NCBI RefSeq assembly: GCF_004010195.1
Contig: NC_057735.1
Coordinates: 11,013,371-11,077,370 of the forward strand
DNA length: 64,000 nucleotides
Direction of reading: 5' to 3'
Source of the DNA: Chiloscyllium plagiosum
Taxonomy: Eukaryota
A program made the translations under genes and the position numbers. Of the stretch, positions 1-64,000 are shown in pieces. Position 1 is the first letter of the stretch. The number at the start of each line of letters is the position of its first letter. Under the pieces are notes generated by a model, which worked only from the letters and a program-made list of their open reading frames with translations, did no database searches and had not been told where the DNA came from.

Positions 1-641
1 TCGCAGCTTTAAAACCCACAAAAACTCAGCAGCTGCCGGTCTGCCCACGTGACTGGGAGATAGGAGACAGAGGACAGATAGAATCCACACTAGACCAACA
101 TTACCCATGACTCATGGACCAAAACTCCGGAATTAATTAAATATGGAAACCTATCTCCTAATCACATCAAGAGACTGACTGAAACACACACATACCCATC
201 GATACGGAGCCATTCTGACACAAAGGACAGGCATCCACCAGACAGGAACGGACAGACCAATACACACCAACACCCCAAGGGAACAAAGGGGGGTGCTAGC
301 CCCTGCCCTCACAGAGAGAGACAAGCAGATAATACCCGGACCCGTTTTACATAAACCAATTAGCACCCTATTGTGCGTGCCCTGCAACTCTCCTGGGATG
401 GCAGGAAACAGCCTATTCGCACCTACTCCAGTGATGATGGGGAACTATCATCCCATTCATCCTCAAATCCCACACATCCTGACGACTAAAAGTATATAAT
501 ATGTAGCTGTGCGCGGGAACAGCAGAGCAGCCAAGATTCGGACCTCGGTTGACCTCCGCCGGCATTACTGCAGTAATAAACGTTACCGATTGTTGAACCG
601 CACTCTGGGCTTGGACTGATATCATTTCATCCGCGCTAACA
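1..641 (+). mobile_element. LTR (solo or 3' LTR) of an LTR retroelement, 5' end off-window
   Basis: TATATAA at 493-499, AATAAA at 575-580 and a terminal ...TAACA at 641. It is CpG-rich. The sequence after 641 resumes a CR1 fragment that is uninterrupted in the paralogous region at ~32610. No primer-binding site follows. Confidence 0.6.
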
Positions 642-2035
642 CCACCAAACCAAATTTGTATCGAATTGGCAAGCTGACCCAGAATCCCATGTGATCTAAC
701 TTTACTGATTAGTCTACCCTGTGGAACCCTGTCATTAATGCCTGTGTAGACAATGTGTACTGCTGTGCTGTCACCACTCGTTTTGCTTACTTTATTAAAT
801 GTCTCAATCAGGTTTGGTCAGCACAATTTCACAAATCTCAGAGTTACTTTATTTCCTGAATCTGAGAGTTGATGTGCTCCATTTGGGTTTATTTAAGGGT
901 TTGGGCTTGTAACTACAACCCAGATATCCCACTTGTTTAAGACCAGGGGTTTCACATGGGGGCTGTCACTTGCTGATATTGGCAGTGGTCACACTCACCC
1001 TCTTGGGGTTGGTTTTTGAACTTTCAAACTAATATGAAACCTCATCTCCAGACACAGATCCTGCCAGCGATTTTCCATCTCCTGAACCGTAAAGATCCAT
1101 GAGGTAGATACAATGGGGTTTCCAATCTCCAAAGAGTACAAACAACATGGCTGAGGTTGGTTTTAAGGAAATCATTTCTACAACAATTAAACTGTTAATG
1201 TTTTAGCTGTTGTTCTTTAATGGCCAGCTTTTGTTGCCCATTCCTAATTACCCCTGACTGAGAGGCTTTCTAGACCATTTGAAGAGGGCAGTTAGGAACA
1301 AATCACGTTGCTGGAGGCCCATGTAGAGCAGATTTCAGGGAAATTGGCCCAATAGGTTAGAGATCACAAAACACAGCTTGAAGTGAAATTGACAAAGAGT
1401 ATGCAAGCAATATGGCTGAAAGAGAAATTGACTAGGCTGCCACAGAACTGACAGTCTGCACAGTTAGATCAGATTTCTCTTCCCAGAGCTGGGGATGAGA
1501 CCAGCTTTATAGTAATGCTACACAATGACACTGAGTAAGAAATGGGAAACTACAATGTATCTGGAAATGGAGTAATCTAGTTACAAGGATGCTAATTGGA
1601 AAACAGTTATCACATGAATGTCTTGTTCCTTCACACAATGCAACATCCTGACAGTAACAATGGTTCCATTCCTCTTCACAGGTAGATGTTAATGTCTCTT
1701 CTGAAGTGATGAGGTGCTTCCATTCTGGAGCATGTCCTTGCTGGTGCCTTTCTGTCTGACCTGCTCTTTGTGTGGCTTTGGTATTGCTGGGTTGTGAAAC
1801 TGCCCTTAAGGCTTTGAAATATATGTGGTGCTCTGTCATGTCCGTGGGATCTTAAAGCGTATTCCCTTGTCTCTGCTGTCTGATTCGGCTTGTGAGCTGC
1901 TTGGGAATTCTGGGTGTTCTGATACAGTTTGGCCAATTTTGCTTTAGTGGGCCTATCGTGGGTTAGCAAATCTTTTCCCACAACAGACCTGGAAAGGGCG
2001 GCGGATTTCCTTCCCTAAAGGACATTGATGAATCA
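642..2035. repeat. Segmental duplicate of the region upstream of gene B (~32610-33690)
   Basis: Long matching blocks, e.g. gtaactacaacccagatatcccacttgtttaa at ~909 and ~33222. The stretch ~1335-1985 is absent from the 33 kb copy. Confidence 0.85.
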
Positions 2036-2894
2036 GATGGGTTTTGGTACTTTACAGAATCTGAGGAGATCCCAAAATCCCTCCCATCCTGTGAGTTACT
2101 GAGTTGATGGAAACAAACAGTTGGAATGCAGCAATATCTAGAAGTTAATTTGCAGCAGCCAACAGCATTGAAATAATTCTCTCAAAAATCTGATTGTTTT
2201 TAGTAACATTGATTGAGGAATGAATGCTTGCTCGAACACCAGGAGAACCTCTATTCTGTAAATAGTTTACATATGGTGCCATTCCTAAAGGGGGAACAGG
2301 TTCTCAGTTTATCACCTCATCGACACTGTCTCACCTGCCACAGCACAGCATTACTTCTCTCTGCTGGGCAGTGGGATCCAGCTGAATCTTAACCCCGAAG
2401 GGGAACTGGAACCCCCAACATGCTGCCATCAGAAGTGAGAGTGCAGCCACATGAGCTGCTGCTGATAGTTCCAAATACAGTTCCCGGGTGTCACTTCGAC
2501 TTGATGCTGACTTGCTTCTTCTCTGACAGCTCAAACAGATCATATCAGGAAATGGCTGCAGGCAATATTTACAGATATTTCATTGTACAACTGATCTCCA
2601 CTCTATCCCCAATATCTGTCCAAACTCTGGACACAACAGTCACATACTGAATTTAAAATTCCATCTGTTAGAAAAATGCAAATTCTCCATCAATCAAATG
2701 CTGCTTTAATTTTGCAGGGATTTTTGGAGTTGTTGCATGCTGTGGGTAGTATTTTATGAACCTGCTCATTTTCAAAGTACAGTGTAAACCATTGGCTTTA
2801 TTCAGAACTGACAATGAAACAAATGGAGTCCATTTTATCAATTACAGTTTTCCAGAGAGAGATAATAAACAAACATTGTTTACATCACACTTAC

Positions 2895-2921
2895 TGATGC
2901 TGTTGGTCTGTATCCTGTAAC
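2895..2921 (-). pseudogene. Orphan 3' end of a C2-domain exon (YRIQTNSI + gtaagt donor) with its downstream intron
   Basis: Matches 12788-12814 and 28213-28239. The flanking 2350-2890 matches 12234-12780. Confidence 0.8.
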
Positions 2922-3433
2922 AGCAGACTCTATCTGTGATGCAGAATGATCCTTCTTTCTCTCTTTATTGTTGCTGTTCCTGTGGATCCAATGATCTTTT
3001 GTCATCTCACCATTTCTGTTCATAGCCATTATGTCCCTAATTTCCCATCAGAGCCCATGTCTATTACAAAGCCCTTATTAGCCCTAACCCTCCCCATGTG
3101 AATGACAAAGTGACAGTGACTTGGGATAACCCACCTCTTGTTGTTCTCTGGTGCCTCCTATGTTCATGAGAGCCCCAGAAAGGGGGATTCGATGCTGTGT
3201 TTCCTCTTTAGATCTGACAAGGCTCAGGTTTCTGTGTTTAAATGTTTATTAATATCTGCATGGGAGCTGTACATACCAACAACTGCTGAACAGATCAATT
3301 CATTCGAATAGCAACAAATATATTTTATTATTTTAACAGACAACAAGGTTTCGTCCAATCAAACATTTACACACTAACTCACTTGCCTCTCTACCCAAAG
3401 ACATTTACATTGTCTTCATTCCAGATTAGGATG

Positions 3434-3730
3434 GCATGGTGGCACAGTGGTTAGCACTGCTGCCTCACTGCACCAGAGACCCAGGTTCAATTCCCGCCTC
3501 AGGCGACTGACTCTGTGGAGTTTGTACATTCACCCTGTGTCTGTGTGGGTTTTCTCCCACAGTCCAAAAATGTGCAGGTTAGGTGAATTGGCCAGGCTAA
3601 ATTGCCTGTAGTGTTTAGTGCAGGGGTAAACATAGGGGAATGGGTCTGGGTGGGTGCGCTTCTGTGGGTCGGTGTGGACTTGTTGGGCCGAAGGGTCCTG
3701 TTTCCACACTGTAAGTAATCTAATCTTAAA
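3434..3730 (+). mobile_element. tRNA-derived SINE (HE1/V-SINE-like)
   Basis: A box tggcacagtggttagca and B box ggttcaattcc, the V-SINE-like core ctgtgtgggtttt...aggttaggtgaattggcc, and a LINE-like tail. Confidence 0.85.
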
Positions 3731-4367
3731 AAAGGACACAGGACTATATTATCCAATGAGATTTAAACGAGGACAGGGTGAACAGCCAAGGTCTTTTTAC
3801 TCTCTGGGTGTGTCCAGAACTAGAGGGCATAGGTTGATGGTAAGAGGTAAAAGATTTCAAAAGGACCTGAGGAGTAAGTTTTTCATACAGAGGGTTGTGT
3901 GTGTATGAAACGAGCTGCCAGAGGAAGTGATAGAGGTTGGGTTTGTGAGTTTCGGTTCTTATGAAGAAGCAGCGCTTCGAAAGCTGGTGCCTCCAAACAA
4001 ACCTGTTGGATTATAACCTGGTGTTGTGTGATTTTTAACTTTGTCCACCCCATTCCAACACCAGCACCTCCAAATCTTGAATATGCTCAAGGCTGGAGTA
4101 GGCCATTCAGCCCCTCGAGGCTCCTTCAACATTCACCTGGATCAGAGCAGATCTTCTACCTGAATACCATTTTTCTAGCACTCCAACCTCCCCCCCACCC
4201 ATGTCCCTCCCTATCTTTAATACCCAGAACACTATTGATCTCTGTTTTGAATATACTCAAGGCTGGAGCCCCCAGAGCTCTCTGGGGCAGAGAATTCCAA
4301 CAAACCATCACCCTCTGAGTGAAGAAATTCCTGCTCATCTCAGTCCCAAATGGTCAACCCATTCTTC

Positions 4368-4506
4368 TCAAACTGTGTCTCTTGCTTCGAAACCCCTCCA
4401 CCCAGGGCCACCACATTGATGTTTTCGCGTAAACATCGTGACTGAAACAGAACAAATCACCAGGAGAGTGAAGAGTACCCAGCGTATCACATCCCAGGCA
4501 ACGTAA
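4368..4506 (-). CDS. Gene A TM/tail exon: YVAWDVIRWVLFTLLVICSVSVTMFTRKHQCGGPGWRGFEARDTV*
   Basis: Acceptor ttctgttttacacag, phase 2. Hydrophobic helix with Asp/Arg near its N-terminal end. Homologous to 22418-22508. Confidence 0.85.
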
Positions 4507-7500
4507 CTGTGTAAAACAGAAGAAATACAAAATCATTTGAAGGAAACAAAACTGCTTGATGTTTCAAACATTTATCCCCTGTTTACACTGCAGTGCATTG
4601 TAGCAAAGTAAAGCAGCACAGCTCAGGGAGTAATGTGGGAAACTTAAATTACAGTTTAATTTATTACTGACATGTACAACAGATAACGATCAAATGAGAC
4701 ACATTTCAATTGCACATCTTTTTCTTTTAATCATTCATGGGATGAGGACGTCACTGGCTAGGCCAGCATGTGTTGTCCATCCCTAATTACCCAGAGGGCA
4801 CTTAAGAGTGAACCTCATTGCTGTTGGTCTGGAGTCACATGTATTCCAGACCAGGTAAGGAAGGCAGTTTCCTTCCCTGAAGGACATGGATTCATGGCCA
4901 TTGGTAGACTCTTAATCCCAGATATTTATTGAATTCAAATTCCACCATCTGCCACAGCAGAATTTGAATCCAGTCCAGCAATAGTACCACAAAATCATCA
5001 CTACCCCACTGCCTCCTATAATGGTATTTATACCTGATGAGGCAGTCTTTCTGTTAGCTCCTGTCAGATGTAGACAAGGCGTGGCTATTGTAGTCCTGAC
5101 AAATCGACAGATGTTCAGAACAGCTTCTGGTCTAAATGCATCTTACAGCCACAGATATGAACAACAGATAAAGGTCAAATGAAACAAGTTTCAGTGATAT
5201 GTCCTGAAATGTTCAACGTGTGGATTATCACATTAAATGGTTGGACATTTGCAGGAGCACTGCAGTCTGGTGTAATATTCCAGTGGGTGAGATGTCTCTT
5301 CAGTCAGTGAGGAACTCAGAATATCATCATCCCACACTGCTCCTGCACCTTCTAGCAGGCCAGTCTTATCCAGCTGGAACCAGACAGCCTTCCACCCCCT
5401 CAGTTTGGGAATAATGTATAAGATGAAAGAATGAAGAAGGAGAAAATGACAGAGAATGTGATGTCCAATAATTCTCCAGAACATCCTGGCTTAAAAAAGC
5501 TGTCATTGCTGGTCTTTGATAAATACCGTGAGCTGAGATAAATAATGAAGTATTGAATTTTAATGCTGAAAACTGCACCTGAATCTGGGAGGTTGCAAAC
5601 AGAAAGTTGGTACTTCCTGTTATGAATTTCCAATTAGATAAATAACAACATTGTAAGAAAGGCAATGGAAGTTCAGAACTAGAGGCATAAGAATAAGAAC
5701 TTGGAGCAGGAGTAGGCCATCCGGCCCTTCGAGCCTGCTCCTCCATTCAATAAGATCATGGCTGATCTTTTCATGGTCTCTGTTCCAGTCACCCGCCCTC
5801 TCACCATCCCCTTAATTCCTTTATTGTTCAAAATAATCTGTCTTAGCTTTAAAACCATTCACTGAAGGAGCGTCAACTACTTCACTGGGCAGGGAATTCC
5901 ATCAATTCACAACCCTCTGGGTGAAGAAATTCCTTCTTAATTCAATCCTAAATCTGCTGCCCATCATTTTGAGTATGTCCTTGTTTCACCTGCCAGTGGA
6001 AATATCCTCTCCACAACTCTCTTATCTACTCCCTTCATAATTTTATATCTTTTGGTAAAATCCTCTTTCATTCTTCTGAATTCCAATGAATATAATCCCA
6101 GCCTACTCAGTCTCTTTCATAAGCCAACCCCCTGAACTCCTGAATCAACCTGGTGAACCTCTTCCGCAGTCCCTCCAATGCCAGTGTATCCTTTCTCAAG
6201 TATGGAGACCAAAACTGTACCCTGTACTCCAGGTGAGGCCTCACCAGCACCTGATACAGCTGCAATAGAACCTCTCTGCTTTTAAATTCAATCCCTTTAG
6301 CAATGAAGGACAAAATTCCATTTGCCTTCCTAATTACCTGATGTACCTGCAGACTAACCGTCTGTGATTCATGCACAAGAACACCCAGGTCCTTCTGCAT
6401 AGCAGCATGATGCAACTTTTTACCGTTCAAGTAATAGTCCTTGTTACTGATTCTCCTACCCAAATGTATGACTTCACAATTATTAAAAATGTATTCCATC
6501 TGCCAGACCTTTGCCAATCACATAAGGTATCTATGTTCCTCTGCAAAGTTTCACAGTCCTCTGCACACTTTGCTCTGCCACTCACCTTAGTGTCATCTGC
6601 AAACTTTGACCCCATACATGAGATGCCCAACTCCAAATTATCTATATAATTTGTAAATAATTGTGGTCCCAACATTGATCCCTGAGGCACACAAGTAGTT
6701 ACTGATTGTCAACTAGAATAGCATTCATTTATCCTCACTCTTTGCTTCCTGTTAGTTAACCAATCCTCTATCCTCTAATACTTTACCCATAATGCCATGC
6801 ATCTTTATCATATGCAGCAACCTCTTCTGTAGCACCTTATCAAAGGCTTTTTTGAAATCCAGGTACACTACATCTACTGGGTCCCCACTGTCCATAGTGC
6901 TCATAATATCTCCATAGAATTCCAAAAGGTTAGTTAAGCATAACCTGCCCTTCATGAACCCACGCTGCGATTGCCTAACAGGACAATTTCTATCGAGATT
7001 TCTTGTTATTTCTTCTTTGATAATGGGCTCAAGCAACTTCCCCATGACAGGTTCAGCTAACCAGTCTATAATTCCCCATCTTTTGTCTACTGTCCTTTTT
7101 AAACAGTGGCGTCATATTTGCTGTTTTCCAATCTGCTGGAACTGCCCCAGTCTCCAGCGAATTTTGGAAAATCACCACAAGTGCACTTGTTATTTCTCTC
7201 ACCATCTCTTTTAGCACCCAGGGATGCATTCCATCAGGGCCAGGAGGCTTATCTGTTCTTAGCTCCATTAGCTTGCCCAACACTAGCTCTTCCATAATAA
7301 TGATTGTTCCCAGGGCCTCACCTACCTCCATCTCTTTGTCAGTTACTGGTATGTTATTTGTGTCCTCCACTGTGAAGACTGACACAAATTTCCCTTTCCC
7401 CCAACTCGCTAGTTGAAAGTCCTAGTGAACACAGTGTTTCTTTTTTGCTCGAACACTGGTCCAGATCGGTTCAGGTGGAGACCGTCCCATCAGTGCAGGT

Positions 7501-10500
7501 CCTTCCTGTTCCAAAGCTGATGCCAATGCCCCATGAATGGAACTCCTCTTTCCCGCACCACTCCTTTAGCCACATGTTTACTTCCCTAATTTTCTTATCC
7601 CAAAGCCAATTTGCACATGATTTGGGTAGTAATCTAGAGATGAAAACCCTCGAGAACCTGTTCCTTCATTTCGTTCCTAGTGGTTGATAATACTCAGACA
7701 GGTAATAGCCTTGCCTATGTTGTTGGAGGACAATAACTGGACCCTCCCCCTCCCACTCCAAATCCTTTCAAGCTGGTCAGAGATGTCTGCACCCTGGCAG
7801 CAGGCTGACAACACACCATACGGGATTCCGGATCAGTCTTGCAAAGGATGCTATCTATCCCACTAATTATAGAATCCCCTATAACGACCACTTGTCTTTT
7901 AGCTCTCCCCCCTCTTGAATGGCCTTCTGCACCATGGTGCTGTGGTCAGCTAGTTCATCATCCCCACAGCCCTTTTCCTCATCCACACCGGGAGCAAGCA
8001 TCTCATACCTGTTGGAAAAGGTTAAAAGCTGAGACTCCTTCATTCCTGAACTCAGAATCCCCCTACCTGCCTCACTCAACACACCCTTTTGCCCCTGATC
8101 ACAGATTTGAATTACTTAATCTACCAGGTGCGACTGCCTCCTGAAACAAAGGGACCTACGGGGCATCTTTTTCACAGAGAGTGGTGCATTATGGAATGAG
8201 CTGCCAGAGAAAGTGGTGGAGGCTGGGACAATTATGACATTTAAAAGGCATCTGGATGGGTATATGCACAGGAAGGTTTTAGAGGGATATGGGTCAAGAA
8301 TTAGTCAATGGGATTAGATTAGTTTAGGATATCTGGTCAGTATGGATGAGTTGAACAAAAGTGTCTGTTTCCACACATATATCTCTATGACTGTTTGACT
8401 CTATAATTGCGCTGTACACAATCATCCACCATTTCCATTTTGATAAATCATAGTCTGAAATGGAAAATTATTGGAATCCTTTATGCTAAATCACTTATTC
8501 TCACTTGGAATCAATGAAATATTGACAATGAAAATGGCCTACCTTTTAGTGACAGACTTAGATTCTGAAGGTGTTGTTGTTGTTCGTGACGTTGTTGGCG
8601 AAATTGTTGAGGAATTGTCACAAAAATATTCCTCTCCTATTGAGACATAAGAAAATATTCAGTTTCATCTGAGTCTCACTTGCAGACAACCGAAGAGCTC
8701 TCCTCACCAATGGAACCTCACGGCTTGTTGTGAACATTGAAATTTATTGAATTAATTTCTCTTTAACCTCCCCCCACCCCCGACCTCTGTCGAGAATTAT
8801 GTGGTAGTGACCTACCTTGAACATAATTTGTGTTGTGTTCCTCGCCTGGACATTGATGCGACTGCATTCTTATTAAAATATTTGAAATGCTGAGGTTGGT
8901 GGGACTGTATTCCTGAGGTCCCCTTTCTCATCCTTGTCAAACATAAAGGAATGTTCCAGACACTGAGCTGGTCACTCTCCCCGCTGGACAATGTATTCCT
9001 TGGGGGATCCAATAGTCTCTCCTGTTATATCCTGTGATTGCTGGGTGACCTTTCAATGTGGTTTGGATTTTTGCCTCCACCATGGTATTTCTACCTAAAA
9101 AGGCTGGAGTTATGTTTGCTCCTTAAATATGAGTAGGCAAGCAGGAGGCTGGAATGACACAGCAAGCCAGGCAGCATCAGGAGGTGGAGAAGTCAATGTT
9201 TTGAGTGTAACCCTTCTTCAGGGCTGGGGGTGGGGTGAGGGGAGCCACGGATAAAGGGGATGGGATGATATAAGAGTGTTTTGGGTGGGGAGAGGGGGNN
9301 NNNNNNNNNNNNNNNNNNNTTGGGGGGGGGAGGGGGGGATTGGTGAGGTAGTGAAAGCTGAACACTGGTTAGAGGGTACGGCCTGGTTTGGCGATGGAAA
9401 GGATGTGTCCAGTTGGTGGCTGGAAGGAAGGGTCAGTCAGAGGCATGGAAGGGAGGGGGGAGCTGGAAAAAAAGTTGGAAGATGGATAGGGAGGTTATTT
9501 GAAATTAGAGACTTCATTGTTGAGTCCTCCGGGCTGTACGCTGCCCAGGCAGAAGATAAAGTGTTCTTCCTCCAATTTGCGATCTGATTCACTGTGGTAA
9601 TGGAGGAGGCTGAGAATAGACATGTCGGAAATGGAGTGGGAAAGGGAATTAAAATGGGCAGTGACCTGGGGGTTTAGTTGGCCCCTTCAGGCCTATATGA
9701 TTTGCTCAGCGAACCATTCCCTAAGTTAACGTTTGGTTTCCGCGATGTAGAGAAGACCACATCGGGTGCAGTGGATACATAAACTCGGTTGGAGGAGAGG
9801 CAGGTGAACCTTTGTCTCACCTGGAAGGACTGTTTTGGGGCTGGATGGAGTTGAGGGGGGTGGTGTACCAGCAGGTTTTGCATCTTTTATAGTTACAGGG
9901 GAAGGTAATGGGGGTTTGGGGATTTGGTGGTGATAGTGGCGGGAACCAACAAGTGATGAAGGCAACGGTGTTTGTGGAAGGTGGAGGGGGGTGGGGACAG
10001 GAAGATATTCTTGATCGTGATGTCTAGTTGATGTTCACAAAAGTGTTTAAGGATGATATGTTGGAGGCGGAGACTGGGGTGGAAGGTAAGGACAAGGGAC
10101 ACCCTGTCCTTATTGTGTTTGGTGAGGGGGTGGGGGGAGCAGTTTTAGAGCAGTGGAGCAGGAAATGGAGGAGGTATGCTGTAGTGCTGTCTGGATGAGA
10201 GGTGAGTGGGAGTGTGGTGGGTCAGACCCTTAAACGTGAGGACGAGGCATGGATTTGTAGTAATGTCAAATCAGTGTCTGTCCTAAGCATATCTCAAAGT
10301 CACAGGCACTTCAGGGACTCCTACAGAGTTAAAGAGATGTAGAGCACAGAAACAGACCCTTCAGTCCAACTCATACATGCCGACCCGATATCTTAAACTG
10401 ATCTAGTCCCATTTGCCAGCCCTTGTCCCTTATCCCTCTAAACCCTTGCTATTCATGCCTTCTTTATGTTCAAAATCACACAACACCAGGTTGTAGTCCA

Positions 10501-13500
10501 ACAGGTTTATTTGGAAGCACTAGCTTTCGAAGTGCTGCTCCTTCATCAGGTGGTTGTGAAGCAGGACCATAAGACACAGAATTTATCGCAAAAGATTACA
10601 GTGTCATGCAGCCACTCCAACCCCGGCTCCTCCAAATCATGACTTTCACCTGTTGGAATTGTACCAGTCTCTGCCACTTATCTGGCAGCTCAGTGCATAC
10701 ACAATGCTTTAAAACATTGCAACTTAGGTCACTTTTAAATCTTTCCCCTCTCACCATAAATCTATGTCCTTGTGTTCTGGATTCCCCCACTCCAGCGAAA
10801 AGACTTTGTCTATTTATCCTATCCATGGCTCTAATGATTTTATAAATCTCTATAAGGTCATCCCTCAGCCTCTGACGCTGCAGGGAAAACAGTCCCAGCC
10901 TATTCAGCCTCTGCCTATAGTTCAAATCCTTCAACCTTGTAGGATTTACAACTGTGCAGCAGCTCATGTGGCTGCACTCTCACTTTTGATGGCAGCATGT
11001 TGGGGGTTCCAGTTCCCCTTCGGGGTTAAAATTCAGCTGGATCCCTTGTAAAACTTTTCTGAATCCTTTCAAGTTTCACAACATCCTTCCCATAGGAGGG
11101 AGACCAGAATTGCACACAGCATTCCAAAAGTAGGCAAAAGTGAGGACTGCAGATGCTGGAAACCAGAGTTTAGATCACAGTGGTTCTGGAAAAGCACAGC
11201 AGGTCAGGCAGCATCCGAGGAGCAGGAAAATCGATGTTTCGGGCAAAAGCCAATCCTGATAAAGGGCTTTTGCCCAGAACATCGATTTTCCTGCTCCTCA
11301 GATGCTGCCTGACCTGTTATGCTTTTCCAGCACCACTCCGCATTCCAAAAGTAGCCAAACCAATGTCCTGTACAGCCGCAACATGATCTCCCAACTCCTG
11401 TGTCAATGCTCTGACCAATAAAGGAGGGCATACTAAACATGCACTCCAAGGTCTCTTTGTTCAGCAACACGCTTCACGACCTTTTCATTAAGTGTATAAG
11501 TCCTGCTAAGATTTGCTTTTCTAAATGCAGCACTTCACATTTATCTAAATTAAACTCCATCGACTATTCCTCGGCCCATTGGCCCGTCTGATCAAGATCT
11601 GTTGTCCTCTGAGATAACCTTCTTCGTTGTCCACTTCACCTCCAATGTTGGTGTCATCTGTAAATTTACTAACCATACCTCCTATATTCAAATCCAAATT
11701 ATTTATATAAGTGATGAAAAGCAGTTGACCCAACACCAATCCTTGTGGCACTCCACTGATCACAGGCCTCCAGTCTGAAAAGCAACCCTCCACACCACCC
11801 TCTGTCTTCTACCTTTGAGCCAGTTCTATATCCAAATGGCTAGTTTTCCCTCTAATCCATGTGATCTAACCTTGCTTATCAGTGTAACATGTTGAACCTT
11901 GTTGAGCGCTTTACTGCAGTCCATGTAGACCACATCCACTGCATGCCCTCATTAATTGTCTTTGTTACTTCTTCAAAAAACTCAATCAAGTTTGTGAGAC
12001 ATGATTTTTCATGCACAAGACCATGTTGATCATCCCTAATCAGTCCTTGCCTTTCCAAATACATATGAATCAGGTCCCTCAGGATACCCTCCAACAACTT
12101 GCCCAACACCAATGTCAGGCTCTCCAGCCTATAGTTCCCTAGCCTTTCCTGACCAACTTTCTTAAATATGGCCTTGCATTAGCCCATCTCCAGTTTTGCG
12201 GCACCTCACCTGTGACTATCTTTAGTATGAATAGCATTACTTCTCTCTACTGGGCAGTGGGATCCAGCTGAATTTTAACCCCGAAGGGGAACTGGAACCC
12301 CCAACATGCTGCCATCAAAAGTGAGAGTGCAGCCACATGAGCTGCTGCTGATAGTTCCAAATACAGTTCCCGGGTGTCACTTCGACTTGATGCTGACTTG
12401 CTTCTTCTCTGACAGCTCAAACAGATCATATCAGGAAATGGCTGCAGGCAATATTTACAGATATTTCATTGTACAACTGATCTCCACTCTATCCCCAATA
12501 TCTGTCCGAAATCTGGACACAACAGTCACGGACTGAATTTGATAATTCCATTACTTAGAAAAATGCAAATCATTCGTCAATCAAATATTGTTTTAATTTG
12601 CAGAGATTATTGGAGTTTTTGAGATGTCTATGCATGCTGTGGATAGTATTTTATGCACCTCCTCATTTTCCAAGCACAGTGCAAAGAGTTGGCTTTGTTC
12701 AGAACAGACAAGAAGACAAATGGAGTGCATTTTCTCAATTACAGTTTCCCAGAGTGAGATAATAAACATTGTTTACATCACACTTACTGATGCTGTTGGT
12801 CTGTATCCTGTAACTGCAGTTCTTCTCTCTTACCTTGTTGACTGACACATGAACAATTTCACTGGATTTTGTTCCCTGAGTATTTGAGGCTGTGCAGTAA
12901 TATTGATGATGTCGCTGTGTGAAGGATTGACAATGTAGATCCAGTTTATTGGTGTAAGAGATCTTTGAATCTTGAGATGGCATCTTCTCAGACCATGTGT
13001 AGTGAATGGGGAGGGATCCCTGGGCAGACTCACAGGAGACTGTCACTGAACCCCCAGAACATGAGACATTTGTTTGGGATAAATATTGAAGCCCAGGAAC
13101 AGAAACGGCTTCTGTGGGAAAGAAACAATTATTGAGAGATCAAAGATCAAATATCCTCCAAAACTTTGTCATGTTTCTTCCTGAATAAAACACTGATCAA
13201 ATATATCAGGAGAGAGTAATTTTAAAAATCACTGAGACATTTACCGTCAGAGATGTTCAGCTTTACATTAAACATTGGGTCAAGGCCAGGAGTCTCGATC
13301 CCACAGCTGTACCATCCTGCATCTCCCCATTGAAGATTCGTGATTGTGACAAGAAATATTCCTTGTGTTTTGTTATTGATTGATATTCTCCCATTTGGCC
13401 AATTTGTCGTTGCTATAACCTTACACTGACGAGTCCATCCATGACACCAATATTTCATGCTTGGCTGGTACCTCCGTGCTTCATAGTGACAAGATATTGT

Positions 13501-16257
13501 GATCGCTCTTCCCAAAATTCCCATTGCATTTTTTTCTGCCCATAAAGCACCTGAAACTGAGGATAAATCATGTCAAACATTTGACGAGTAGAAAATGCTT
13601 AATACACAGAGACATATTTTAATTAGCTACATTCCATCCACCTCACGATGAGGACAACTGGTGTGGCTGGTGGCTCAGTGGTTAGCACTGCTGCCTCACA
13701 GCGCCAGGTACCTGGATTCGATTCCCACCTCGGGCAACTGTCTGTGTGGAGTTTGCACATTATCCCTGTGTCTGTGTGGGTTTCCTCCGGGTGCTCAGGT
13801 TTCCTCCCACAGTCCAAAGATGTGCAGGCCAGCTGAAATTGGCCATGCTGAATTGCCCATAGTGTTAGGTGCATTAGTCAGGGATAAATATAGGGTAGCA
13901 GTCTGGGTCGGTTACTCTTCAGAGGGTCGGTGTGGACTTGTTGGGCAGAAGGGCCTTTTCCACACTGTAGGGAATCTTGTCCCTTAACAGAGTCTCAGGG
14001 TGTTCCAAATTCCCAGGGAATGATTGAAACAGTCGGGATACTTTATTACACCACTGGTCGAGGCTAGCCACAATCTTGAAATTGGGTTTGTGCTGCCCGC
14101 TGTGGGCTCTGACTCCACCATGTGTGACATCATCGAAATGTTGCCCCCCCACCCCCCACCCACGGAGAGCAGCCTGAGTGACAGGCCTGGATTGGAGTCG
14201 GCTGGGGATCAGTGTGAAGGAGGGTACAGGTGCTGAAGAATCTTTACTCCGACCGGAGAAGGAGGGTTTAATCCAGGGAGGAGAGAGGGTGTGTGTAGAC
14301 TCATGGTGGGCTCAGGGGCTGCATTTTCAGGGCTCAACGTGTAGATACAACAGGTGACCCAGGCAAAATGATGAGAGACCTCAAGTGGGAAAGGAAGAGA
14401 ATTGAAGTTCAGCAAAGGATGGTTCATGAGGGGAGAGAGAGATCAATGTGCAGGATCTAGAGGGCAGTAAAGGTAGGATTATTTGTAATCACATATTGTT
14501 GTCATTGTATGGATAATAAAATAACAGAGCTAATTTACTGATTGTTCTGGATGAGATGCTTCATGGGAAAATGTTTAAATTGCTGCCATGTTTTGTCCTG
14601 GTTTGGAAGAGGAGCAGCCTGTTGATGACTGGATAGTCTTTACTTCAATAAATTTCTAATGAAAGGCTTATCCAGAAACGTCGACTCTTCTGCTCCTCGG
14701 GTTCTGCCTGACAGGCTGTGCTTTTCCAGTGCCACTATTTGTCTCTGATCTCCAGCATCTGCAGTCCACAATTTCTCCTTTCCTTCAATAGCTACCAGAC
14801 CTCCGGTCTCATTGAGAGAATAGCTGTTTGTGTGGGGAATGATTCTTGACTGAAACAACAGAATGGAATTGAAACGTAAAGTGGAGAGAAGAGAAAGGGA
14901 GACAGATACATGAATGTGGAAAGCTGATGGAAGTCAGGAGAAAGAGACCTTCTTGGAAAGAGGAAGCCTTGAAATAAAGGGGATTGTGAAACAGATGCAT
15001 GCTTCAGTTCTCTGTCTGTAAAGTACTCTGCATGAAATGAGTGGGCATAAACCACAACATGTTCCAGGCAGATTTGATCTCACAGAATTCACTGAGTTGC
15101 AGTCAAGGGTAATGCAACATTGGGAATTTTAATAATGTGTGTTTGACATTATCTTGACAAAATCTATCACAAAGAAGGAGAGGTGAAAATGTTGAACAAT
15201 AGGTTTATTGCAATGTTACATTGCAATGTTAAAATCAATGGGATTGAAAAAGCATAAATAACTTCTTGTGGGAGGAGAAATATAAACTAACCACCTATTT
15301 TTATGCTAAAGCCTCATTAGAAAATATTGAATTAATGGTTTTTGAAAGGAAAATAAATAATAAAAAATCAAAATTGTTTTGTTTGGGGACTTCTGACCAC
15401 CACTTTTTAGTCGATGTTGGACGTGAAGCAACATTAGAAGCTTGCAATAAATTAAAATAGGCTTTCATTTTAATTTTGCTGCTTACTCACTTCAACAAAA
15501 TTGTGTTGTTCTCTTTATTTCATTCCAAATTGTTAATGCACCTGTACATTATTTGTTTACTGTATTCCACGGTAGAATAATACTTTTAAAGAAGATACAA
15601 CATTCCCTTTAAATAACAAAGTCTTACATGAAAGCTAGTGTGCTTCCAATTAAACCTGTTGGACTATAACCTGGTGTTGTGTGATTTTTAACTTTACATA
15701 TTTAGAGTTGCATGAAGCAGACAAAGTACATGCTGTGTCTGTTTTCTGCAGCTTGTTCTTCCAGGAACAGGTCATTCCTCTGAGCCAGTTGCTGTAATGT
15801 GAGCGGTGTGACTCAGCATTGGATAAGGCTGATCTGGAACCTCACCCACTCTTACTCCCTGCCCTGTGCATTTTGGAAAGATTTGCAGGTTGTTTATGAA
15901 CCTGTTTGGCTTTGTGAGTATACACAATCCTTTGCAAAATGTGTTGGAGTGAGAATCGAACACTGAGCATTTGTCAGGGCAATAACAATGTTACTCACTG
16001 TGTCACAAGAGCTTCCTTTGTGCCTTTACATGTCTCCAAATATTGAAGCATTTCCACTGTATAAAGCATGGTGTGGAGGAGCCAGTGTTGGACTGGGGTG
16101 GACAAAGTTAAAAATCACACAACACCAGCTTATAGTGTGATTTTGTTTTACTGTATAAAGCAGAGAGTGGACTTCAACAAACATTGATTATCTGAATATA
16201 CAACTCGGATGGTCACTCACCAGGAATGGAACAAATGAAGAGAATCAAAGTCCACAT
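4368..16257 (-). CDS. Gene A: CD300/pIgR-like (CMRF35-like) activating-type receptor, 5 coding exons, 301 aa
   Basis: Exons 16221-16257, 13245-13556, 12788-13111, 8543-8636 and 4368-4506 total 906 nt. All introns are GT-AG with compatible phases (1,1,1,2), and there is no internal stop. Confidence 0.85.
4735..4990 (-). mobile_element. Interspersed SINE/LINE-tail repeat (related copies ~1220-1330, 33530-33690, 61700-62020)
   Basis: Recurrent motifs ggccagcat...cccatccctaattgccc and ggcagtttccttccctgaaggacat. Family not assigned. Confidence 0.6.
5690..8145 (-). mobile_element. CR1 LINE fragments (ORF2 RT/3' end plus an ORF1 esterase-like piece)
   Basis: ORFs with PQGSMLGPQLF...KFADDTK, YLDFKKAFDKV and LVRPHLEY. 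Multiple frameshifts. Confidence 0.9.
8543..8636 (-). CDS. Gene A stalk exon: (R)EEYFCDNSSTISPTTSRTTTTPSESKSVTK(S)
   Basis: Acceptor tctcaatag, donor gtaggc, 94 nt, phase 1 to 2. Ser/Thr-rich. Homologous to 23405-23501. Confidence 0.85.
9140..10200 (-). mobile_element. Penelope-like element (GIY-YIG endonuclease region plus terminal repeat)
   Basis: ORFs KQSFQVRQRFTC and CIHCTRCGLLYIAETKR. Terminal repeat with a CTGAAGA hammerhead-like core near 9205-9222. Confidence 0.8.
9299..9319. other. Assembly gap (21 N) in a G-rich tract
   Basis: Run of N flanked by poly-G. Confidence 1.
10325..12230 (-). mobile_element. CR1 LINE 3' portion with nested insertions
   Basis: RT motifs SGVPQGLVLG...KFTDDT and KSCLTNLIEFFEEV. 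3' tail near 10325. Confidence 0.9.
11134..11339. mobile_element. Foldback Penelope-derived non-autonomous element with 15-bp TSD
   Basis: TSD gcattccaaaagtag at 11119-11133 and 11340-11354. Internal inverted arms. Confidence 0.8.
12788..13111 (-). CDS. Gene A Ig C2-type (FCRL-like) domain exon
   Basis: EAVSVPGLQYLSQTNVSCSGGSVTVSCESAQGSLPIHYTW...YYCTASN...NCSYRIQTNSI. Acceptor tttcccacag, donor gtaagt, 324 nt. Confidence 0.92.
13245..13556 (-). CDS. Gene A Ig V-set domain exon (CD300/pIgR type)
   Basis: VSGALWAEK...GRAITISCHY...KYWCHGWTRQC...FLVTITNLQWGDAGWYSCG. Has the B-F Cys pair plus the C-C' Cys pair typical of CD300/pIgR/TREM. Confidence 0.95.
13665..13980 (+). mobile_element. tRNA-derived SINE (HE1/V-SINE-like)
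   Basis: A/B boxes and core as at 3434. Absent from the paralogous introns at ~29075 and ~45795. Confidence 0.85.
16221..16257 (-). CDS. Gene A signal-peptide exon MWTLILFICSIP
   Basis: ATG, hydrophobic core, phase-1 donor gtgagt. Joins to VSGALW of the V exon. Confidence 0.88.
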
Positions 16258-16355
16258 CGTTTTATTCACAAAGATCAGTTCAGTTCTTGATGTCAGTCTC
16301 TCAACTCTTGTTTCTCACATTGGAATAAGTGTATAACGCAACGTCTACAAGAATT

Positions 16356-16367
16356 GAAATGAGGAAG
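16356..16367 (+). promoter_or_regulatory. Putative PU.1/Ets-IRF composite site GAAATGAGGAAG in the gene A promoter
   Basis: About 100 bp upstream of the ATG. Identical at 31149-31160. Fits GAAANNNGGAA. Confidence 0.5.
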
Positions 16368-16699
16368 AGGATATAGGAAGGCAGTTTCTGAAACTACAGT
16401 GAGCCAGATGATGAAAGCTGACTCTGAAGGAATTAGTCTCTTGTCAGTGATTTTTAACAGAGGAACTAAATTACTTTTCATTGAATGAATAGAAAATTCT
16501 GAAATCAAGACAGTTTAAGAGTCAGCTGCTGTGGGTAATAGTGACCCAAGATCATCATTCAGACTGAAATCTCAGCTGCACTAGAAATGGTTCATTCTTC
16601 CACGTAAGCAACTTTTGACAAAGATTTTGCCAAAAATAGTTCTCTTCTATGAAAATTATTCCTGCAACTAACAATAGAGTTTTTATTAATATGTTGTCA

Positions 16700-18170
16700 T
16701 GGAGTCATGGCATACCACAATATGGAAAGAGACCCTTCAGTCCAACTTGTCCATACCCATAACGCCAAATAAAATGGGTCCCATCTGCTTGCACTGAGCC
16801 CAAAGCCTTCAATCATTTATTTATGCTCTTATCTAAATGCCTTTTAAATGTTGTAACTGTACCCACATCCACCACTTCCTCTGGAGGTTCATTCCCCATG
16901 TGCACCACTCTCTGTGAAGAAGTTTTCAAACATTCTCCTTTCAGCTTAGAAATATGGCCCTTCATCTTGAAATCCCTCCTCCAGGGAAAGGACACCCACC
17001 ATTCACTTCTTCTGTAAACCTCATTATTTTATAAAGCTCAATAAGGTCTACTCTCAACCTCCTATGCTCCATGGAAAAAAGTCCCAGCCTATCCAGCCTC
17101 TCCTTGTAATTCAAGCCCTCCATTCCCAGCAACTCCTGGTAAATTTCTTCTGAGTCCTCACCAGATTAATAATATTCTTCCTTTTATACAGAGACCAAAA
17201 CTGGATAAATCCTCCCAAAGAGGTCTCACCAATGTTCGGTTCAAATGCAAAAACAGTCCCAAATCCTATACTCCAATAAGGTCTGAGCAATAAAGCAAGC
17301 AAGCTAAATCCTTTCTTAACCGCCCTAACAACATGTGCTGCCAGCTCCAATTAATTATTAACCAGAACCCCTAGGTCTCTCTGTTCTACAACACTACCCA
17401 AAGCCTACTTTCAGTTGTGTAACTTTTTTTTGTTTTACCAAAATGCTATACCTCACATTTATCCAAACTAAACTCCATCTGCCACTCTTCAGCCCATTGA
17501 ACCAATTGTCCAAGCTGCCTTTGTAACCTTAAATAATTTCTTCACATTCCACTATACCACCAATCTTGGTGTCATCCACAAATGTACTAACCCTGCCTCC
17601 CATATTCATATCTAAACCTTTTGTATAAATGACCAACAAATGTGGACTCTGCCCTGATCCCTGTGGAACACCCCTTGTCATAGGTCTTGAGTGTGAAAAA
17701 CAATTCTCTATCAATCACGCTCTGTCTCCTGTCGTTCAGCTAATTTTGTATCCACTTGGCAAGCTCACCCTAAATCCATGTGATCTACCTTTACTAATTA
17801 GACTGCCATGCAGAATCTTGGGAAAGGCTTTACTCAAGTCCAAGTAAACAATATCTACTGTTCTGTCCTGATCAGTCTTCTTGATTACTTCCTCAACAAA
17901 CTCAGCCAAGTTTGTGAGACAGGATTTCTCTCGCACTAAACTGTGTTGACTATTCCTGATTATTCCTTGCCTCACCAAATGCTTTCTGAATCCTACCTTT
18001 CAGAATTACCTCCAACAACTTACCTCCCACCGAAGTTAAATTCTCAGGTGTGTACTTGCCAGGCTTCTCCTTACATCCCTTCTAAAACAAAGGCACAACA
18101 TTTGACACTTCCCAGTCATTCGATACCTCAACAGTATTTCTAATGATACAAATATGTCCGCAAGGGTCCC
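16700..18170 (-). mobile_element. Degraded CR1 LINE
   Basis: RT motifs GVPQGS, FVDDTKIGG and YLDLSKAF in fragmented ORFs. Confidence 0.85.
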
Positions 18171-19095
18171 TCGATGTCCCACTAATTTCCCACGATGTCC
18201 AGGTCTAGCACAATCCATCACTGTAGCCATTGGTGCTCATCAGTTGATGGGTTTCATAGAGATGTCATTGGCCAAGTTTTGAGAGGATACTCCTTGTCTC
18301 CCAGCAGCTATCCCTGTATGTCCGGAGACTCTTGGGAAGGAGCAGGACCCGGTGACCATTTAATATCTCAGTATTGTGGGACCTCCCAGTATATCGAAGA
18401 CATACCTCCAAAATCTGGCATCGATGGTCACATACAGTTTGAGCATTGATGGAATGGAAGCCTTTCCTGTTCCCAAGCTCTGCAAGTTGGTGATGGGTAC
18501 ATTCTGAAAACAATGTGGGTGCAGCTTCTGCAATCCTACACCTGGGGTGAACCAGTGATGGTGGGACATTCTCCTTCCTGGACTGAGTGTCTCTCCCTGT
18601 CACAACTCAGGGACAGACATGAATCGCTGTGATCCGGAGAAAATGGCATCAGAGACAGCTCGACTGCATTTGTGTGTCAGAGAGTGGGAGATACCACACA
18701 GCTGCTCAGTCACTCATTGAGAGTCTTTGATGTAGGGGAGAGTGGCTAGGGTTTCTGGACGTGTTTTGTCTGCTTGTCGGTGGACTGTGTTCATTGGGTA
18801 CCTTTTTTTTAGAATAGACAGTATAGGTGATTTTCCTCTGTTCTGTGTATTTCCTCTGTGCTGCAGTGTGTGTTGGCTCATTGAAATAATGTTCTGATAC
18901 AGCTTGATACAGTGTGATACAGGAAGTGACTTCACCACAGGAAATGACATCACCAACCTAAAGAAACACAAACATATAAATAGAAAGCAGGAATTATCAG
19001 CAGTGCTTCGCCTGAGGCCCACCAGGCCATACCGGGTAGGGTGAGAAATATCTGGAAATGAACCTTCCAGCTCAGCGAACAAACCTACATCCAAA
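18170..19095 (-). mobile_element. Penelope-like element fragments
   Basis: ORF ...KKRYPMNTV...RPETLATLPYIKD, typical of the PLE RT-endonuclease linker. Terminal-repeat-like 18940-19095. Confidence 0.7.
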
Positions 19096-20077
19096 ATGAG
19101 TGACATGTTGTTGAAGTGTAATTTGATGCCAGTGATAGGATTGACTCAGTGGATGCATGGTGGATGCAATTGCCCCTTCAAATTCATAGAATTTTACTCC
19201 TACCCCCCTTATCCTCCCTGTCCAAAGTATGAATAACTGACTCCACCCCCACTCTGCAATTGGGTGTCAGCCATTTTACACAGTTGTTGTGCAGTGACTG
19301 GGTCAGGATTGGTGAAGTGTCAACTGAGTGTCTTTGTGGCACAAACAGAAATTGCTGGAGAAATTCAGCAGGTCTGGGGACATCTGTGGGGAGAAAGCAA
19401 AGTTAATGTTTTGGATCCAGTGAACATTTTTCAAACTATTAGTAGGTTTGATAAGGTGCTCCATGTGCTGCAGACATGGGGCGTGCGGTGTTTCTGTGAA
19501 TTAACAGCAGACTCTGCCTGTGATGCAGAATGATCCTTCTTCCTCTCTTTACTGTTGCTGTCCCTGTGGATCCAATGATCTTTTGTCACCTCACCATTTC
19601 TGTTCATCCTCTCTCTATAGCCATTATGTCCCTAACTTCCCATCAGAGCCATGTCTTTGAGAACTGCAAAGCCCTTAAGGGCCCCAACCTTCCCCAACCT
19701 TGAAGGATAAAGTGACAGTGACCTGGGATAACCCACATCCTGTTGCTCTCTGACACCTCCTGTTCTGTGAGAACACCCGAAAGAGTAATTGTATGTTTTA
19801 TTTCCTCTTTAGACCAGATCAGATTCAGGTTTTTTTATTAAGTATTTGTTAATGCATGCTTGGGAGCTATACAGATCAAAAAATGGTGAATGTGTGAAAT
19901 CTTTAGGAGAGCAACAAAGATTTTATTCTATGCTGTTCTATCTTAACAGCATTGTCAGAATGACATTGACGTGGGATGGTGCCATAGAGCTATATGCCGA
20001 CCCCCTTTCTACTCAGTGCCTCCCATTATGACAAGCTGTCACTTTGAACTCTGAGGTAAAACACAATGCAGCTCCCA

Positions 20078-20340
20078 GAGACTGGCAGCCTGCAGCTTAC
20101 AGTGACAGGGCTCTGAGTTTAACTGCGATGGAAGCGCAGTGACTGGCAGCCTGCAGCTTACAGTGACAGGGCTCTGTGTTTAACTGCGATGGAAAGCACA
20201 GAGCCTGGCAGCCTGCAGCTTACAGTGACAGGGCTCTGTGTTTAACTGCGATGGAAAGCGCAGAGACTGGCAGTCTGCAGCTTACAGTGACAGGGCTCTG
20301 TGTTTAACTGTGATGAAAAGCACAGAGCCTGGCAGCCTAC
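20078..20340. repeat. Minisatellite, ~61-bp unit, about 4.3 copies
   Basis: Unit cagagactggcagcctgcagcttacagtgacagggctctgtgtttaactgcgatggaaagca. A single unit is present in the paralogue at ~34772-34850. Confidence 0.95.
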
Positions 20341-22417
20341 AAACTAGTGTCCCAGAGCTCCACATTCTACTGGTGTGAGAGCTGGACTGAGAGCAGGTCT
20401 GGTGATGAGGGGAAGGCTGACGGTTTGCCCATGATGACTTGAGTGGATATTGAGTGGAGGAGGATTGTCTCCAGGGGTTGTGCAGGGATATGGTGGTGAA
20501 GTCAGATGAAGTCTGGGTGAAGTTTGAGACAAGCAATCAGTGAGTAGCATTCACCAGCTAGCTGCTGTGATTAACACACTGGGAATTTGCACTGTCTCAT
20601 TTTTGGAGGCAAAGGAAGAATTGGGAAATTGTGAATAAATACTGAGTATTCGGTTAATAATGAGATCCAAATGCATGGACATAAGTTGGTCAGAACTCAG
20701 TCGTGAGATTCTGAAGTTGCCATTTATACACTTGAAGAGAAAATTGGAAAATCATTTCTCGATAAGAAATTCTTTGTGTATTTTCCCAACTTCTTGGAAT
20801 TTTCCACATCGTTCTAGGAAGAGAAAAAAACCGACCCATCTCCCTCTTTCTCTGTGAGAGTCTCCCATTCTCGTTAAAAGTGGATATTGCTCTATCCCAT
20901 AGAAAAGTGGGAGGTATCATTGGAGACACCGTTTCTAGTGAATGAGTAATGCAAATTGCTTATTTCTTAAAGAAAGAGACTCCTATTGACATACATCATG
21001 ACAAAATAAAATGAAGTATAAATCTGCAATGTTGTATTGCACAAACAAATTTTAATCAATGTAGATATTCAAAGTAGTGGTTCCAGTGATCATTTCAGTC
21101 GCTGGTTCCTCTTCCACTCCATTAATGGAAAATTATTTTCTGACAAAATGTCATTTCTCATACAGAATTAAGAAATGAAATGTGCAATGTGAGACAGATA
21201 ATGAATATTCAAACAAGATGCAAAATTCCAGCCGGTGTCAAAGGAGCAGAAAGTCTTCATTTTCCCACATTCGTCAAGGTGAGAGCATCAGATTCAATGA
21301 GTAACTGGAAAGAAATATCAGATACATTGAGACAGAGAGCGATGCCTTATTGGTCATGTTAGTTTTGAATTAAAGTCTGGACATGGCAATGAACTGAGCA
21401 AAGCTCGAGATGAACTGGAGCTATGTCCAGATCACACTCCTCCTTCCCCATCACCTATTGCACATGTGCTGGGAAAATAATCCAGAACAATTCCACTTAA
21501 AGACGTCACACATTATTTTATCACAGAGAGTTAACGTTTCCCTGCAGTTAAGCTGGTGAGCAGTTGACCGCAGAAGTAGGTTAAGACATACAACACAGCG
21601 GCAATTACAGTCCAATCAACATCAAGTTTGATCAGGTATTCAGTGAGATCAGGGGTGATCTGATAATCTTCAATCTCACTTTTCTGCCTGTTCCCCATCA
21701 TCATGATTTGCTGACTGATTAAACACCAGACTATCTCAGCCTTGAGTGCACTTAATGGCACAGCCTCATCAATCCACTTTGGTAACTAATTCTGTAGATT
21801 CACAATCACCTTAGAGATATAAATTCTCCTCATCTCAGTCTGAAATGTATGATCCCTTGATCTGAGATGATGCCGTCTGGTCCTAGACACACCCCGTCAA
21901 GTCCTCTCCTCAGAAAATAGTCCCTCCATACCTTAGATCAGCCTATTGTCCAGCCTTGATCCCTCCTCAGGACATAAAAGATTGAGGATGCTCTGTACAA
22001 TACCATTATACAATGTTTTTGAAATACGGTCATGGAGAGAGATGAGGCAGGATCAGAGTTGGCCATTCTGACCCTCAAGCTCCTTCAGTATTCACCTGGA
22101 TCATTGCAGATCATCTCCCTGAATATCATTTTTCTTGCACTAACCCCAAGTCCCTCCATATCTTCATTACCCAGAACATTATTGATCTCTGTTTTGAATA
22201 TACTCAAGGCTGGTCCCTCCAGAGCTCTCTGGGGCAGAGAATTCCAACAAACCATCACCCTCTGAGTGAAGAAATTCCTGCTCATCTCAGTCCCAAATGG
22301 TCAACCCATTCTTCTCAAACTGTGTCACCTGCTTCGAAACCCCTCCACCCAGGGCCACCTCATTGATGGGGAACTTAGAGTGCTCAAAATCATTCGTGTA
22401 AAGGCCATGATGCTCAC

Positions 22418-22508
22418 CTAATGTTTTCGTGTAAACATTGTGACTGAAACAGAACAAATCACCAGGAGAGTGAAGAGTACCCAGCGTATCACATCCCAGA
22501 CAACGTAA
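22418..22508 (-). CDS. Gene B TM/tail exon YVVWDVIRWVLFTLLVICSVSVTMFTRKH*
   Basis: Phase-2 acceptor. The TAG is followed directly by the donor-like gtgagc. Confidence 0.88.
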
Positions 22509-25500
22509 CTGTGTAAAACAGAAGAAATACGAAATCATTTGAAGGAAACAAGACTGCTTGATGTTTCAAACATTTATCCCCTGTTTACACTGCAGTATAT
22601 TGTATCAAAATAAAGCAGCACAGCTCAGGGAGTTAAGTGGGAAAATTAAATTACAGTTTAATTTATGATTGACTTGAACAACATATAAAGACCAAATGCA
22701 ACAAGTTTCAGTAGCACATCCTGTCATGCTCAGCATCTTGTTATCAATGAGGATTATTAGATGTGGATGGATATTTGCAGGAGCACTGCAGTCTGGTGTA
22801 ATATTCCAGTGGGTGAGAAGTCCCTTCAGTGAGTGAGGAACTCAGAATATCATTATCCCACACTGCTCCTGCACCTTCTAACAGGCAAGGCTTAACCAGC
22901 TGGAACCTGACAGCCTCCCACCTGCTCAGTTTGGGAATAATGTTTTACATGAGTGACCGGAGGAGGAGATGGTGATAGAGAGTGTAATGTCCCTGGCAGT
23001 GATACTCCAGACAGCCTGGCTCAACAAAATCTGTCATTTCTTTGGAAAATACAACGTCACGAGCTTAGATGAATAATGAAGCATTTAACCTGGGACGTGG
23101 CAGGCAGATAATTGGCACTTCATTTGATGAATTTCTAATAACATAAATAGCAACATTGTAACTATCACGATGTGGAAATTGAACCCCTCTGCTAATTAAA
23201 ACTAAAATTAAAACACCCAGAAAAGCTCACCTGAAGCTCACCAGTAAGGAAGTGAACATAATAATATTGTATAAAATGAGTGATCGTTTCCATTCTGATA
23301 AATCATTGTCTGAAACTGAAACTCATTGAAAGCTTTTATGCTGAATCACTTATTCTCACTTGGAATCAATGCTAATGGAAATATCGACAATGAAATTGTT
23401 CTACCTTTGACTGACAGACTTGGGCCCTGAAGATGTTCTTGTTGCTGTTGGTGATGTTGTTGGTGATATTGTTGAGGAATTATCACAAGTATATTCCCTT
23501 CCTGTTGAGACATAAGGTAATATTCAGCTGCAACTGAGTCTCACTTACAGAACATTTCTGTGATCCAGGACCTTCGGGTGACCATCCTCCAAGGCGGACT
23601 TCGGGACAGGCAGCAGCGAAAAGTGGCTGAGCAGAGGCTGATAGCTAAGTTCGGTACCCATAGGGAGGGCCTCAACAGGGACCGTGGGTTCATATCACAC
23701 TGCAGGTGACCACCATTGCACTATACAAACACACAGACACTTCTATACACACACAAATGCACAGACACACCTATACATAGACACACACACAGGCACTCAC
23801 ACACACTCCCACACTCTCACCTGTACCCTGTCGCTGACTTAGACCCCTTTACACTCACACACATATTCACTCTCTCTCACAGACACTCACAACCCCGCAC
23901 CCCAGACACACACACAAACACACACACACTCCTACAGACACACACCCTCCCACACTCATACATGCACCCTCTCACAGACTTAGACCCAGTTACACTCACA
24001 CACACATATACACTCTCTCTCACAGATACTCACAACCCCCCACCCCAGACACACACACACACAAAAACCCACATGCACACATACACATATACGTTTGTGG
24101 GGTGAATTTATACTTGCAGAGTTACATTGAACTTTGCTCAAAAACTGCATGAATCCATGTAAGACTCTGTTAACTCACTTTTTAGATTAGAATCAGTCTA
24201 AACATTATGGCACAGACAACAGAACATGGGGGCTAACACCTTCAACATCTTAACATCTTATCTGGGCTGACACCAATTGTTACAGTTTACCTGAGAATGT
24301 AACTTTTTTTTAAATTGTGATTTACATATGAAAGAAGTGAAACTATCATGGTCATTCTAACAGATGAGAGACTTAAACAATCAAGGTATTTTTCAATGTA
24401 TAATTTCAGTTACATCACAATGTAAACTTTTGCTATAAATTCTGAGTCTTACAATTGCGTCCTCCACAACCACCTGATGAAGGAGTGGCGCTCTGAAAGC
24501 TAGTGCTTCCAATTAAATCTGTTGGATTATAACCTGGTGTTGTGTGATTTTTAACTTTGTACACCCCAGTCCAACACCGGCACCTCCAAATCATGACCAA
24601 GAGAGCACTCTTCAAAAAAAGAACCTCAGGACTTGTTGTGAATAATGGATTTTGTTGAATTAGTTTTGCTATAAATCCCCAAGTCTGGCAAGATATGGTA
24701 GTGACCTATTTTGTACATAATTTGTATTTTGTTCCTCATCTGGACATTGATGCTCCTGTATTCTTATTAAAGCATTTGAAAAGCCGAAGTTGGGTTGGAC
24801 TATATTACTAAGATCTCCTTTCTCCTCATTGTCAAACATAAAAGAAAATTCCAGCCACTGAGCTGGTCACTGCTCCCGCTGGACAATGTATTCCTGGGGA
24901 TCCAGCAGCCCCTGCTCTGTCCTGTAATATTCTGTGATTGCTGGGTGAGCTTCCACTGTGATTTTTGCCTTCACTATGGTATTTAGACCCAATGATGTAG
25001 TCTTTACGTTAGCTCCTGTTACATGAGAACAAGGCGTCGATGTAGTAGTACTGACAAATCAAAAGGTATGGATAACAGTGACTGGCCTAAACATATCTCA
25101 CAGCCACTGGCACTTCAGGGTCTGGGTTAAAACTGAGGTATTCAGTTATATACAGTGACACCCGTCCATCAGCATGTCATTTCTGATGTGACCCTGACTA
25201 AAATGGAGTCTGACACCATTATCCCCTCAGATCACATGCTACGATGCAGTGATGACTTTATCTATTAAAGGTATAACACACACAAGCTGTGAGATGTAAC
25301 ACAAAGCAGAAGTGCAGCATTTATGCATTTTCTGGAGCTTTATTACAATTTTGTCCATTTTCAAAAATAAATTAACACCTTGTCCAAAATTGTTCCAACA
25401 TCAAAGAGACGTGATGTGATGAGGTACAGTTATTTGTAATATGAAAGAAACTTAACCAATGAGCAGTTTGAATAAACATTGAATGAATGTGTCAGCCTCA

Positions 25501-28500
25501 GTGTTTGTATAAAACTTACCAATGCTGCTGATTTATATCATGGAACTACAGCCCCTCTCTGCTACACTGGGAACTCAGACATGAACCATTTCATTGGGTT
25601 TTGTTCCCTGAGAATTTGAGACTGTGCAGTAATATTGATGATTTTGTTGTGTGAAGGATTGACAATGCAGATCCAGTTTATTGGTGACAGAGATCATTGA
25701 ATCGGGAAATGGGGTCTTCTCAGACCATGTGACGTGACTGGGGAGGCACCCTTGGACAAACTCACAGGAGACTGTCACTGAACTGGAAATGTGTTGCTGG
25801 AAAAGCGCAGCAGGTCAGGCAGCATCCAGGGAACAGGAGAATCGACGTTTTGGGCATAAGCCCTTCTTCAGGAATGGGGAAAGTTTGTCCAGCAGGCTAA
25901 GATAAAAGGTATGATGGATTTGACTGAGACAGGGTGGGGGGGGAAATGAGGAAACTGGTGAAATCTGAGTTCATCCCTTGTGGTTGGAGGGTTCCTAGCC
26001 GGAAGATGAGGCGTTCTTCCTCCAACCGTCGTTTTGTTGTGGTCTGACGATGGAGGATTCCAAAGACCTGCATATCCTTGGTGGAGTGGGAGGGGGAATT
26101 GAAATGTTGAGCTACAGGGTGGTTGGGTTGGTTGGTCCGGGTGTCCCAGAGGTGTTCTCTGAAACGCTCCGCAAGTAGCCGGCCTGTCTCCCCAATATAG
26201 AGGAGGCCACATCGGGTGCAGCTCTGATCTCCAGCATCTGCAGACCTCACTTTCTCCTCCTTCTTTGCGAAATAAACATTTATTACAAAACTGACTGTAA
26301 TTGAAGAACCAAAAACCTCCACCACTTTGCCCTTCACTATCCCATTTAGTGTCATAGACTCATTTGGCACAGAAATAGACCCTTCGGGTTAATACGTCCG
26401 TGCCAAACAAGTTTCTCAAAACACACCAGTCCCACTTGCCTGCATTTGGCCTATATCCCTCCAAATCTTTCTTATTCATGTGCTGATCCAAATATCTTTT
26501 TAACGTTGCAACTGACCCGTCATCTCCCATGTCCTCTGGCAGCTCATTCCACATATGAGCCACCCTCTGTGTGAGAATGTTGCCCCTCAGGTTCATTTTA
26601 CATCTTTCTCCTCTCACCGTGAAAACATGACCCCTCACTTTGAACTCTCCCAGCCTAGTGAAAGCAACGTTTGCTAATCACCTTATCTAGATCCCTCATG
26701 ATTTTATAAACCTCGATAAAGTCACCTCCCAACCTCCTCCACTCCAGGGGAAAAAGTCCCAGCCTATCCTTATCACTCAAACCCTCCAGTCACAGCAACA
26801 TCTTAGGAAATCTTTTCTGAAACCTCTTCAATTTAATAATAACCTTCCTGAAGCAGGGTGACTCGAACTGTACACATTAAACCAAAAGTAGCCTCACCAT
26901 CATTCTATACAAGCGACATGTGATGTTCCAACTCTTACACTCAATGGTCTGAGCAATGATGGTGAGCATGCTAAATACCTTCTTTACCACCCTGTCTACT
27001 TCTGATGCAAATTTCAAAGATCCCTTGGGTCTCTGTGTTCAACAGCACAACCCAGGGCCCTACTTTTAATTGTATTAGTCCTATCCTTATTTGTTCTACC
27101 AAAAACCTTTAGCTCACATTGATCCAAATTAAACTCCATCTGCCACTCGTCAGCCCATTGGCCCAATTGGTCAAGATCCTTTTGCAATCGTAGATAACCT
27201 TTGTCACTGTCAACAATACCACCAATTTTGGTGTCATTCATAAACTTATGAACCATGCCTTCTAAATTCTCATTCAAATCGTTTATATAAATTACACCGA
27301 TCCCTGCAGAACACCACCAGTCACAGGCCTCCAGTCCAAAAAAATAACCCCCCACCACCCTCTGTCTCCTGCCATCAAGCTAATTTTGTATTCAATTGGC
27401 GAGCTCACCCTGAATCCCATGTGATCTAACTTTACAAATTAGTCGAGAATGTGGAAACCTCATGGAGATAACAAATACTGTTCCGCCTCATTAATCTTAT
27501 CGCTGACATCCTGAAGAAAATGTAATCAAGTTTGTGATGCCACAATTTTCCACATACTATCCCTAATCTGTTCGTGCCTCTGCAAATGCATGTAAATCCG
27601 ATCTCTCAATATTGCCTTCAACAACTAACCGCTGATGTCAGACCCACAGATCCATAATGCCCATGCTTCTCCATTCAGCTTTTCCGAAATGAAGGCATAA
27701 CATTCGCCAAATTCCAGCCCTCCGCAATCTCACCTGTGACTGCGGATGATGCAACTAGCTCAACTATGGGCCCCTCAACTTTCCAAATTTCCCACACTGT
27801 CCTGGGAGACACTTGATTGGGTTCTGGAGATTTATACATTGTTATGTATTTTAAAACTTTCAGCACTTCCTATCTGTAATATGGACTGTTTTCATGACAT
27901 CAATATTTAATTCCCTGAGTTCCCTAATCTCCACGTCTTTCTCCACAGTAAAATATTCAAAATATTTGTTTAGTACCTCCCCCATTTATGAAGAACTTAG
28001 TTGCAGGAAGCAAATGGTTGTGATGTAGCAATGGAGTTGTTGCAATGCTTCTCCATGCTGTGGGCTGGATTTTATACACCTGCTCATTTTCCAAGTACAG
28101 TGCTAACCATTGGCTTAATTCAGAACTGATAATGAAACAAATGGAGTGCATTTTATCAATTACAGTTTCCCAGAGAGAGATAGTAAACAAACATTGTTTA
28201 CATCACACTTACTGATGCTGTTGGTCTGTATCCTGTAACTGCAGTTCTTCTCTCTTACATTGTTGACTGACACATGAACAATTTCACTGGGTTTTGTTCC
28301 CTGAGTATTTGAGGCTGTGCAGTAATATTGATGATGTTTCTGTGTGAAGGATTGACAATGTAGATCCAGTTTATTGGTGTCAGAGATCATTGAACCTTGA
28401 GATGGGGTCTTCTCAGACCATGTGTAGTGAATGGGGAGGGATCCCTGGGCAGACTCACAGGAGACTGTCACTGAACCCCCAGAACATGAGACATTTGGTT

Positions 28501-31060
28501 GGGATAAAAATCGAAGTCCAGGAAAAGAGACGGCTTCTGTGGGAAAGAAACAATTATTCTGTGAGAAAAATCAAATAACCTCCAACACTTTGCCACTTTT
28601 CTTCCTGGATAAAACACTGATCGGGCATATCAGCAGAGAGTATTTTTTAAAAATCACTGAGAGATTTACCGTCAGAGATGTTCAGCTTTACATTAAACAT
28701 TGGGTCAAAGGCAAAAGTCTTAATCCCACAGTTGTACCATCCTGCATCTTCCCATTGAAGATTAGTGATTGTGACAAGAAATATTCCTTGTGTTTTGTCG
28801 TCAGTGATCGTTATTCTCCCATTTGGCCAATTTGTTTTTGCTCTAACAGAACACAGACGACTCCATCCTTGACACCAATATTTCACGTGTGACTGGTACT
28901 GCTGCGCTTCGTAATGACAAGATATTGTGATCGCTCTTCCCAAAATTCCCGTTACGTGTTCCTCTGCCCATAAAGCACCTGAAACTGAAGAGACAATATT
29001 TCAGAAATTTAACTGGAAAGGACTGCTTAAAACAATCAGATACATTTTAATCAGCTACATTCCATCCAGTACATGATGAATGTAATCATTAACATAAACC
29101 CTTATCAGAGCCTCAGGGTGTTCTAAATTCCCAGGGAATGATTGAAACAGTCGGGATATTTTCTTACCCCACTGGTCGAGCTTTGGGATAATCTTGAAAT
29201 TGGGTTTGTGCTGCCCGCTGTGGGCTCTGACTCCACCGTCTGTGACATCATCGAAACGTTGCCCCTACCCCCCACCCCGCTGGAGAGCAGCCTGAGTGAC
29301 AGGCCTGGGTTGGAGTCGGCTGGGGATCAGTGTGAAGGAGGGCACAGGTGCTGAAGGGTCCTTATTCCGACCAGAGAAGGAGGGTTTCATCCAGGGAGGA
29401 GAGGGGAGTGTGTGGAGACTCATGGTGGGCTCAGAGGCTGCATTTTCAGGGCTAAAGGGGCAGATACAACAGGTGACCCAGGAAGATGATGAGAGACCTC
29501 GAGTGGGAGAGGAAGAGAATTGGAGTTTCGCGAGGGATGGTTCGTGATGGGAGAGAGAGATCAATGTGCAGGACCTTGAGTGCAGTAAAGGCAGGATGGT
29601 TTGTAATCACACATTGTTGTCAATGTAAGGAGAGTAAACTAACAGAAGGAATTTACTGATTGTTCCAGAGAGATTGCTCCTGAGAAAATACATAAATTGC
29701 TGCCAGATTGTGTCACAGTGTGGAAGAGGAGCAGCCTGTTGATGACTGGATAGACATTACTTCAATAAATAATGAGAGAAACGTTATGAAGCGTAAATGA
29801 AGAGCTGGAATGGAGAGAAGAAAGGACAAAGACAATTGCATGATTCAAGGTGGTGAAGGGCAGGAAACAGACCTTATTTAATAAAGGAAACCTTGAAAGA
29901 AAGAGAATTGCGAAAGCAGAGAGATGAACGCTTCAGATTTCTGTCTGTGACGTTTTCTGTATGAAATTGGTGGGCAACAGCTGCAAAATGTTTCAGAAAG
30001 TTTTCATGGACCAGAATTCACAGAGTTGTAGCCGAGAGTACTGCAACATTGGGAATTTTAAACATGAGTGTTTGAAAATGTCTTGATCATAAATGGAGAG
30101 ATGGCAATGATGGGCTGCAATTGTATTGCCGTGTTACATTGTAATGTGAAAACCAATAGGATTGAAAGAGAGTAAGCAACTTGATTCAAGTTAACGACTG
30201 AAAGAAATAAAGCTTTGTATGGGAAGTGGAATATAAACCAACCATCTGCTTTTGTGACAGAGCCTCACGAAACAATATTTAATGAACTGCAATTCAAAAA
30301 TAAAACAAAAGCAAACTCAAGATGTTTTGTTTGAGGGCATATTACCCTCCAGTTTTCGGTGTATATTGAGCTCTCAAAATTTTGGATAATTTAAAACGAT
30401 TCTGCTAGTGTGTTCACTTAAAAGAAACATTACGTTGTCCTTTTTATTTCATTGATAATTACTAATGCTGCTCCAAAGTATTTGGGAACACTATCATAAT
30501 GTGTTTAGGAGAAGATAGAACATTTTATGATGTATTTTATGTATTTTTATGTTTGTTCATTTAAATTCAAAGGCTTCCATATATAGAGACACATGGCGCA
30601 GACAAAGTCCATGCTGTGTCTGTTTTCTGCAGCTTATCACTCACCTGAAGCCAGTTGCCGTAATGTGAGGGGTGTCACTCTGATTGGATAAGGCTGACCT
30701 GGAATCTCACCCAGTCTTGCTCCCTACCCTGGGTATGTTGGAAGGATTTGCAAGTTGATAATGAATCTCTTTCGCTTTGTGAGAATACACATTCCTTTGC
30801 AAAATGTGCTGGAGTGAGAATCGTACTCTCAGTATTTTTCCCAGCAATAACAATATCACCCATTGTGTCACAAGCTCTTCCTTTATCCTTTATACATCTT
30901 CAAATATTTAAACATTCTCACTGCATTCTCACTGCAAATATTTAAACATTCTCACTGCATAAACCACACAGTGGACTTCAACAAACATTGGTTATCTAAT
31001 ATACAACTATGATGGTCACTCACCAGGAATGGAACAAATGAGGAGAATCAAAGTCCACAT
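22418..31060 (-). CDS. Gene B: CD300/pIgR-like activating-type receptor, 5 coding exons, 287 aa
   Basis: Exons 31024-31060, 28670-28984, 28213-28536, 23405-23501 and 22418-22508 total 864 nt, GT-AG and in frame. An extra in-frame ATG lies at 31061-31063. The model requires skipping the pseudo-exon at 25520-25783. Confidence 0.85.
23405..23501 (-). CDS. Gene B stalk exon (R)REYTCDNSSTISPTTSPTATRTSSGPKSVSQ(S)
   Basis: Acceptor tctcaacag, donor gtagaa, 97 nt, phase 1 to 2. Confidence 0.85.
23552..24595 (+). mobile_element. Penelope-like element 3' end with a CA-rich internal repeat
   Basis: Encodes ...LRVTILQGGLRDRQQRKVAEQRLIAKFGTHREGLNRD. CA-rich tract at 23720-24090. Hammerhead-like core ctgatga...gaaa at ~24474-24498. 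Confidence 0.8.
25520..25783 (-). pseudogene. Dead C2-domain exon inside gene B intron 3
   Basis: VTVSCEFVQGCLPSHVTW...YYCTVSN...MVHV*. In-frame stops. The 5' end is replaced by a Penelope-like insertion, and the gtaagt donor is retained. Confidence 0.88.
25784..26260 (-). mobile_element. Penelope-like GIY-YIG fragment with inverted terminal piece
   Basis: ORF CTRCGLLYIGETGRLLAERFREH...EERLIFRLGTLQPQGMN. Confidence 0.85.
26360..27990 (-). mobile_element. Degraded CR1 LINE
   Basis: YINDL...KFMNDTKIGG and the CR1 3' end. Confidence 0.85.
28213..28536 (-). CDS. Gene B Ig C2-type domain exon
   Basis: 324 nt, open frame, 11 aa differences from the gene A exon. Confidence 0.92.
28670..28984 (-). 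CDS. Gene B Ig V-set domain exon (CD300/pIgR type)
   Basis: VSGALWAEEHVTGILGRAITISCHY...KYWCQGWSRLC...DAGWYNCG, 315 nt. Confidence 0.95.
31024..31060 (-). CDS. Gene B signal-peptide exon MWTLILLICSIP
   Basis: Homologous to 16221-16257, donor gtgagt. Confidence 0.88.
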
Positions 31061-31148
31061 CATTTTATTCTCAAAGATTTTTAATTTAGTCTCTCAACTC
31101 TTATTTCTCACTTTGAAGAAAGTGTGTTATGCAATGTCCGCAGGATGT

Positions 31149-31160
31149 GAAATGAGGAAG
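31149..31160 (+). promoter_or_regulatory. Putative PU.1/Ets-IRF composite site in the gene B promoter
   Basis: GAAATGAGGAAG, conserved with gene A. Confidence 0.5.
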
Positions 31161-33694
31161 AGAATATAGGAAGCCAGCTTCTGTAACCACAGTGAGTTAG
31201 ATGATGAATGATAACCATGAGGAAATTTTTCTCTGATCAATTATGTTTAACAGAGGAACTAAATTAATTTTCATTGAAAGAATAGAAAATTCTGAAATCA
31301 AGACAGATAACGAGTCTGCTGCTGAGGATAATGTTGACTCAAACACAGAATTTATACTGAAATCTCAGGTTAATAACAACTGGCATAGTCCCCCATGTCA
31401 GAAAATTTCAATGAACAGCTTTTGACAAAGATTTCTTCAGTGAAAATCAATCCTAGAGTTAAAAATAGATTTTCGAAGGACTATTTTGTGTTTTAGGCAG
31501 AACATGTCTCCTGTTCACACTGAATAATTATTCTGTCAGAATCTGAAGTCCTAGATGTAGAGGACAAGGTACCCTCTGTTCCAGTTCCTCAAGATCCAAG
31601 TAAACAAGACATGGGGCTGATTTCAGGCAGAAAAAAGAACTCAACAACAGAGAGACAATTCAGGGAGAAGTGAGCTGTGATTGAGTAACTGGGAGTGAGC
31701 TTCAGTTCCAAGGTGAGGATCCCTCTGGTGAACCGACTGACATGGGGCTTTGTATTCACCAGGACATGGTTGATGATGAGTGAGTCTGGTGAACCATGCT
31801 GGGTTTCACCTTTGAGAAGATCAAAGGGGCTGACACCCTTCACCAACCCTGCTCATCCCCAGCCCCAATGCTGAAGGCAGTGCCCCCACCTTAACCCTTA
31901 ATATGGAAGGAGAGTCACTGGAGTCATTACCCAGAGACTGAACCAACAAGGATCATCACAATGCTCTGTCTGAGAAACAGAAACAATACGTTGGGTAAAC
32001 TCCTGGAGAACACTTGGAAACATTTGGGGGTTAATACCCCAATGGAGATGAAACCCCTCTGCTGTCAGGTCACCAGTGTCTGAGGGTCAGAAACAGAGAG
32101 CAGAGATCCCCCAGCCCCTGAATGACATGGACACTGTAGAATCAATTGGAAAAATTGGACCAGATTGAAAAATTAGATTCTGTGATGAAACAGTGAAGGC
32201 AGCAGTTATTAACAAAGTGAAGAATATCTGATCTAATTGTCAGGGATCCTGTAAAGTGACTTGCTCAATGTCAAAGCCATATCCTGGTAGACGGTCACTC
32301 AGCAGTTTTTAAAAGACCGTTCTTCTGAGACAAACAATTGCAGGACCTGGAGCTGCCACAAAGCCCCTCCCCCATTCGGATGGATGTCCCATTTGCTCTG
32401 GAATGGTGCAGTGATCCACCCACAACGTGGCCATGAGCCTGTCCCAGGAGGTTTCCTTCCCAGAGATTGTGATCAAAGGGCTGGGTCTGAAAACTCTCAG
32501 TACAGCCTATCCAAATTGTTAATATATTACACTGGTACTTTCAAAACGCAACTAGTCACACGCCTCCCACTCAAAAATATCCTTCACCACCACCCTCTGT
32601 CTCCTGCCAGCAAACCAAATTTCTGATTGGCAAGCTCACCCTGAACCCCATGTGATCAAACTGTACTGATTTGTCTGCCCTGCGTAATTCTGTCACTAAT
32701 GTCTCTGTAGACAATATGTAGTGCTGTGCTGTCATCAATTGTCTTGGTTACTTCATTAAATATCTCAATCAGGTTTGGTCAGTGCCATTTCCCAAATAAG
32801 GTCTTGCCTCTGGCTTCTCCTTACAGCCTTTGTTACATAAAGGCACAACATTAACTGTCCTCCAGTCCTCCGGCACCTCACCCGTGGCTGTGGGTGATAC
32901 AAATATCTCTGCTGGGGGCTCCCCAAATTCCTTCCCTAACTTCCCACAATGTCCTGGGATACACCTGATCAGGTCCCAGTGATTTATTCCCCATTGTGTT
33001 TTTTAAGACCACTATCAGTTCCTTGTCTGGAAGGTGGATAGTTTATCATGACTTGAATATTTTTTTTCTTCACTTTCCCTGGTCCCTCTGTCTTTCTCCA
33101 CAGTAAAAAACACTCACAAAATATTTGTTTAGTATCTCTCTCATCTCTTGTAGTTCCACACAAAGACAAGCTTGTTTACTTCCTTTCCTGAATCTCAGAG
33201 TTGGTGTGTTACATTGCGGTTTGTAACTACAACCCAGATATCCCACTTGTTTAAAACCACGGGTTTCACATGGAGCTGTCGCTTGCTGATATTGGCAGTG
33301 GTCACTTCCACCCTCTTGGGGTTGGTTTTTGAACTTTCAGAAATAATGTGAAACCTCATCTACAATCAGAAATCCTGCCAGTAATTTTCCATCTCCTGAA
33401 CTGTAAAGATTCATGAGGCAGATAGATGAGGTTTCCAATCTCCAAAGAGTACACAGACAACATGGCTGGGATGTGTTTTAAGGGAATCATTTTTGCAACA
33501 ATTAAACTGTTAATTCTTTATCTGTTCTTTAATGGCTAGCTTTTGTTGCCCATTCCTAATTGCCCCTGACTGAGTTGCTTTCGAGATCATTTGAAGAGGG
33601 CAGTTAAGAACAAACACATTGCTGGGAACCCTATGTAGAGCAGACCTGGAAAGGGCAGCAGATTTCCTTCCCTCAGGGACATTGATGAGTCAGG

Positions 33695-34402
33695 TAGTGT
33701 GAGTAAAATGTCAACAGTTGGATAACCAGCAAAAGGATGATCCATACGTGAGGTAGAGACATAATTACAAAAATATTAAAAGTGAGGTGGTACTGGAGAC
33801 AAACTAAATGACTGGAGTAATGGCAGACCATTGTTCACAGCAAACTACCCAGCATTCAGGACAGTATCGACCACAACACTACACAACCCTGCCATGGCAA
33901 CCATTGCAAGATGTGTCAGATCATCGACATGGATACTACCGTCAGACGTGGGAACACCACCCACCAGGTACACCTAGATACTCATGTGACTTGACTCTTA
34001 TACCCATCAGGATATTCCAGTCATTTAGTTTGTCTTCAGCATCACCTTATTTTTAACCTTTTTGTAATTCTCTCTCTGTCTCACTTAATCAGATGATAGG
34101 TCATCCCTTTGCTGGTTATTCAGCTGTTGACATTTTACTCACACTATCTAGCACTCTTGATCACACGCAGAGTTTTATTATATGAGACGCCACGCACACA
34201 TATGTACGATCTTTTGATCTCTCTGCCCTTGATCTCTCTGCCTATTAACTCTGTGTCTGTGTGCTTCTCTCTCACTTCATCTGACAAAGCAGCTGCTCTC
34301 TGAAAGCTTGTGATTTTAATTAAATCTGATGCACTATAATCTGATGTCATGTGACTTCTGACTTTGTCCAGTCCAGTCTCACACTGGCACCTCCACATCA
34401 GG
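33695..34402 (+). mobile_element. Penelope-like element fragments
   Basis: Cys-rich PLE linker (PCHGNHCKMCQII...) and a terminal repeat related to 24430-24595. Confidence 0.65.
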
Positions 34403-35129
34403 CCAAAGTGACAGTGACATTGGAAAACACCATCTCCTGTAGCTCTCTGGCATTTCCTATGTTCTGTAGAGCATCCCAGAAGGGTGATTTGATATTATAT
34501 TTCCTCTTTAGACCAGACCAGACTCAGGTATGTTTGTTAAAAATTTACCAATGCACGTATGCATGCAGTACATATCAAAAACTAGGGAAAAGATCAAATT
34601 ATTAGGCCAGCAACAAAGGTTTTATTCTATTCTACACATAACAGCCATGTCAGAATGACATTGACATGGGATGGTGCCACACAGAGGTATGATCACGCCT
34701 TGACTGCTCAGTGCCTCCCAATGCGACAGGCTGTCAGATTTGAACTCTGTGGGAAAACATAATGCAGCTCCCAGAGACTGGCAGTTTGCAGCTTACAGTG
34801 ACAGGGCTCTGTGTTTAACTGCGATGGAAAGCACAGAGACTGGCAGCCCACAAACTAGTGTCCCAGAGCTCCACATTCAACTGGTGCGAGAGCTGGACTG
34901 AGAGCAGGTCTGGGGTGATGAGGGGAAGGCTGACGGTTTGCCCATGATGACTTGAGTGGATATAGAGTGGAGGAGGATTGTCTCCAGGGAGTGTGCAAGG
35001 ATATGGTGGTGAAATCAGATGAAGTCTGGGTGAAGTTTGAGACAAGCAATCAGTGAGTAGCATTCACCAGTTAGCTGCTGTGATTAAAACATTAGGATTT
35101 TGCACTGCCTAGTTTCTGAGGGGTAGATA

Positions 35130-36425
35130 GTGTCATAGAGATGTACAGCACAGAAACAGATGCTTCAGTCCAACTTGTTCATGCTGACCAGATATCCCAA
35201 CCTAATCTTGTCCCATTTACCAGGACTTGGCCCATTTCTCTCTAAGCCCTTCCTATCCACATAGCCTTCCAAGTGCCTTTTAAATGCTGTAATTGTACCA
35301 GTCTCTAAGACGACCTCTAACAGCTCATTCCATACATGAACCACTCTTTGTGTGAAACAGTTGCCCCTTAGGTCCCTTTTACATCTTTCCCCTCGCGCCA
35401 TAAACCTATGCCCTCTCATTCTGGACTCCCCCAACCCAGAGAAAAGACGTTATCTATTTACCCTATCCATGTCCATCTAAAAGGTCAACCCTCAGCCTTC
35501 GACACTCAAGGCAAAACAGCCTGAGCCTATTCAGCCTCTCCCTATACCTCAAATCCTCCAACCCTGGTAACATCCTTTTAAATCTTTTCTAATCCCTTTC
35601 AAGTTTCACCTTGTCCTTCCGATAGGAAGGAGACCAGAATTGCACACAATATTCCAGAAGTGGCCGAACTAATGTCCTGTACAGCCGCAACATGACCTCC
35701 CAACTCCTGTACTCAATCCTCTGACCAATAAAGGATAGCATACCAAACTCCTTCTTCACTATCCTACCTGCGACTCCACTTTCAAGAAGCTATGAACCTG
35801 CACTCCAAGGTCTCTTTGTTCAGCAACACTCCCTGGGACCTTATCTTTAAGTGTACAAGTCCCACTAAGATTTGCTTTACCAAAATGAAACCTCTCTAAA
35901 TTAATCTAAATTAAACTCCATCTACCACTCCTCGGCCCATTGGCTCATCTGATCAAGATCCCATTGTAAACTGAGGTAACCTTCTTTATTTTGGTGTCAT
36001 CTGTAAACTTACTAACTATACCTCTTATACTCATATCCAAATCATTTATATGTGTTTTTCAGTCCTCCAGTTTGAAAAATAACCTTCCACCAGCACCCTC
36101 TGTCTTCTATACTCGAGCTAGTTCTGTATCCAAATGGCTAGTTCTCCCTGTATTCCATGAGATCTAACCATGCTATCCAATCTGCCAAGGGGAACCTTGT
36201 CGAATGCCTTAGTGAAGTCCATATAGATCATGTCCACTGCACAATCAAGTTTGTGAGACATGATTTTGCACACAAAGCAATATTGACTATCCCTAATCAG
36301 CCCTTGCTTTGCAAATAAGTGTAAATCCTGTCCCCCAGGATTCCCTTCAAAACCTTGCCCACTGCTGACATCAGACTCACCAGTCTGTAATTCCCTGGCT
36401 TGTCCTTACCACCTTTCTTAAATAG
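35130..36425 (-). mobile_element. CR1 LINE 3' portion
   Basis: ORFs GESRMRGHRF...FTQRVV and PGNYRLVSLMS. Confidence 0.88.
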
Positions 36426-37411
36426 ATAGTGAAAGACAATTGGAAATGGAGAATAAATGGGAGAGAGTTGGACTCGTAATGAGATGGAAATGAGATAGTC
36501 ACATCTCATTGGAGAGAATAATGAATATTCAATCAAGATACAAAGTTCCAACTGGTGTCAAAGGTGCAGGAAGTCTTCATTTTCCCACATTGGTCAAGGT
36601 GAGAGCACCAGATTCAATGAGTAACTGGAAAGAAATATCAGATACATTGAGACAGAGCGCGATGCCTTATTGTTCATGTTAGTTTTGATTTGAATTCTGG
36701 ACATGGCAATGAACTGAGCAAAGCTTGTAATGAACTGGAGCTATGTCCAGATCACACTCCTCCTTCCCCATTGCCTATTGCACATGTGCTGGGAAAATAA
36801 TCCAGATCAATTCCACTTGAACACGTGTGACATTGGTATATCACAGAGAATTAATGCTTCCCTGCAGTTGTGCTGGTGAGCAGTTGACCGCAGGAATAAG
36901 TTAAGACATACAATGTCAGAGCAAAAGTTCAGCCCATTGAGTCTGTTCTGCCATTCAGTGAGATCATGACTGATCTGATAATCCTCAATCCCACTTTCCA
37001 GTGTTTTCTCATAGTTCTTCATTCACTGACTGATTAAACACCAGACTATCTCAGCCTTGAGTGTACTTAATGGCACAGCCTCATCAATCATCTTTGGCAA
37101 ATACTTCTACAGATTCACAACTACCTTAGAGATAAAAACATCTCCTCATCTTGATCCAGTGTTCTGAAATGATACCCTCTGGTCCAAGCCTTACCCACAA
37201 GGAGAAACATCCATTCTGCATCCACCCCATCAAGTCCTCGATGTAGCTTGCACATTTCAATTAGCTCACCTCTCATTTTTCTGGATTCCCATGAGTATAG
37301 GACCAATTCTACTCAACCTCTCCTCATAAAATAATCCCTCCATACCTTGGATCAGCCTAGTGTTCAACCTTAATACCTCCTGTGGACAGGAAAGGATTTA
37401 TAATGATCTTT

Positions 37412-38111
37412 TGATATGAAAATATATGTGTACTGTACCTTTAAGAGAGTTAAATTCAACAGAACTACCGTCGGATCTAAGTGTTTTGAAAAAAAAAGTG
37501 TAACATTTGGTCGAACAACTTGATCAGCTGGTTGCCTAGAAATGACTAGACAGGTTTGAAATAGGCCAATCAGTTTAAATTATACCCCGAAAAATGCCAA
37601 AATCCAATCCAGTGTGAATTTAGTATATTGACAATCTTAAAAGCCAATGACACAATCTGATGCATTGGGGGTGTAAGACAGGGGAAAACTGAACAGTTGA
37701 GAGGAGAACAGCCAAGCCACCAACATGTAAAAAGACTGCCCATAAAATAGATCTCTTAAAGGTACCTTTATCGATTAGTAACCTGAGAAGTAGCATTCCC
37801 AGGAAGAAGCAAAGAAGACTGAAATGCAGAGAAGAATGAAAGCTGCCTGGTTTTGAGACAAGAAATTTTATTTTGGAAATTATAATGGGGAGTTTTATTG
37901 GACTAGTACTGGAGAAGAAGAAGGGAAAAGACAGATTTGAGGAAGGAGTTGGAAATAGTTAATCTCTGTTATACATTAAGAACTAATGTTGTTAATTTTT
38001 ACTTTACCTAGTTCTTGGCCTATCAAATTTTCACTGATTACTACACAGGATAACTCTTTTCTATGTTGTTGGTTTTAAATTAAGCAGGAGAGTTTACCTC
38101 GTGTTGTGACA
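37412..38111 (+). mobile_element. Solo LTR, ~700 bp
   Basis: TG...CA termini and a near-perfect 4-bp TSD (cttt/tttt). Absent from the paralogous site at ~21990. Confidence 0.7.
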
Positions 38112-40361
38112 TTTTACAACAGCATTGTACAATGTTTTTGAAATATAATTATGCAGAAATGTGAAAAGGCCCAGAGTAGGCCATTCAGCCCCTCCAGGCC
38201 CCTTCAGCATTCACCTGGATCATGGCAGATCTTCCACCTGAATACCATTTTTGTTGCATTAGCTCAAGTCCCTCCAAATCTGTATTACTCAGAACATTAA
38301 CGATCTCTGTTTTGAATATACTCAAGGCTGGAGCCTCCAGAGCTCTCTGGGGCAGAGAATTCCAACAAACCATCACCCTCATCTCAGTCCCAAATGGTCA
38401 ACCCATTCTTCTCAAACTGTGTTTCCTGCTTCAAAACCCCTCCACCCAGGGCCACCTCATTGATGGGGAACTTAGAGTGCTCAAAATCATTCGTGTAAAG
38501 GCCATGATGCTCACCTAATGTTTTCGTGTAAACATTGTGACTGAAAGAGAACAAATCACCAGGAGAGTGAAGAGTCCCAGCATATCACATCCCAGACAAC
38601 GCAACTGTGTAAAACAGAAAAAACATAAAGTAATTTGAAGTAAACAAGACTGCTTCATATTTCAAACATTTATCCCCTGTTTACACTGCAATCTCAGTAT
38701 ATTTCAGCAAAGTAACACAGCACATGTTAGGGAAATAATTGAGAAAATTAAATTACAGTTTAATTTATTACTGAGACGCACAACAGATAAAGTAAAACTG
38801 AAACAAGTTTCAGTACTGTAGTACATCCTGTAATGTTATATAAACTGATGAGGCAGTCTTTATGTTAGCGCTTGTCACATGTAGACAAGGTGTGGCTATT
38901 GTAGTCCTAACAAATCACAGATGTTTAGAACAGCCTCTGGTCTAAATGTATCTCACAGCCACAGAAATGAACAACAGATAAAGGTCAAATGAAACAAGTT
39001 GCAGTAACATGTCCTGGAATGGTCAGCCCAATGTTATACGTGCGGATTATAAGGTTAAATGGTTGGACATTTACAGGTGGCACTGCACTCTGGTGCCTTG
39101 TAACCAGTGGGTGAGATGTGTCTTCAATCAGAATAGCATAATTCCATCATGTAAAAATTCTGACTGAAACAGAACAAATCACCAGGAGAGTGAAGAGTGC
39201 CCAACGTATCAGATCCCAGACAATGTAACTGTGCAAAATGGAAGAAATATAAAATAATTTGAAGGAAACAAGACTGCATCATGTTTCAAACATTTATCCC
39301 TGGTGACATTGTAATCTTCTGATATGGTCACAAAGTAAAGCTGCACAGCTCAGGCAGTTCAGTGGGAAAACTAAATTACAGTTTAATTTATGAATGACAT
39401 GGACTTTATCTGTTAAAGGTGATACACACAAACAAGCTGTGAGATGTAATGCAAAGCTGGAGTGCAGCATTTATGCATTTTCTGCAGCTTTATTACAATT
39501 TTGTCCATTTTCAAAAAATTAATCAACGCCTTGTTCAAAATTGTTCAAATATCAAAGAGACGTAATGTGATGAGGTACAGTTGTTTGTCAGTATGAAAGA
39601 AACTTAACCAATGAGCAGTTTGATAAACATTGAATGAATGTGTCAGCCTCAGTGTTTGTATAAAATTTACCGATGCTGTTGATCTGTATCCTATAACTTC
39701 AGGTATAGAGTCATAGAGTCATAGAGATGTAGACCATGGAAACAGACCCTTCAGTCTAACCCGTCCATGCCGACCAGATATCCCAACCCAATCTAGTCCC
39801 ACCATTCATCACCCGGCCCATATCCCTCCAAACCCTTCCTATTCATATACCCTTCCAAATGCTTCTTAAATGTTGCAATTGTACCAGCCTCCACCACTTC
39901 CTCTAGCAGCTCATTCCATACACATACCACTCTCGGTGTGGAAAAGTTGCCCCTTAGGTCTCTTTTATATCTTTCCCCCCTCACCCTAAACCTATGCCCT
40001 CTACTTATGGACTCTCCAACCCCAGGGAAAAGATTTTGTCTATTTATCCTATCCATGCCCCTCATAATGTTGTAAACCTCTGTAAGGTCACCCTCAGCCT
40101 CCAACGCTCCAGGGAAAACAGCCCAGCCTGTTCAGCCTCTCCCTATAGCTCAAATCCTCCAACCCTGGTAACATCCTTGTACATCTTTTCTGAACCCTTT
40201 CTAGTTTCACAACATCTTTCTGATAGGAAGGAGAACAGAATTGTACGCAATATTCCCACAGTGGTCTAACCCATATCCTGTACAGCCGCAACATGACCTT
40301 CCAACTCCTGTACTCAATACTCTGACCAATAAAGGAAAGCAAACCAAACACCTTCTTCACT

Positions 40362-43300
40362 GTTGCTGAGAGAGACAGTGAATGGATGACCAAAAGACAG
40401 AAAAAGAGTAGCAAGGCAGTGCAGGTGTCCCCTGCAGTCATCTCCCTCTAAAACAGGTGTACCATTTTGAATACTGTTGGGGGAGATGGCTCACCAACGG
40501 AGGGCAGCAGTTGCCAGGATCATGGCACCACGGCAGGCACTGCTGTTCAGATGGCGAGAAAAAGACTCGTAGGGCTATAGTCATAGAGGATTCTATTGTG
40601 AGGGGAGTGGATAGGCGGTTCTGTGGCCGGAAACGGGACTCTCGGATGGTATGTTGCCTCCCAGGTGCTCGGGTTAGAGATGTCACCGATCGGCTGCAGA
40701 GCATTCTAAAAGGGGACAGTGAACAGCTAGTTGTCTTGGTGCATATAGGCACCAACGATATAAGTAGAAAATGAGATATGGTCCTGAAAGAAGAATTCAG
40801 GGAGCTAGGAAAGAAGTTAACGAGAAGGACTTCAAAGGTTGTGATCTCGGGATTGCTACCAGTGTCATGTGCTAGCCAGTGTAGAAATGAAAAAATAGGC
40901 AGGATGAACATGTGGCTTGAGGGATGGTGTAGGAGGAAGGGGTTCAGATTTGTTGGATATTGGGACCGGTTCTGGGGAAGGTGGGACTATTACAAAATGG
41001 ACAACATACATCTGAACCAGACCGGAACCAACATCCTTGGGGGAGTTTTTGCTACGGCTGTTGGGGAGGTTTTAAACTAATGTGGCAGGGGGCTGGGAAC
41101 CAGAAAAGAAAACAAGTAGGCAGCGAGGTGGAAACTGGAGACTGTAAGGATCATGAAGATAGCATTAATAAAGGGAAGAGTAGGCAGAGAGCAGATGAGC
41201 TCAAAAAAACTGGTGGCCTGAAATGCAAGGAGTATAGTGTGTAAGGCAGATGAACTTAGGGCTTGGATTGGTGCCTGGAGTATGATGTTATTGCAATCAT
41301 AGAGACTTGGTTGAAGGAAGGGCATGATGATTGGCAACTAAATGTTCCAGGATATAGATGCTTCAGACAAGACAGGGAGGGAAGTAAAAGGGGGGGTGTG
41401 GAGTTGCATTGCTGGTCAAGGATGATATCACGGCTGTGCTAAAGGAGCACACTATGGAGGTCTTGGGTAGCGAGACATTATGGGTGGAGCTGAGAAATAA
41501 GAAGGGTGCAGTTACACTGTTGGGGTTGTATTACAGGCTTCCCAACAGTGAGCGTGAGGTAGAAGAACAAATAGGTAAACAGATTATGGAAAGATGTAGA
41601 GGCAATAGGTTAGTGGAGATGTGAGATTTTAATTTTCCCAACATTGACTGGGATACACTTAACGTCAGAGGTCTGGATGGAGTAGAATTTGGAAGAAGTG
41701 TCCAGGAGAGTTTTCTAGAGCAGTATGTCAATAGTCCGATGAGGAAAGGGGCCATATTGGACCCGGTACTGGGGAACGAGCCAGGACAGGTGGTAGAAGT
41801 TGCGGTGGAGATTTCTTTGGGAACAGTGACCACAATTCTGTAAGTTTTAGAATACTCGTAGATAAAGAAGAGAGTGGTCCTAAGGGAAGAGTACTAAACT
41901 GGGTCAAGGCCAATTATATCAAAATTAGGCAGGAGCTCAGAAATGTGGATTGGATGCAACTATTTGAAGGGAAGTCCACATTTGAGATGTGGGAGGCCTT
42001 CAAAGATTGGTTAAAGATAGTGCAAGATAGGCATGTCCTATTGAAGATGGAAATGTGTTGCTGGAAAAGCGCAGCAGGTCAGGCAGCATCTAGGGAACAG
42101 GAGAATCGACGTTTTGGGCACCAGCCCTTCTTCAGGAATATAAATATAGCCTTCCTGAAGAAGGGCTGGTGCCTGAAACGTCGATTCTCCTGTTCCCTAG
42201 ATGCTGCCTGACCTGCTGCGCTTTTCCAGCAACACATTTCCATCTCTGATCTCCAGCATCTGCAGACCTCACTTTCTCCTGTCCTATTGAAGGCAAAGGA
42301 TAGGAAGGGCAAGATTTCTGAATCGTGGATGACAGGAGAAATTGTACAACTAGCCAAGAGGAAAAGGGAAGCATGCATGAGGTCTAGGTAGCTGAGGACA
42401 GAATGGGCCCTGGAGGAATATCGGAAGAGTAGGATAAGTCTTAAATGAGGAATCAAACAGGCTAAAAGGGGTCATGAAATAACTTTAGTGAGCAGAATTA
42501 AGGAGAATCCCAAAGCATTTTATTTTTATATAAGAAGCAAGCGGGTAACTAGAGAAAGGTTTGGTCCACTGAAGAATAACGAAGGAATTGAACCTGAGAG
42601 AATAGGTGAAATTCTAATGATTACTTTGCATCAGTGTTCACTGAGGAGAGGAACATGATGAATGTTGAAATTAGCGATAGAGTTTGATTAGTCTGGATCA
42701 TGTTGACATAAGTAGGGAAGATGTGTTGGGTATGCTTGAGGTTATTCAGGTGGACAAACCCCAGACCGGATGGGATCTATCCCAGGTTGCTGAGGGAGGC
42801 AAGAGAGGAATAGTTGGGCCCTGACAGATTCTTTGTGGCATCCTCAAATACAAGTGAGGTGCCGAAGAACTGGAGGGTTGCTCATGTTGTCCCCCTGTAG
42901 GGATATTCCGGGTAACTACAGACCAGTGAGCCTGACGTTGGTGGTGGAAAAGTTGCTGGAGAAGGTACTGAGGGATAGGATCTATTTATATTTAGAAAAG
43001 AATGGGCTTATCAGTGATAGGCAACATGGTTTTGTGCAGGGCAGATCGTGCCTTTCCAACTTTATAGAGTTCTTCGAGGAAGTGACCAAGTTGATAGATG
43101 AAGGAAAGGCTGTTGATGTCATACACATGGACTTTAGTAAGGCATTTGATAAGGTTCCCCATGGTAGTCTAATGGAGAAAGTGAAGTCATATGGTGTGCA
43201 GGGTGTTCTAGCTAGGTGGATAAAGAAACTGGTTGAGCAGTTGTTGTTGAAGGGAATTTCTCAAAATGGAAAAAAGATGACCAGTGGTGTTCCACAGGGA

Positions 43301-44263
43301 TCAGTGTTGGGGCCATTGTTGTTTGTAATATCCATAAATGATCAGCAAGTTTGCAGATGACACGAAGGTTGGTGGAGTAGCAGAAAGCATAAGGGACTGT
43401 TAGAGAATACAGAAGGATATAGATAGACTGGAGAGTTGGGTGGAAAAGTGGCAGATGGTTTTCAATCCAGACAAATGTGAGGTGATGCATTTAGGCAAGA
43501 TTAATTCTAGAGCGAATTATACAATGAACGGAAGAGCCTTGGGAAAAGTTGATGGGCAGAGAGATCTGGGAGTGCAGGTCCATTGTACCCTGAAGGTTAC
43601 TGCACAGGTGGATAGAGTGGTCAAGAAGGCATATAGAATGCTTGCCTTTATTGGACAGGGTATTGAGGAGAAGAGCTGGCAAGTTATGTTAACATTGTAC
43701 AAGACATTGGTTCGGCTGCATTTAGAATACTGTGTACAGGTCTGGTCGCCACATTACCAAAAGAATGTGGACGCTTTGGAGAGGGTGCAGAGAAGGTTTA
43801 TGAGGATGTTGCCGGGTATGGAAGGTGCTACCTATGAAGAAAGGTTGAGTGGTTAGGTTTATTTTCATTAGAAAAAAAGGAGATTGAGGAGGGACCTGAT
43901 TGAGGTTTACAACGTCATGAAGGGTATAGAAGGGTGGATAGATACAAGCTTTTTCCCAGGGTGAAGGATTCAATAACGAGAGGTCACACTTTCAAGGTGA
44001 GAGGTAGAAAGTTTAAAGTGGATACACGCGGCAAGTACTTCACACAGAGGTTGGTGGGCGTTTAGAATGCTTTGCCAGCAGAGGTGGTAGAGGCAGGCGC
44101 AGTTGATTCATTTAAGTTGTGTCTGGATAAATGCATGAGTAGATGGGGAGTAGAGGGATACAGCTGCTTAGGAATTGACGGATAGGTTTAGATAGTACGT
44201 TTGGATCAGCTGAGGCCTGTTTGTGGGCTGTAAATTTTCTTTGTTCTTTCTTTGTTCTTCTTT
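40362..44263 (+). mobile_element. Near full-length inner CR1 LINE (ORF1 SGNH-esterase, APE endonuclease, RT; disrupted)
   Basis: IVIEDSIVRGVD...CCLPGARV, TLLGLYYRLPN, DFSKAFDKVPH, GVPQGSVLGP, and a (ttctttg)n tail. Confidence 0.92.
42047..42279. mobile_element. Foldback Penelope-derived element with 13-bp TSD
   Basis: TSD tgtcctattgaag at 42034-42046 and 42280-42292. Inverted arms of ~92 bp with a ~12-nt loop. Confidence 0.88.
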
Positions 44264-47200
44264 ATCCTATCTACCTGCGACCTTCAAGGAGCTATGAACC
44301 TGCATTCCAAGGTCTCTCTGTTCAGCAACACTCCCCAGCACCTTACCATTAAATGTATAAGTCCTGCTCAGATTTGCTTTCCCAAAATGAAGCACCTCAC
44401 ATTTATCTGAATTAAACTCCATCTGCCACTTCTCAGCCCATTGACCCATCTGGTCAAGATCCTGTTGTAATCTGAGGCATCCCTCTTCAATGTCCACTAC
44501 ACCTCCAATTTTGATGTCATCTACAAACCTACTAACTGGACGTCTTATGCTCGCATCCAAATCATTTATGTACATGAGAAAAAATAGAGGGTCCAGCACC
44601 GATCCTTGTAGCACTCCACTGGTCACAGGCCTCCAGTCTGAAAAACAACCCTCCACCACCATCTAAGGTCTTCTACCTTTGAGCCAGTTCTGCATCCAAA
44701 TGGCTAGTTCTCCCTGTATTCTGTGAGAGCTAACCTTGCTAACCACTGTGCTCCATCGTGACAATATATTGTGATCGCTCTTCCCAAAATTCCCATTACG
44801 TGTTTCTCTGTCCATAAAGCACCTGTAACTGAGGAGTCAATATTTCAGAAATTTAACTGGGAAGAAATGCGTAACATAAACAGATATATTTTAATCAGCT
44901 ACATTCCATGGGGAACCTTGTTGAATGCCTTACTGATGTCCAGATAAATCACATCTATTGCTCTGTCCTCATCAATCCACGTTGTTACTTCTTCTTCTCT
45001 GTTATTTCACTGGATTTTGTTCCCTGAGTATTTGAGGCTGTGCAGTAATATTGATGATGTTGCTGTGTGAAGGATTGACAATGTAGATCCAGTTTATTGG
45101 TGTCAGAGATCTTTGAATCTTTAGATGGGGTCTTCTCAGACCATGTGTAGTGAATGGAGAGGGATCCCTGGGCAGACTCACAGGAGACTGTCACTGAACC
45201 TCCAGAACATGAGACATTTGTTGGGGATAAAATTCCAAGTTGGTGAGTGGAACAGCTTCTGTGGGAAAGAAACAACTATTGAGAAATTGAATGTAATCGA
45301 AACATCAAATACTCCCAAAACTTTGTCAAGTTTCTTCTGGGATTAAATATTGACCAGTCATCTCAACAAAGAGTAATAAAAAATATCACTGAGACCTTTA
45401 CCGTCAGAGGTGTGCAGCTTTACAGTAAACATTGGGTCAAGGGCAGGAGGCTCAATCCCACAGCTGTACCATCCTGCATTTCCCCATTGAAGATTCTTCA
45501 TTGTGTTAAGAAATATTCCTTGTGTTTGGTTATCAGTGATTGATGTTCTGGCCAATTTATTGTTGCTAGAAAATCAGAACGACGACTCCAAACGTGACAC
45601 CAATGTTTAATGTTTGATTGGTACCATTGTGCTCCGTCGTGACAATATATTGTGATCGCTCTTCCCAAAATTCCCATTATGTGTTTCTCTGTCTATGAAG
45701 TACCTGAAACGGAGGACTCAATATTTCAGAAATTTAACCGGGAAGAAATGTGTAACATAAACAGATATATTTTAATCAGCTACATTCCATCCAGTATATG
45801 ATAAAGGTAATCATTAATATAAACCCTTATCAGAGGCTCAGGGTGTGCAAATTCCCAGGGAATGATTGAAACAGTCAGGATATTTTCTTACCCCATTGGT
45901 CGTGCTTTGGGACAATCTTGAAATTGGGTTTGTGCTGCCCGCAGTGGGCTCTGACTCCACCGTGTGTGACATCATCGAAATGTTGTCCCCTCAGAGAGCA
46001 GCCTGAGTGACAGGCCTGGATTGGAGTCGGCTGGGGATCAGTGTGAAGGAGGGTACAGGTGCTGAAGGGTCCTTACTCCGACCGGAGAAGGAGGGTTTCA
46101 TCCAGGGAGGAGAGGGGAGTGTGTGGACTCATAGTGGGCTCAGGGGCTGCATTTTCAGGGCTCAAGGGGCAGATACAACAGGTGACCCAGGCAAGATGAT
46201 GAGAGACCTCAAGTTGGAGAGGTAGAGAATTGAACTTCAGCAAGGGATGGTTCATGAGGGGAGAGAGAGATCAATGTGCAGGGCCTTGAGGACAGTAAAG
46301 ACAGGATTGTTGTCAGTGTACAGATAGTAAAATAACAGCAGTAATTTACTGATTATTCTCTCCTCTCCTCTTAAAAATGTGCCCCTGAGTCTTGAAATTC
46401 CCCATCTCAGGGAAAAGACAACTACCATCAACTCTATCTATATCTCTCAGTATTTTATAATCTCCTGTCACATCACTTCTCAACTTCCTAAGCTCTTCTG
46501 AACTCCAGCAAATCCTAGCCTAAGCTATATACAACATGCAACTAAAGATGTTTCACGAGAGATAATCCTGTATCTTAGATTTAATCCAACCACCATTAAA
46601 TATCATGGACCAACCCTATTTACTGCTCATCGACACTGAGTTTGTCTTCTGCCAGGGACGTCAGAGGGCATCCTTCCCAACATGGTATCAGTGGCTCAGA
46701 TTAATGCCAGCATGATGGATTGGTGGTGTCTAATCTACCCAAGATATCCCAGATCATATCCTGCATTACAAGATTGAAAACTTCCTTCTCAGCAGCAATC
46801 TTTGACCATAATAGAGCAATCAATCAGAAACACACTTCTGAAAAGTGCTTTCCATCATGATCTTAGTTCCAGTTAAGTGCCCTATTCAGAACTTGAGTAA
46901 GAAATGGTCCTTTCTCATTCTCACTAATGCTGTGGTATCAGGGTTGCAACTGGATCATGGCAGCCACTTTTAAAGATGGCACCTATCTCTTGAATTGGGA
47001 AACACACTCTGTAATTCTAAGACACCCTGTATTCTTGTCCAAAATCAATTCTCCCTGGTCCTCTACTTACACTTTTAGCATCAATATCTTGAGCTGTTCC
47101 ATTGTTCTGCCTTTCTTTCCCTTCAAAGTTTACGCAATCTCAAAGTATTCCTTGTTTCTGAAGTCTTTGGCAGCTCTCACCCTCATTTATCTTCTTTTCT

Positions 47201-48714
47201 GAAGCTGGCAGGTCATCCTGTGGGTTTATCAATTCCTGGCATCAGGTACCTCTAAACGATGCCTACCGTGCTGCCACTGTAGTGTGAGATGAGGTTGACC
47301 ATGGAATGGAGGTCTGCACTATGGTCTTCCTGTACGTCTCTCTAAGGTTCAGTTTGGCCCTGTCCCTGTAGTATTCAATTAGTTGGCTGTCCTTATCTAG
47401 TCTGATAGTAATTTGGAGATAGTCACAGTAAAGCAATTTCAACTCTTTATTCACATAATATATACGACAGCAATCTAATACAGAGAGCTGCTTCTCCATC
47501 TCAGATTCTCTCTCTGAGTGTTCTCTCAATACCATAATTAGATCATCAGTTACACCACTAACTGACTAACATTAACCATTTTCTCCAATTCCTACTCAGA
47601 TACTACAAAGTAGATGAACTCCTACTTCCCCAGATTAAACTGCATCTTCCACACAGATTTGGCCATTGACTCTTTCTAGGTCCTTATGTACCTCAGGGTT
47701 CTGAGTTGGATGATCATACTGAATGGGGGAGCAGTGTCAAGGGGCCGAATGGCCCACTCCTGCTCCTATCTTCAATGTTTCTACAGACATTGCTGCTCCC
47801 CCTCTCCCCCCACCCCACACACAATTTACATCCTGGAATGGCTGGGTGATCCTTTGCTGTGAAGTTGATCAGTGACTCGAATGGCCCCAATTTGAAATGA
47901 AGGCCACACAGATCTTGATGCTGCAGCTACAGCAAGGATCAAGAAGCCTGACGCTATTCCGAACAAATAATCCACTTGATGTGTCATTTGTAACATCAGA
48001 AATATTTCAGCAATCTCTCATGTGATTAGTTAAATGGTTTGTTTCATCCTGAGGACATGGGAGGATTGATGTAAATACAAGCTTTTTTTCTTTACAATAT
48101 CTGTGAGCAATGTTTTTGAAATATTTACAAGGTGCTCAGAATAATTATAAATTAATATCATTATAAATTAATTATAACCTTCACCTTATATTGTCTTGTA
48201 GACTACACTGTGACCGAAACAGCACAAATTCCTAAAGAATGAAGACCACCCAACATACCACATTCCAGACAGTGGAAATGCAGAAACTCTCCCTCCAATG
48301 CCATTCTTATTTCATTCTTTGGTTCCTCGAGCAGCCTTTAGTCACAGTGTCCTGCTTCAATTTTCTTTATTAACTGAGGGATCATGCAGCTTAGGCAATC
48401 TGCTTCAAACTGATCGCTCACCAACTCTGATTCTAAACATTTCTTGTTCTTGCATAAGGAGAAACACGTTAGAACTCAGATACAGGTATCCACTACTTTT
48501 CAAAAGTTCGCTTTACACCACTTCACTTTTACAAAAGACCTACATTAGGACTTGTTTTCGCTAAATGAAAGAAATCCAAAGAGGATTATTGTTTTCATGC
48601 AAAAAGGTGAATTTTTTCCCAAATAAATGAATGTTTCTTCACTTTACACCATTTTGGCTCACGAAATGTTTCATAGAAACGCTCTACTTTGGGACAGGAG
48701 GGGATACTTGTATA

Positions 48715-49205
48715 TTGATTGATTTATTGTTGTCACATGTACCGAGACACAGTGAAAAGTGTTGTTTTGTGTGCTCTGCAGGCGGATCGTACCATACAAA
48801 GTGCATCATGGGAGCAGAACACAGTGCAGAATACAGTGTTACAGCCATAGAGAAGGTGCAGAAAGAGAGAGGTCAACACTAACATGTGAGAGGTCAGTGC
48901 AAAAATCCGATAACAGCGGGAAAGAAGCTGTTCTCGAAAGTACTCGTACATGCATTCAATCTTTTATATCTTTTGCCTGAAGGAAGACAGGCGAAGAGAG
49001 TAGAACCGGGTTTGGGAAGGGTCTTTGATTATATTGGTTGCTTCCCTGAGACAGCTGGAATTAAAGATGGAGTGAATGGATGGGAGGCTGGTTTGTGTAA
49101 TAGACTGGGCTATGGTCATGACTCTCTGTAGTTTCTTACAGTCTTGGGCAGAGCATTGCCACACCACACTGTGATGCATCTGGATAGGATGCTTTCTAAG
49201 GTACT
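48715..49205 (-). mobile_element. Rex1/Babar-like LINE 3' fragment
   Basis: CITVWCGN / AQDCKKLQRV..AQSITQTSLPSI...IIKDPS motif. Confidence 0.7.
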
Positions 49206-50294
49206 TTCTATTTCAATCTCTGTCCTTCCCTCAGGACCCAAACCACAGCTGGTGACAGCGGTCTCTGCACAGTGTGACATCCTCTTTAACCACAAAGGGA
49301 TGTCCTGAGTCACTTCCTCTTGCCTCGGTTGTTGCCATGGTTCAAGTGACCACACATACCAGCTGTGCTTTGTTCTACAAGGCAGCAGAATGAGGGGAGG
49401 TTTGCTTTCTCTCTAATACAGAGACTAATATCGGTAATATAATTACAGTGTGATCTGCCTGTAGGGAACACAAAACAACAATTGACATATGTACCAAGCT
49501 ACAGTGAAAATAATAATAAGTATATCAAAATATATGAAATTAATTAAATCAGATAAATAAAGCCTGAAATCAGCAGGGAAATGCCGGTCCCAGCATGCAT
49601 GAAGACTAATTGCTCACTGGGAGAGCTTGCAGCGACCATGGGTTGCTAGAGGCTAGTTTGCGGGCACTCTCCACTCTGCAGGCACCCTGCCTCTATTCCT
49701 GATTAAGGGCTTTTGCCCAAAACATCGATTTTACTGCTCCTCGGATGCTGCCTGACCTGCTGTGCTTTTCCAGCACCACTCTAATCTTGACTCTGGTTTC
49801 CAGCATCTGCAGTCCTTGTTTTTACCAAGTTTGTGTCTGGAGTTGGAAATGTTGGCTACAGAAGGGGTATGTTCTCTCCTTCATGGCATGCAATGCTTTG
49901 ATGTTGAAGTAATTTTCTCAGAGTAGCCCTGGCATCTTTGAGTTATAAATTGATAACTTGTTCCCTTGATGTTTTTACTGAGCTGAAAGGTACACAGAAA
50001 AGTGCCTTCGGGCAGTTATTTCTGGATTGTTTTTCACTTAATCTTATCCTTCTGAACTTCCTCCGAACCCCTTCCACAATCTTTCTCACTTTCCACTGTC
50101 ACCCTCATTACATCTTGCTCTAACTGCTCCAGATTGGACAATCAAACTCACTATCAATAATTCTCTGGCATTTGCCAATCCTATTCTAGCTTCTGGTTTT
50201 ACTTAAGGACTATTCCACATGTATTTATCCAGATGTTGTAGACTACTGCAGTCAATGAGCTGTTTGTAGAGCCAGAACATCTCTGCAGGTGCTA

Positions 50295-50825
50295 TAGAAT
50301 CATGGAGATGTACAGCGCGGAGACAGACCCTTCGGTCCAACTCGTCCATGCTGACCAAATATCCCAACCCAATCTAGTCCCACCTGCCAGCACTCAGCCC
50401 ATATCCCTCCAAATCCTTCTTATTCATATACCCATCCACTTGCCTTTTAAATGTTGTAATTGTACCAGCCTCCACCACTTCCTTTGGCAGTCCATTCCCC
50501 TCACACACCACTGTCTGCATGAAAAGGTTGCCCCTTAGGTCCCTTTTATATCTTTCCCCTCTCATCCTAAACGTATGCCCTCCAATTCTGGACTCTCCGA
50601 ACCCAGGGAAAAGACTTTGTCTATTTATCCTATCTATGCCCCTCATGATTTTATAAACCTCTATAAGATCACCCCTCAGCCTCCGACGCTCCACGGAAAA
50701 CATTCTGAGCCGATTCAGCCCTTTCCCCATAGCTCAAATCATCCAACCATGGTAACATCCTTGTAAATCTTTTCTAAACCCTTAGAAGTTTCACAACGTC
50801 CTTCTGATAGGAAGGAGACCAGTCT
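50295..50825 (-). mobile_element. CR1 LINE 3' end
   Basis: RRLRGDLIEVYKIMRG...GHTF ORF and tail. Confidence 0.9.
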
Positions 50826-50849
50826 TACTTTTCTAGACCTGTTCAAAGT

Positions 50850-51365
50850 CTGTCCCATTTAATATGTTGGTAGTGCCACCTCCATAGTAGAGGTTATTGT
50901 CAAGGTGGGAACGCAGGACATCTTCCCCAGAGCTGTGCTGTGGTCATTCTACCTAATACTGTCATGGATAGATGCATGTGCAGTTTATAGATTGGAAAGG
51001 GTGAGGGCAAGTGTGTTTTTCCTCTTGTTGATTCCCTCACCACTTGCCACAGATCCAGTCTAGCAGCCATGACCTTTAGGACCTGACCAGCTCAATCAAT
51101 AATGTTGTTGCTGAGCCTCTTTTGGTGATGGATACTGGAACCCGCCCCCACCCAGAGTATAGTTTGTACCCTTGCCAACCTCAGTGTTTCCTTCAGTTGT
51201 TGCTCAACATGGAGGAGTACTGATTCATCAGCTGATGAGAGAGACAATGTGGTAATCAGCTGGAGGATTCCTTTCCCATGTTTAACCTGGAGCCATGAGA
51301 CTTCACTGGGCCCAGAGACAGTGTTGAGAATTCCCAGGGCAACTTCCTCCCTATTGTGTACTGAG
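50850..51365 (-). mobile_element. L2/CR1-clade LINE endonuclease fragment
   Basis: ORF ...LLHVEQQLKETLRLARVQTILWVG...HHQK resembles the APE domain GDFNxHH region. Confidence 0.6.
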
Positions 51366-52267
51366 TTTTCATCGATTTTTTTTTTAAATTCCAAATATAT
51401 TTTATCGAATTCCATGGCAGTATTCAAACATGGGTCCCCAAAACATTCGTCGAATTTCGAGTTTAATAGTTTAGTAATAATACCATTTGGTCATTGCCTC
51501 CCCAAATGTCTGATACCATCTGTTACATTTCGGAGCTTAACTGTTTCAGTTCCTTAAAACAGAAAATCAGGCAATTGTGAGGAATTTTCAGATAGCTTAT
51601 TGTACTTATTAAGAACCAGCAGTACAGATATGATACATTGGCTAATTGGATAAAAGAAAAGAGCAGACAACACATGACCATTGAAGATGATTCACTTCCA
51701 TCAAGGAACAATTAGACATTGGTACAGAGTGTGTCAATCTCTTTAACGTTGTGCAGGCAGCAGCCTGTTCTATGAGCAAACTGTTCCTGAACTCTCTCCT
51801 GGGTGTTTCCTCCATCCTTGTAGAACACTTTTTCTTTAAAGAAAAAGAAGGCACAATGCAGATGTATTTTCTTTCTATCAGCAAATAGAGCGCTGATATA
51901 TGTCAATATATGTCAATTCTCATGTGGACATCTACACCACACTGTATGTGGAACTGAACAATTTAAAATTAGTTGTCAGAGAAGTTCTTTGTACATGCAG
52001 AATTATTTCACAACTGTTGTGCAGTTGTGGAATCACATATAATGTTTGATATAGTTTTTTGATGTTTGCAAGCTTGGACTGGTCAGGACAGTCAGTACGT
52101 TGTAAAAACAATGACTGCAGATGCTGGAAACCAGATTCTGGATTAGTGGTGCTGGAAGAGCACAGCAGTTCAGGCAGCATCCAAGGAGCAGCGAAATCGA
52201 CATTTCGGGCAAAAGCCCTTCATCAGGAACAACTGAAGGGATTTGCTATTTCATATGATCCACAATA

Positions 52268-52820
52268 TGTCATAGAGTCACAGAGATATACAGCACAGAA
52301 ACAAACCCTTCAGTCCAACTCATCCATGCTGACCAGATATCCTAACCTAATCTAGTCCCATTTGCCAACACTTTATCCATATCCCTCTAAACTCTTTCTA
52401 CTCATATACCCATCCAGATGCTTTTAAATGTTGTAACTGTACCAGCCTCCACCACTTCCTCTGGCAGCTAATTCTATACACACACCACTCTCTGTGAGAA
52501 GAAGTTACCCCTTAAATCCCTTTTAATTTTTTCTCTTTCAGCCAAAACAAAAGGTGGTGGACCCAGCACAGATCCTTGTGGCACTCCACTGATCACAGGC
52601 CTCCAGTCTGAATAGCAACCCTCCACCACTATTCTCTGTCTTCTACCTCCAAGCCAGTTCTGTATCCAAATGGCCAGTTCTCCCCATATTCCATGAGATC
52701 TAACCTTGCTAACCAGTCTGCCAAGAGGAACCTTGTCGAATGCCTTAATGAAGTCCATACGGATCACGTCCACTGTTCTTCCCTTATCAATCCTCTTTGT
52801 TACTTCTTCAAAAAACTCAA
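52268..52820 (-). mobile_element. CR1 LINE with internal deletion
   Basis: DFIKAFDKVP...GVPQGSVLGP joined directly to the 3' end. Confidence 0.88.
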
Positions 52821-52869
52821 TACTACATACTTAGTATGATACCAGCATTGTAATTCATATTCCACATTA

Positions 52870-52875
52870 TTTATT
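52870..52875 (-). terminator. Candidate polyadenylation signal of gene D
   Basis: AATAAA ~540 nt downstream of the stop at 53414. Confidence 0.4.
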
Positions 52876-53413
52876 TGTGTAAAAACATTTTCAGAAAACC
52901 ATTTTTTGACTTGATGGTAGCTTCTTGTGATGCTTCTCATGAAGTCAGCTCTCTGCACAAGAGGAGAACCTTTCTGTTGGTGATTGTGCTACTGAGTAAG
53001 TTCAACATTTTCCAGGGCCAGTGTAAATATAGAAGTCAGCATCAAATGGTCTGAAGATAAATTTGGGATCTGTCCTCACATGTAAGCAGATAAATTAATT
53101 TACGTTACAAAATGTCTCTGGGGAGCATTTAACTTTGGAAATATCTGTTGTCAGAGGATGATATTCATTGAGTTCAAGAGAAATGAAAATTGCATTCACT
53201 GTGACACCAACCCACTGCCAGGTTATAGTCAGGGTAGTCCTTGCTGCACCATTCATTTTTACTCGACAGTGTGAGGACTAGGAGTGGAGTTGGAGGAAAC
53301 AACTTGGAACAACATCAAAGAATTTCTCAAAATAGGGTTGTGCTTCATAGAAGAAATTACATTGCAAAGTAAGAAGAAGAAATGGTCATCACAAATCCAC
53401 ATGAATAGAGTTT

Positions 53414-53704
53414 CTAACATTTAACATTAGCATAAATTGCCATTTCAGATTCAGGTGGATTCTCTGTTGTTGAAGAGACTACATTGTCCTCTGGAAGCTG
53501 GCTTTGAACCAGGGCATTTCCCCTGTTAGCTGAACAACTTGATGTCTCACCATTCCGTGCTGATGACTTCTTTTGAAAGTGTAAATCTGCATATATGACT
53601 CCATCTGTAGTATTCTTGAAATGGACAGTTCCTTCACTCTGTCTTGACCTGCTTTGACTGTGAATACTTGAATATACAATGTTCTCTTCTGCTCCTACCA
53701 TTTG
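53414..53704 (-). CDS. Gene D terminal cytoplasmic exon with ITIMs
   Basis: Acceptor tttttgttttag. Motifs IVYSSI, VIYADL and AIYANV, then TAG. Confidence 0.9.
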   Translation of the reverse strand, partial: QMVGAEENIVYSSIHSQSRSRQSEGTVHFKNTTDGVIYADLHFQKKSSARNGETSSCSANRGNALVQSQLPEDNVVSSTTENPPESEMAIYANVKC

Positions 53705-56700
53705 CTAAAACAAAAACACAAAGTTTGAATTCATTTTTGATTAATGGTAATTTGTGTTACTATGAAGGGAAATCTATTTTTGGATTATCATAAATTAATT
53801 GACAAACTGTTACAAGTTTTATAAGTTATCCAGCAATGAAACAAACAATTCGGTCTGGTAAGTTCATCGACACAAACCTGCTCACATTAGTCTTCATTTA
53901 AAACAATGGTATGTGCTTTCAGTCCTTTCCAGCTCGTGTGCTGATGTGAAGTGGCAGTTAGGCAGTGTGGCAGTCAGTGTAGACGACAGCATATATATTC
54001 ACAAAGGGATACCCTGACAGACTAAGTGAATGGGCAACATTGTGACAGGTGGAGTTCAATGTCAGTGTGTGAGGTTATCTATTTTGGAATGAGAAAGGAT
54101 CGATCAGGATACTTTCTGGATGACATGAAGGTAAATATAATGAAGTTAAATATAATATAAAAGAAAGCTGGGAGTTCAAAGACCTTTAAAATGTCAAGTA
54201 AATCATCAATGAAGCTAACAGAATGCTGACCTTTATGTCTAGGGTGGCACAGTGGCTCAGTGGTTAGCACTGTCATTTCACGGCGCTAGGGACATGGATT
54301 TGATTCCCACCTCAGGCAACTGTCTGTGTGGAATTAGACACCTTCTCCCCGTGTCTGTGTGAGTTTCCTTTCAAAGTCTAAAGATTTGCAGGCCAGGTGA
54401 ATTGGCCATTCTAAATTGCCCATAGCGTTAGCTGCATTAGTCAGAGGGAAATGGGTCTGGGTGGATGCCTCTTCGAGGATTGGTGTGGACTTGGTGGACC
54501 AAAGGGCTGGTTTCCACACTGGAGGGAATCTAACTTTATTTGGAGGACACAGATGCAGAAGTGGTGCAACACTTATACAAAATCATGATTAGTTCCCACT
54601 TGGAGTACTCTGAGCAGATCTTGGCACTCTACCTCCGGAAGGCTATTTTGGCGTTGCAGGGAGTACAAAAGCAGGTTTACAAGAACATGACCAAGAATTT
54701 TGGGGTTAAGTTATGAGGAGGTTTGCAGAAATTTATGCCTGTTTTCTTTCAAATTTAGAAGTGTAGGGGGTGATCTGATTGAAATTTCAGGATATTAAAA
54801 GGACAAAACTGGGTAGATAAAGATTAACTATTTCCACTGGTTTCTTGAACGAGTGGGGATTATATTAGATTCTCTACAATGTAGGGATAGGCCCTTCGGC
54901 CCAACAAGTCCACACCGACCCTCCGAAGAGTAACCCACCCAGACCCATTCTCCTCTGACTAATGCATCTAACACTATGGGCAATTTAGCATGGCCAATTC
55001 ACCTGGCCTGCACATCTTTGGATGGTGGGCAGAAGCCAGAGCACCCAGAAGAAACCCACGCAGTCATGGGAAGAATGTGCAAATTCCACACAGACAGTCA
55101 CCTGAGGCTGGAATCGAACCTGGGTTCCTACTGCTTTGAGGCAGCAGTGCTAACCACTGAGCCACTGTGCCACCCTTAATGTGAGAATTAGGGCCAGACC
55201 ATTTGGGAGAGATATTTAAAATCACTTCTACATACAAAGGGTGGTAGATGTTTGGAATTCTGATTGAAGAAGCCCAAGTGAAGGATGAAAACATGCAACT
55301 CATTCAAAGAGGAGTGTGTCGTCATGGTGACTAGTGGAAGTAGATATTGGGGGAAAATACCATGAGGATTGATAGTATTTTCGTTTCCTTAATGTTTTTC
55401 TGTTTTTCTATGATTACATTGAACCCGACAGATGCAAATGCAGGTTGAAAAGTGTCAGCAAATACAAAGTCATGATTGAGTGCTTAATTAATTCTAATTT
55501 TTAATTGTAAAGACGACTCAAATTTTTTTATGCCCATCAATGAGAATGTTCAAAGTTTCACCAAGAGCTAGTTCAGTCAGTAGCATGGATACATTGAAGG
55601 AGAATCTCAAGAAAGACAAGAGACAAAAGAGTGAGAAGCTTCTGTTGTTCGGGTTAGTTGGAGATGGGTGGGGGGGATGTTGGTGTTGAGTGTCCCACAG
55701 GGACCAGGTGTTCTGATTGGCCTGTTTCTGTGCTGCTAGTTCATTATGTTAATTTATGATTATTATTCAAAATATTCAAACTTGATCTCCTTACCTGATT
55801 CTCAAAAGCATTATCCGTTCCAGCACCTATACCACCTTTACCTGGAAAATTACAATAGGGATGATGGATATTTGTAAAAAGGCGACACTGATGACATGTT
55901 GCAGCCTGACATTGATTTGTTCTCTTCTTCTTCTTCAATTCTGTGCGTGAAGGCATTCGGGTTATTTAACCTGTTTGGCTGCTGTGTTATGAACACCCTT
56001 CCTTTCCATCAAGTCTCAGAGTGGGATTTGAACCCAGGATTTCGTGTGAAGAGGCAGGGATGCTATTATTGCCTTACAAGACCTCCAGTTCATCACCATA
56101 CAAAGGCAAGTAGTATTTTATATTTTGTTACAAAGGGATTAGTGTAACACATAGAGAAGCAGTGAATCCATAGTGGCTGTGCTGTTTGTAGTATTGGGCT
56201 CCGCGATGGGCCCACTTATCCTTGGGTTCGCTATTCCGGATGGAAATTGTTTTACAAGGAGGGCTTGAGTAGGATGAGCTTATATTTTCTGGCATTTTGA
56301 TGATTGGAAAGTAACTGCATTGAAATGTCTAACATTCTGAAGGGACTTAGAATCATAGCATCTATGATTTCTGCAGTGGGGAAACAGGCCATTTGGCCCA
56401 TTGAGTCCACACTAACCCTCCGAAGACCATCCCACCCAGACCCATACACCCTTCTCTATTACTGTATCTCTGAAAATCCCATGGGTAATCCATCCAGCCT
56501 GCACATCCCTGGACAATTTAACACGACCAACCTACTGAACCTGCACATCTTTGAACTGGAGGAGGAAGCTGGAGCACCCGGAGAAAACCCATACGGACAG
56601 GGAGAACATACAAATTCCACACAGTTACCCGAGGCTGGAATCAAGCCCGGGTATCTAGTGCTGTGTGAGGCAGCAGTGCTAACGACTGAGCCACCACGCC

Positions 56701-59700
56701 AGACTTGACAGGCAAACGTTGATAAACTGTTTCTTTTGGCTGTGGATTCTGGAGCTGAGTGTCATGGTCTCAGAATAAAGGGTGGGCCAAATTAGGACCG
56801 AGATTGAGCAAAATGTATTCACACAAAGATGAGTGAAACTTCAGAAGCCTCTCCCCAGACAGTTGTGAACACTCAGATACTGGGTGTATTGAAAGCAGAA
56901 ACCAATAGATTGTTGGGAACTTGGGGAATTCAGGCATTCATAGGAAAAGACCACTCACTGAAAGATTTCCCCTTAAAAAAACAGAAATAGTAGAGAAAGA
57001 ATCATCTTGGTCTTAACAGAGATTTACTTTACAGTAAACTAAACCTCATTAGATTTTATAAAATACAGAGATGCAGATGCTGGAGATCTGGAAAAAACCT
57101 GAGGTTGCTGGAGAAGCTGAGCAGGTCTGGCAGATGAAGATGAAGAGACACTGGACCTAAAATGTTAACTCTGCTTTCTTCCCACAAATGCTGCCACACC
57201 TGCTGAGTTTTCCATCAGATTTTACCCTGACAAGATCCTACAGAGAATCCAGAACCAAACTCGGCAATCAGTCAGGATTTCAATATTGGGCATCTGAATC
57301 TACATCTAATTCTCTTAAAGAGGAAGTACTGCTCCTGAATTTGACTGCAACTGATTATTATTGGATCAAATGGGAGAAATTCCACTTATGAAGTCTTCAA
57401 TACTTGCAATTGTAATGTCCATGTTTCAAAAATACGTTACATCAAGGTCTATCTAAATTTCAATTGACCAAATCACTTCCTGTCATTCACTTCTGTCAGT
57501 CTAAACCAATGTAGACTTCTCCTTCCTCCAGACTCCACCTCTTGTTAGTGAGAAACATTAATTATTATTCTCCTAGGTTATATCCATCTGGACCAGAACG
57601 TGGAACAAGTTACTCCAATTTATTAATTAATGTTTGCTATTTACAATGAATTGCAATTCATACAGCAAGCAATTGACATTTCATGAAATGATTAAGGAGA
57701 AAGCGACACTTACCCTTCTTGACTTGCCTCAGGTACAAAAGCAGAGAAACAGCAAAAACAATGATCATGGCCCCCAGTGCACCGACCACAATGTAAACCA
57801 GACTGTGATACAGAGAACAGGAAAGGGTCAGTGTGTGTTCACAATTGGTTCTTGGGCACTTGTTTAAAGAAAGGAGGCTTTAACATTTATATAACACCTT
57901 TCATGACCTTTGAATGGCCCTCAGCATTTTACAGTTAAGGAAGTACTTTTGAATGTTTGATAGTGTCTGAAACAGGAAATGAAGAAAAATCTCATGAGTA
58001 ACAATGAGATATGACCAAACAAATATTGGCTAGATCTTTAGCGGAGCTCCTTATTTGTTTTCTCCAAACATATGGTCTGACTTGCTGCGTGCATCCACCA
58101 CTCTCTATTTCTGTTTAATTTTCACTTCTCATTTCCATTGTGTTTGATATTTTGTTTCTTTTTACTCTGCTAGAACCATTGGAAATTCAAAGACTCAATT
58201 CCTCAGTGTTTATAACAGATGACAATTTCTGATACTTGCTGTCAGCAGTTTGAGCAAATAGCGTGGAAATGTGAAGTGAATTCTGCAAAATGACTATGTA
58301 CATCACAAATGAAAATGGAAAGATCTCCATCAAGCATTGACTTAACATGACACAAGGTCCAGCTGCCACCAGATAAACACCCAGTTGTTCCACCATTGGC
58401 TGACTGTGAAAATAGGACTCACCATCTCCATGGACTTCAGTAAGACGTTAGATAAGGTTCCACATGGTAGACTGTGGAGAAAGTAAAGTCGTATGGGGTC
58501 CAGGGTGTACTAGCTAGATGGATAAAGAACTGCCTAGGCAACAGGTGACTGAGAGTAGTAGTGGAAAGGAGTTTCTCAAAGTGGAGATCTGTGACCAGTG
58601 GTGTTCCACAGGGCTGTGTGCTGGGACCACTGTTGTTTATGATATACATAAATGATCTGGAGGAAGGTATTGGTGGTCTGATTAGCAAGTTTACAGATGA
58701 CACTAAGATTGGAGGAGTAGCAGATAGCGAAAGGGACTGCCAGAGAATACAGCAGAACATAGATAGATTGGAAAGTTGGACCGAGAAATGCCAGATTGAG
58801 TTTAATCTGGACAAATGTGAGGTGATGCATTTTGGAAGATCCAATTCAAGAGTGAACTCTACAGTAAATGGAAAAGGGCAAAAGTGAGGACTACAGATGC
58901 TGTTGATCAGAGTCTAGATTGGAGTGGTGCTGGAAAAGCACAGCAGGCCAGGCAGCATACGAGGAGCAGAAAATTGATGTAAAAAGAGATCTGGGTATTC
59001 AGGTCCATTGTATCCTGAAGGTGGCAATGCAGGTCAATAGAGTGGTCAAGAAGGCATACGGCATGCTTTCCTTCATCTGACGGGTTATTGAGTACAACAG
59101 TTGGCAGGTCATGTTACAGTTGTATAAGACTTGGGTTCGGTCATGTTTGGAGTACTGCCTACAGTTCTGGTCACCACATTACCAAATGGATGTGGACGCA
59201 TTGGAGAGGGTGGAGAGGAGGCTTACCAGGATGTTGCCTGGAATGGAGGACACTAGCTATGAAGGGAGGTTGAGTAGATTAGCATTATTTTCATTAGAAA
59301 GACATAGGTTGATGGGTGACCTGATTGAGGTCTACAAAGTCATTAGAAGTACAGACCAGGTGGATAGCAAGAAGCTTTTTCCCAGGGTGGGAGACTCAGT
59401 TACTGGGGGGCTCATGAGTTCAAGGTGAGAGGGGAAAAGTTTGAGGGAGATATGCGTGGAAAGTCCTTCACATAGAGGGTGGTGCATACTGGAATGCGTT
59501 GCCAGCAGAGGTGGTAGAGGTGGGCATGATAGTGTCATTTAAGATGTATCTAGACAGATACATGAATGGGCAGGGAGCAAAGGGGTACACACCCTTAGAA
59601 AATAGGTGGCATGTTTAGATAGAGGATCTGGATCAGTACAGGATTGGAGGGCTGAAGGGCCTGTTCCTATGCTGTAATTTTCTTTGTTCTTAGTTCTTCT

Positions 59701-61151
59701 TTGACAGAGTCATAGATAGAATCATAGAATCACACAGCATGGGAACAGACCATCAGTCCAACTCGTTCACACTGACCAGACATCCCGAGTTGCATTTGCC
59801 AGCATTTGGCCCATATCGCTCTAAACTTTTCCTATTCATATATCCATCCAGATGCCTTTTAAAGTGATCATTGTACCCACCTCCACTACTTCCTCTGACA
59901 GAGTGTTCTGTACCTGCACTGCCCTCTGCATGAAAAAGTTGCCCCTTAGATCCTTGTTAAATCTTTCCTCTTTCATCTTAAACCTTTGTCCTTCAGTTTT
60001 GGACTCCCCCACCCAAGGAAATAGACCGTGGCTATTCACGGATCCATGGCCCTCATAACTTTATAATCCTCTGTAAGGTCATCCCTCAGCCTCCAAAGCT
60101 TCAAGGAAGAAAGCCCTAGCCTATTCAACTCTCCATCTAACTTAAACCCTCCAGTCTCAGCAACATTCTTGTGAATCTTTACTGCATCCTCTCACGTTTA
60201 ACAAATCCTTCCTGTCGACATACTATGGCAACGTCAACATCTGGGGGATCTATTTCGAACATCTTGACACCATTACTCACAATCACCTAATGTCTTGTAC
60301 CAGCCAAAAGGATACATCAAATACCATCATGTGAACAGACTTCCTCAAAACAATATTCCATTCTGCCTTGATTATATATTTTTGTTTCTTTGATGGAAGT
60401 GTGTGCAATTGCAACATTTAAAAGGCATCTGATGAGTATATGAATAGGAAGGGTTTAGAGGGATATGGGCCAAATGCTGGTAAATAGGACTAGGTCAGAT
60501 TGGGATGTCTGGTCAGCACAGATGAGTTGGACCAAAAGATCTGTCTCTGTGCTGTATGAGTCTATGACTCTATCTATGACTCTGCACTGTAAGGTACCTG
60601 GTATCTCCTACACCACATTGAGAATACCATCAAGAAGAAGGCCTCTTCACTGCAACTTTGTCCAAAGTTGACCAGGTGTTCCTCCCAAGTGAGACCAATG
60701 CTGAGCAGATTTATTAACACACAGCAGATTTATTAACATTTCCCTCAGGACCACACCGGGGTGGAAAAAGGCAAGGTCAATGTGACATTCATAGTCATCA
60801 TGAAATCCAATCAAGGTAGTAATTGTGATGAATAATGGATCTGAGGGCCAGCAACCTGTAGCTGTTTTCCTCTTGTTCTTATTTCCAACACAAATATCAT
60901 AATTTTTTCAAAGGCTAATGCCACAGCCTGATGTCAATCCAGCCCCATTTCCATTCTGAGAGTTATGTCGTGAAATCGGAAATGATTTCCATCCTGAATA
61001 ACAAAACATTGTTCAAGCGGATTTAATCTATCACATGGAAGTCATCAAACACTAACGCTGAGATAGTCGTACCTTATATTAAGTTGAGACGTGACGTTTG
61101 AATTTGTAGTTTTCGATGATACTGTTGAAATTTTATAGCAGTAATCAGCTC
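53414..61151 (-). CDS. Gene D (partial, 3' exons): ITIM-bearing inhibitory receptor of the same family
   Basis: Exons 61073-61151 (ADYCYKISTVSSKTTNSNVTSQLNI), 57714-57802 (TM), 55795-55841 and 53414-53704 splice in frame (phases 2,1,0). Confidence 0.82.
54241..54530 (+). mobile_element. tRNA-derived SINE (HE1/V-SINE-like)
   Basis: A box and core as at 3434. Confidence 0.8.
54865..55175 (-). mobile_element. tRNA-derived SINE (HE1/V-SINE-like)
   Basis: Reverse-complement copy of the same family. Confidence 0.85.
55795..55841 (-). CDS. Gene D short cytoplasmic exon GKGGIGAGTDNAFENQ
   Basis: Acceptor attttccag, donor gtaagg, 47 nt. Bridges phase 1 to phase 0 exactly as required. Confidence 0.7.
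56370..56702 (-). mobile_element. tRNA-derived SINE (HE1/V-SINE-like, diverged)
   Basis: Same head and core motifs. Confidence 0.75.
57714..57802 (-). CDS. Gene D TM exon LVYIVVGALGAMIIVFAVSLLLYLRQVKK
   Basis: Acceptor ctctgtatcacag, donor gtaagt. Uncharged helix followed by a basic stop-transfer segment. Confidence 0.9.
58429..59700 (+). mobile_element. 5'-truncated CR1 LINE (same family as 40362-44263)
   Basis: GVPQGCVLGP...KFTDDTKIGG and an identical type of ttctttg tail. Confidence 0.9.
59705..60215 (-). mobile_element. CR1 LINE 3' end
   Basis: LFPWVGESKTEGQRF...FFMQR. Confidence 0.85.
61073..61151 (-). CDS. Gene D stalk exon
   Basis: Acceptor ctttgtttaaatag, donor gtacga, 79 nt, phase 1 to 2. 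The start (x)ADYC parallels EEYFC/REYTC of genes A/B. Confidence 0.78.
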
Positions 61152-61535
61152 CTATTTAAACAAAGGAATAACATTCAGATGAACCTTTTTTTACTATAGT
61201 TAACCAAAACAGCAACATTGTCAGATTGGGAAAAACGCCTGTCTGATGTAATGGATTTGGAAAGTATAATCTCAGTGTAATGTCCACCCCCTCACCAGCC
61301 GGGTGTTCCCACTGTGACCTGTCAGTGACCCATCTTTCATGATCATTTCTAATTGTTTCCCATATCTCACAGATGGGAGCACAGCATTACCTACTGAGCC
61401 TGTTAAAGGACTCCAATCCCGACATCCCCTTTGTGTCCTGTGCAAACATATAATTCCAGCCAAAGAACTGGCCCTTCTCATCACTCAAGGAGGTGATGAC
61501 CAAGTTGTGTTATTGCTAGACTATTAATCCAGAGA

Positions 61536-61714
61536 GGCAAAAGTGAGTAGTGCAGATGCTGGGGAGATCAGAGTCAAGATTAGAGTGGTGTTGGAAAAGC
61601 CCAGAACGTTAGGCAGCATCCTTGATGGTGGGCTCTTGCTCAAAAAGTCGATTTTCCTGCTCCTCAGATGCTGCCTGACCTGCTGTGCTTTTCCAGTACA
61701 CCACTCTAATCTTG
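61536..61714. mobile_element. Foldback Penelope-derived element
   Basis: Inverted arms and an imperfect TSD actattaatccagaga/actattcatccagaga. Confidence 0.7.
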
Positions 61715-63379
61715 ACTATTCATCCAGAGACCTAGCAATGTTTTGGAGAGCTATGTTGATCCCTGCCATGCAGATAGTGGAATTTGAATTCATCAAACAA
61801 AAGAAACTGGAATTAAGAGTCTGATAGTGACCACAAATCTGTTGTCGATTGTCAGGAAACAACCATCGGGTTCTGATGTCCTTGAGGGAAAGGAACTGCC
61901 ATCTTTACCTGGTCTGACCTACACGTGACTCCAGACCCACAGCAATGTGGCTGACTCGGAACAATTCAGAATGGGAAATAAATGCTGGCCTCGTCAGTGA
62001 TGCCTGCATCCAGTGAATGAATAAAATATTCACCGGAAAATGTATTTCTGGAGACCTAATAACTTTGATTCTGGCCATGATAGAAAAGGAACTTCAGCTC
62101 CACATTGTATGTGAAGGGAAATATTAGACCAGGAATTACTGCCATCAGTGTCAGTGAACAAATAACCGATATTCATTAATATTCCCCTGTTCAGATCGTA
62201 TTGCTTGTCTCCAAGGCTCCCTACATCCATTGAGCCTGGATTGGAGAGGTGCTGGAAAAACACAACAGGTCAGGCAGCATCCAAGGAGCAGGAAATTCGC
62301 TGTTTCAGGCAAAAGCCCTCACATCCATTGAACCTGCAGCTAAGTCCCTCAGATGTGATTCAGGTCATTCATTTAATTCAAAATCTCACAATAAATTGTG
62401 CTGATCCTGCATCTTTCACAACCTCAGCACATCTTTAAATCCTACACAACCCACAAAGCTCTTCCCTTTATTGTAATCCTGGTTGTGACGTGGGGAAACA
62501 GAAGCTAATTTGCATACTTGAGAAATTCCCACAAATGTTATCACCAGATAATCTGCTCTCCATCATCTTAACTGAGGGGTGAAGTTGATGAAATACTGAG
62601 TGAATTTTCCTGTTCTTCCTTGAATTGTACCAGCTGAAGGATGTCATGGTCTGTAGTATAACATCCCAACAGTCCCTCCAGCAATAGAGCACTGTTCCAG
62701 GGTCGGACAACATGGAATTTAATCTGTGAAGGGTAATTTGAATTCACAACCTACTAACATCAGAAATCAGGTTGTACAAATGTAGTTTATGGGTAAATTT
62801 TTGTTCACCTGCTGCTGACCCTGATCTTCTCTGAAGCTAAAGCATGTGTCCATTGTCAATAACTGGAGTAAGTGAGGGTATATATACGGCCGCTCAGGAA
62901 AAATGCACTTCTCTTTTAGTCTGACTATTCTAATGTTTCTCACTGAAAGCAACAGTGATGAAACAGTTCCTGCTGTTTAAACTGTTACATTCAAAGATGG
63001 TAAAGGCATCCTTAACTCAGAACCAAGTCTTTGCTCCATTTTGATTCTGATACAGTCAGTTTCTAGTCAATGTAAATCTGAGATTTCTATTTGTAATTTG
63101 AGATGGTGCAATGTTACAGCAAAGAAGAAGGAAGTTTAGAACAGAAGAAGGGTGACTGGATCTGAAAGTTTAAATCTACTTTCTCTCCACAGAAGCTGCC
63201 AGAACTGCTGAGTTTCTCCAGCAATCTCAGGTTTTGTTTCAGATTTGCAGTATCTACAGTTCTTTGAGTTTATTAGCATACTGTCACTTCCCTTTTAAAC
63301 GCTATTATTAACTCTGTTTCTAACACACATTCCAGCCAGCAATCCATGTTACAAAGAATATTTACATCTGGGCCGGGGT

Positions 63380-63715
63380 TTGAGCATAAAATTGAATGCT
63401 GTCACTCCAGTGCGTTGGTGAAAGAGTGCTGCAGGGTTGGCAGTGCTACCTTTTCGGTAAGATGCTAAACTGACATTCAATCTGCCAACTCTGATCAATG
63501 TCAATGATCCAGGGCACTATCTTGAAGAAGAATAGTGCAGTTACTCCAGTAGATGGATAATATTTATCCCCCAATTAAAAATGTCATCTAGTGATTTTCA
63601 CATTGTCGTTTGTGGAAGTTGTCTCTGGACAGATTGATTGTTGCACTTCCTGCATTGCAGGAGTGAGGAGACTTCCACAAGCAATGGCTGTAAATGCTTT
63701 AGATGTCCAGAGATT
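63380..63715 (+). mobile_element. Old Deu-domain SINE (SacSINE1/AmnSINE-like)
   Basis: Motifs gatccagggcactatcttgaagaag...tttatccc...cacattgtcgtttgtgg resemble the Deu domain. Confidence 0.55.
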
Positions 63716-64000
63716 GTGCTCAGTCACTTCCATTTTAGATAAACTCTTTGACACTCTCTCCTGACATCCATCCTAAATGAGAATGCAGGAGCTGGAAGTC
63801 ACAGTAGCTATTTCAGCTGTTGAAGACTCATCAATTTGATGATATTTTATTTTTCTGGGATTACTGGAATTTCTGCAAAGTTTATCCATGTTTTTGAGAC
63901 ATTGTATAATCTTATCCTTATTCAACTGAATTGTCTTTTTCAGATCTATTGAAAACCAGATGGAGTAAATTTGGCCAGATCCAATTTTTCAGACTGACTG

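What the first reader, a model, noticed from the sequence alone, without database searches (positions are those of the whole stretch)
4368..61151. Paired activating/inhibitory CD300/pIgR-like receptor cluster in a probable shark genome
Seen in sequence: two intact genes and one pseudogene with charged TM segments and short tails sit in tandem with a gene that has a homologous stalk exon and the same exon phases, but an uncharged TM and ITIMs. Established: this is the layout of paired immune receptor families (CD300, LILR/PIR, KIR, teleost NITR/LITR/PIGRL). Inference: an expanding lineage-specific innate receptor system, with several activating copies beside one inhibitory member. The ORF track misses the leader, stalk and TM exons, so automated annotation could overlook the pairing.
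Basis: partly seen in the sequence, partly recalled or inferred. Interest (0 to 1): 0.92.

Follow-up and report, generated by a model that had tools for sequence, protein, structure and literature searches.

The report
Bamboo-shark MDIR activating/inhibitory receptor cluster
This stretch of whitespotted bamboo shark DNA holds two intact activating-type immune receptor genes, one dead copy and part of an inhibitory relative, and all belong to the MDIR receptor family already described in skates, so it is a real but not new kind of system.

Summary
On the minus strand there are two intact genes, A and B. Each has leader, CD300/pIgR-type V, FCRL-type C2, Ser/Thr stalk and a W-D-V-I-R-W transmembrane exon with a short tail. 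Gene C is a dead copy. Gene D is represented by its 3' half: a homologous stalk exon, an uncharged TM and a tail with two canonical ITIMs plus one ITIM-like motif. Splice sites are canonical and the stalk and TM phases agree in A, B and D. The N gap (9299-9319) lies in an intron of A.

The window is Chiloscyllium plagiosum. NCBI model XP_043572162.1 contains the B leader, V and C2 and the D stalk, TM, cytoplasmic and tail exons exactly, but fuses D to B. Its N-terminal part gives D a V-C2-V-C2 ectodomain related to A and B.

The family is not new. Clearnose-skate "modular domain immune-type receptors" (MDIR2, MDIR5) are clear homologues with the same domain order, TM motif and ITIM tail.

RNA support is thin: one probable RNA contig leaves the genome at the predicted C2 donor. 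First-reader notes from other windows of this genome report the same family.

Verdict: new members of a known family, interest 0.33. The open bold reading is that MDIRs are the Ig receptors that reviews say sharks lack.

The parts
16221..16257 (-). Gene A leader exon (MWTLILFICSIP, phase 1 end)
   Evidence: ATG, hydrophobic core and GTGAGT donor; conserved in B at 93%
13245..13550 (-). Gene A V exon, CD300/pIgR-type V-set domain
   Evidence: Pfam V-set 7.7e-9. PDB: CLM-1/CD300LF 3.5e-14, pIgR 7.7e-35 over several domains. Phase 1 at both ends.
12788..13111 (-). Gene A C2 exon, FCRL-type, 324 nt, ending ...EKNCSYRIQTNSI
   Evidence: PDB best match FCRL5 at 7.5e-24. GTAAGT donor keeps the frame into the stalk exon.
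9299..9319 (.). Assembly gap (N) inside gene A's C2-to-stalk intron
   Evidence: G-rich flanks, no exon touched. Continuity across it was not tested and it was not filled.
8543..8636 (-). Gene A stalk exon (EEYFCDNSSTISPTTSRTTTTPSESKSVTK), phase 1 to 2
   Evidence: 81% identical to B's copy
4368..4506 (-). Gene A TM and short-tail exon (YVAWDVIRWVLF...TRKH plus 16 residues, then stop)
   Evidence: A 55-bp deletion relative to B and C removes the ancestral stop.
31024..31063 (-). Gene B leader exon (MMWTLILLICSIP)
   Evidence: exact in XP_043572162.1
28670..28978 (-). Gene B V exon
   Evidence: Pfam V-set 3.1e-10 on the ORF inside it; exact in XP_043572162.1
28213..28536 (-). Gene B C2 exon
   Evidence: Exact in XP_043572162.1. 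A contig of run X1 stops fitting the genome at 28211, within 2 bases of the predicted donor.
25522..25783 (-). Dead relic of a C2 exon inside gene B's intron
   Evidence: 83% identical to A's C2 over positions 61-322. The 5' end is replaced by a repeat and there is an in-frame stop.
23405..23501 (-). Gene B stalk exon (REYTCDNSSTISPTTSPTATRTSSGPKSVSQ)
22418..22508 (-). Gene B TM exon (YVVWDVIRWVLFTLLVICSVSVTMFTRKH, stop)
45402..45703 (-). Gene C V exon, dead
   Evidence: Stop at codon 3, a 7-bp deletion and further stops
45004..45258 (-). Gene C C2 exon, cut off at its 3' end
   Evidence: Matches A's C2 only at positions 29-256. The reading frame runs into unrelated sequence.
38515..38604 (-). 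Gene C TM exon with a 1-bp deletion and Arg to Cys
39150..39277 (-). Second TM-exon copy in gene C's unit, open frame (YIVWDLIRWALFTLLVICSVSVRIFT, stop)
   Evidence: 89% identical to A's TM exon; translation
61073..61151 (-). Gene D stalk exon (ADYCYKISTVSSKTTNSNVTSQLNI), phase 1 to 2
   Evidence: exact in XP_043572162.1 at residue 444
57714..57802 (-). Gene D uncharged TM exon (LVYIVVGALGAMIIVFAVSLLLYLRQVKK)
   Evidence: exact in XP_043572162.1 at residue 470
55795..55940 (-). Gene D first cytoplasmic exon, phase 1 to 0
   Evidence: Found through the NCBI model; exact at residue 500, canonical AG and GT
53414..53704 (-). Gene D last exon: tail with IVYSSI, VIYADL, AIYANV and a TAG stop
   Evidence: exact in XP_043572162.1 at residue 548
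2347..2926 (-). Relic of a further unit: last 32 bases of a C2 exon plus its downstream intron
   Evidence: 90% identical to 12233-12819; C2 positions 293-324 at 2926..2895

Best explanation
The window is part of the MDIR (modular domain immune-type receptor) gene cluster of the whitespotted bamboo shark. A unit of about 15-18 kb was duplicated in tandem.

Genes A and B each encode a type I membrane protein with these parts:
- a signal peptide
- a CD300/pIgR-type V domain
- an FCRL-type C2 domain
- two extra cysteines, one at the end of C2 and one in the stalk
- a Ser/Thr-rich stalk
- a membrane span with Arg three residues in and Asp just outside it (W-D-V-I-R-W)
- a tail of 4 to 20 residues

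Inferred mechanism for A and B: the Arg pairs with the membrane Asp of an ITAM adaptor. Its position suggests the FcR-gamma/CD3-zeta type, or otherwise DAP12. Ligand binding would then activate the cell.

Gene C is a decayed copy.

Gene D is a longer relative, V-C2-V-C2 by the NCBI model. It has the same leader and stalk type, an uncharged span and a tail of about 150 residues with two canonical ITIMs and one ITIM-like motif. Inferred mechanism: after tyrosine phosphorylation these recruit SHP-type phosphatases and damp the same cells.

What is shown: gene structures, domain kinship, family membership and the decay of C. What is inferred: adaptor use, signalling, ligand, and expression of the stalk and TM exons.
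For: Gene structure: exon structures, canonical splice sites and matching phases.

Duplication: tandem blocks are 77-93% identical.

V domain: Pfam V-set. PDB matches are CD300LF 3.5e-14 and pIgR 7.7e-35. With a 14-sequence family profile they are CD300LF 1.5e-29, CD300A 7.5e-22, NKp44 1.2e-12 and TREM2 3.5e-10.

C2 domain: FCRL5 at 7.5e-24 and 5.8e-45 with the profile.

Species and D's ectodomain:
- XP_043572162.1 of C. plagiosum holds eight of the window's exon translations exactly.
- Residues 1-442 of that model form V-C2-V-C2. They are 41-45% (V) and 55-69% (C2) identical to A and B.

Family:
- All 74 of the 76 hits (E at most 1e-10) to the catshark member P0081 whose listed name shows a species are sharks or rays; one hit has no name and one name is cut off before the species. 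They include skate 'Modular domain immune-type receptor 5' (5.4e-139) and 'MDIR 2' (1.4e-71).
- MDIR2 matches A's V exon at 58% (5e-36) and its C2 at 62%. MDIR5 has W-K-V-G-R-W in its span.
- Of 215 fetched proteins, 23 carry the W-x-x-x-R-W span, 13 carry an uncharged ...LLYL[RK] span followed by ITIMs, and 1 carries both (the fused model).
- In the V-domain tree, activating and inhibitory members mix inside a well-supported carpet-shark clade of 9 rows (100/99).

Print: skate MDIRs are called multigene activating/inhibitory families with CD300-like V domains (passages of PMC3031540).
Against: - Expression and splicing of the stalk and TM exons are not shown. The one probable RNA run (X1) has a contig on B's C2 exon that leaves the genome at the predicted donor. 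It has no depth on B's TM exon, and none of the 15 joints listed links C2 to stalk or stalk to TM (234 more joints were not shown).
- Runs X15-X17 cover introns like exons and behave as DNA.
- The NCBI model joins B's C2 to a stalk and TM that are not in this window. B's own 3' exons therefore lack annotation support here.
- D's V and C2 exons lie beyond 64000. I know them only from a computer-made model that is itself chimeric.
- A 2014 paper reports finding no FcR-gamma chain in sharks, so the proposed adaptor is unproven.
- No ligand is known.
- The type labels in the tree rest on predicted models that may be fused.
Confidence: 0.85

Rival explanations
1. The MDIR genes here are the shark's immunoglobulin receptors. 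The pIgR/CD300-type V and FCRL-type C2 domains would bind shark IgM or IgW. The Arg-span forms would drive uptake or activation, and the ITIM forms would damp it. This would fill the place of the Fc receptors and pIgR that reviews say cartilaginous fish lack.
For: The two domain types are nearest to pIgR/CD300 and to FCRL5 among solved structures. FCMR also matches the V profile at 3.2e-9. A 2014 paper and a 2026 review state that sharks lack pIgR, FcRL and the classical Fc receptors, and the review asks how sharks manage phagocytosis and Ig transport (passages). A reference list cites an 'Fc receptor for shark IgM' paper from 1988 (reference list only).
Against: Domain kinship says nothing about the ligand. 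Mammalian CD300 receptors, the nearest single V-domain match, bind lipids (a ceramide ligand for CD300f is stated in an abstract listed). No binding data exist. The V loops differ strongly between A and B (77 of 101 residues identical, with changes clustered in three stretches that I take for loops), which does not suggest one conserved ligand.
Confidence: 0.1
2. A and B are silent or decaying copies like C, and only other members of the cluster are used. The intact frames would then be due to the youth of the duplication.
For: No RNA cover of B's TM exon in run X1. The NCBI model does not use B's own stalk and TM. dN/dS between A and B is 0.63 for V and 1.17 for C2, with only 15 differences in C2. 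C decayed in the same array.
Against: Five exons each in A and B keep open frames and all splice signals, although intron divergence is 12-16%. At the same age C has collected stops, deletions and truncations. An RNA-like contig covers B's C2 exon and ends at its donor. Contigs show presence, not absence.
Confidence: 0.1
3. D and B are one gene, as NCBI model XP_043572162.1 has it: a single 954-residue protein.
For: The model exists and contains exons of both genes exactly.
Against: D's last exon ends in an in-frame TAG. B starts with its own ATG and signal peptide. A dead gene, C, lies between them. The product would have a second signal peptide and a second ectodomain after a cytoplasmic tail. 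Residues 650-660 and 899-954 of the model have no exact match in the window. A Hemiscyllium model shows a similar fusion of two neighbouring activating genes.
Confidence: 0.03

Closest known systems
MDIR, modular domain immune-type receptors of clearnose skate (Cannon et al. 2006, Immunogenetics 58:362; seen only as a citation and in passages of PMC3031540)
   Same: Clear sequence homologues. They share the leader, alternating CD300-type V and C2 domains, the x-Y-x-C stalk motif, the W-x-V-x-R-W span in activating forms, and the ...LLLYLR span with ITIM tail in inhibitory forms. They are described as a multigene activating/inhibitory family.
   Different: A different lineage, shark rather than ray: the V domains form separate shark and ray clades (100/98 each). 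The span here reads W-D-V-I-R-W, against W-K/T/E/N/S-V-G-R-W in the ray proteins. This is a genomic tandem array with a pseudogene and exon relics. I could not read the 2006 paper, so I cannot say how much of the gene structure it reports.
Mammalian CD300 (CMRF35-like) family
   Same: It is the best single-domain match of the V exon: CD300LF at 3.5e-14, and 1.5e-29 with the profile. The V domain has the K-Y-W-C...C extra cysteine pair. The family has paired activating (charged span, short tail) and inhibitory (ITIM) members in a gene cluster; the CD300A/CD300C pairing is stated in an abstract listed.
   Different: From recall, CD300 proteins have a single V domain and no C2 domain. Here every member has V plus an FCRL-type C2. 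Synteny was not testable.
Polymeric Ig receptor and teleost pIgR-like genes
   Same: V-domain kinship: pIgR scores 7.7e-35 summed over five domains, with the best single domain at 1.3e-8. NCBI names many shark members 'polymeric immunoglobulin receptor-like'.
   Different: In the solved pIgR chains only V-type domains match. There is no FCRL-type C2, no charged-span forms and no ITIM tails (recalled).
FCRL (Fc receptor-like) family
   Same: The C2 exon's best solved relative is FCRL5, at 7.5e-24, and 5.8e-45 with the profile. FCRL members also carry ITIM or activating signalling (recalled). NCBI names several shark members 'Fc receptor-like protein 2/5/6'.
   Different: FCRL ectodomains have no CD300-type V domain (recalled). 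Only one of the two domain types here is FCRL-like.

Membership tests
MDIR (skate modular domain immune-type receptors) | Sequence homology to the named skate MDIR proteins over the ectodomain | tested here: met
   MDIR2 (P0197) against the window: V 58% over 108 residues (5e-36) and C2 62% over 92. MDIR5 (P0160): V 48-49%, C2 54-60%. Both are strong hits of the catshark member.
MDIR (skate modular domain immune-type receptors) | Modular ectodomain built from CD300-type V and C2 units (V-C2 or V-C2-V-C2) | tested here: met
   A and B are V-C2. D is V-C2-V-C2 by the NCBI model. MDIR2 is V-C2 and MDIR5 is V-C2-V-C2.
MDIR (skate modular domain immune-type receptors) | Both activating (charged span, short tail) and inhibitory (ITIM tail) members | tested here: met
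   A and B have W-D-V-I-R-W with tails of 4-20 residues. D has an uncharged span with IVYSSI and VIYADL. The same two modules occur in MDIR5 and MDIR2.
MDIR (skate modular domain immune-type receptors) | Expression in immune tissues | tested here: inconclusive
   One probable RNA contig on B's C2 exon. Tissue unknown, and no cover of the TM exon.
CD300 | Single V-type Ig domain as the whole ectodomain (recalled definition) | tested here: not met
   A C2 exon follows the V exon in A, B and C.
CD300 | V domain of the CD300/pIgR/TREM type with an extra cysteine pair | tested here: met
   K-Y-W-C...C is present. CD300LF is the best single-domain match.
CD300 | Orthology or synteny with the mammalian CD300 locus | not testable with these tools
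pIgR | Ectodomain of V-type domains only, and a long tail with transcytosis signals (recalled) | tested here: not met
   C2 domains alternate with V. Tails are either a few residues or ITIM-bearing.
FCRL | Ectodomain made only of FcR/FCRL-type C2 domains (recalled) | tested here: not met
   The membrane-distal domain is a CD300-type V. Only the C2 exon is FCRL-like.
Paired receptors in the strict sense | Activating and inhibitory members with closely similar ectodomains | tested here: met
   A against the same-species inhibitory protein P0188: V 83-84%, C2 91%. A and B against D inside the window: only 41-45% (V) and 55-69% (C2). So the close pair is not the one in the window.

The most novel reading that the evidence does not exclude
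MDIRs, which combine a pIgR/CD300-type V domain with an FCRL-type C2 domain and come in Arg-span and ITIM forms, are the immunoglobulin (Fc or polymeric Ig) receptors of sharks and rays. They may also reflect the ancestral arrangement from which the pIgR/CD300 and FCRL lines later separated. A 2014 paper and a 2026 review both state that cartilaginous fish lack pIgR, FcRL and classical Fc receptors, and the review leaves open how they handle opsonic uptake and Ig transport. This family has the right domain kinship to test that directly.
Probability: 0.1. Interest if true: 0.8.

Novelty: new member of a known kind. Interest (0 to 1): 0.33.

Why it matters
It gives clean, exon-level gene models for four bamboo-shark MDIR genes where the public annotation has a fused D-B model and inconsistent names: CMRF35-like, pIgR-like, FCRL5, uncharacterized.

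It shows that both signalling modules of the family, the W-x-V-x-R-W span and the ...LLLYLR span with ITIM tail, are shared by sharks and rays.

It shows at the level of solved structures that the family joins a CD300/pIgR-type V to an FCRL-type C2. This sits awkwardly with statements, repeated in a 2026 review, that cartilaginous fish have no pIgR or FcRL relatives. It also points to a family that can be tested for Ig binding.

As a discovery it is modest. The family was described in skate in 2006, and relatives are already in the public protein sets of many elasmobranchs.

Tried and rejected
1. A whole-window tblastx of the D region against A-C was swamped by LINE and SINE repeats and gave nothing usable. 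I went on with targeted alignments.

2. My first reading of the C2 exon end (AAG|GTAAGA) broke the frame into the stalk exon, so I dropped it for the GTAAGT donor 46 bases further on. The X1 contig later agreed with that choice.

3. An ATG upstream of V (MSLHT...) was considered as the leader and rejected: it has no hydrophobic core and the wrong phase. The real leader lies 2.7 kb upstream.

4. The C2-like copy in B's intron was considered as a possible extra exon and rejected: its 5' end is replaced by a repeat and it has an in-frame stop.

5. Read laying gave no joint between C2, stalk and TM among the 15 joints listed. All listed joints lie in repeats at 24553-27218, and 234 more were not shown.

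6. Paper searches for shark ITAM adaptors and for bamboo-shark CD300-like genes found nothing on point. The phrase 'modular domain immune-type receptor' occurs in one held paper only. I therefore cannot say whether shark MDIR clusters have been described elsewhere.

7. Two papers that cite the 2006 MDIR paper or CD300 in fish had no passage on MDIR or sharks.

8. A findings search by words returned nothing.

9. Positive selection on V was considered. dN/dS is 0.63 overall, so it is not shown.

Searches of the window's genes were exon by exon. Full-length comparisons used natural database proteins only.

11. Supplements were not consulted. I know of none that bears on a claim here.

Full report
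WHAT IS THERE

The window is repeat-rich vertebrate DNA of about 42% G+C. It holds many reverse-transcriptase fragments. A self-comparison shows three tandem units on one strand, roughly 2918-16682, 19502-31473 and 34404-46359. They are 77-93% identical in non-coding blocks. All genes read on the minus strand.

GENES A AND B

Each has five exons with canonical AG and GT borders.

Gene A:
- leader 16257..16221 (MWTLILFICSIP, one base over, GTGAGT)
- V 13550..13245
- C2 13111..12788
- stalk 8636..8543
- TM and tail 4506..4368

Gene B:
- leader 31063..31024
- V 28978..28670
- C2 28536..28213
- stalk 23501..23405
- TM 22508..22418

Leader, V and C2 join in phase 1. The stalk exon goes from phase 1 to phase 2. 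The TM exon begins with one base that completes a codon.

The C2 exon must end at the GTAAGT donor, which gives 324 nt. The earlier GT would break the frame.

The span reads Y-V-A/V-W-D-V-I-R-W-V-L-F-T-L-L-V-I-C-S-V-S-V-T-M-F-T-R-K-H. B stops there. In A, a 55-bp deletion removes that stop and adds 16 residues.

GENE C IS DEAD

- The V exon has a stop at its third codon, a 7-bp deletion and further stops.
- The C2 exon is cut off at 45004.
- No stalk or leader copy was found in the window.
- The TM exon has a 1-bp deletion and Arg to Cys.
- A second TM-exon copy with an open frame lies at about 39240..39150.

GENE D

Inside the window D has four exons:
- a stalk exon 61151..61073 with the same phases and an A-D-Y-C motif where A and B have E-Y-x-C
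- an uncharged span, LVYIVVGALGAMIIVFAVSLLLYLRQVKK (57802..57714)
- a cytoplasmic exon 55940..55795
- a last exon 53704..53414 with IVYSSI and VIYADL (both fit the ITIM pattern), AIYANV (ITIM-like) and a TAG stop

THE ASSEMBLY GAP

The N run at 9299-9319 lies in G-rich sequence within A's intron between C2 and stalk. It touches no predicted exon. I did not fill it or look it up. B carries a dead C2 relic in the homologous intron (25783..25522). No such relic was found in A, and I cannot exclude that the gap hides one.

DOMAIN KINSHIP, TESTED EXON BY EXON

V exon:
- It passes Pfam V-set (7.7e-9 and 3.1e-10).
- Among solved structures it matches CD300LF/CLM-1 best as a single domain (3.5e-14).
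- pIgR matches over its five domains (7.7e-35 in sum, best single domain 1.3e-8).
- CD300A, CD300C, TIM-4, TREM2, NKp44 and FCMR follow.

C2 exon:
- It matches FCRL5 best (7.5e-24 in sum, about 1e-4 per domain), then FCRL4.

A profile of 14 full-length natural family members sharpens both results:
- CD300LF 1.5e-29
- FCRL5 5.8e-45 on the C2 part
- FCRL4 1.6e-6

The ectodomain is therefore a CD300/pIgR-type V joined to an FCRL-type C2.

SPECIES AND PUBLIC ANNOTATION

A search of 1.84 billion representative proteins with A's V exon gave 1570 hits at E up to 0.001, and 60 at E up to 1e-30. Names were looked up for eight of them.

XP_043572162.1, 'uncharacterized protein LOC122562925' of Chiloscyllium plagiosum (954 residues), contains these translations exactly:
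- B's leader, V and C2
- D's stalk, TM, cytoplasmic exon and tail

The window is therefore bamboo shark.

That model is a fusion:
- Residues 1-649 are D.
- Residues 666-898 are B's first three exons.
- Residues 899-954 are a stalk and TM that are not in this window.

D's tail ends in a stop, and B has its own start and signal peptide, so I read the fusion as an annotation artefact. A Hemiscyllium model (XP_060700983.1) fuses two activating genes in a similar way.

The D part of the model gives D the leader MWTLILLICSIP, which is identical to B's apart from B's extra first Met. It also gives a V-C2-V-C2 ectodomain that is 41-45% (V) and 55-69% (C2) identical to A and B. These exons lie beyond 64000.

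FAMILY

A search with the catshark member P0081 gave 76 proteins at E up to 1e-10. Of these, 74 carry a listed name with a shark or ray species; one (P0212) has no name, and the listed name of another (P0170) is cut off before its species. They carry a jumble of automatic names: pIgR-like, Fc receptor-like 2/5/6, CMRF35-like 4/5/8, A33-like, CXADR-like, uncharacterized.

Among them are 'Modular domain immune-type receptor 5' (5.4e-139) and 'Modular domain immune-type receptor 2' (1.4e-71) of the clearnose skate.

- MDIR2 is leader, V, C2, stalk, uncharged ...LLLYLR span and ITIM tail.
- MDIR5 is V-C2-V-C2, stalk and a W-K-V-G-R-W span.
- MDIR2 matches A's V exon at 58% (5e-36) and its C2 at 62%.

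Of the 215 proteins fetched, 23 carry the W-x-x-x-R-W span, 13 carry an uncharged span ending ...Y-L-R/K followed by at least one ITIM, and 1 carries both (the fused model). The 14-sequence alignment shows the stalk x-Y-x-C motif and the tail motifs conserved from sharks to rays.

In print, PMC3031540 (passages read) calls skate and zebrafish MDIRs multigene families of activating/inhibitory receptors with CD300-like V domains. It cites Cannon et al. 2006. That paper itself is not held.

PAIRING

A V-domain tree of 40 rows was built from 28 proteins chosen because they carry a recognisable signalling module, plus A and B. All other fetched proteins were left out. It splits into a shark clade and a ray clade, 20 rows each with support 100/98.

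It places A and B in a clade of 9 carpet-shark rows (100/99). That clade also holds an inhibitory bamboo-shark protein, P0188, which is 84% identical to A's V. P0188's C2 is 91% identical to A's.

D's first V is sister to that of a Hemiscyllium model with an Arg span (100/98). So activating and inhibitory forms with near-identical ectodomains do exist, but D is not A's closest partner.

The labels depend on predicted models, some of which are fused.

DIVERGENCE OF A AND B

- V: 77 of 101 residues identical, dS 0.20, dN 0.13, ratio 0.63. The changes cluster in three stretches that I take for loops.
- C2: 96 of 107 residues identical, dS 0.043.
- Neighbouring introns differ by 12-16%.

The C2 exon looks homogenised, perhaps by gene conversion. 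Positive selection on V is not shown.

RNA

No listed holder of B's V-C2 stretch is on record as RNA. I laid four runs, kept as contigs, on 22400-28399.

Run X1 behaves like RNA, with zero depth in the unique intron bins. It has a 324-letter contig laid on 28211..28399. Forty-one of its letters do not fit the intron, and they start within 2 bases of the predicted C2 donor. X1 has no depth on B's TM exon.

Runs X15-X17 cover introns and exons alike and behave as DNA.

None of the 15 joints listed links C2, stalk and TM; 234 more joints were not shown. So the C2 exon border has some support, and the use of the stalk and TM exons has none from reads. It rests on conservation in other species' models, for example catshark P0081 and skate MDIR5.

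HOW IT LIKELY WORKS (INFERENCE)

A and B would reach the surface with an ITAM adaptor whose membrane Asp pairs with the Arg near the outer end of the span. From recalled mammalian examples, that position points to the FcR-gamma/CD3-zeta type rather than DAP12.

D, and relatives such as P0188, would recruit SH2 phosphatases through the ITIMs.

A 2014 paper reports finding no FcR-gamma in sharks (passages). My two paper searches found nothing newer.

COMPARISON AND NOVELTY

Membership in MDIR is met on homology, domain order and both signalling forms. Membership in CD300 proper, pIgR and FCRL fails on domain architecture, although each shares one domain type.

A 2014 paper and a 2026 review (passages) state that cartilaginous fish lack pIgR, FcRL and the classical Fc receptors. 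The review asks how they manage opsonic uptake and Ig transport. The MDIR domain make-up makes the family a candidate, and that is the boldest reading left open (about 0.1).

First-reader notes on other windows of this genome describe the same family up to about 400 kb beyond this window and 3.5 Mb before it. Three of them call it MDIR-like. These notes are unchecked and I give them no weight as evidence.

VERDICT

These are new members of a known family, with interest 0.33.

Noticed in passing
window 53414-61151 and 28213-31063; protein P0151: NCBI model XP_043572162.1 fuses the inhibitory gene D to the first three exons of activating gene B, and then to a stalk and TM that are not in this window. 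The Hemiscyllium model XP_060700983.1 fuses two activating genes in a similar way.
   Followed up: partly
window 12788-13111 against 28213-28536: The C2 exons of A and B are 95% identical (dS 0.043), while the flanking introns are only 84-88% identical. The exon looks homogenised, perhaps by gene conversion.
   Followed up: partly
window 4368-4425: A 55-bp deletion in gene A, relative to B and C, removes the ancestral TAG and the sequence after it. The tail then runs on for 16 more residues.
   Followed up: partly
window 39150-39277: Gene C's unit carries a second TM-exon copy with an open frame (W-D-L-I-R-W), about 640 bases upstream of the frameshifted one.
   Followed up: partly
window 2347-2926: A relic of another unit: the last 32 bases of a C2 exon plus its intron, 90% identical to A's. 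Its stalk and TM would lie before the window's start and may be the ones used by the NCBI model.
   Followed up: no
window 48210-48271: A weak TM-exon-like piece, 76% identical over 63 bases to A's TM exon, with stops. It lies between gene C and gene D.
   Followed up: no
window 28339: All four runs laid read G where the window has T, inside B's C2 exon. This is either a difference between individuals or a reference error.
   Followed up: no
window 3432-3721, 13661-13977, 54240-54533, 54865-55188, 56386-56704: Five copies of one short interspersed repeat, 68-83% identical. One lies just upstream of A's V exon, and reverse-transcriptase fragments are spread through the introns.
   Followed up: no
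window 23690-24110: A long simple, repetitive tract in B's intron. Read laying skipped 23766-24096 as a repeat.
   Followed up: no

Follow-up and report, generated by a model that had tools for sequence, protein, structure and literature searches.

The window analysed here is a 64,000-nucleotide stretch of Chiloscyllium plagiosum DNA (contig NC_057735.1, positions 11,013,371 to 11,077,370 of the forward strand). Its minus strand carries an immunoglobulin (Ig)-type receptor gene, termed gene B, together with an open paralogue (copy A), a broken one (copy C) and the 3' end of an inhibitory neighbour. The features are as follows (TM, transmembrane).

31024..31063, minus: gene B leader (signal peptide) exon, with ATG and GT donor, phase 1
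28670..28984, minus: gene B V-set Ig exon of the pIgR/CD300/TREM type, with four Cys (Pfam V-set, E 4e-12)
28213..28536, minus: gene B second Ig exon, C2/I type (Pfam Ig_3, E 2e-6, below the curated cut-off)
23405..23501, minus: gene B Ser/Thr-rich stalk exon, phase 1 to phase 2
22418..22508, minus: gene B TM exon, AG acceptor before 22508, phase 2, in frame; encodes W-D-V-I-R-W, tail R-K-H and stop
22493..22495, minus: codon of Asp264 (position -3), a variable site by residue counts over 39 segments
22484..22486, minus: codon of Arg267, the likely adaptor contact; Arg in 39/39 distinct segments, 19 residues ahead of the first cytosolic basic residue
21257..21304, minus: former cytoplasmic-tail exon downstream of the gene B stop, 15 codons and stop, phase 0, acceptor present, no Tyr; matches the tail of Mustelus P0005
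4368..16257, minus: copy A, an open V-C2-stalk-TM paralogue (TM exon from 4506); 239/285 aligned residues identical to gene B
36577..45713, minus: copy C, with broken V and C2 exons (45713-45000), an open TM exon (39228-39147), a frameshifted TM exon (38604-38515) and a tail exon (36624-36577)
53417..57810, minus: inhibitory neighbour, 3' end only: uncharged TM exon (57810-57712), tail exon (53704-53417)

Gene B has an open reading frame of 288 residues without internal stops, assembled from five exons whose splice sites are all canonical and in phase. The interval from 22508 to 22418 on the minus strand is exactly one exon, and its phase-2 acceptor fits the phase-2 donor of the stalk exon. 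It is translated as (S)-Y-V-V-W-D-V-I-R-W, followed by 17 uncharged residues and R-K-H-stop; no charged residue lies between Arg267 and Arg286. The TAG stop codon (22420-22418) abuts a GTGAGC donor. The TM exon is not a chance reading frame, since it completes an open, canonically spliced frame of 288 residues and annotated shark proteins have identical ends. The closest solved structures to the V domain are pIgR, CD300lf, CD300a, NKp44 and TREM proteins. Gene B is intact and is an ordinary representative of a paired-receptor family already known.

Contigs from two sequencing runs, whose status as RNA is a guess, lie on the TM exon from 22508 or 22510 and run on elsewhere; the stalk exon is covered by contigs with the same depth values as those on the TM exon. 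The contigs on these two exons suggest spliced transcripts of gene B or of a close paralogue. Raw reads from single-cell runs X12 and X13, of which 2% and 6% were covered, included none on gene B exons.

The introns and spacers of the window (for example, 42794-44662, 6110-7945 and 25871-26388) are filled with decayed LINE-type reverse-transcriptase fragments and short interspersed repeats, which also take almost all of the read depth. One gene B intron contains a partial, broken C2-exon copy (25781-25506, minus), a partial V-exon copy lies behind copy C (44829-44746, minus), and an intron of copy A has a run of 21 N (9299-9319).

The tandem cluster and its family

The Chiloscyllium genome has 12 close copies of the TM exon inside about 270 kb, and six distant ones. 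Ten of the cluster copies encode the D..R pair, one D..C and one D..H; thus the Arg codon is lost in two, a frameshifted copy (Cys) and a copy whose exon is broken off after the helix (His). The tail Arg codon, which is also a CpG, has become a stop in three of the 12. Mean identity of the cluster TM exons is 94.7% (66 pairs), versus 78.7% for the upstream intron. Synonymous changes in these exons (L001-L012) are few and the exons are far closer to one another than is the adjoining intron, which could reflect exon-focused gene conversion. Scattered TM-exon relatives off the cluster (L013, L015 and L016, G000:C8, C37; and L014, L017 and L018) encode His or Cys at the Arg position, and their 5' ends are altered.

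Of the three Tyr motifs in the tail exon of the inhibitory neighbour, two are ITIM-like by regular expression; the V-C2-V-C2 ectodomain of this gene lies outside the window. Other ITIM tail exons are found upstream, and ITIM genes are interleaved with Arg-type genes in the cluster. A tree was built from 31 membrane-proximal Ig domains, three of the 34 chosen database rows (P0050, P0038 and P0052) having been left out on pattern failure. Gene B and copy A group with two ITIM-bearing Chiloscyllium proteins (99/98). Proteins were labelled inhibitory if they had an uncharged TM segment or an ITIM tail (P0058, so labelled, has no ITIM by regular expression). The activating and inhibitory labels change 10 times over the tree, versus 10.4-10.5 when shuffled, and the anchor types are thus not clustered beyond chance. 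Such mixing is the usual paired-receptor pattern.

A search with P0017, the closest short relative, found 62 cartilaginous-fish proteins, including skate modular domain immune-type receptor 5 (MDIR5; E 2e-133). MDIR5 (ABC86800.1, P0030 in our set) is the closest relative of gene B with a literature name; as MDIR1-4 were outside the comparison, it is simply the nearest found, and no subtype is implied. Over the membrane-proximal V-C2-TM unit, 140 of 254 aligned residues are identical (55%). In the TM segment the figure is 16 of 27, with W-K-V-G-R-W standing opposite W-D-V-I-R-W. Chiloscyllium and Hemiscyllium, both carpet sharks, supply the nearest named proteins, which are 87-93% identical over aligned residues. 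A search of the ESM Atlas with the TM part gave no usable match.

Several database models (P0003, P0006, P0007, P0011, P0013 and P0015, from NCBI or UniRef) read the TM exon into the leader or Ig exons of the next gene, and yield long multi-unit proteins with an internal TM segment. These are likely annotation fusions of tandem genes, made via the donor beside the stop.

The membrane anchor and the tail

The frequency of Arg was determined with a pattern that leaves its position free, i.e. aromatic-x-x-x-X-W before a hydrophobic run, in proteins P0002-P0210. Two of the 41 rows found duplicate P0131 and P0186 with a shift and were left out. Arg occupies position 0 in all 39 distinct membrane segments. 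Carriers of W-x-x-x-R-W are found among sharks, rays, the chimaera Callorhinchus, the sturgeon Acipenser and the frog Ascaphus. From the Arg to the first cytosolic Lys or Arg there are 19 residues in 21/41 rows, and 19-21 in 33/41. The aromatic flanks are constant as well (Trp or Tyr at -4 and Trp at +1, each in 22/22), in a set that was picked for the motif. A structure model of P0024, which is nearly identical to gene B, predicts a single helix from Tyr-7 to the tail (22-row alignment, mean pLDDT 79.9). By spacing and by this predicted model, Arg267 lies near the N-terminal end of the TM helix and would be situated in the outer leaflet. This agrees with the earlier note, which puts the Arg close to the helix's outer end.

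Position -3 is not constrained in this way. Over the 39 segments it is Asp in 11, Lys in nine, Ser in seven, Asn in five, Ala in four, and Thr, Glu and Gly in one each. Asn is found in Mustelus, Pristiophorus and one Stegostoma protein, Lys in most rays and Ser in the chimaera; D..R is also found in proteins of Hemiscyllium, Scyliorhinus and Stegostoma. The earlier note regarded the Asp as unusual and cited the D..R pair of copies A, B and C as conserved. Its readings of the sequence are correct: copies A and B and the open TM exon in C all encode D..R, and the copy that has lost one base encodes D..C. That D..C is confined to the frameshifted copy holds for A-C, but in the cluster one of the 12 copies has D..H instead. 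The weight given to the Asp is not supported. A polar residue is to be expected at -3, since this is where the Asn of the NxxR motif sits in mammalian FcR-gamma partners, according to the available text of three papers (PMC2413239, PMC4536121, PMC6557307), and eight different residues, Lys among them, occur there in the present family. The sharing of Asp by A, B and C is uninformative, because the exons are duplicates about 95% identical and copy C is broken. The V and C2 exons of copy C have a stop and frameshifts, and its open TM exon is therefore no sign of selection. In all 12 cluster copies the Asp codon is unchanged, but so are most other codons. As far as these alignments go, Asp264 is a freely varying position that adds little. 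A role as helix N-cap is not supported; a single-sequence model that starts the helix at the Asp has a mean pLDDT of 39, and the alignment-based model starts it at Tyr-7.

The tail was said in the earlier note to have only a few residues and no Tyr motif. The latter is correct for the A, B and C copies. The former describes gene B (R-K-H) and the open TM exon of C, but in copy A a 55-base deletion takes away both stop and donor, which leaves a tail of 19 residues. Other sharks have tails of about 18 residues, also without Tyr. Downstream of the gene B stop, the sequence at 21304-21257 matches the Mustelus P0005 tail with a score of 43 (maximum of 33 in 20 shuffles); none of five other tails tried in this search scored above its own shuffles. 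A second copy of the tail exon is present behind copy C (36624-36577, minus), and no match was found downstream of copy A within the window. Distant paralogues have AAG before the donor, where gene B has TAG. One locus, L004, has GAG at this place and could still translate a tail exon. The three-residue tail of gene B is thus a derived state by sequence comparison, in which a nonsense mutation in the exon's final codon likely reduced the tail exon to 3' UTR. Being at the exon junction, the stop would escape nonsense-mediated decay.

Tail type was tallied over proteins from two homologue searches, TM segments being called by hydropathy; 21 proteins had no clear TM segment. Terminal Arg-type tails lack YxxL/I/V/M in 21 of 24 cases, and ITIM-like motifs are present in 26 of the 29 proteins with an uncharged TM segment. 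The three Arg-type tails that have YxxL belong to predicted Mobula isoforms. The designation of the gene B segment as an activating anchor in the earlier note is likely right, given the invariant outer Arg, the short motif-free tail and the adjoining ITIM paralogues; it gains little from the Asp.

The candidate signalling partner

In FcalphaRI, NKp46 and TCR-alpha an Arg near the top of the helix binds the Asp pair in a dimer of FcR-gamma or zeta, and DAP12 partners have a central Lys, according to the available text of a 2026 review (PMC13107469). Gene B fits this outer-Arg geometry, and Arg-dependent coupling to a dimer of the zeta family is therefore favoured. Gene B encodes an intact V-C2 MDIR receptor, and its outer Arg probably pairs with the Asp pair of a zeta/FcR-gamma-type dimer. 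The helix would run from about Tyr-7 to the R-K-H anchor, with Arg within the outer leaflet and Asp a turn higher, at the headgroups. Arg would make the RDD contact seen in FcalphaRI and TCR-alpha, and the disulfide-linked dimer would supply the ITAM signal that is absent from the receptor tail. Ligand binding by the V domain would lead to ITAM phosphorylation and to signalling through Syk/ZAP70 in leukocytes; ITIM paralogues, whose ectodomains are near-identical, would oppose it. The Asp would replace the Asn of NxxR as a tolerated change at the interface, with no separate switch function.

In the genome, one zeta/FcR-gamma-type TM exon scored over the cut-off (L019:1480-1581, on G000:C12), and every relative of it bears the name CD3-zeta. 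Candidate-limited searches of the genome detected no FcR-gamma TM exon, for which either the assembly or the search may be the explanation. FcR-gamma may thus be the wrong name for the adaptor, CD3-zeta being the only such TM exon found. Shark CD3-zeta retains the TM Cys and Asp. The aligned shark CD3-zeta proteins appear by eye to have two ITAM-like Tyr pairs, not three. A search for the ITAM family gave one weak match. FcR-gamma rescues NxxR receptors in Xenopus, according to the available text of PMC2413239. In a bamboo-shark single-cell study, cd247 is reported in T cells, and the terms CD300, pIgR and FcR-gamma are absent from the available main text (PMC11372145).

The Arg-Trp pair might instead be a mere interfacial anchor with a snorkelling Arg, and the protein a decoy or adhesion receptor that does not signal but competes for ligand with its ITIM paralogues. 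Trp at -4 and +1 is typical of the membrane interface, just 18 uncharged residues follow the Arg, several NxxR features are missing, and MDIR5 is reportedly described in the MDIR paper as lacking activating or signalling motifs. A plain anchor would, however, accept Lys or loss at a position where Arg is found in every one of the distinct segments, and the paralogues with an uncharged TM segment do without Arg; this explanation is unlikely. Other observations count against the preferred coupling to a zeta-family dimer. Rays mostly have Lys at -3 and Gly at -1, so the face above the Arg is not conserved, and charge is an imperfect predictor of adaptors in fish, as the TM Lys of catfish LITR 2.6b is dispensable for adaptor binding in the available text of PMC4810170. 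Another alternative is coupling to DAP10 or DAP12, not to a zeta-family dimer. Several mammalian relatives in the CD300 and TREM families use DAP12. NKG2D pairs an Arg with DAP10, but these contacts are mid-helix, as the available review text has it (PMC13107469), and the gene B Arg is near the outer end. In addition, the DAP10-family search of the genome gave a single match, under the cut-off and with a stop, although a search over split exons is a weak one. DAP10 or DAP12 as the partner is very improbable.

The Asp could also be functional in this shark lineage, either by masking the Arg in an i,i+3 salt bridge, which would permit adaptor-free surface expression, or by pairing with a Lys above the zeta Cys/Asp and so tuning adaptor choice. 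Its codon is the same throughout the cluster, D..R recurs in three other shark genera, the model places Asp and Arg one helical turn apart, and polar residues above the FcalphaRI Arg are said not to have been directly tested in the available text of the 2026 review (PMC13107469). As the copies are 94.7% identical, however, most of their other codons are just as unchanged, and this site is Asn or Ser in sister sharks and Lys in rays. A functional Asp is quite improbable. The preferred reading remains an outer Arg that probably contacts a zeta-family dimer, with the Asp as a bystander.

A broader proposal is that W-x-x-x-R-W is an overlooked activating anchor of CD300/pIgR-like receptors that dates from the last common ancestor of jawed vertebrates and is possibly a forerunner or sister of the tetrapod NxxR module, acting in sharks via a two-ITAM CD3-zeta that serves innate receptors in place of FcR-gamma. 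Tyr at -7 and the Arg are common to the two modules at the spacing of the LRC receptors. The proposal is speculative and rather unlikely as a whole. A literature search found no paper on this anchor in sharks, which, with thin coverage of subscription journals, is no proof of non-publication. The remaining interest lies in how deeply W-x-x-x-R-W is conserved and in the identity of the adaptor; gene B opens a route to the ITAM adaptor that innate receptors use in the oldest jawed-vertebrate lineage. The large and badly annotated shark MDIR cluster also gains a sorting rule, i.e. W-x-x-x-R-W with a short tail is likely activating, and an uncharged TM segment with an ITIM tail is likely inhibitory.

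Comparison with known receptors

The NxxR (TM1) receptors, which include FcalphaRI, GPVI, LILRA, NKp46, OSCAR and Xenopus XFL, share with gene B the outer Arg, a polar residue at -3, a short motif-free tail and inhibitory relatives. They also have the TM segment and a very short tail in one exon, which in gene B is a derived state, as a tail exon survives downstream. The NxxR Asn at -3 is Asp in gene B and Asn in five of the 39 relatives. According to the available text of PMC6557307, the NxxR segment starts with DYT and has an acidic C-terminal end; gene B starts with S-Y-V, with only the Tyr in common, and has a basic end, F-T-R-K-H. Ectodomains of NxxR receptors are of the LRC or FcR type, whereas that of gene B is of the CD300/pIgR type and Trp flanks its Arg. 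The gene B anchor may, by analogy, resemble the NxxR helix in its working, but it is not classed as one, given the missing Asn, DYT start and acidic C-terminal end. DAP12-coupled receptors have a central TM Lys and gene B has none.

Mammalian CD300/CLM proteins resemble gene B in the four-Cys V domain, the YWC motif and the paired activating/inhibitory cluster, and CD300lf and CD300a are among its best structural relatives. CD300 proper has just one Ig domain, of the V type, whereas gene B has V plus C2. The CD300 V domain bears YWCR and two disulfides; the V exon of gene B has YWCQ and four Cys. Mouse LMIR8/CLM-6, of the CD300/CLM family, is FcR-gamma-coupled through a TM Lys, unlike the outer Arg of gene B. 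NCBI-predicted proteins termed 'CMRF35-like molecule 8' or 'pIgR-like' (P0017, P0024 and P0009, from Chiloscyllium and Hemiscyllium) have the same TM segment and an R/Q-K-H end; their automatic names are silent on the anchor, and several models fuse adjacent genes.

The available text of PMC3031540 describes the MDIRs as a multigene family that includes both activating and inhibitory receptors, kin to CD300, TREM and pIgR. The Ig domains of gene B are akin to those of the same three groups, its kinship to a named MDIR extends across ectodomain and TM segment, and TM exon copies, interleaved ITIM genes and the tree all point to a multigene family with activating-type and inhibitory members. MDIR5 has W-x-x-x-R-W in register and a short tail without Tyr, as does gene B. 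The two differ in the number of Ig domains (four in MDIR5, two in gene B), in the residue at -3 (Lys against Asp) and in the tail that follows the helix (18 residues against three). By these sequence relationships, gene B belongs to the shark MDIR (CD300/pIgR-like) paired family.
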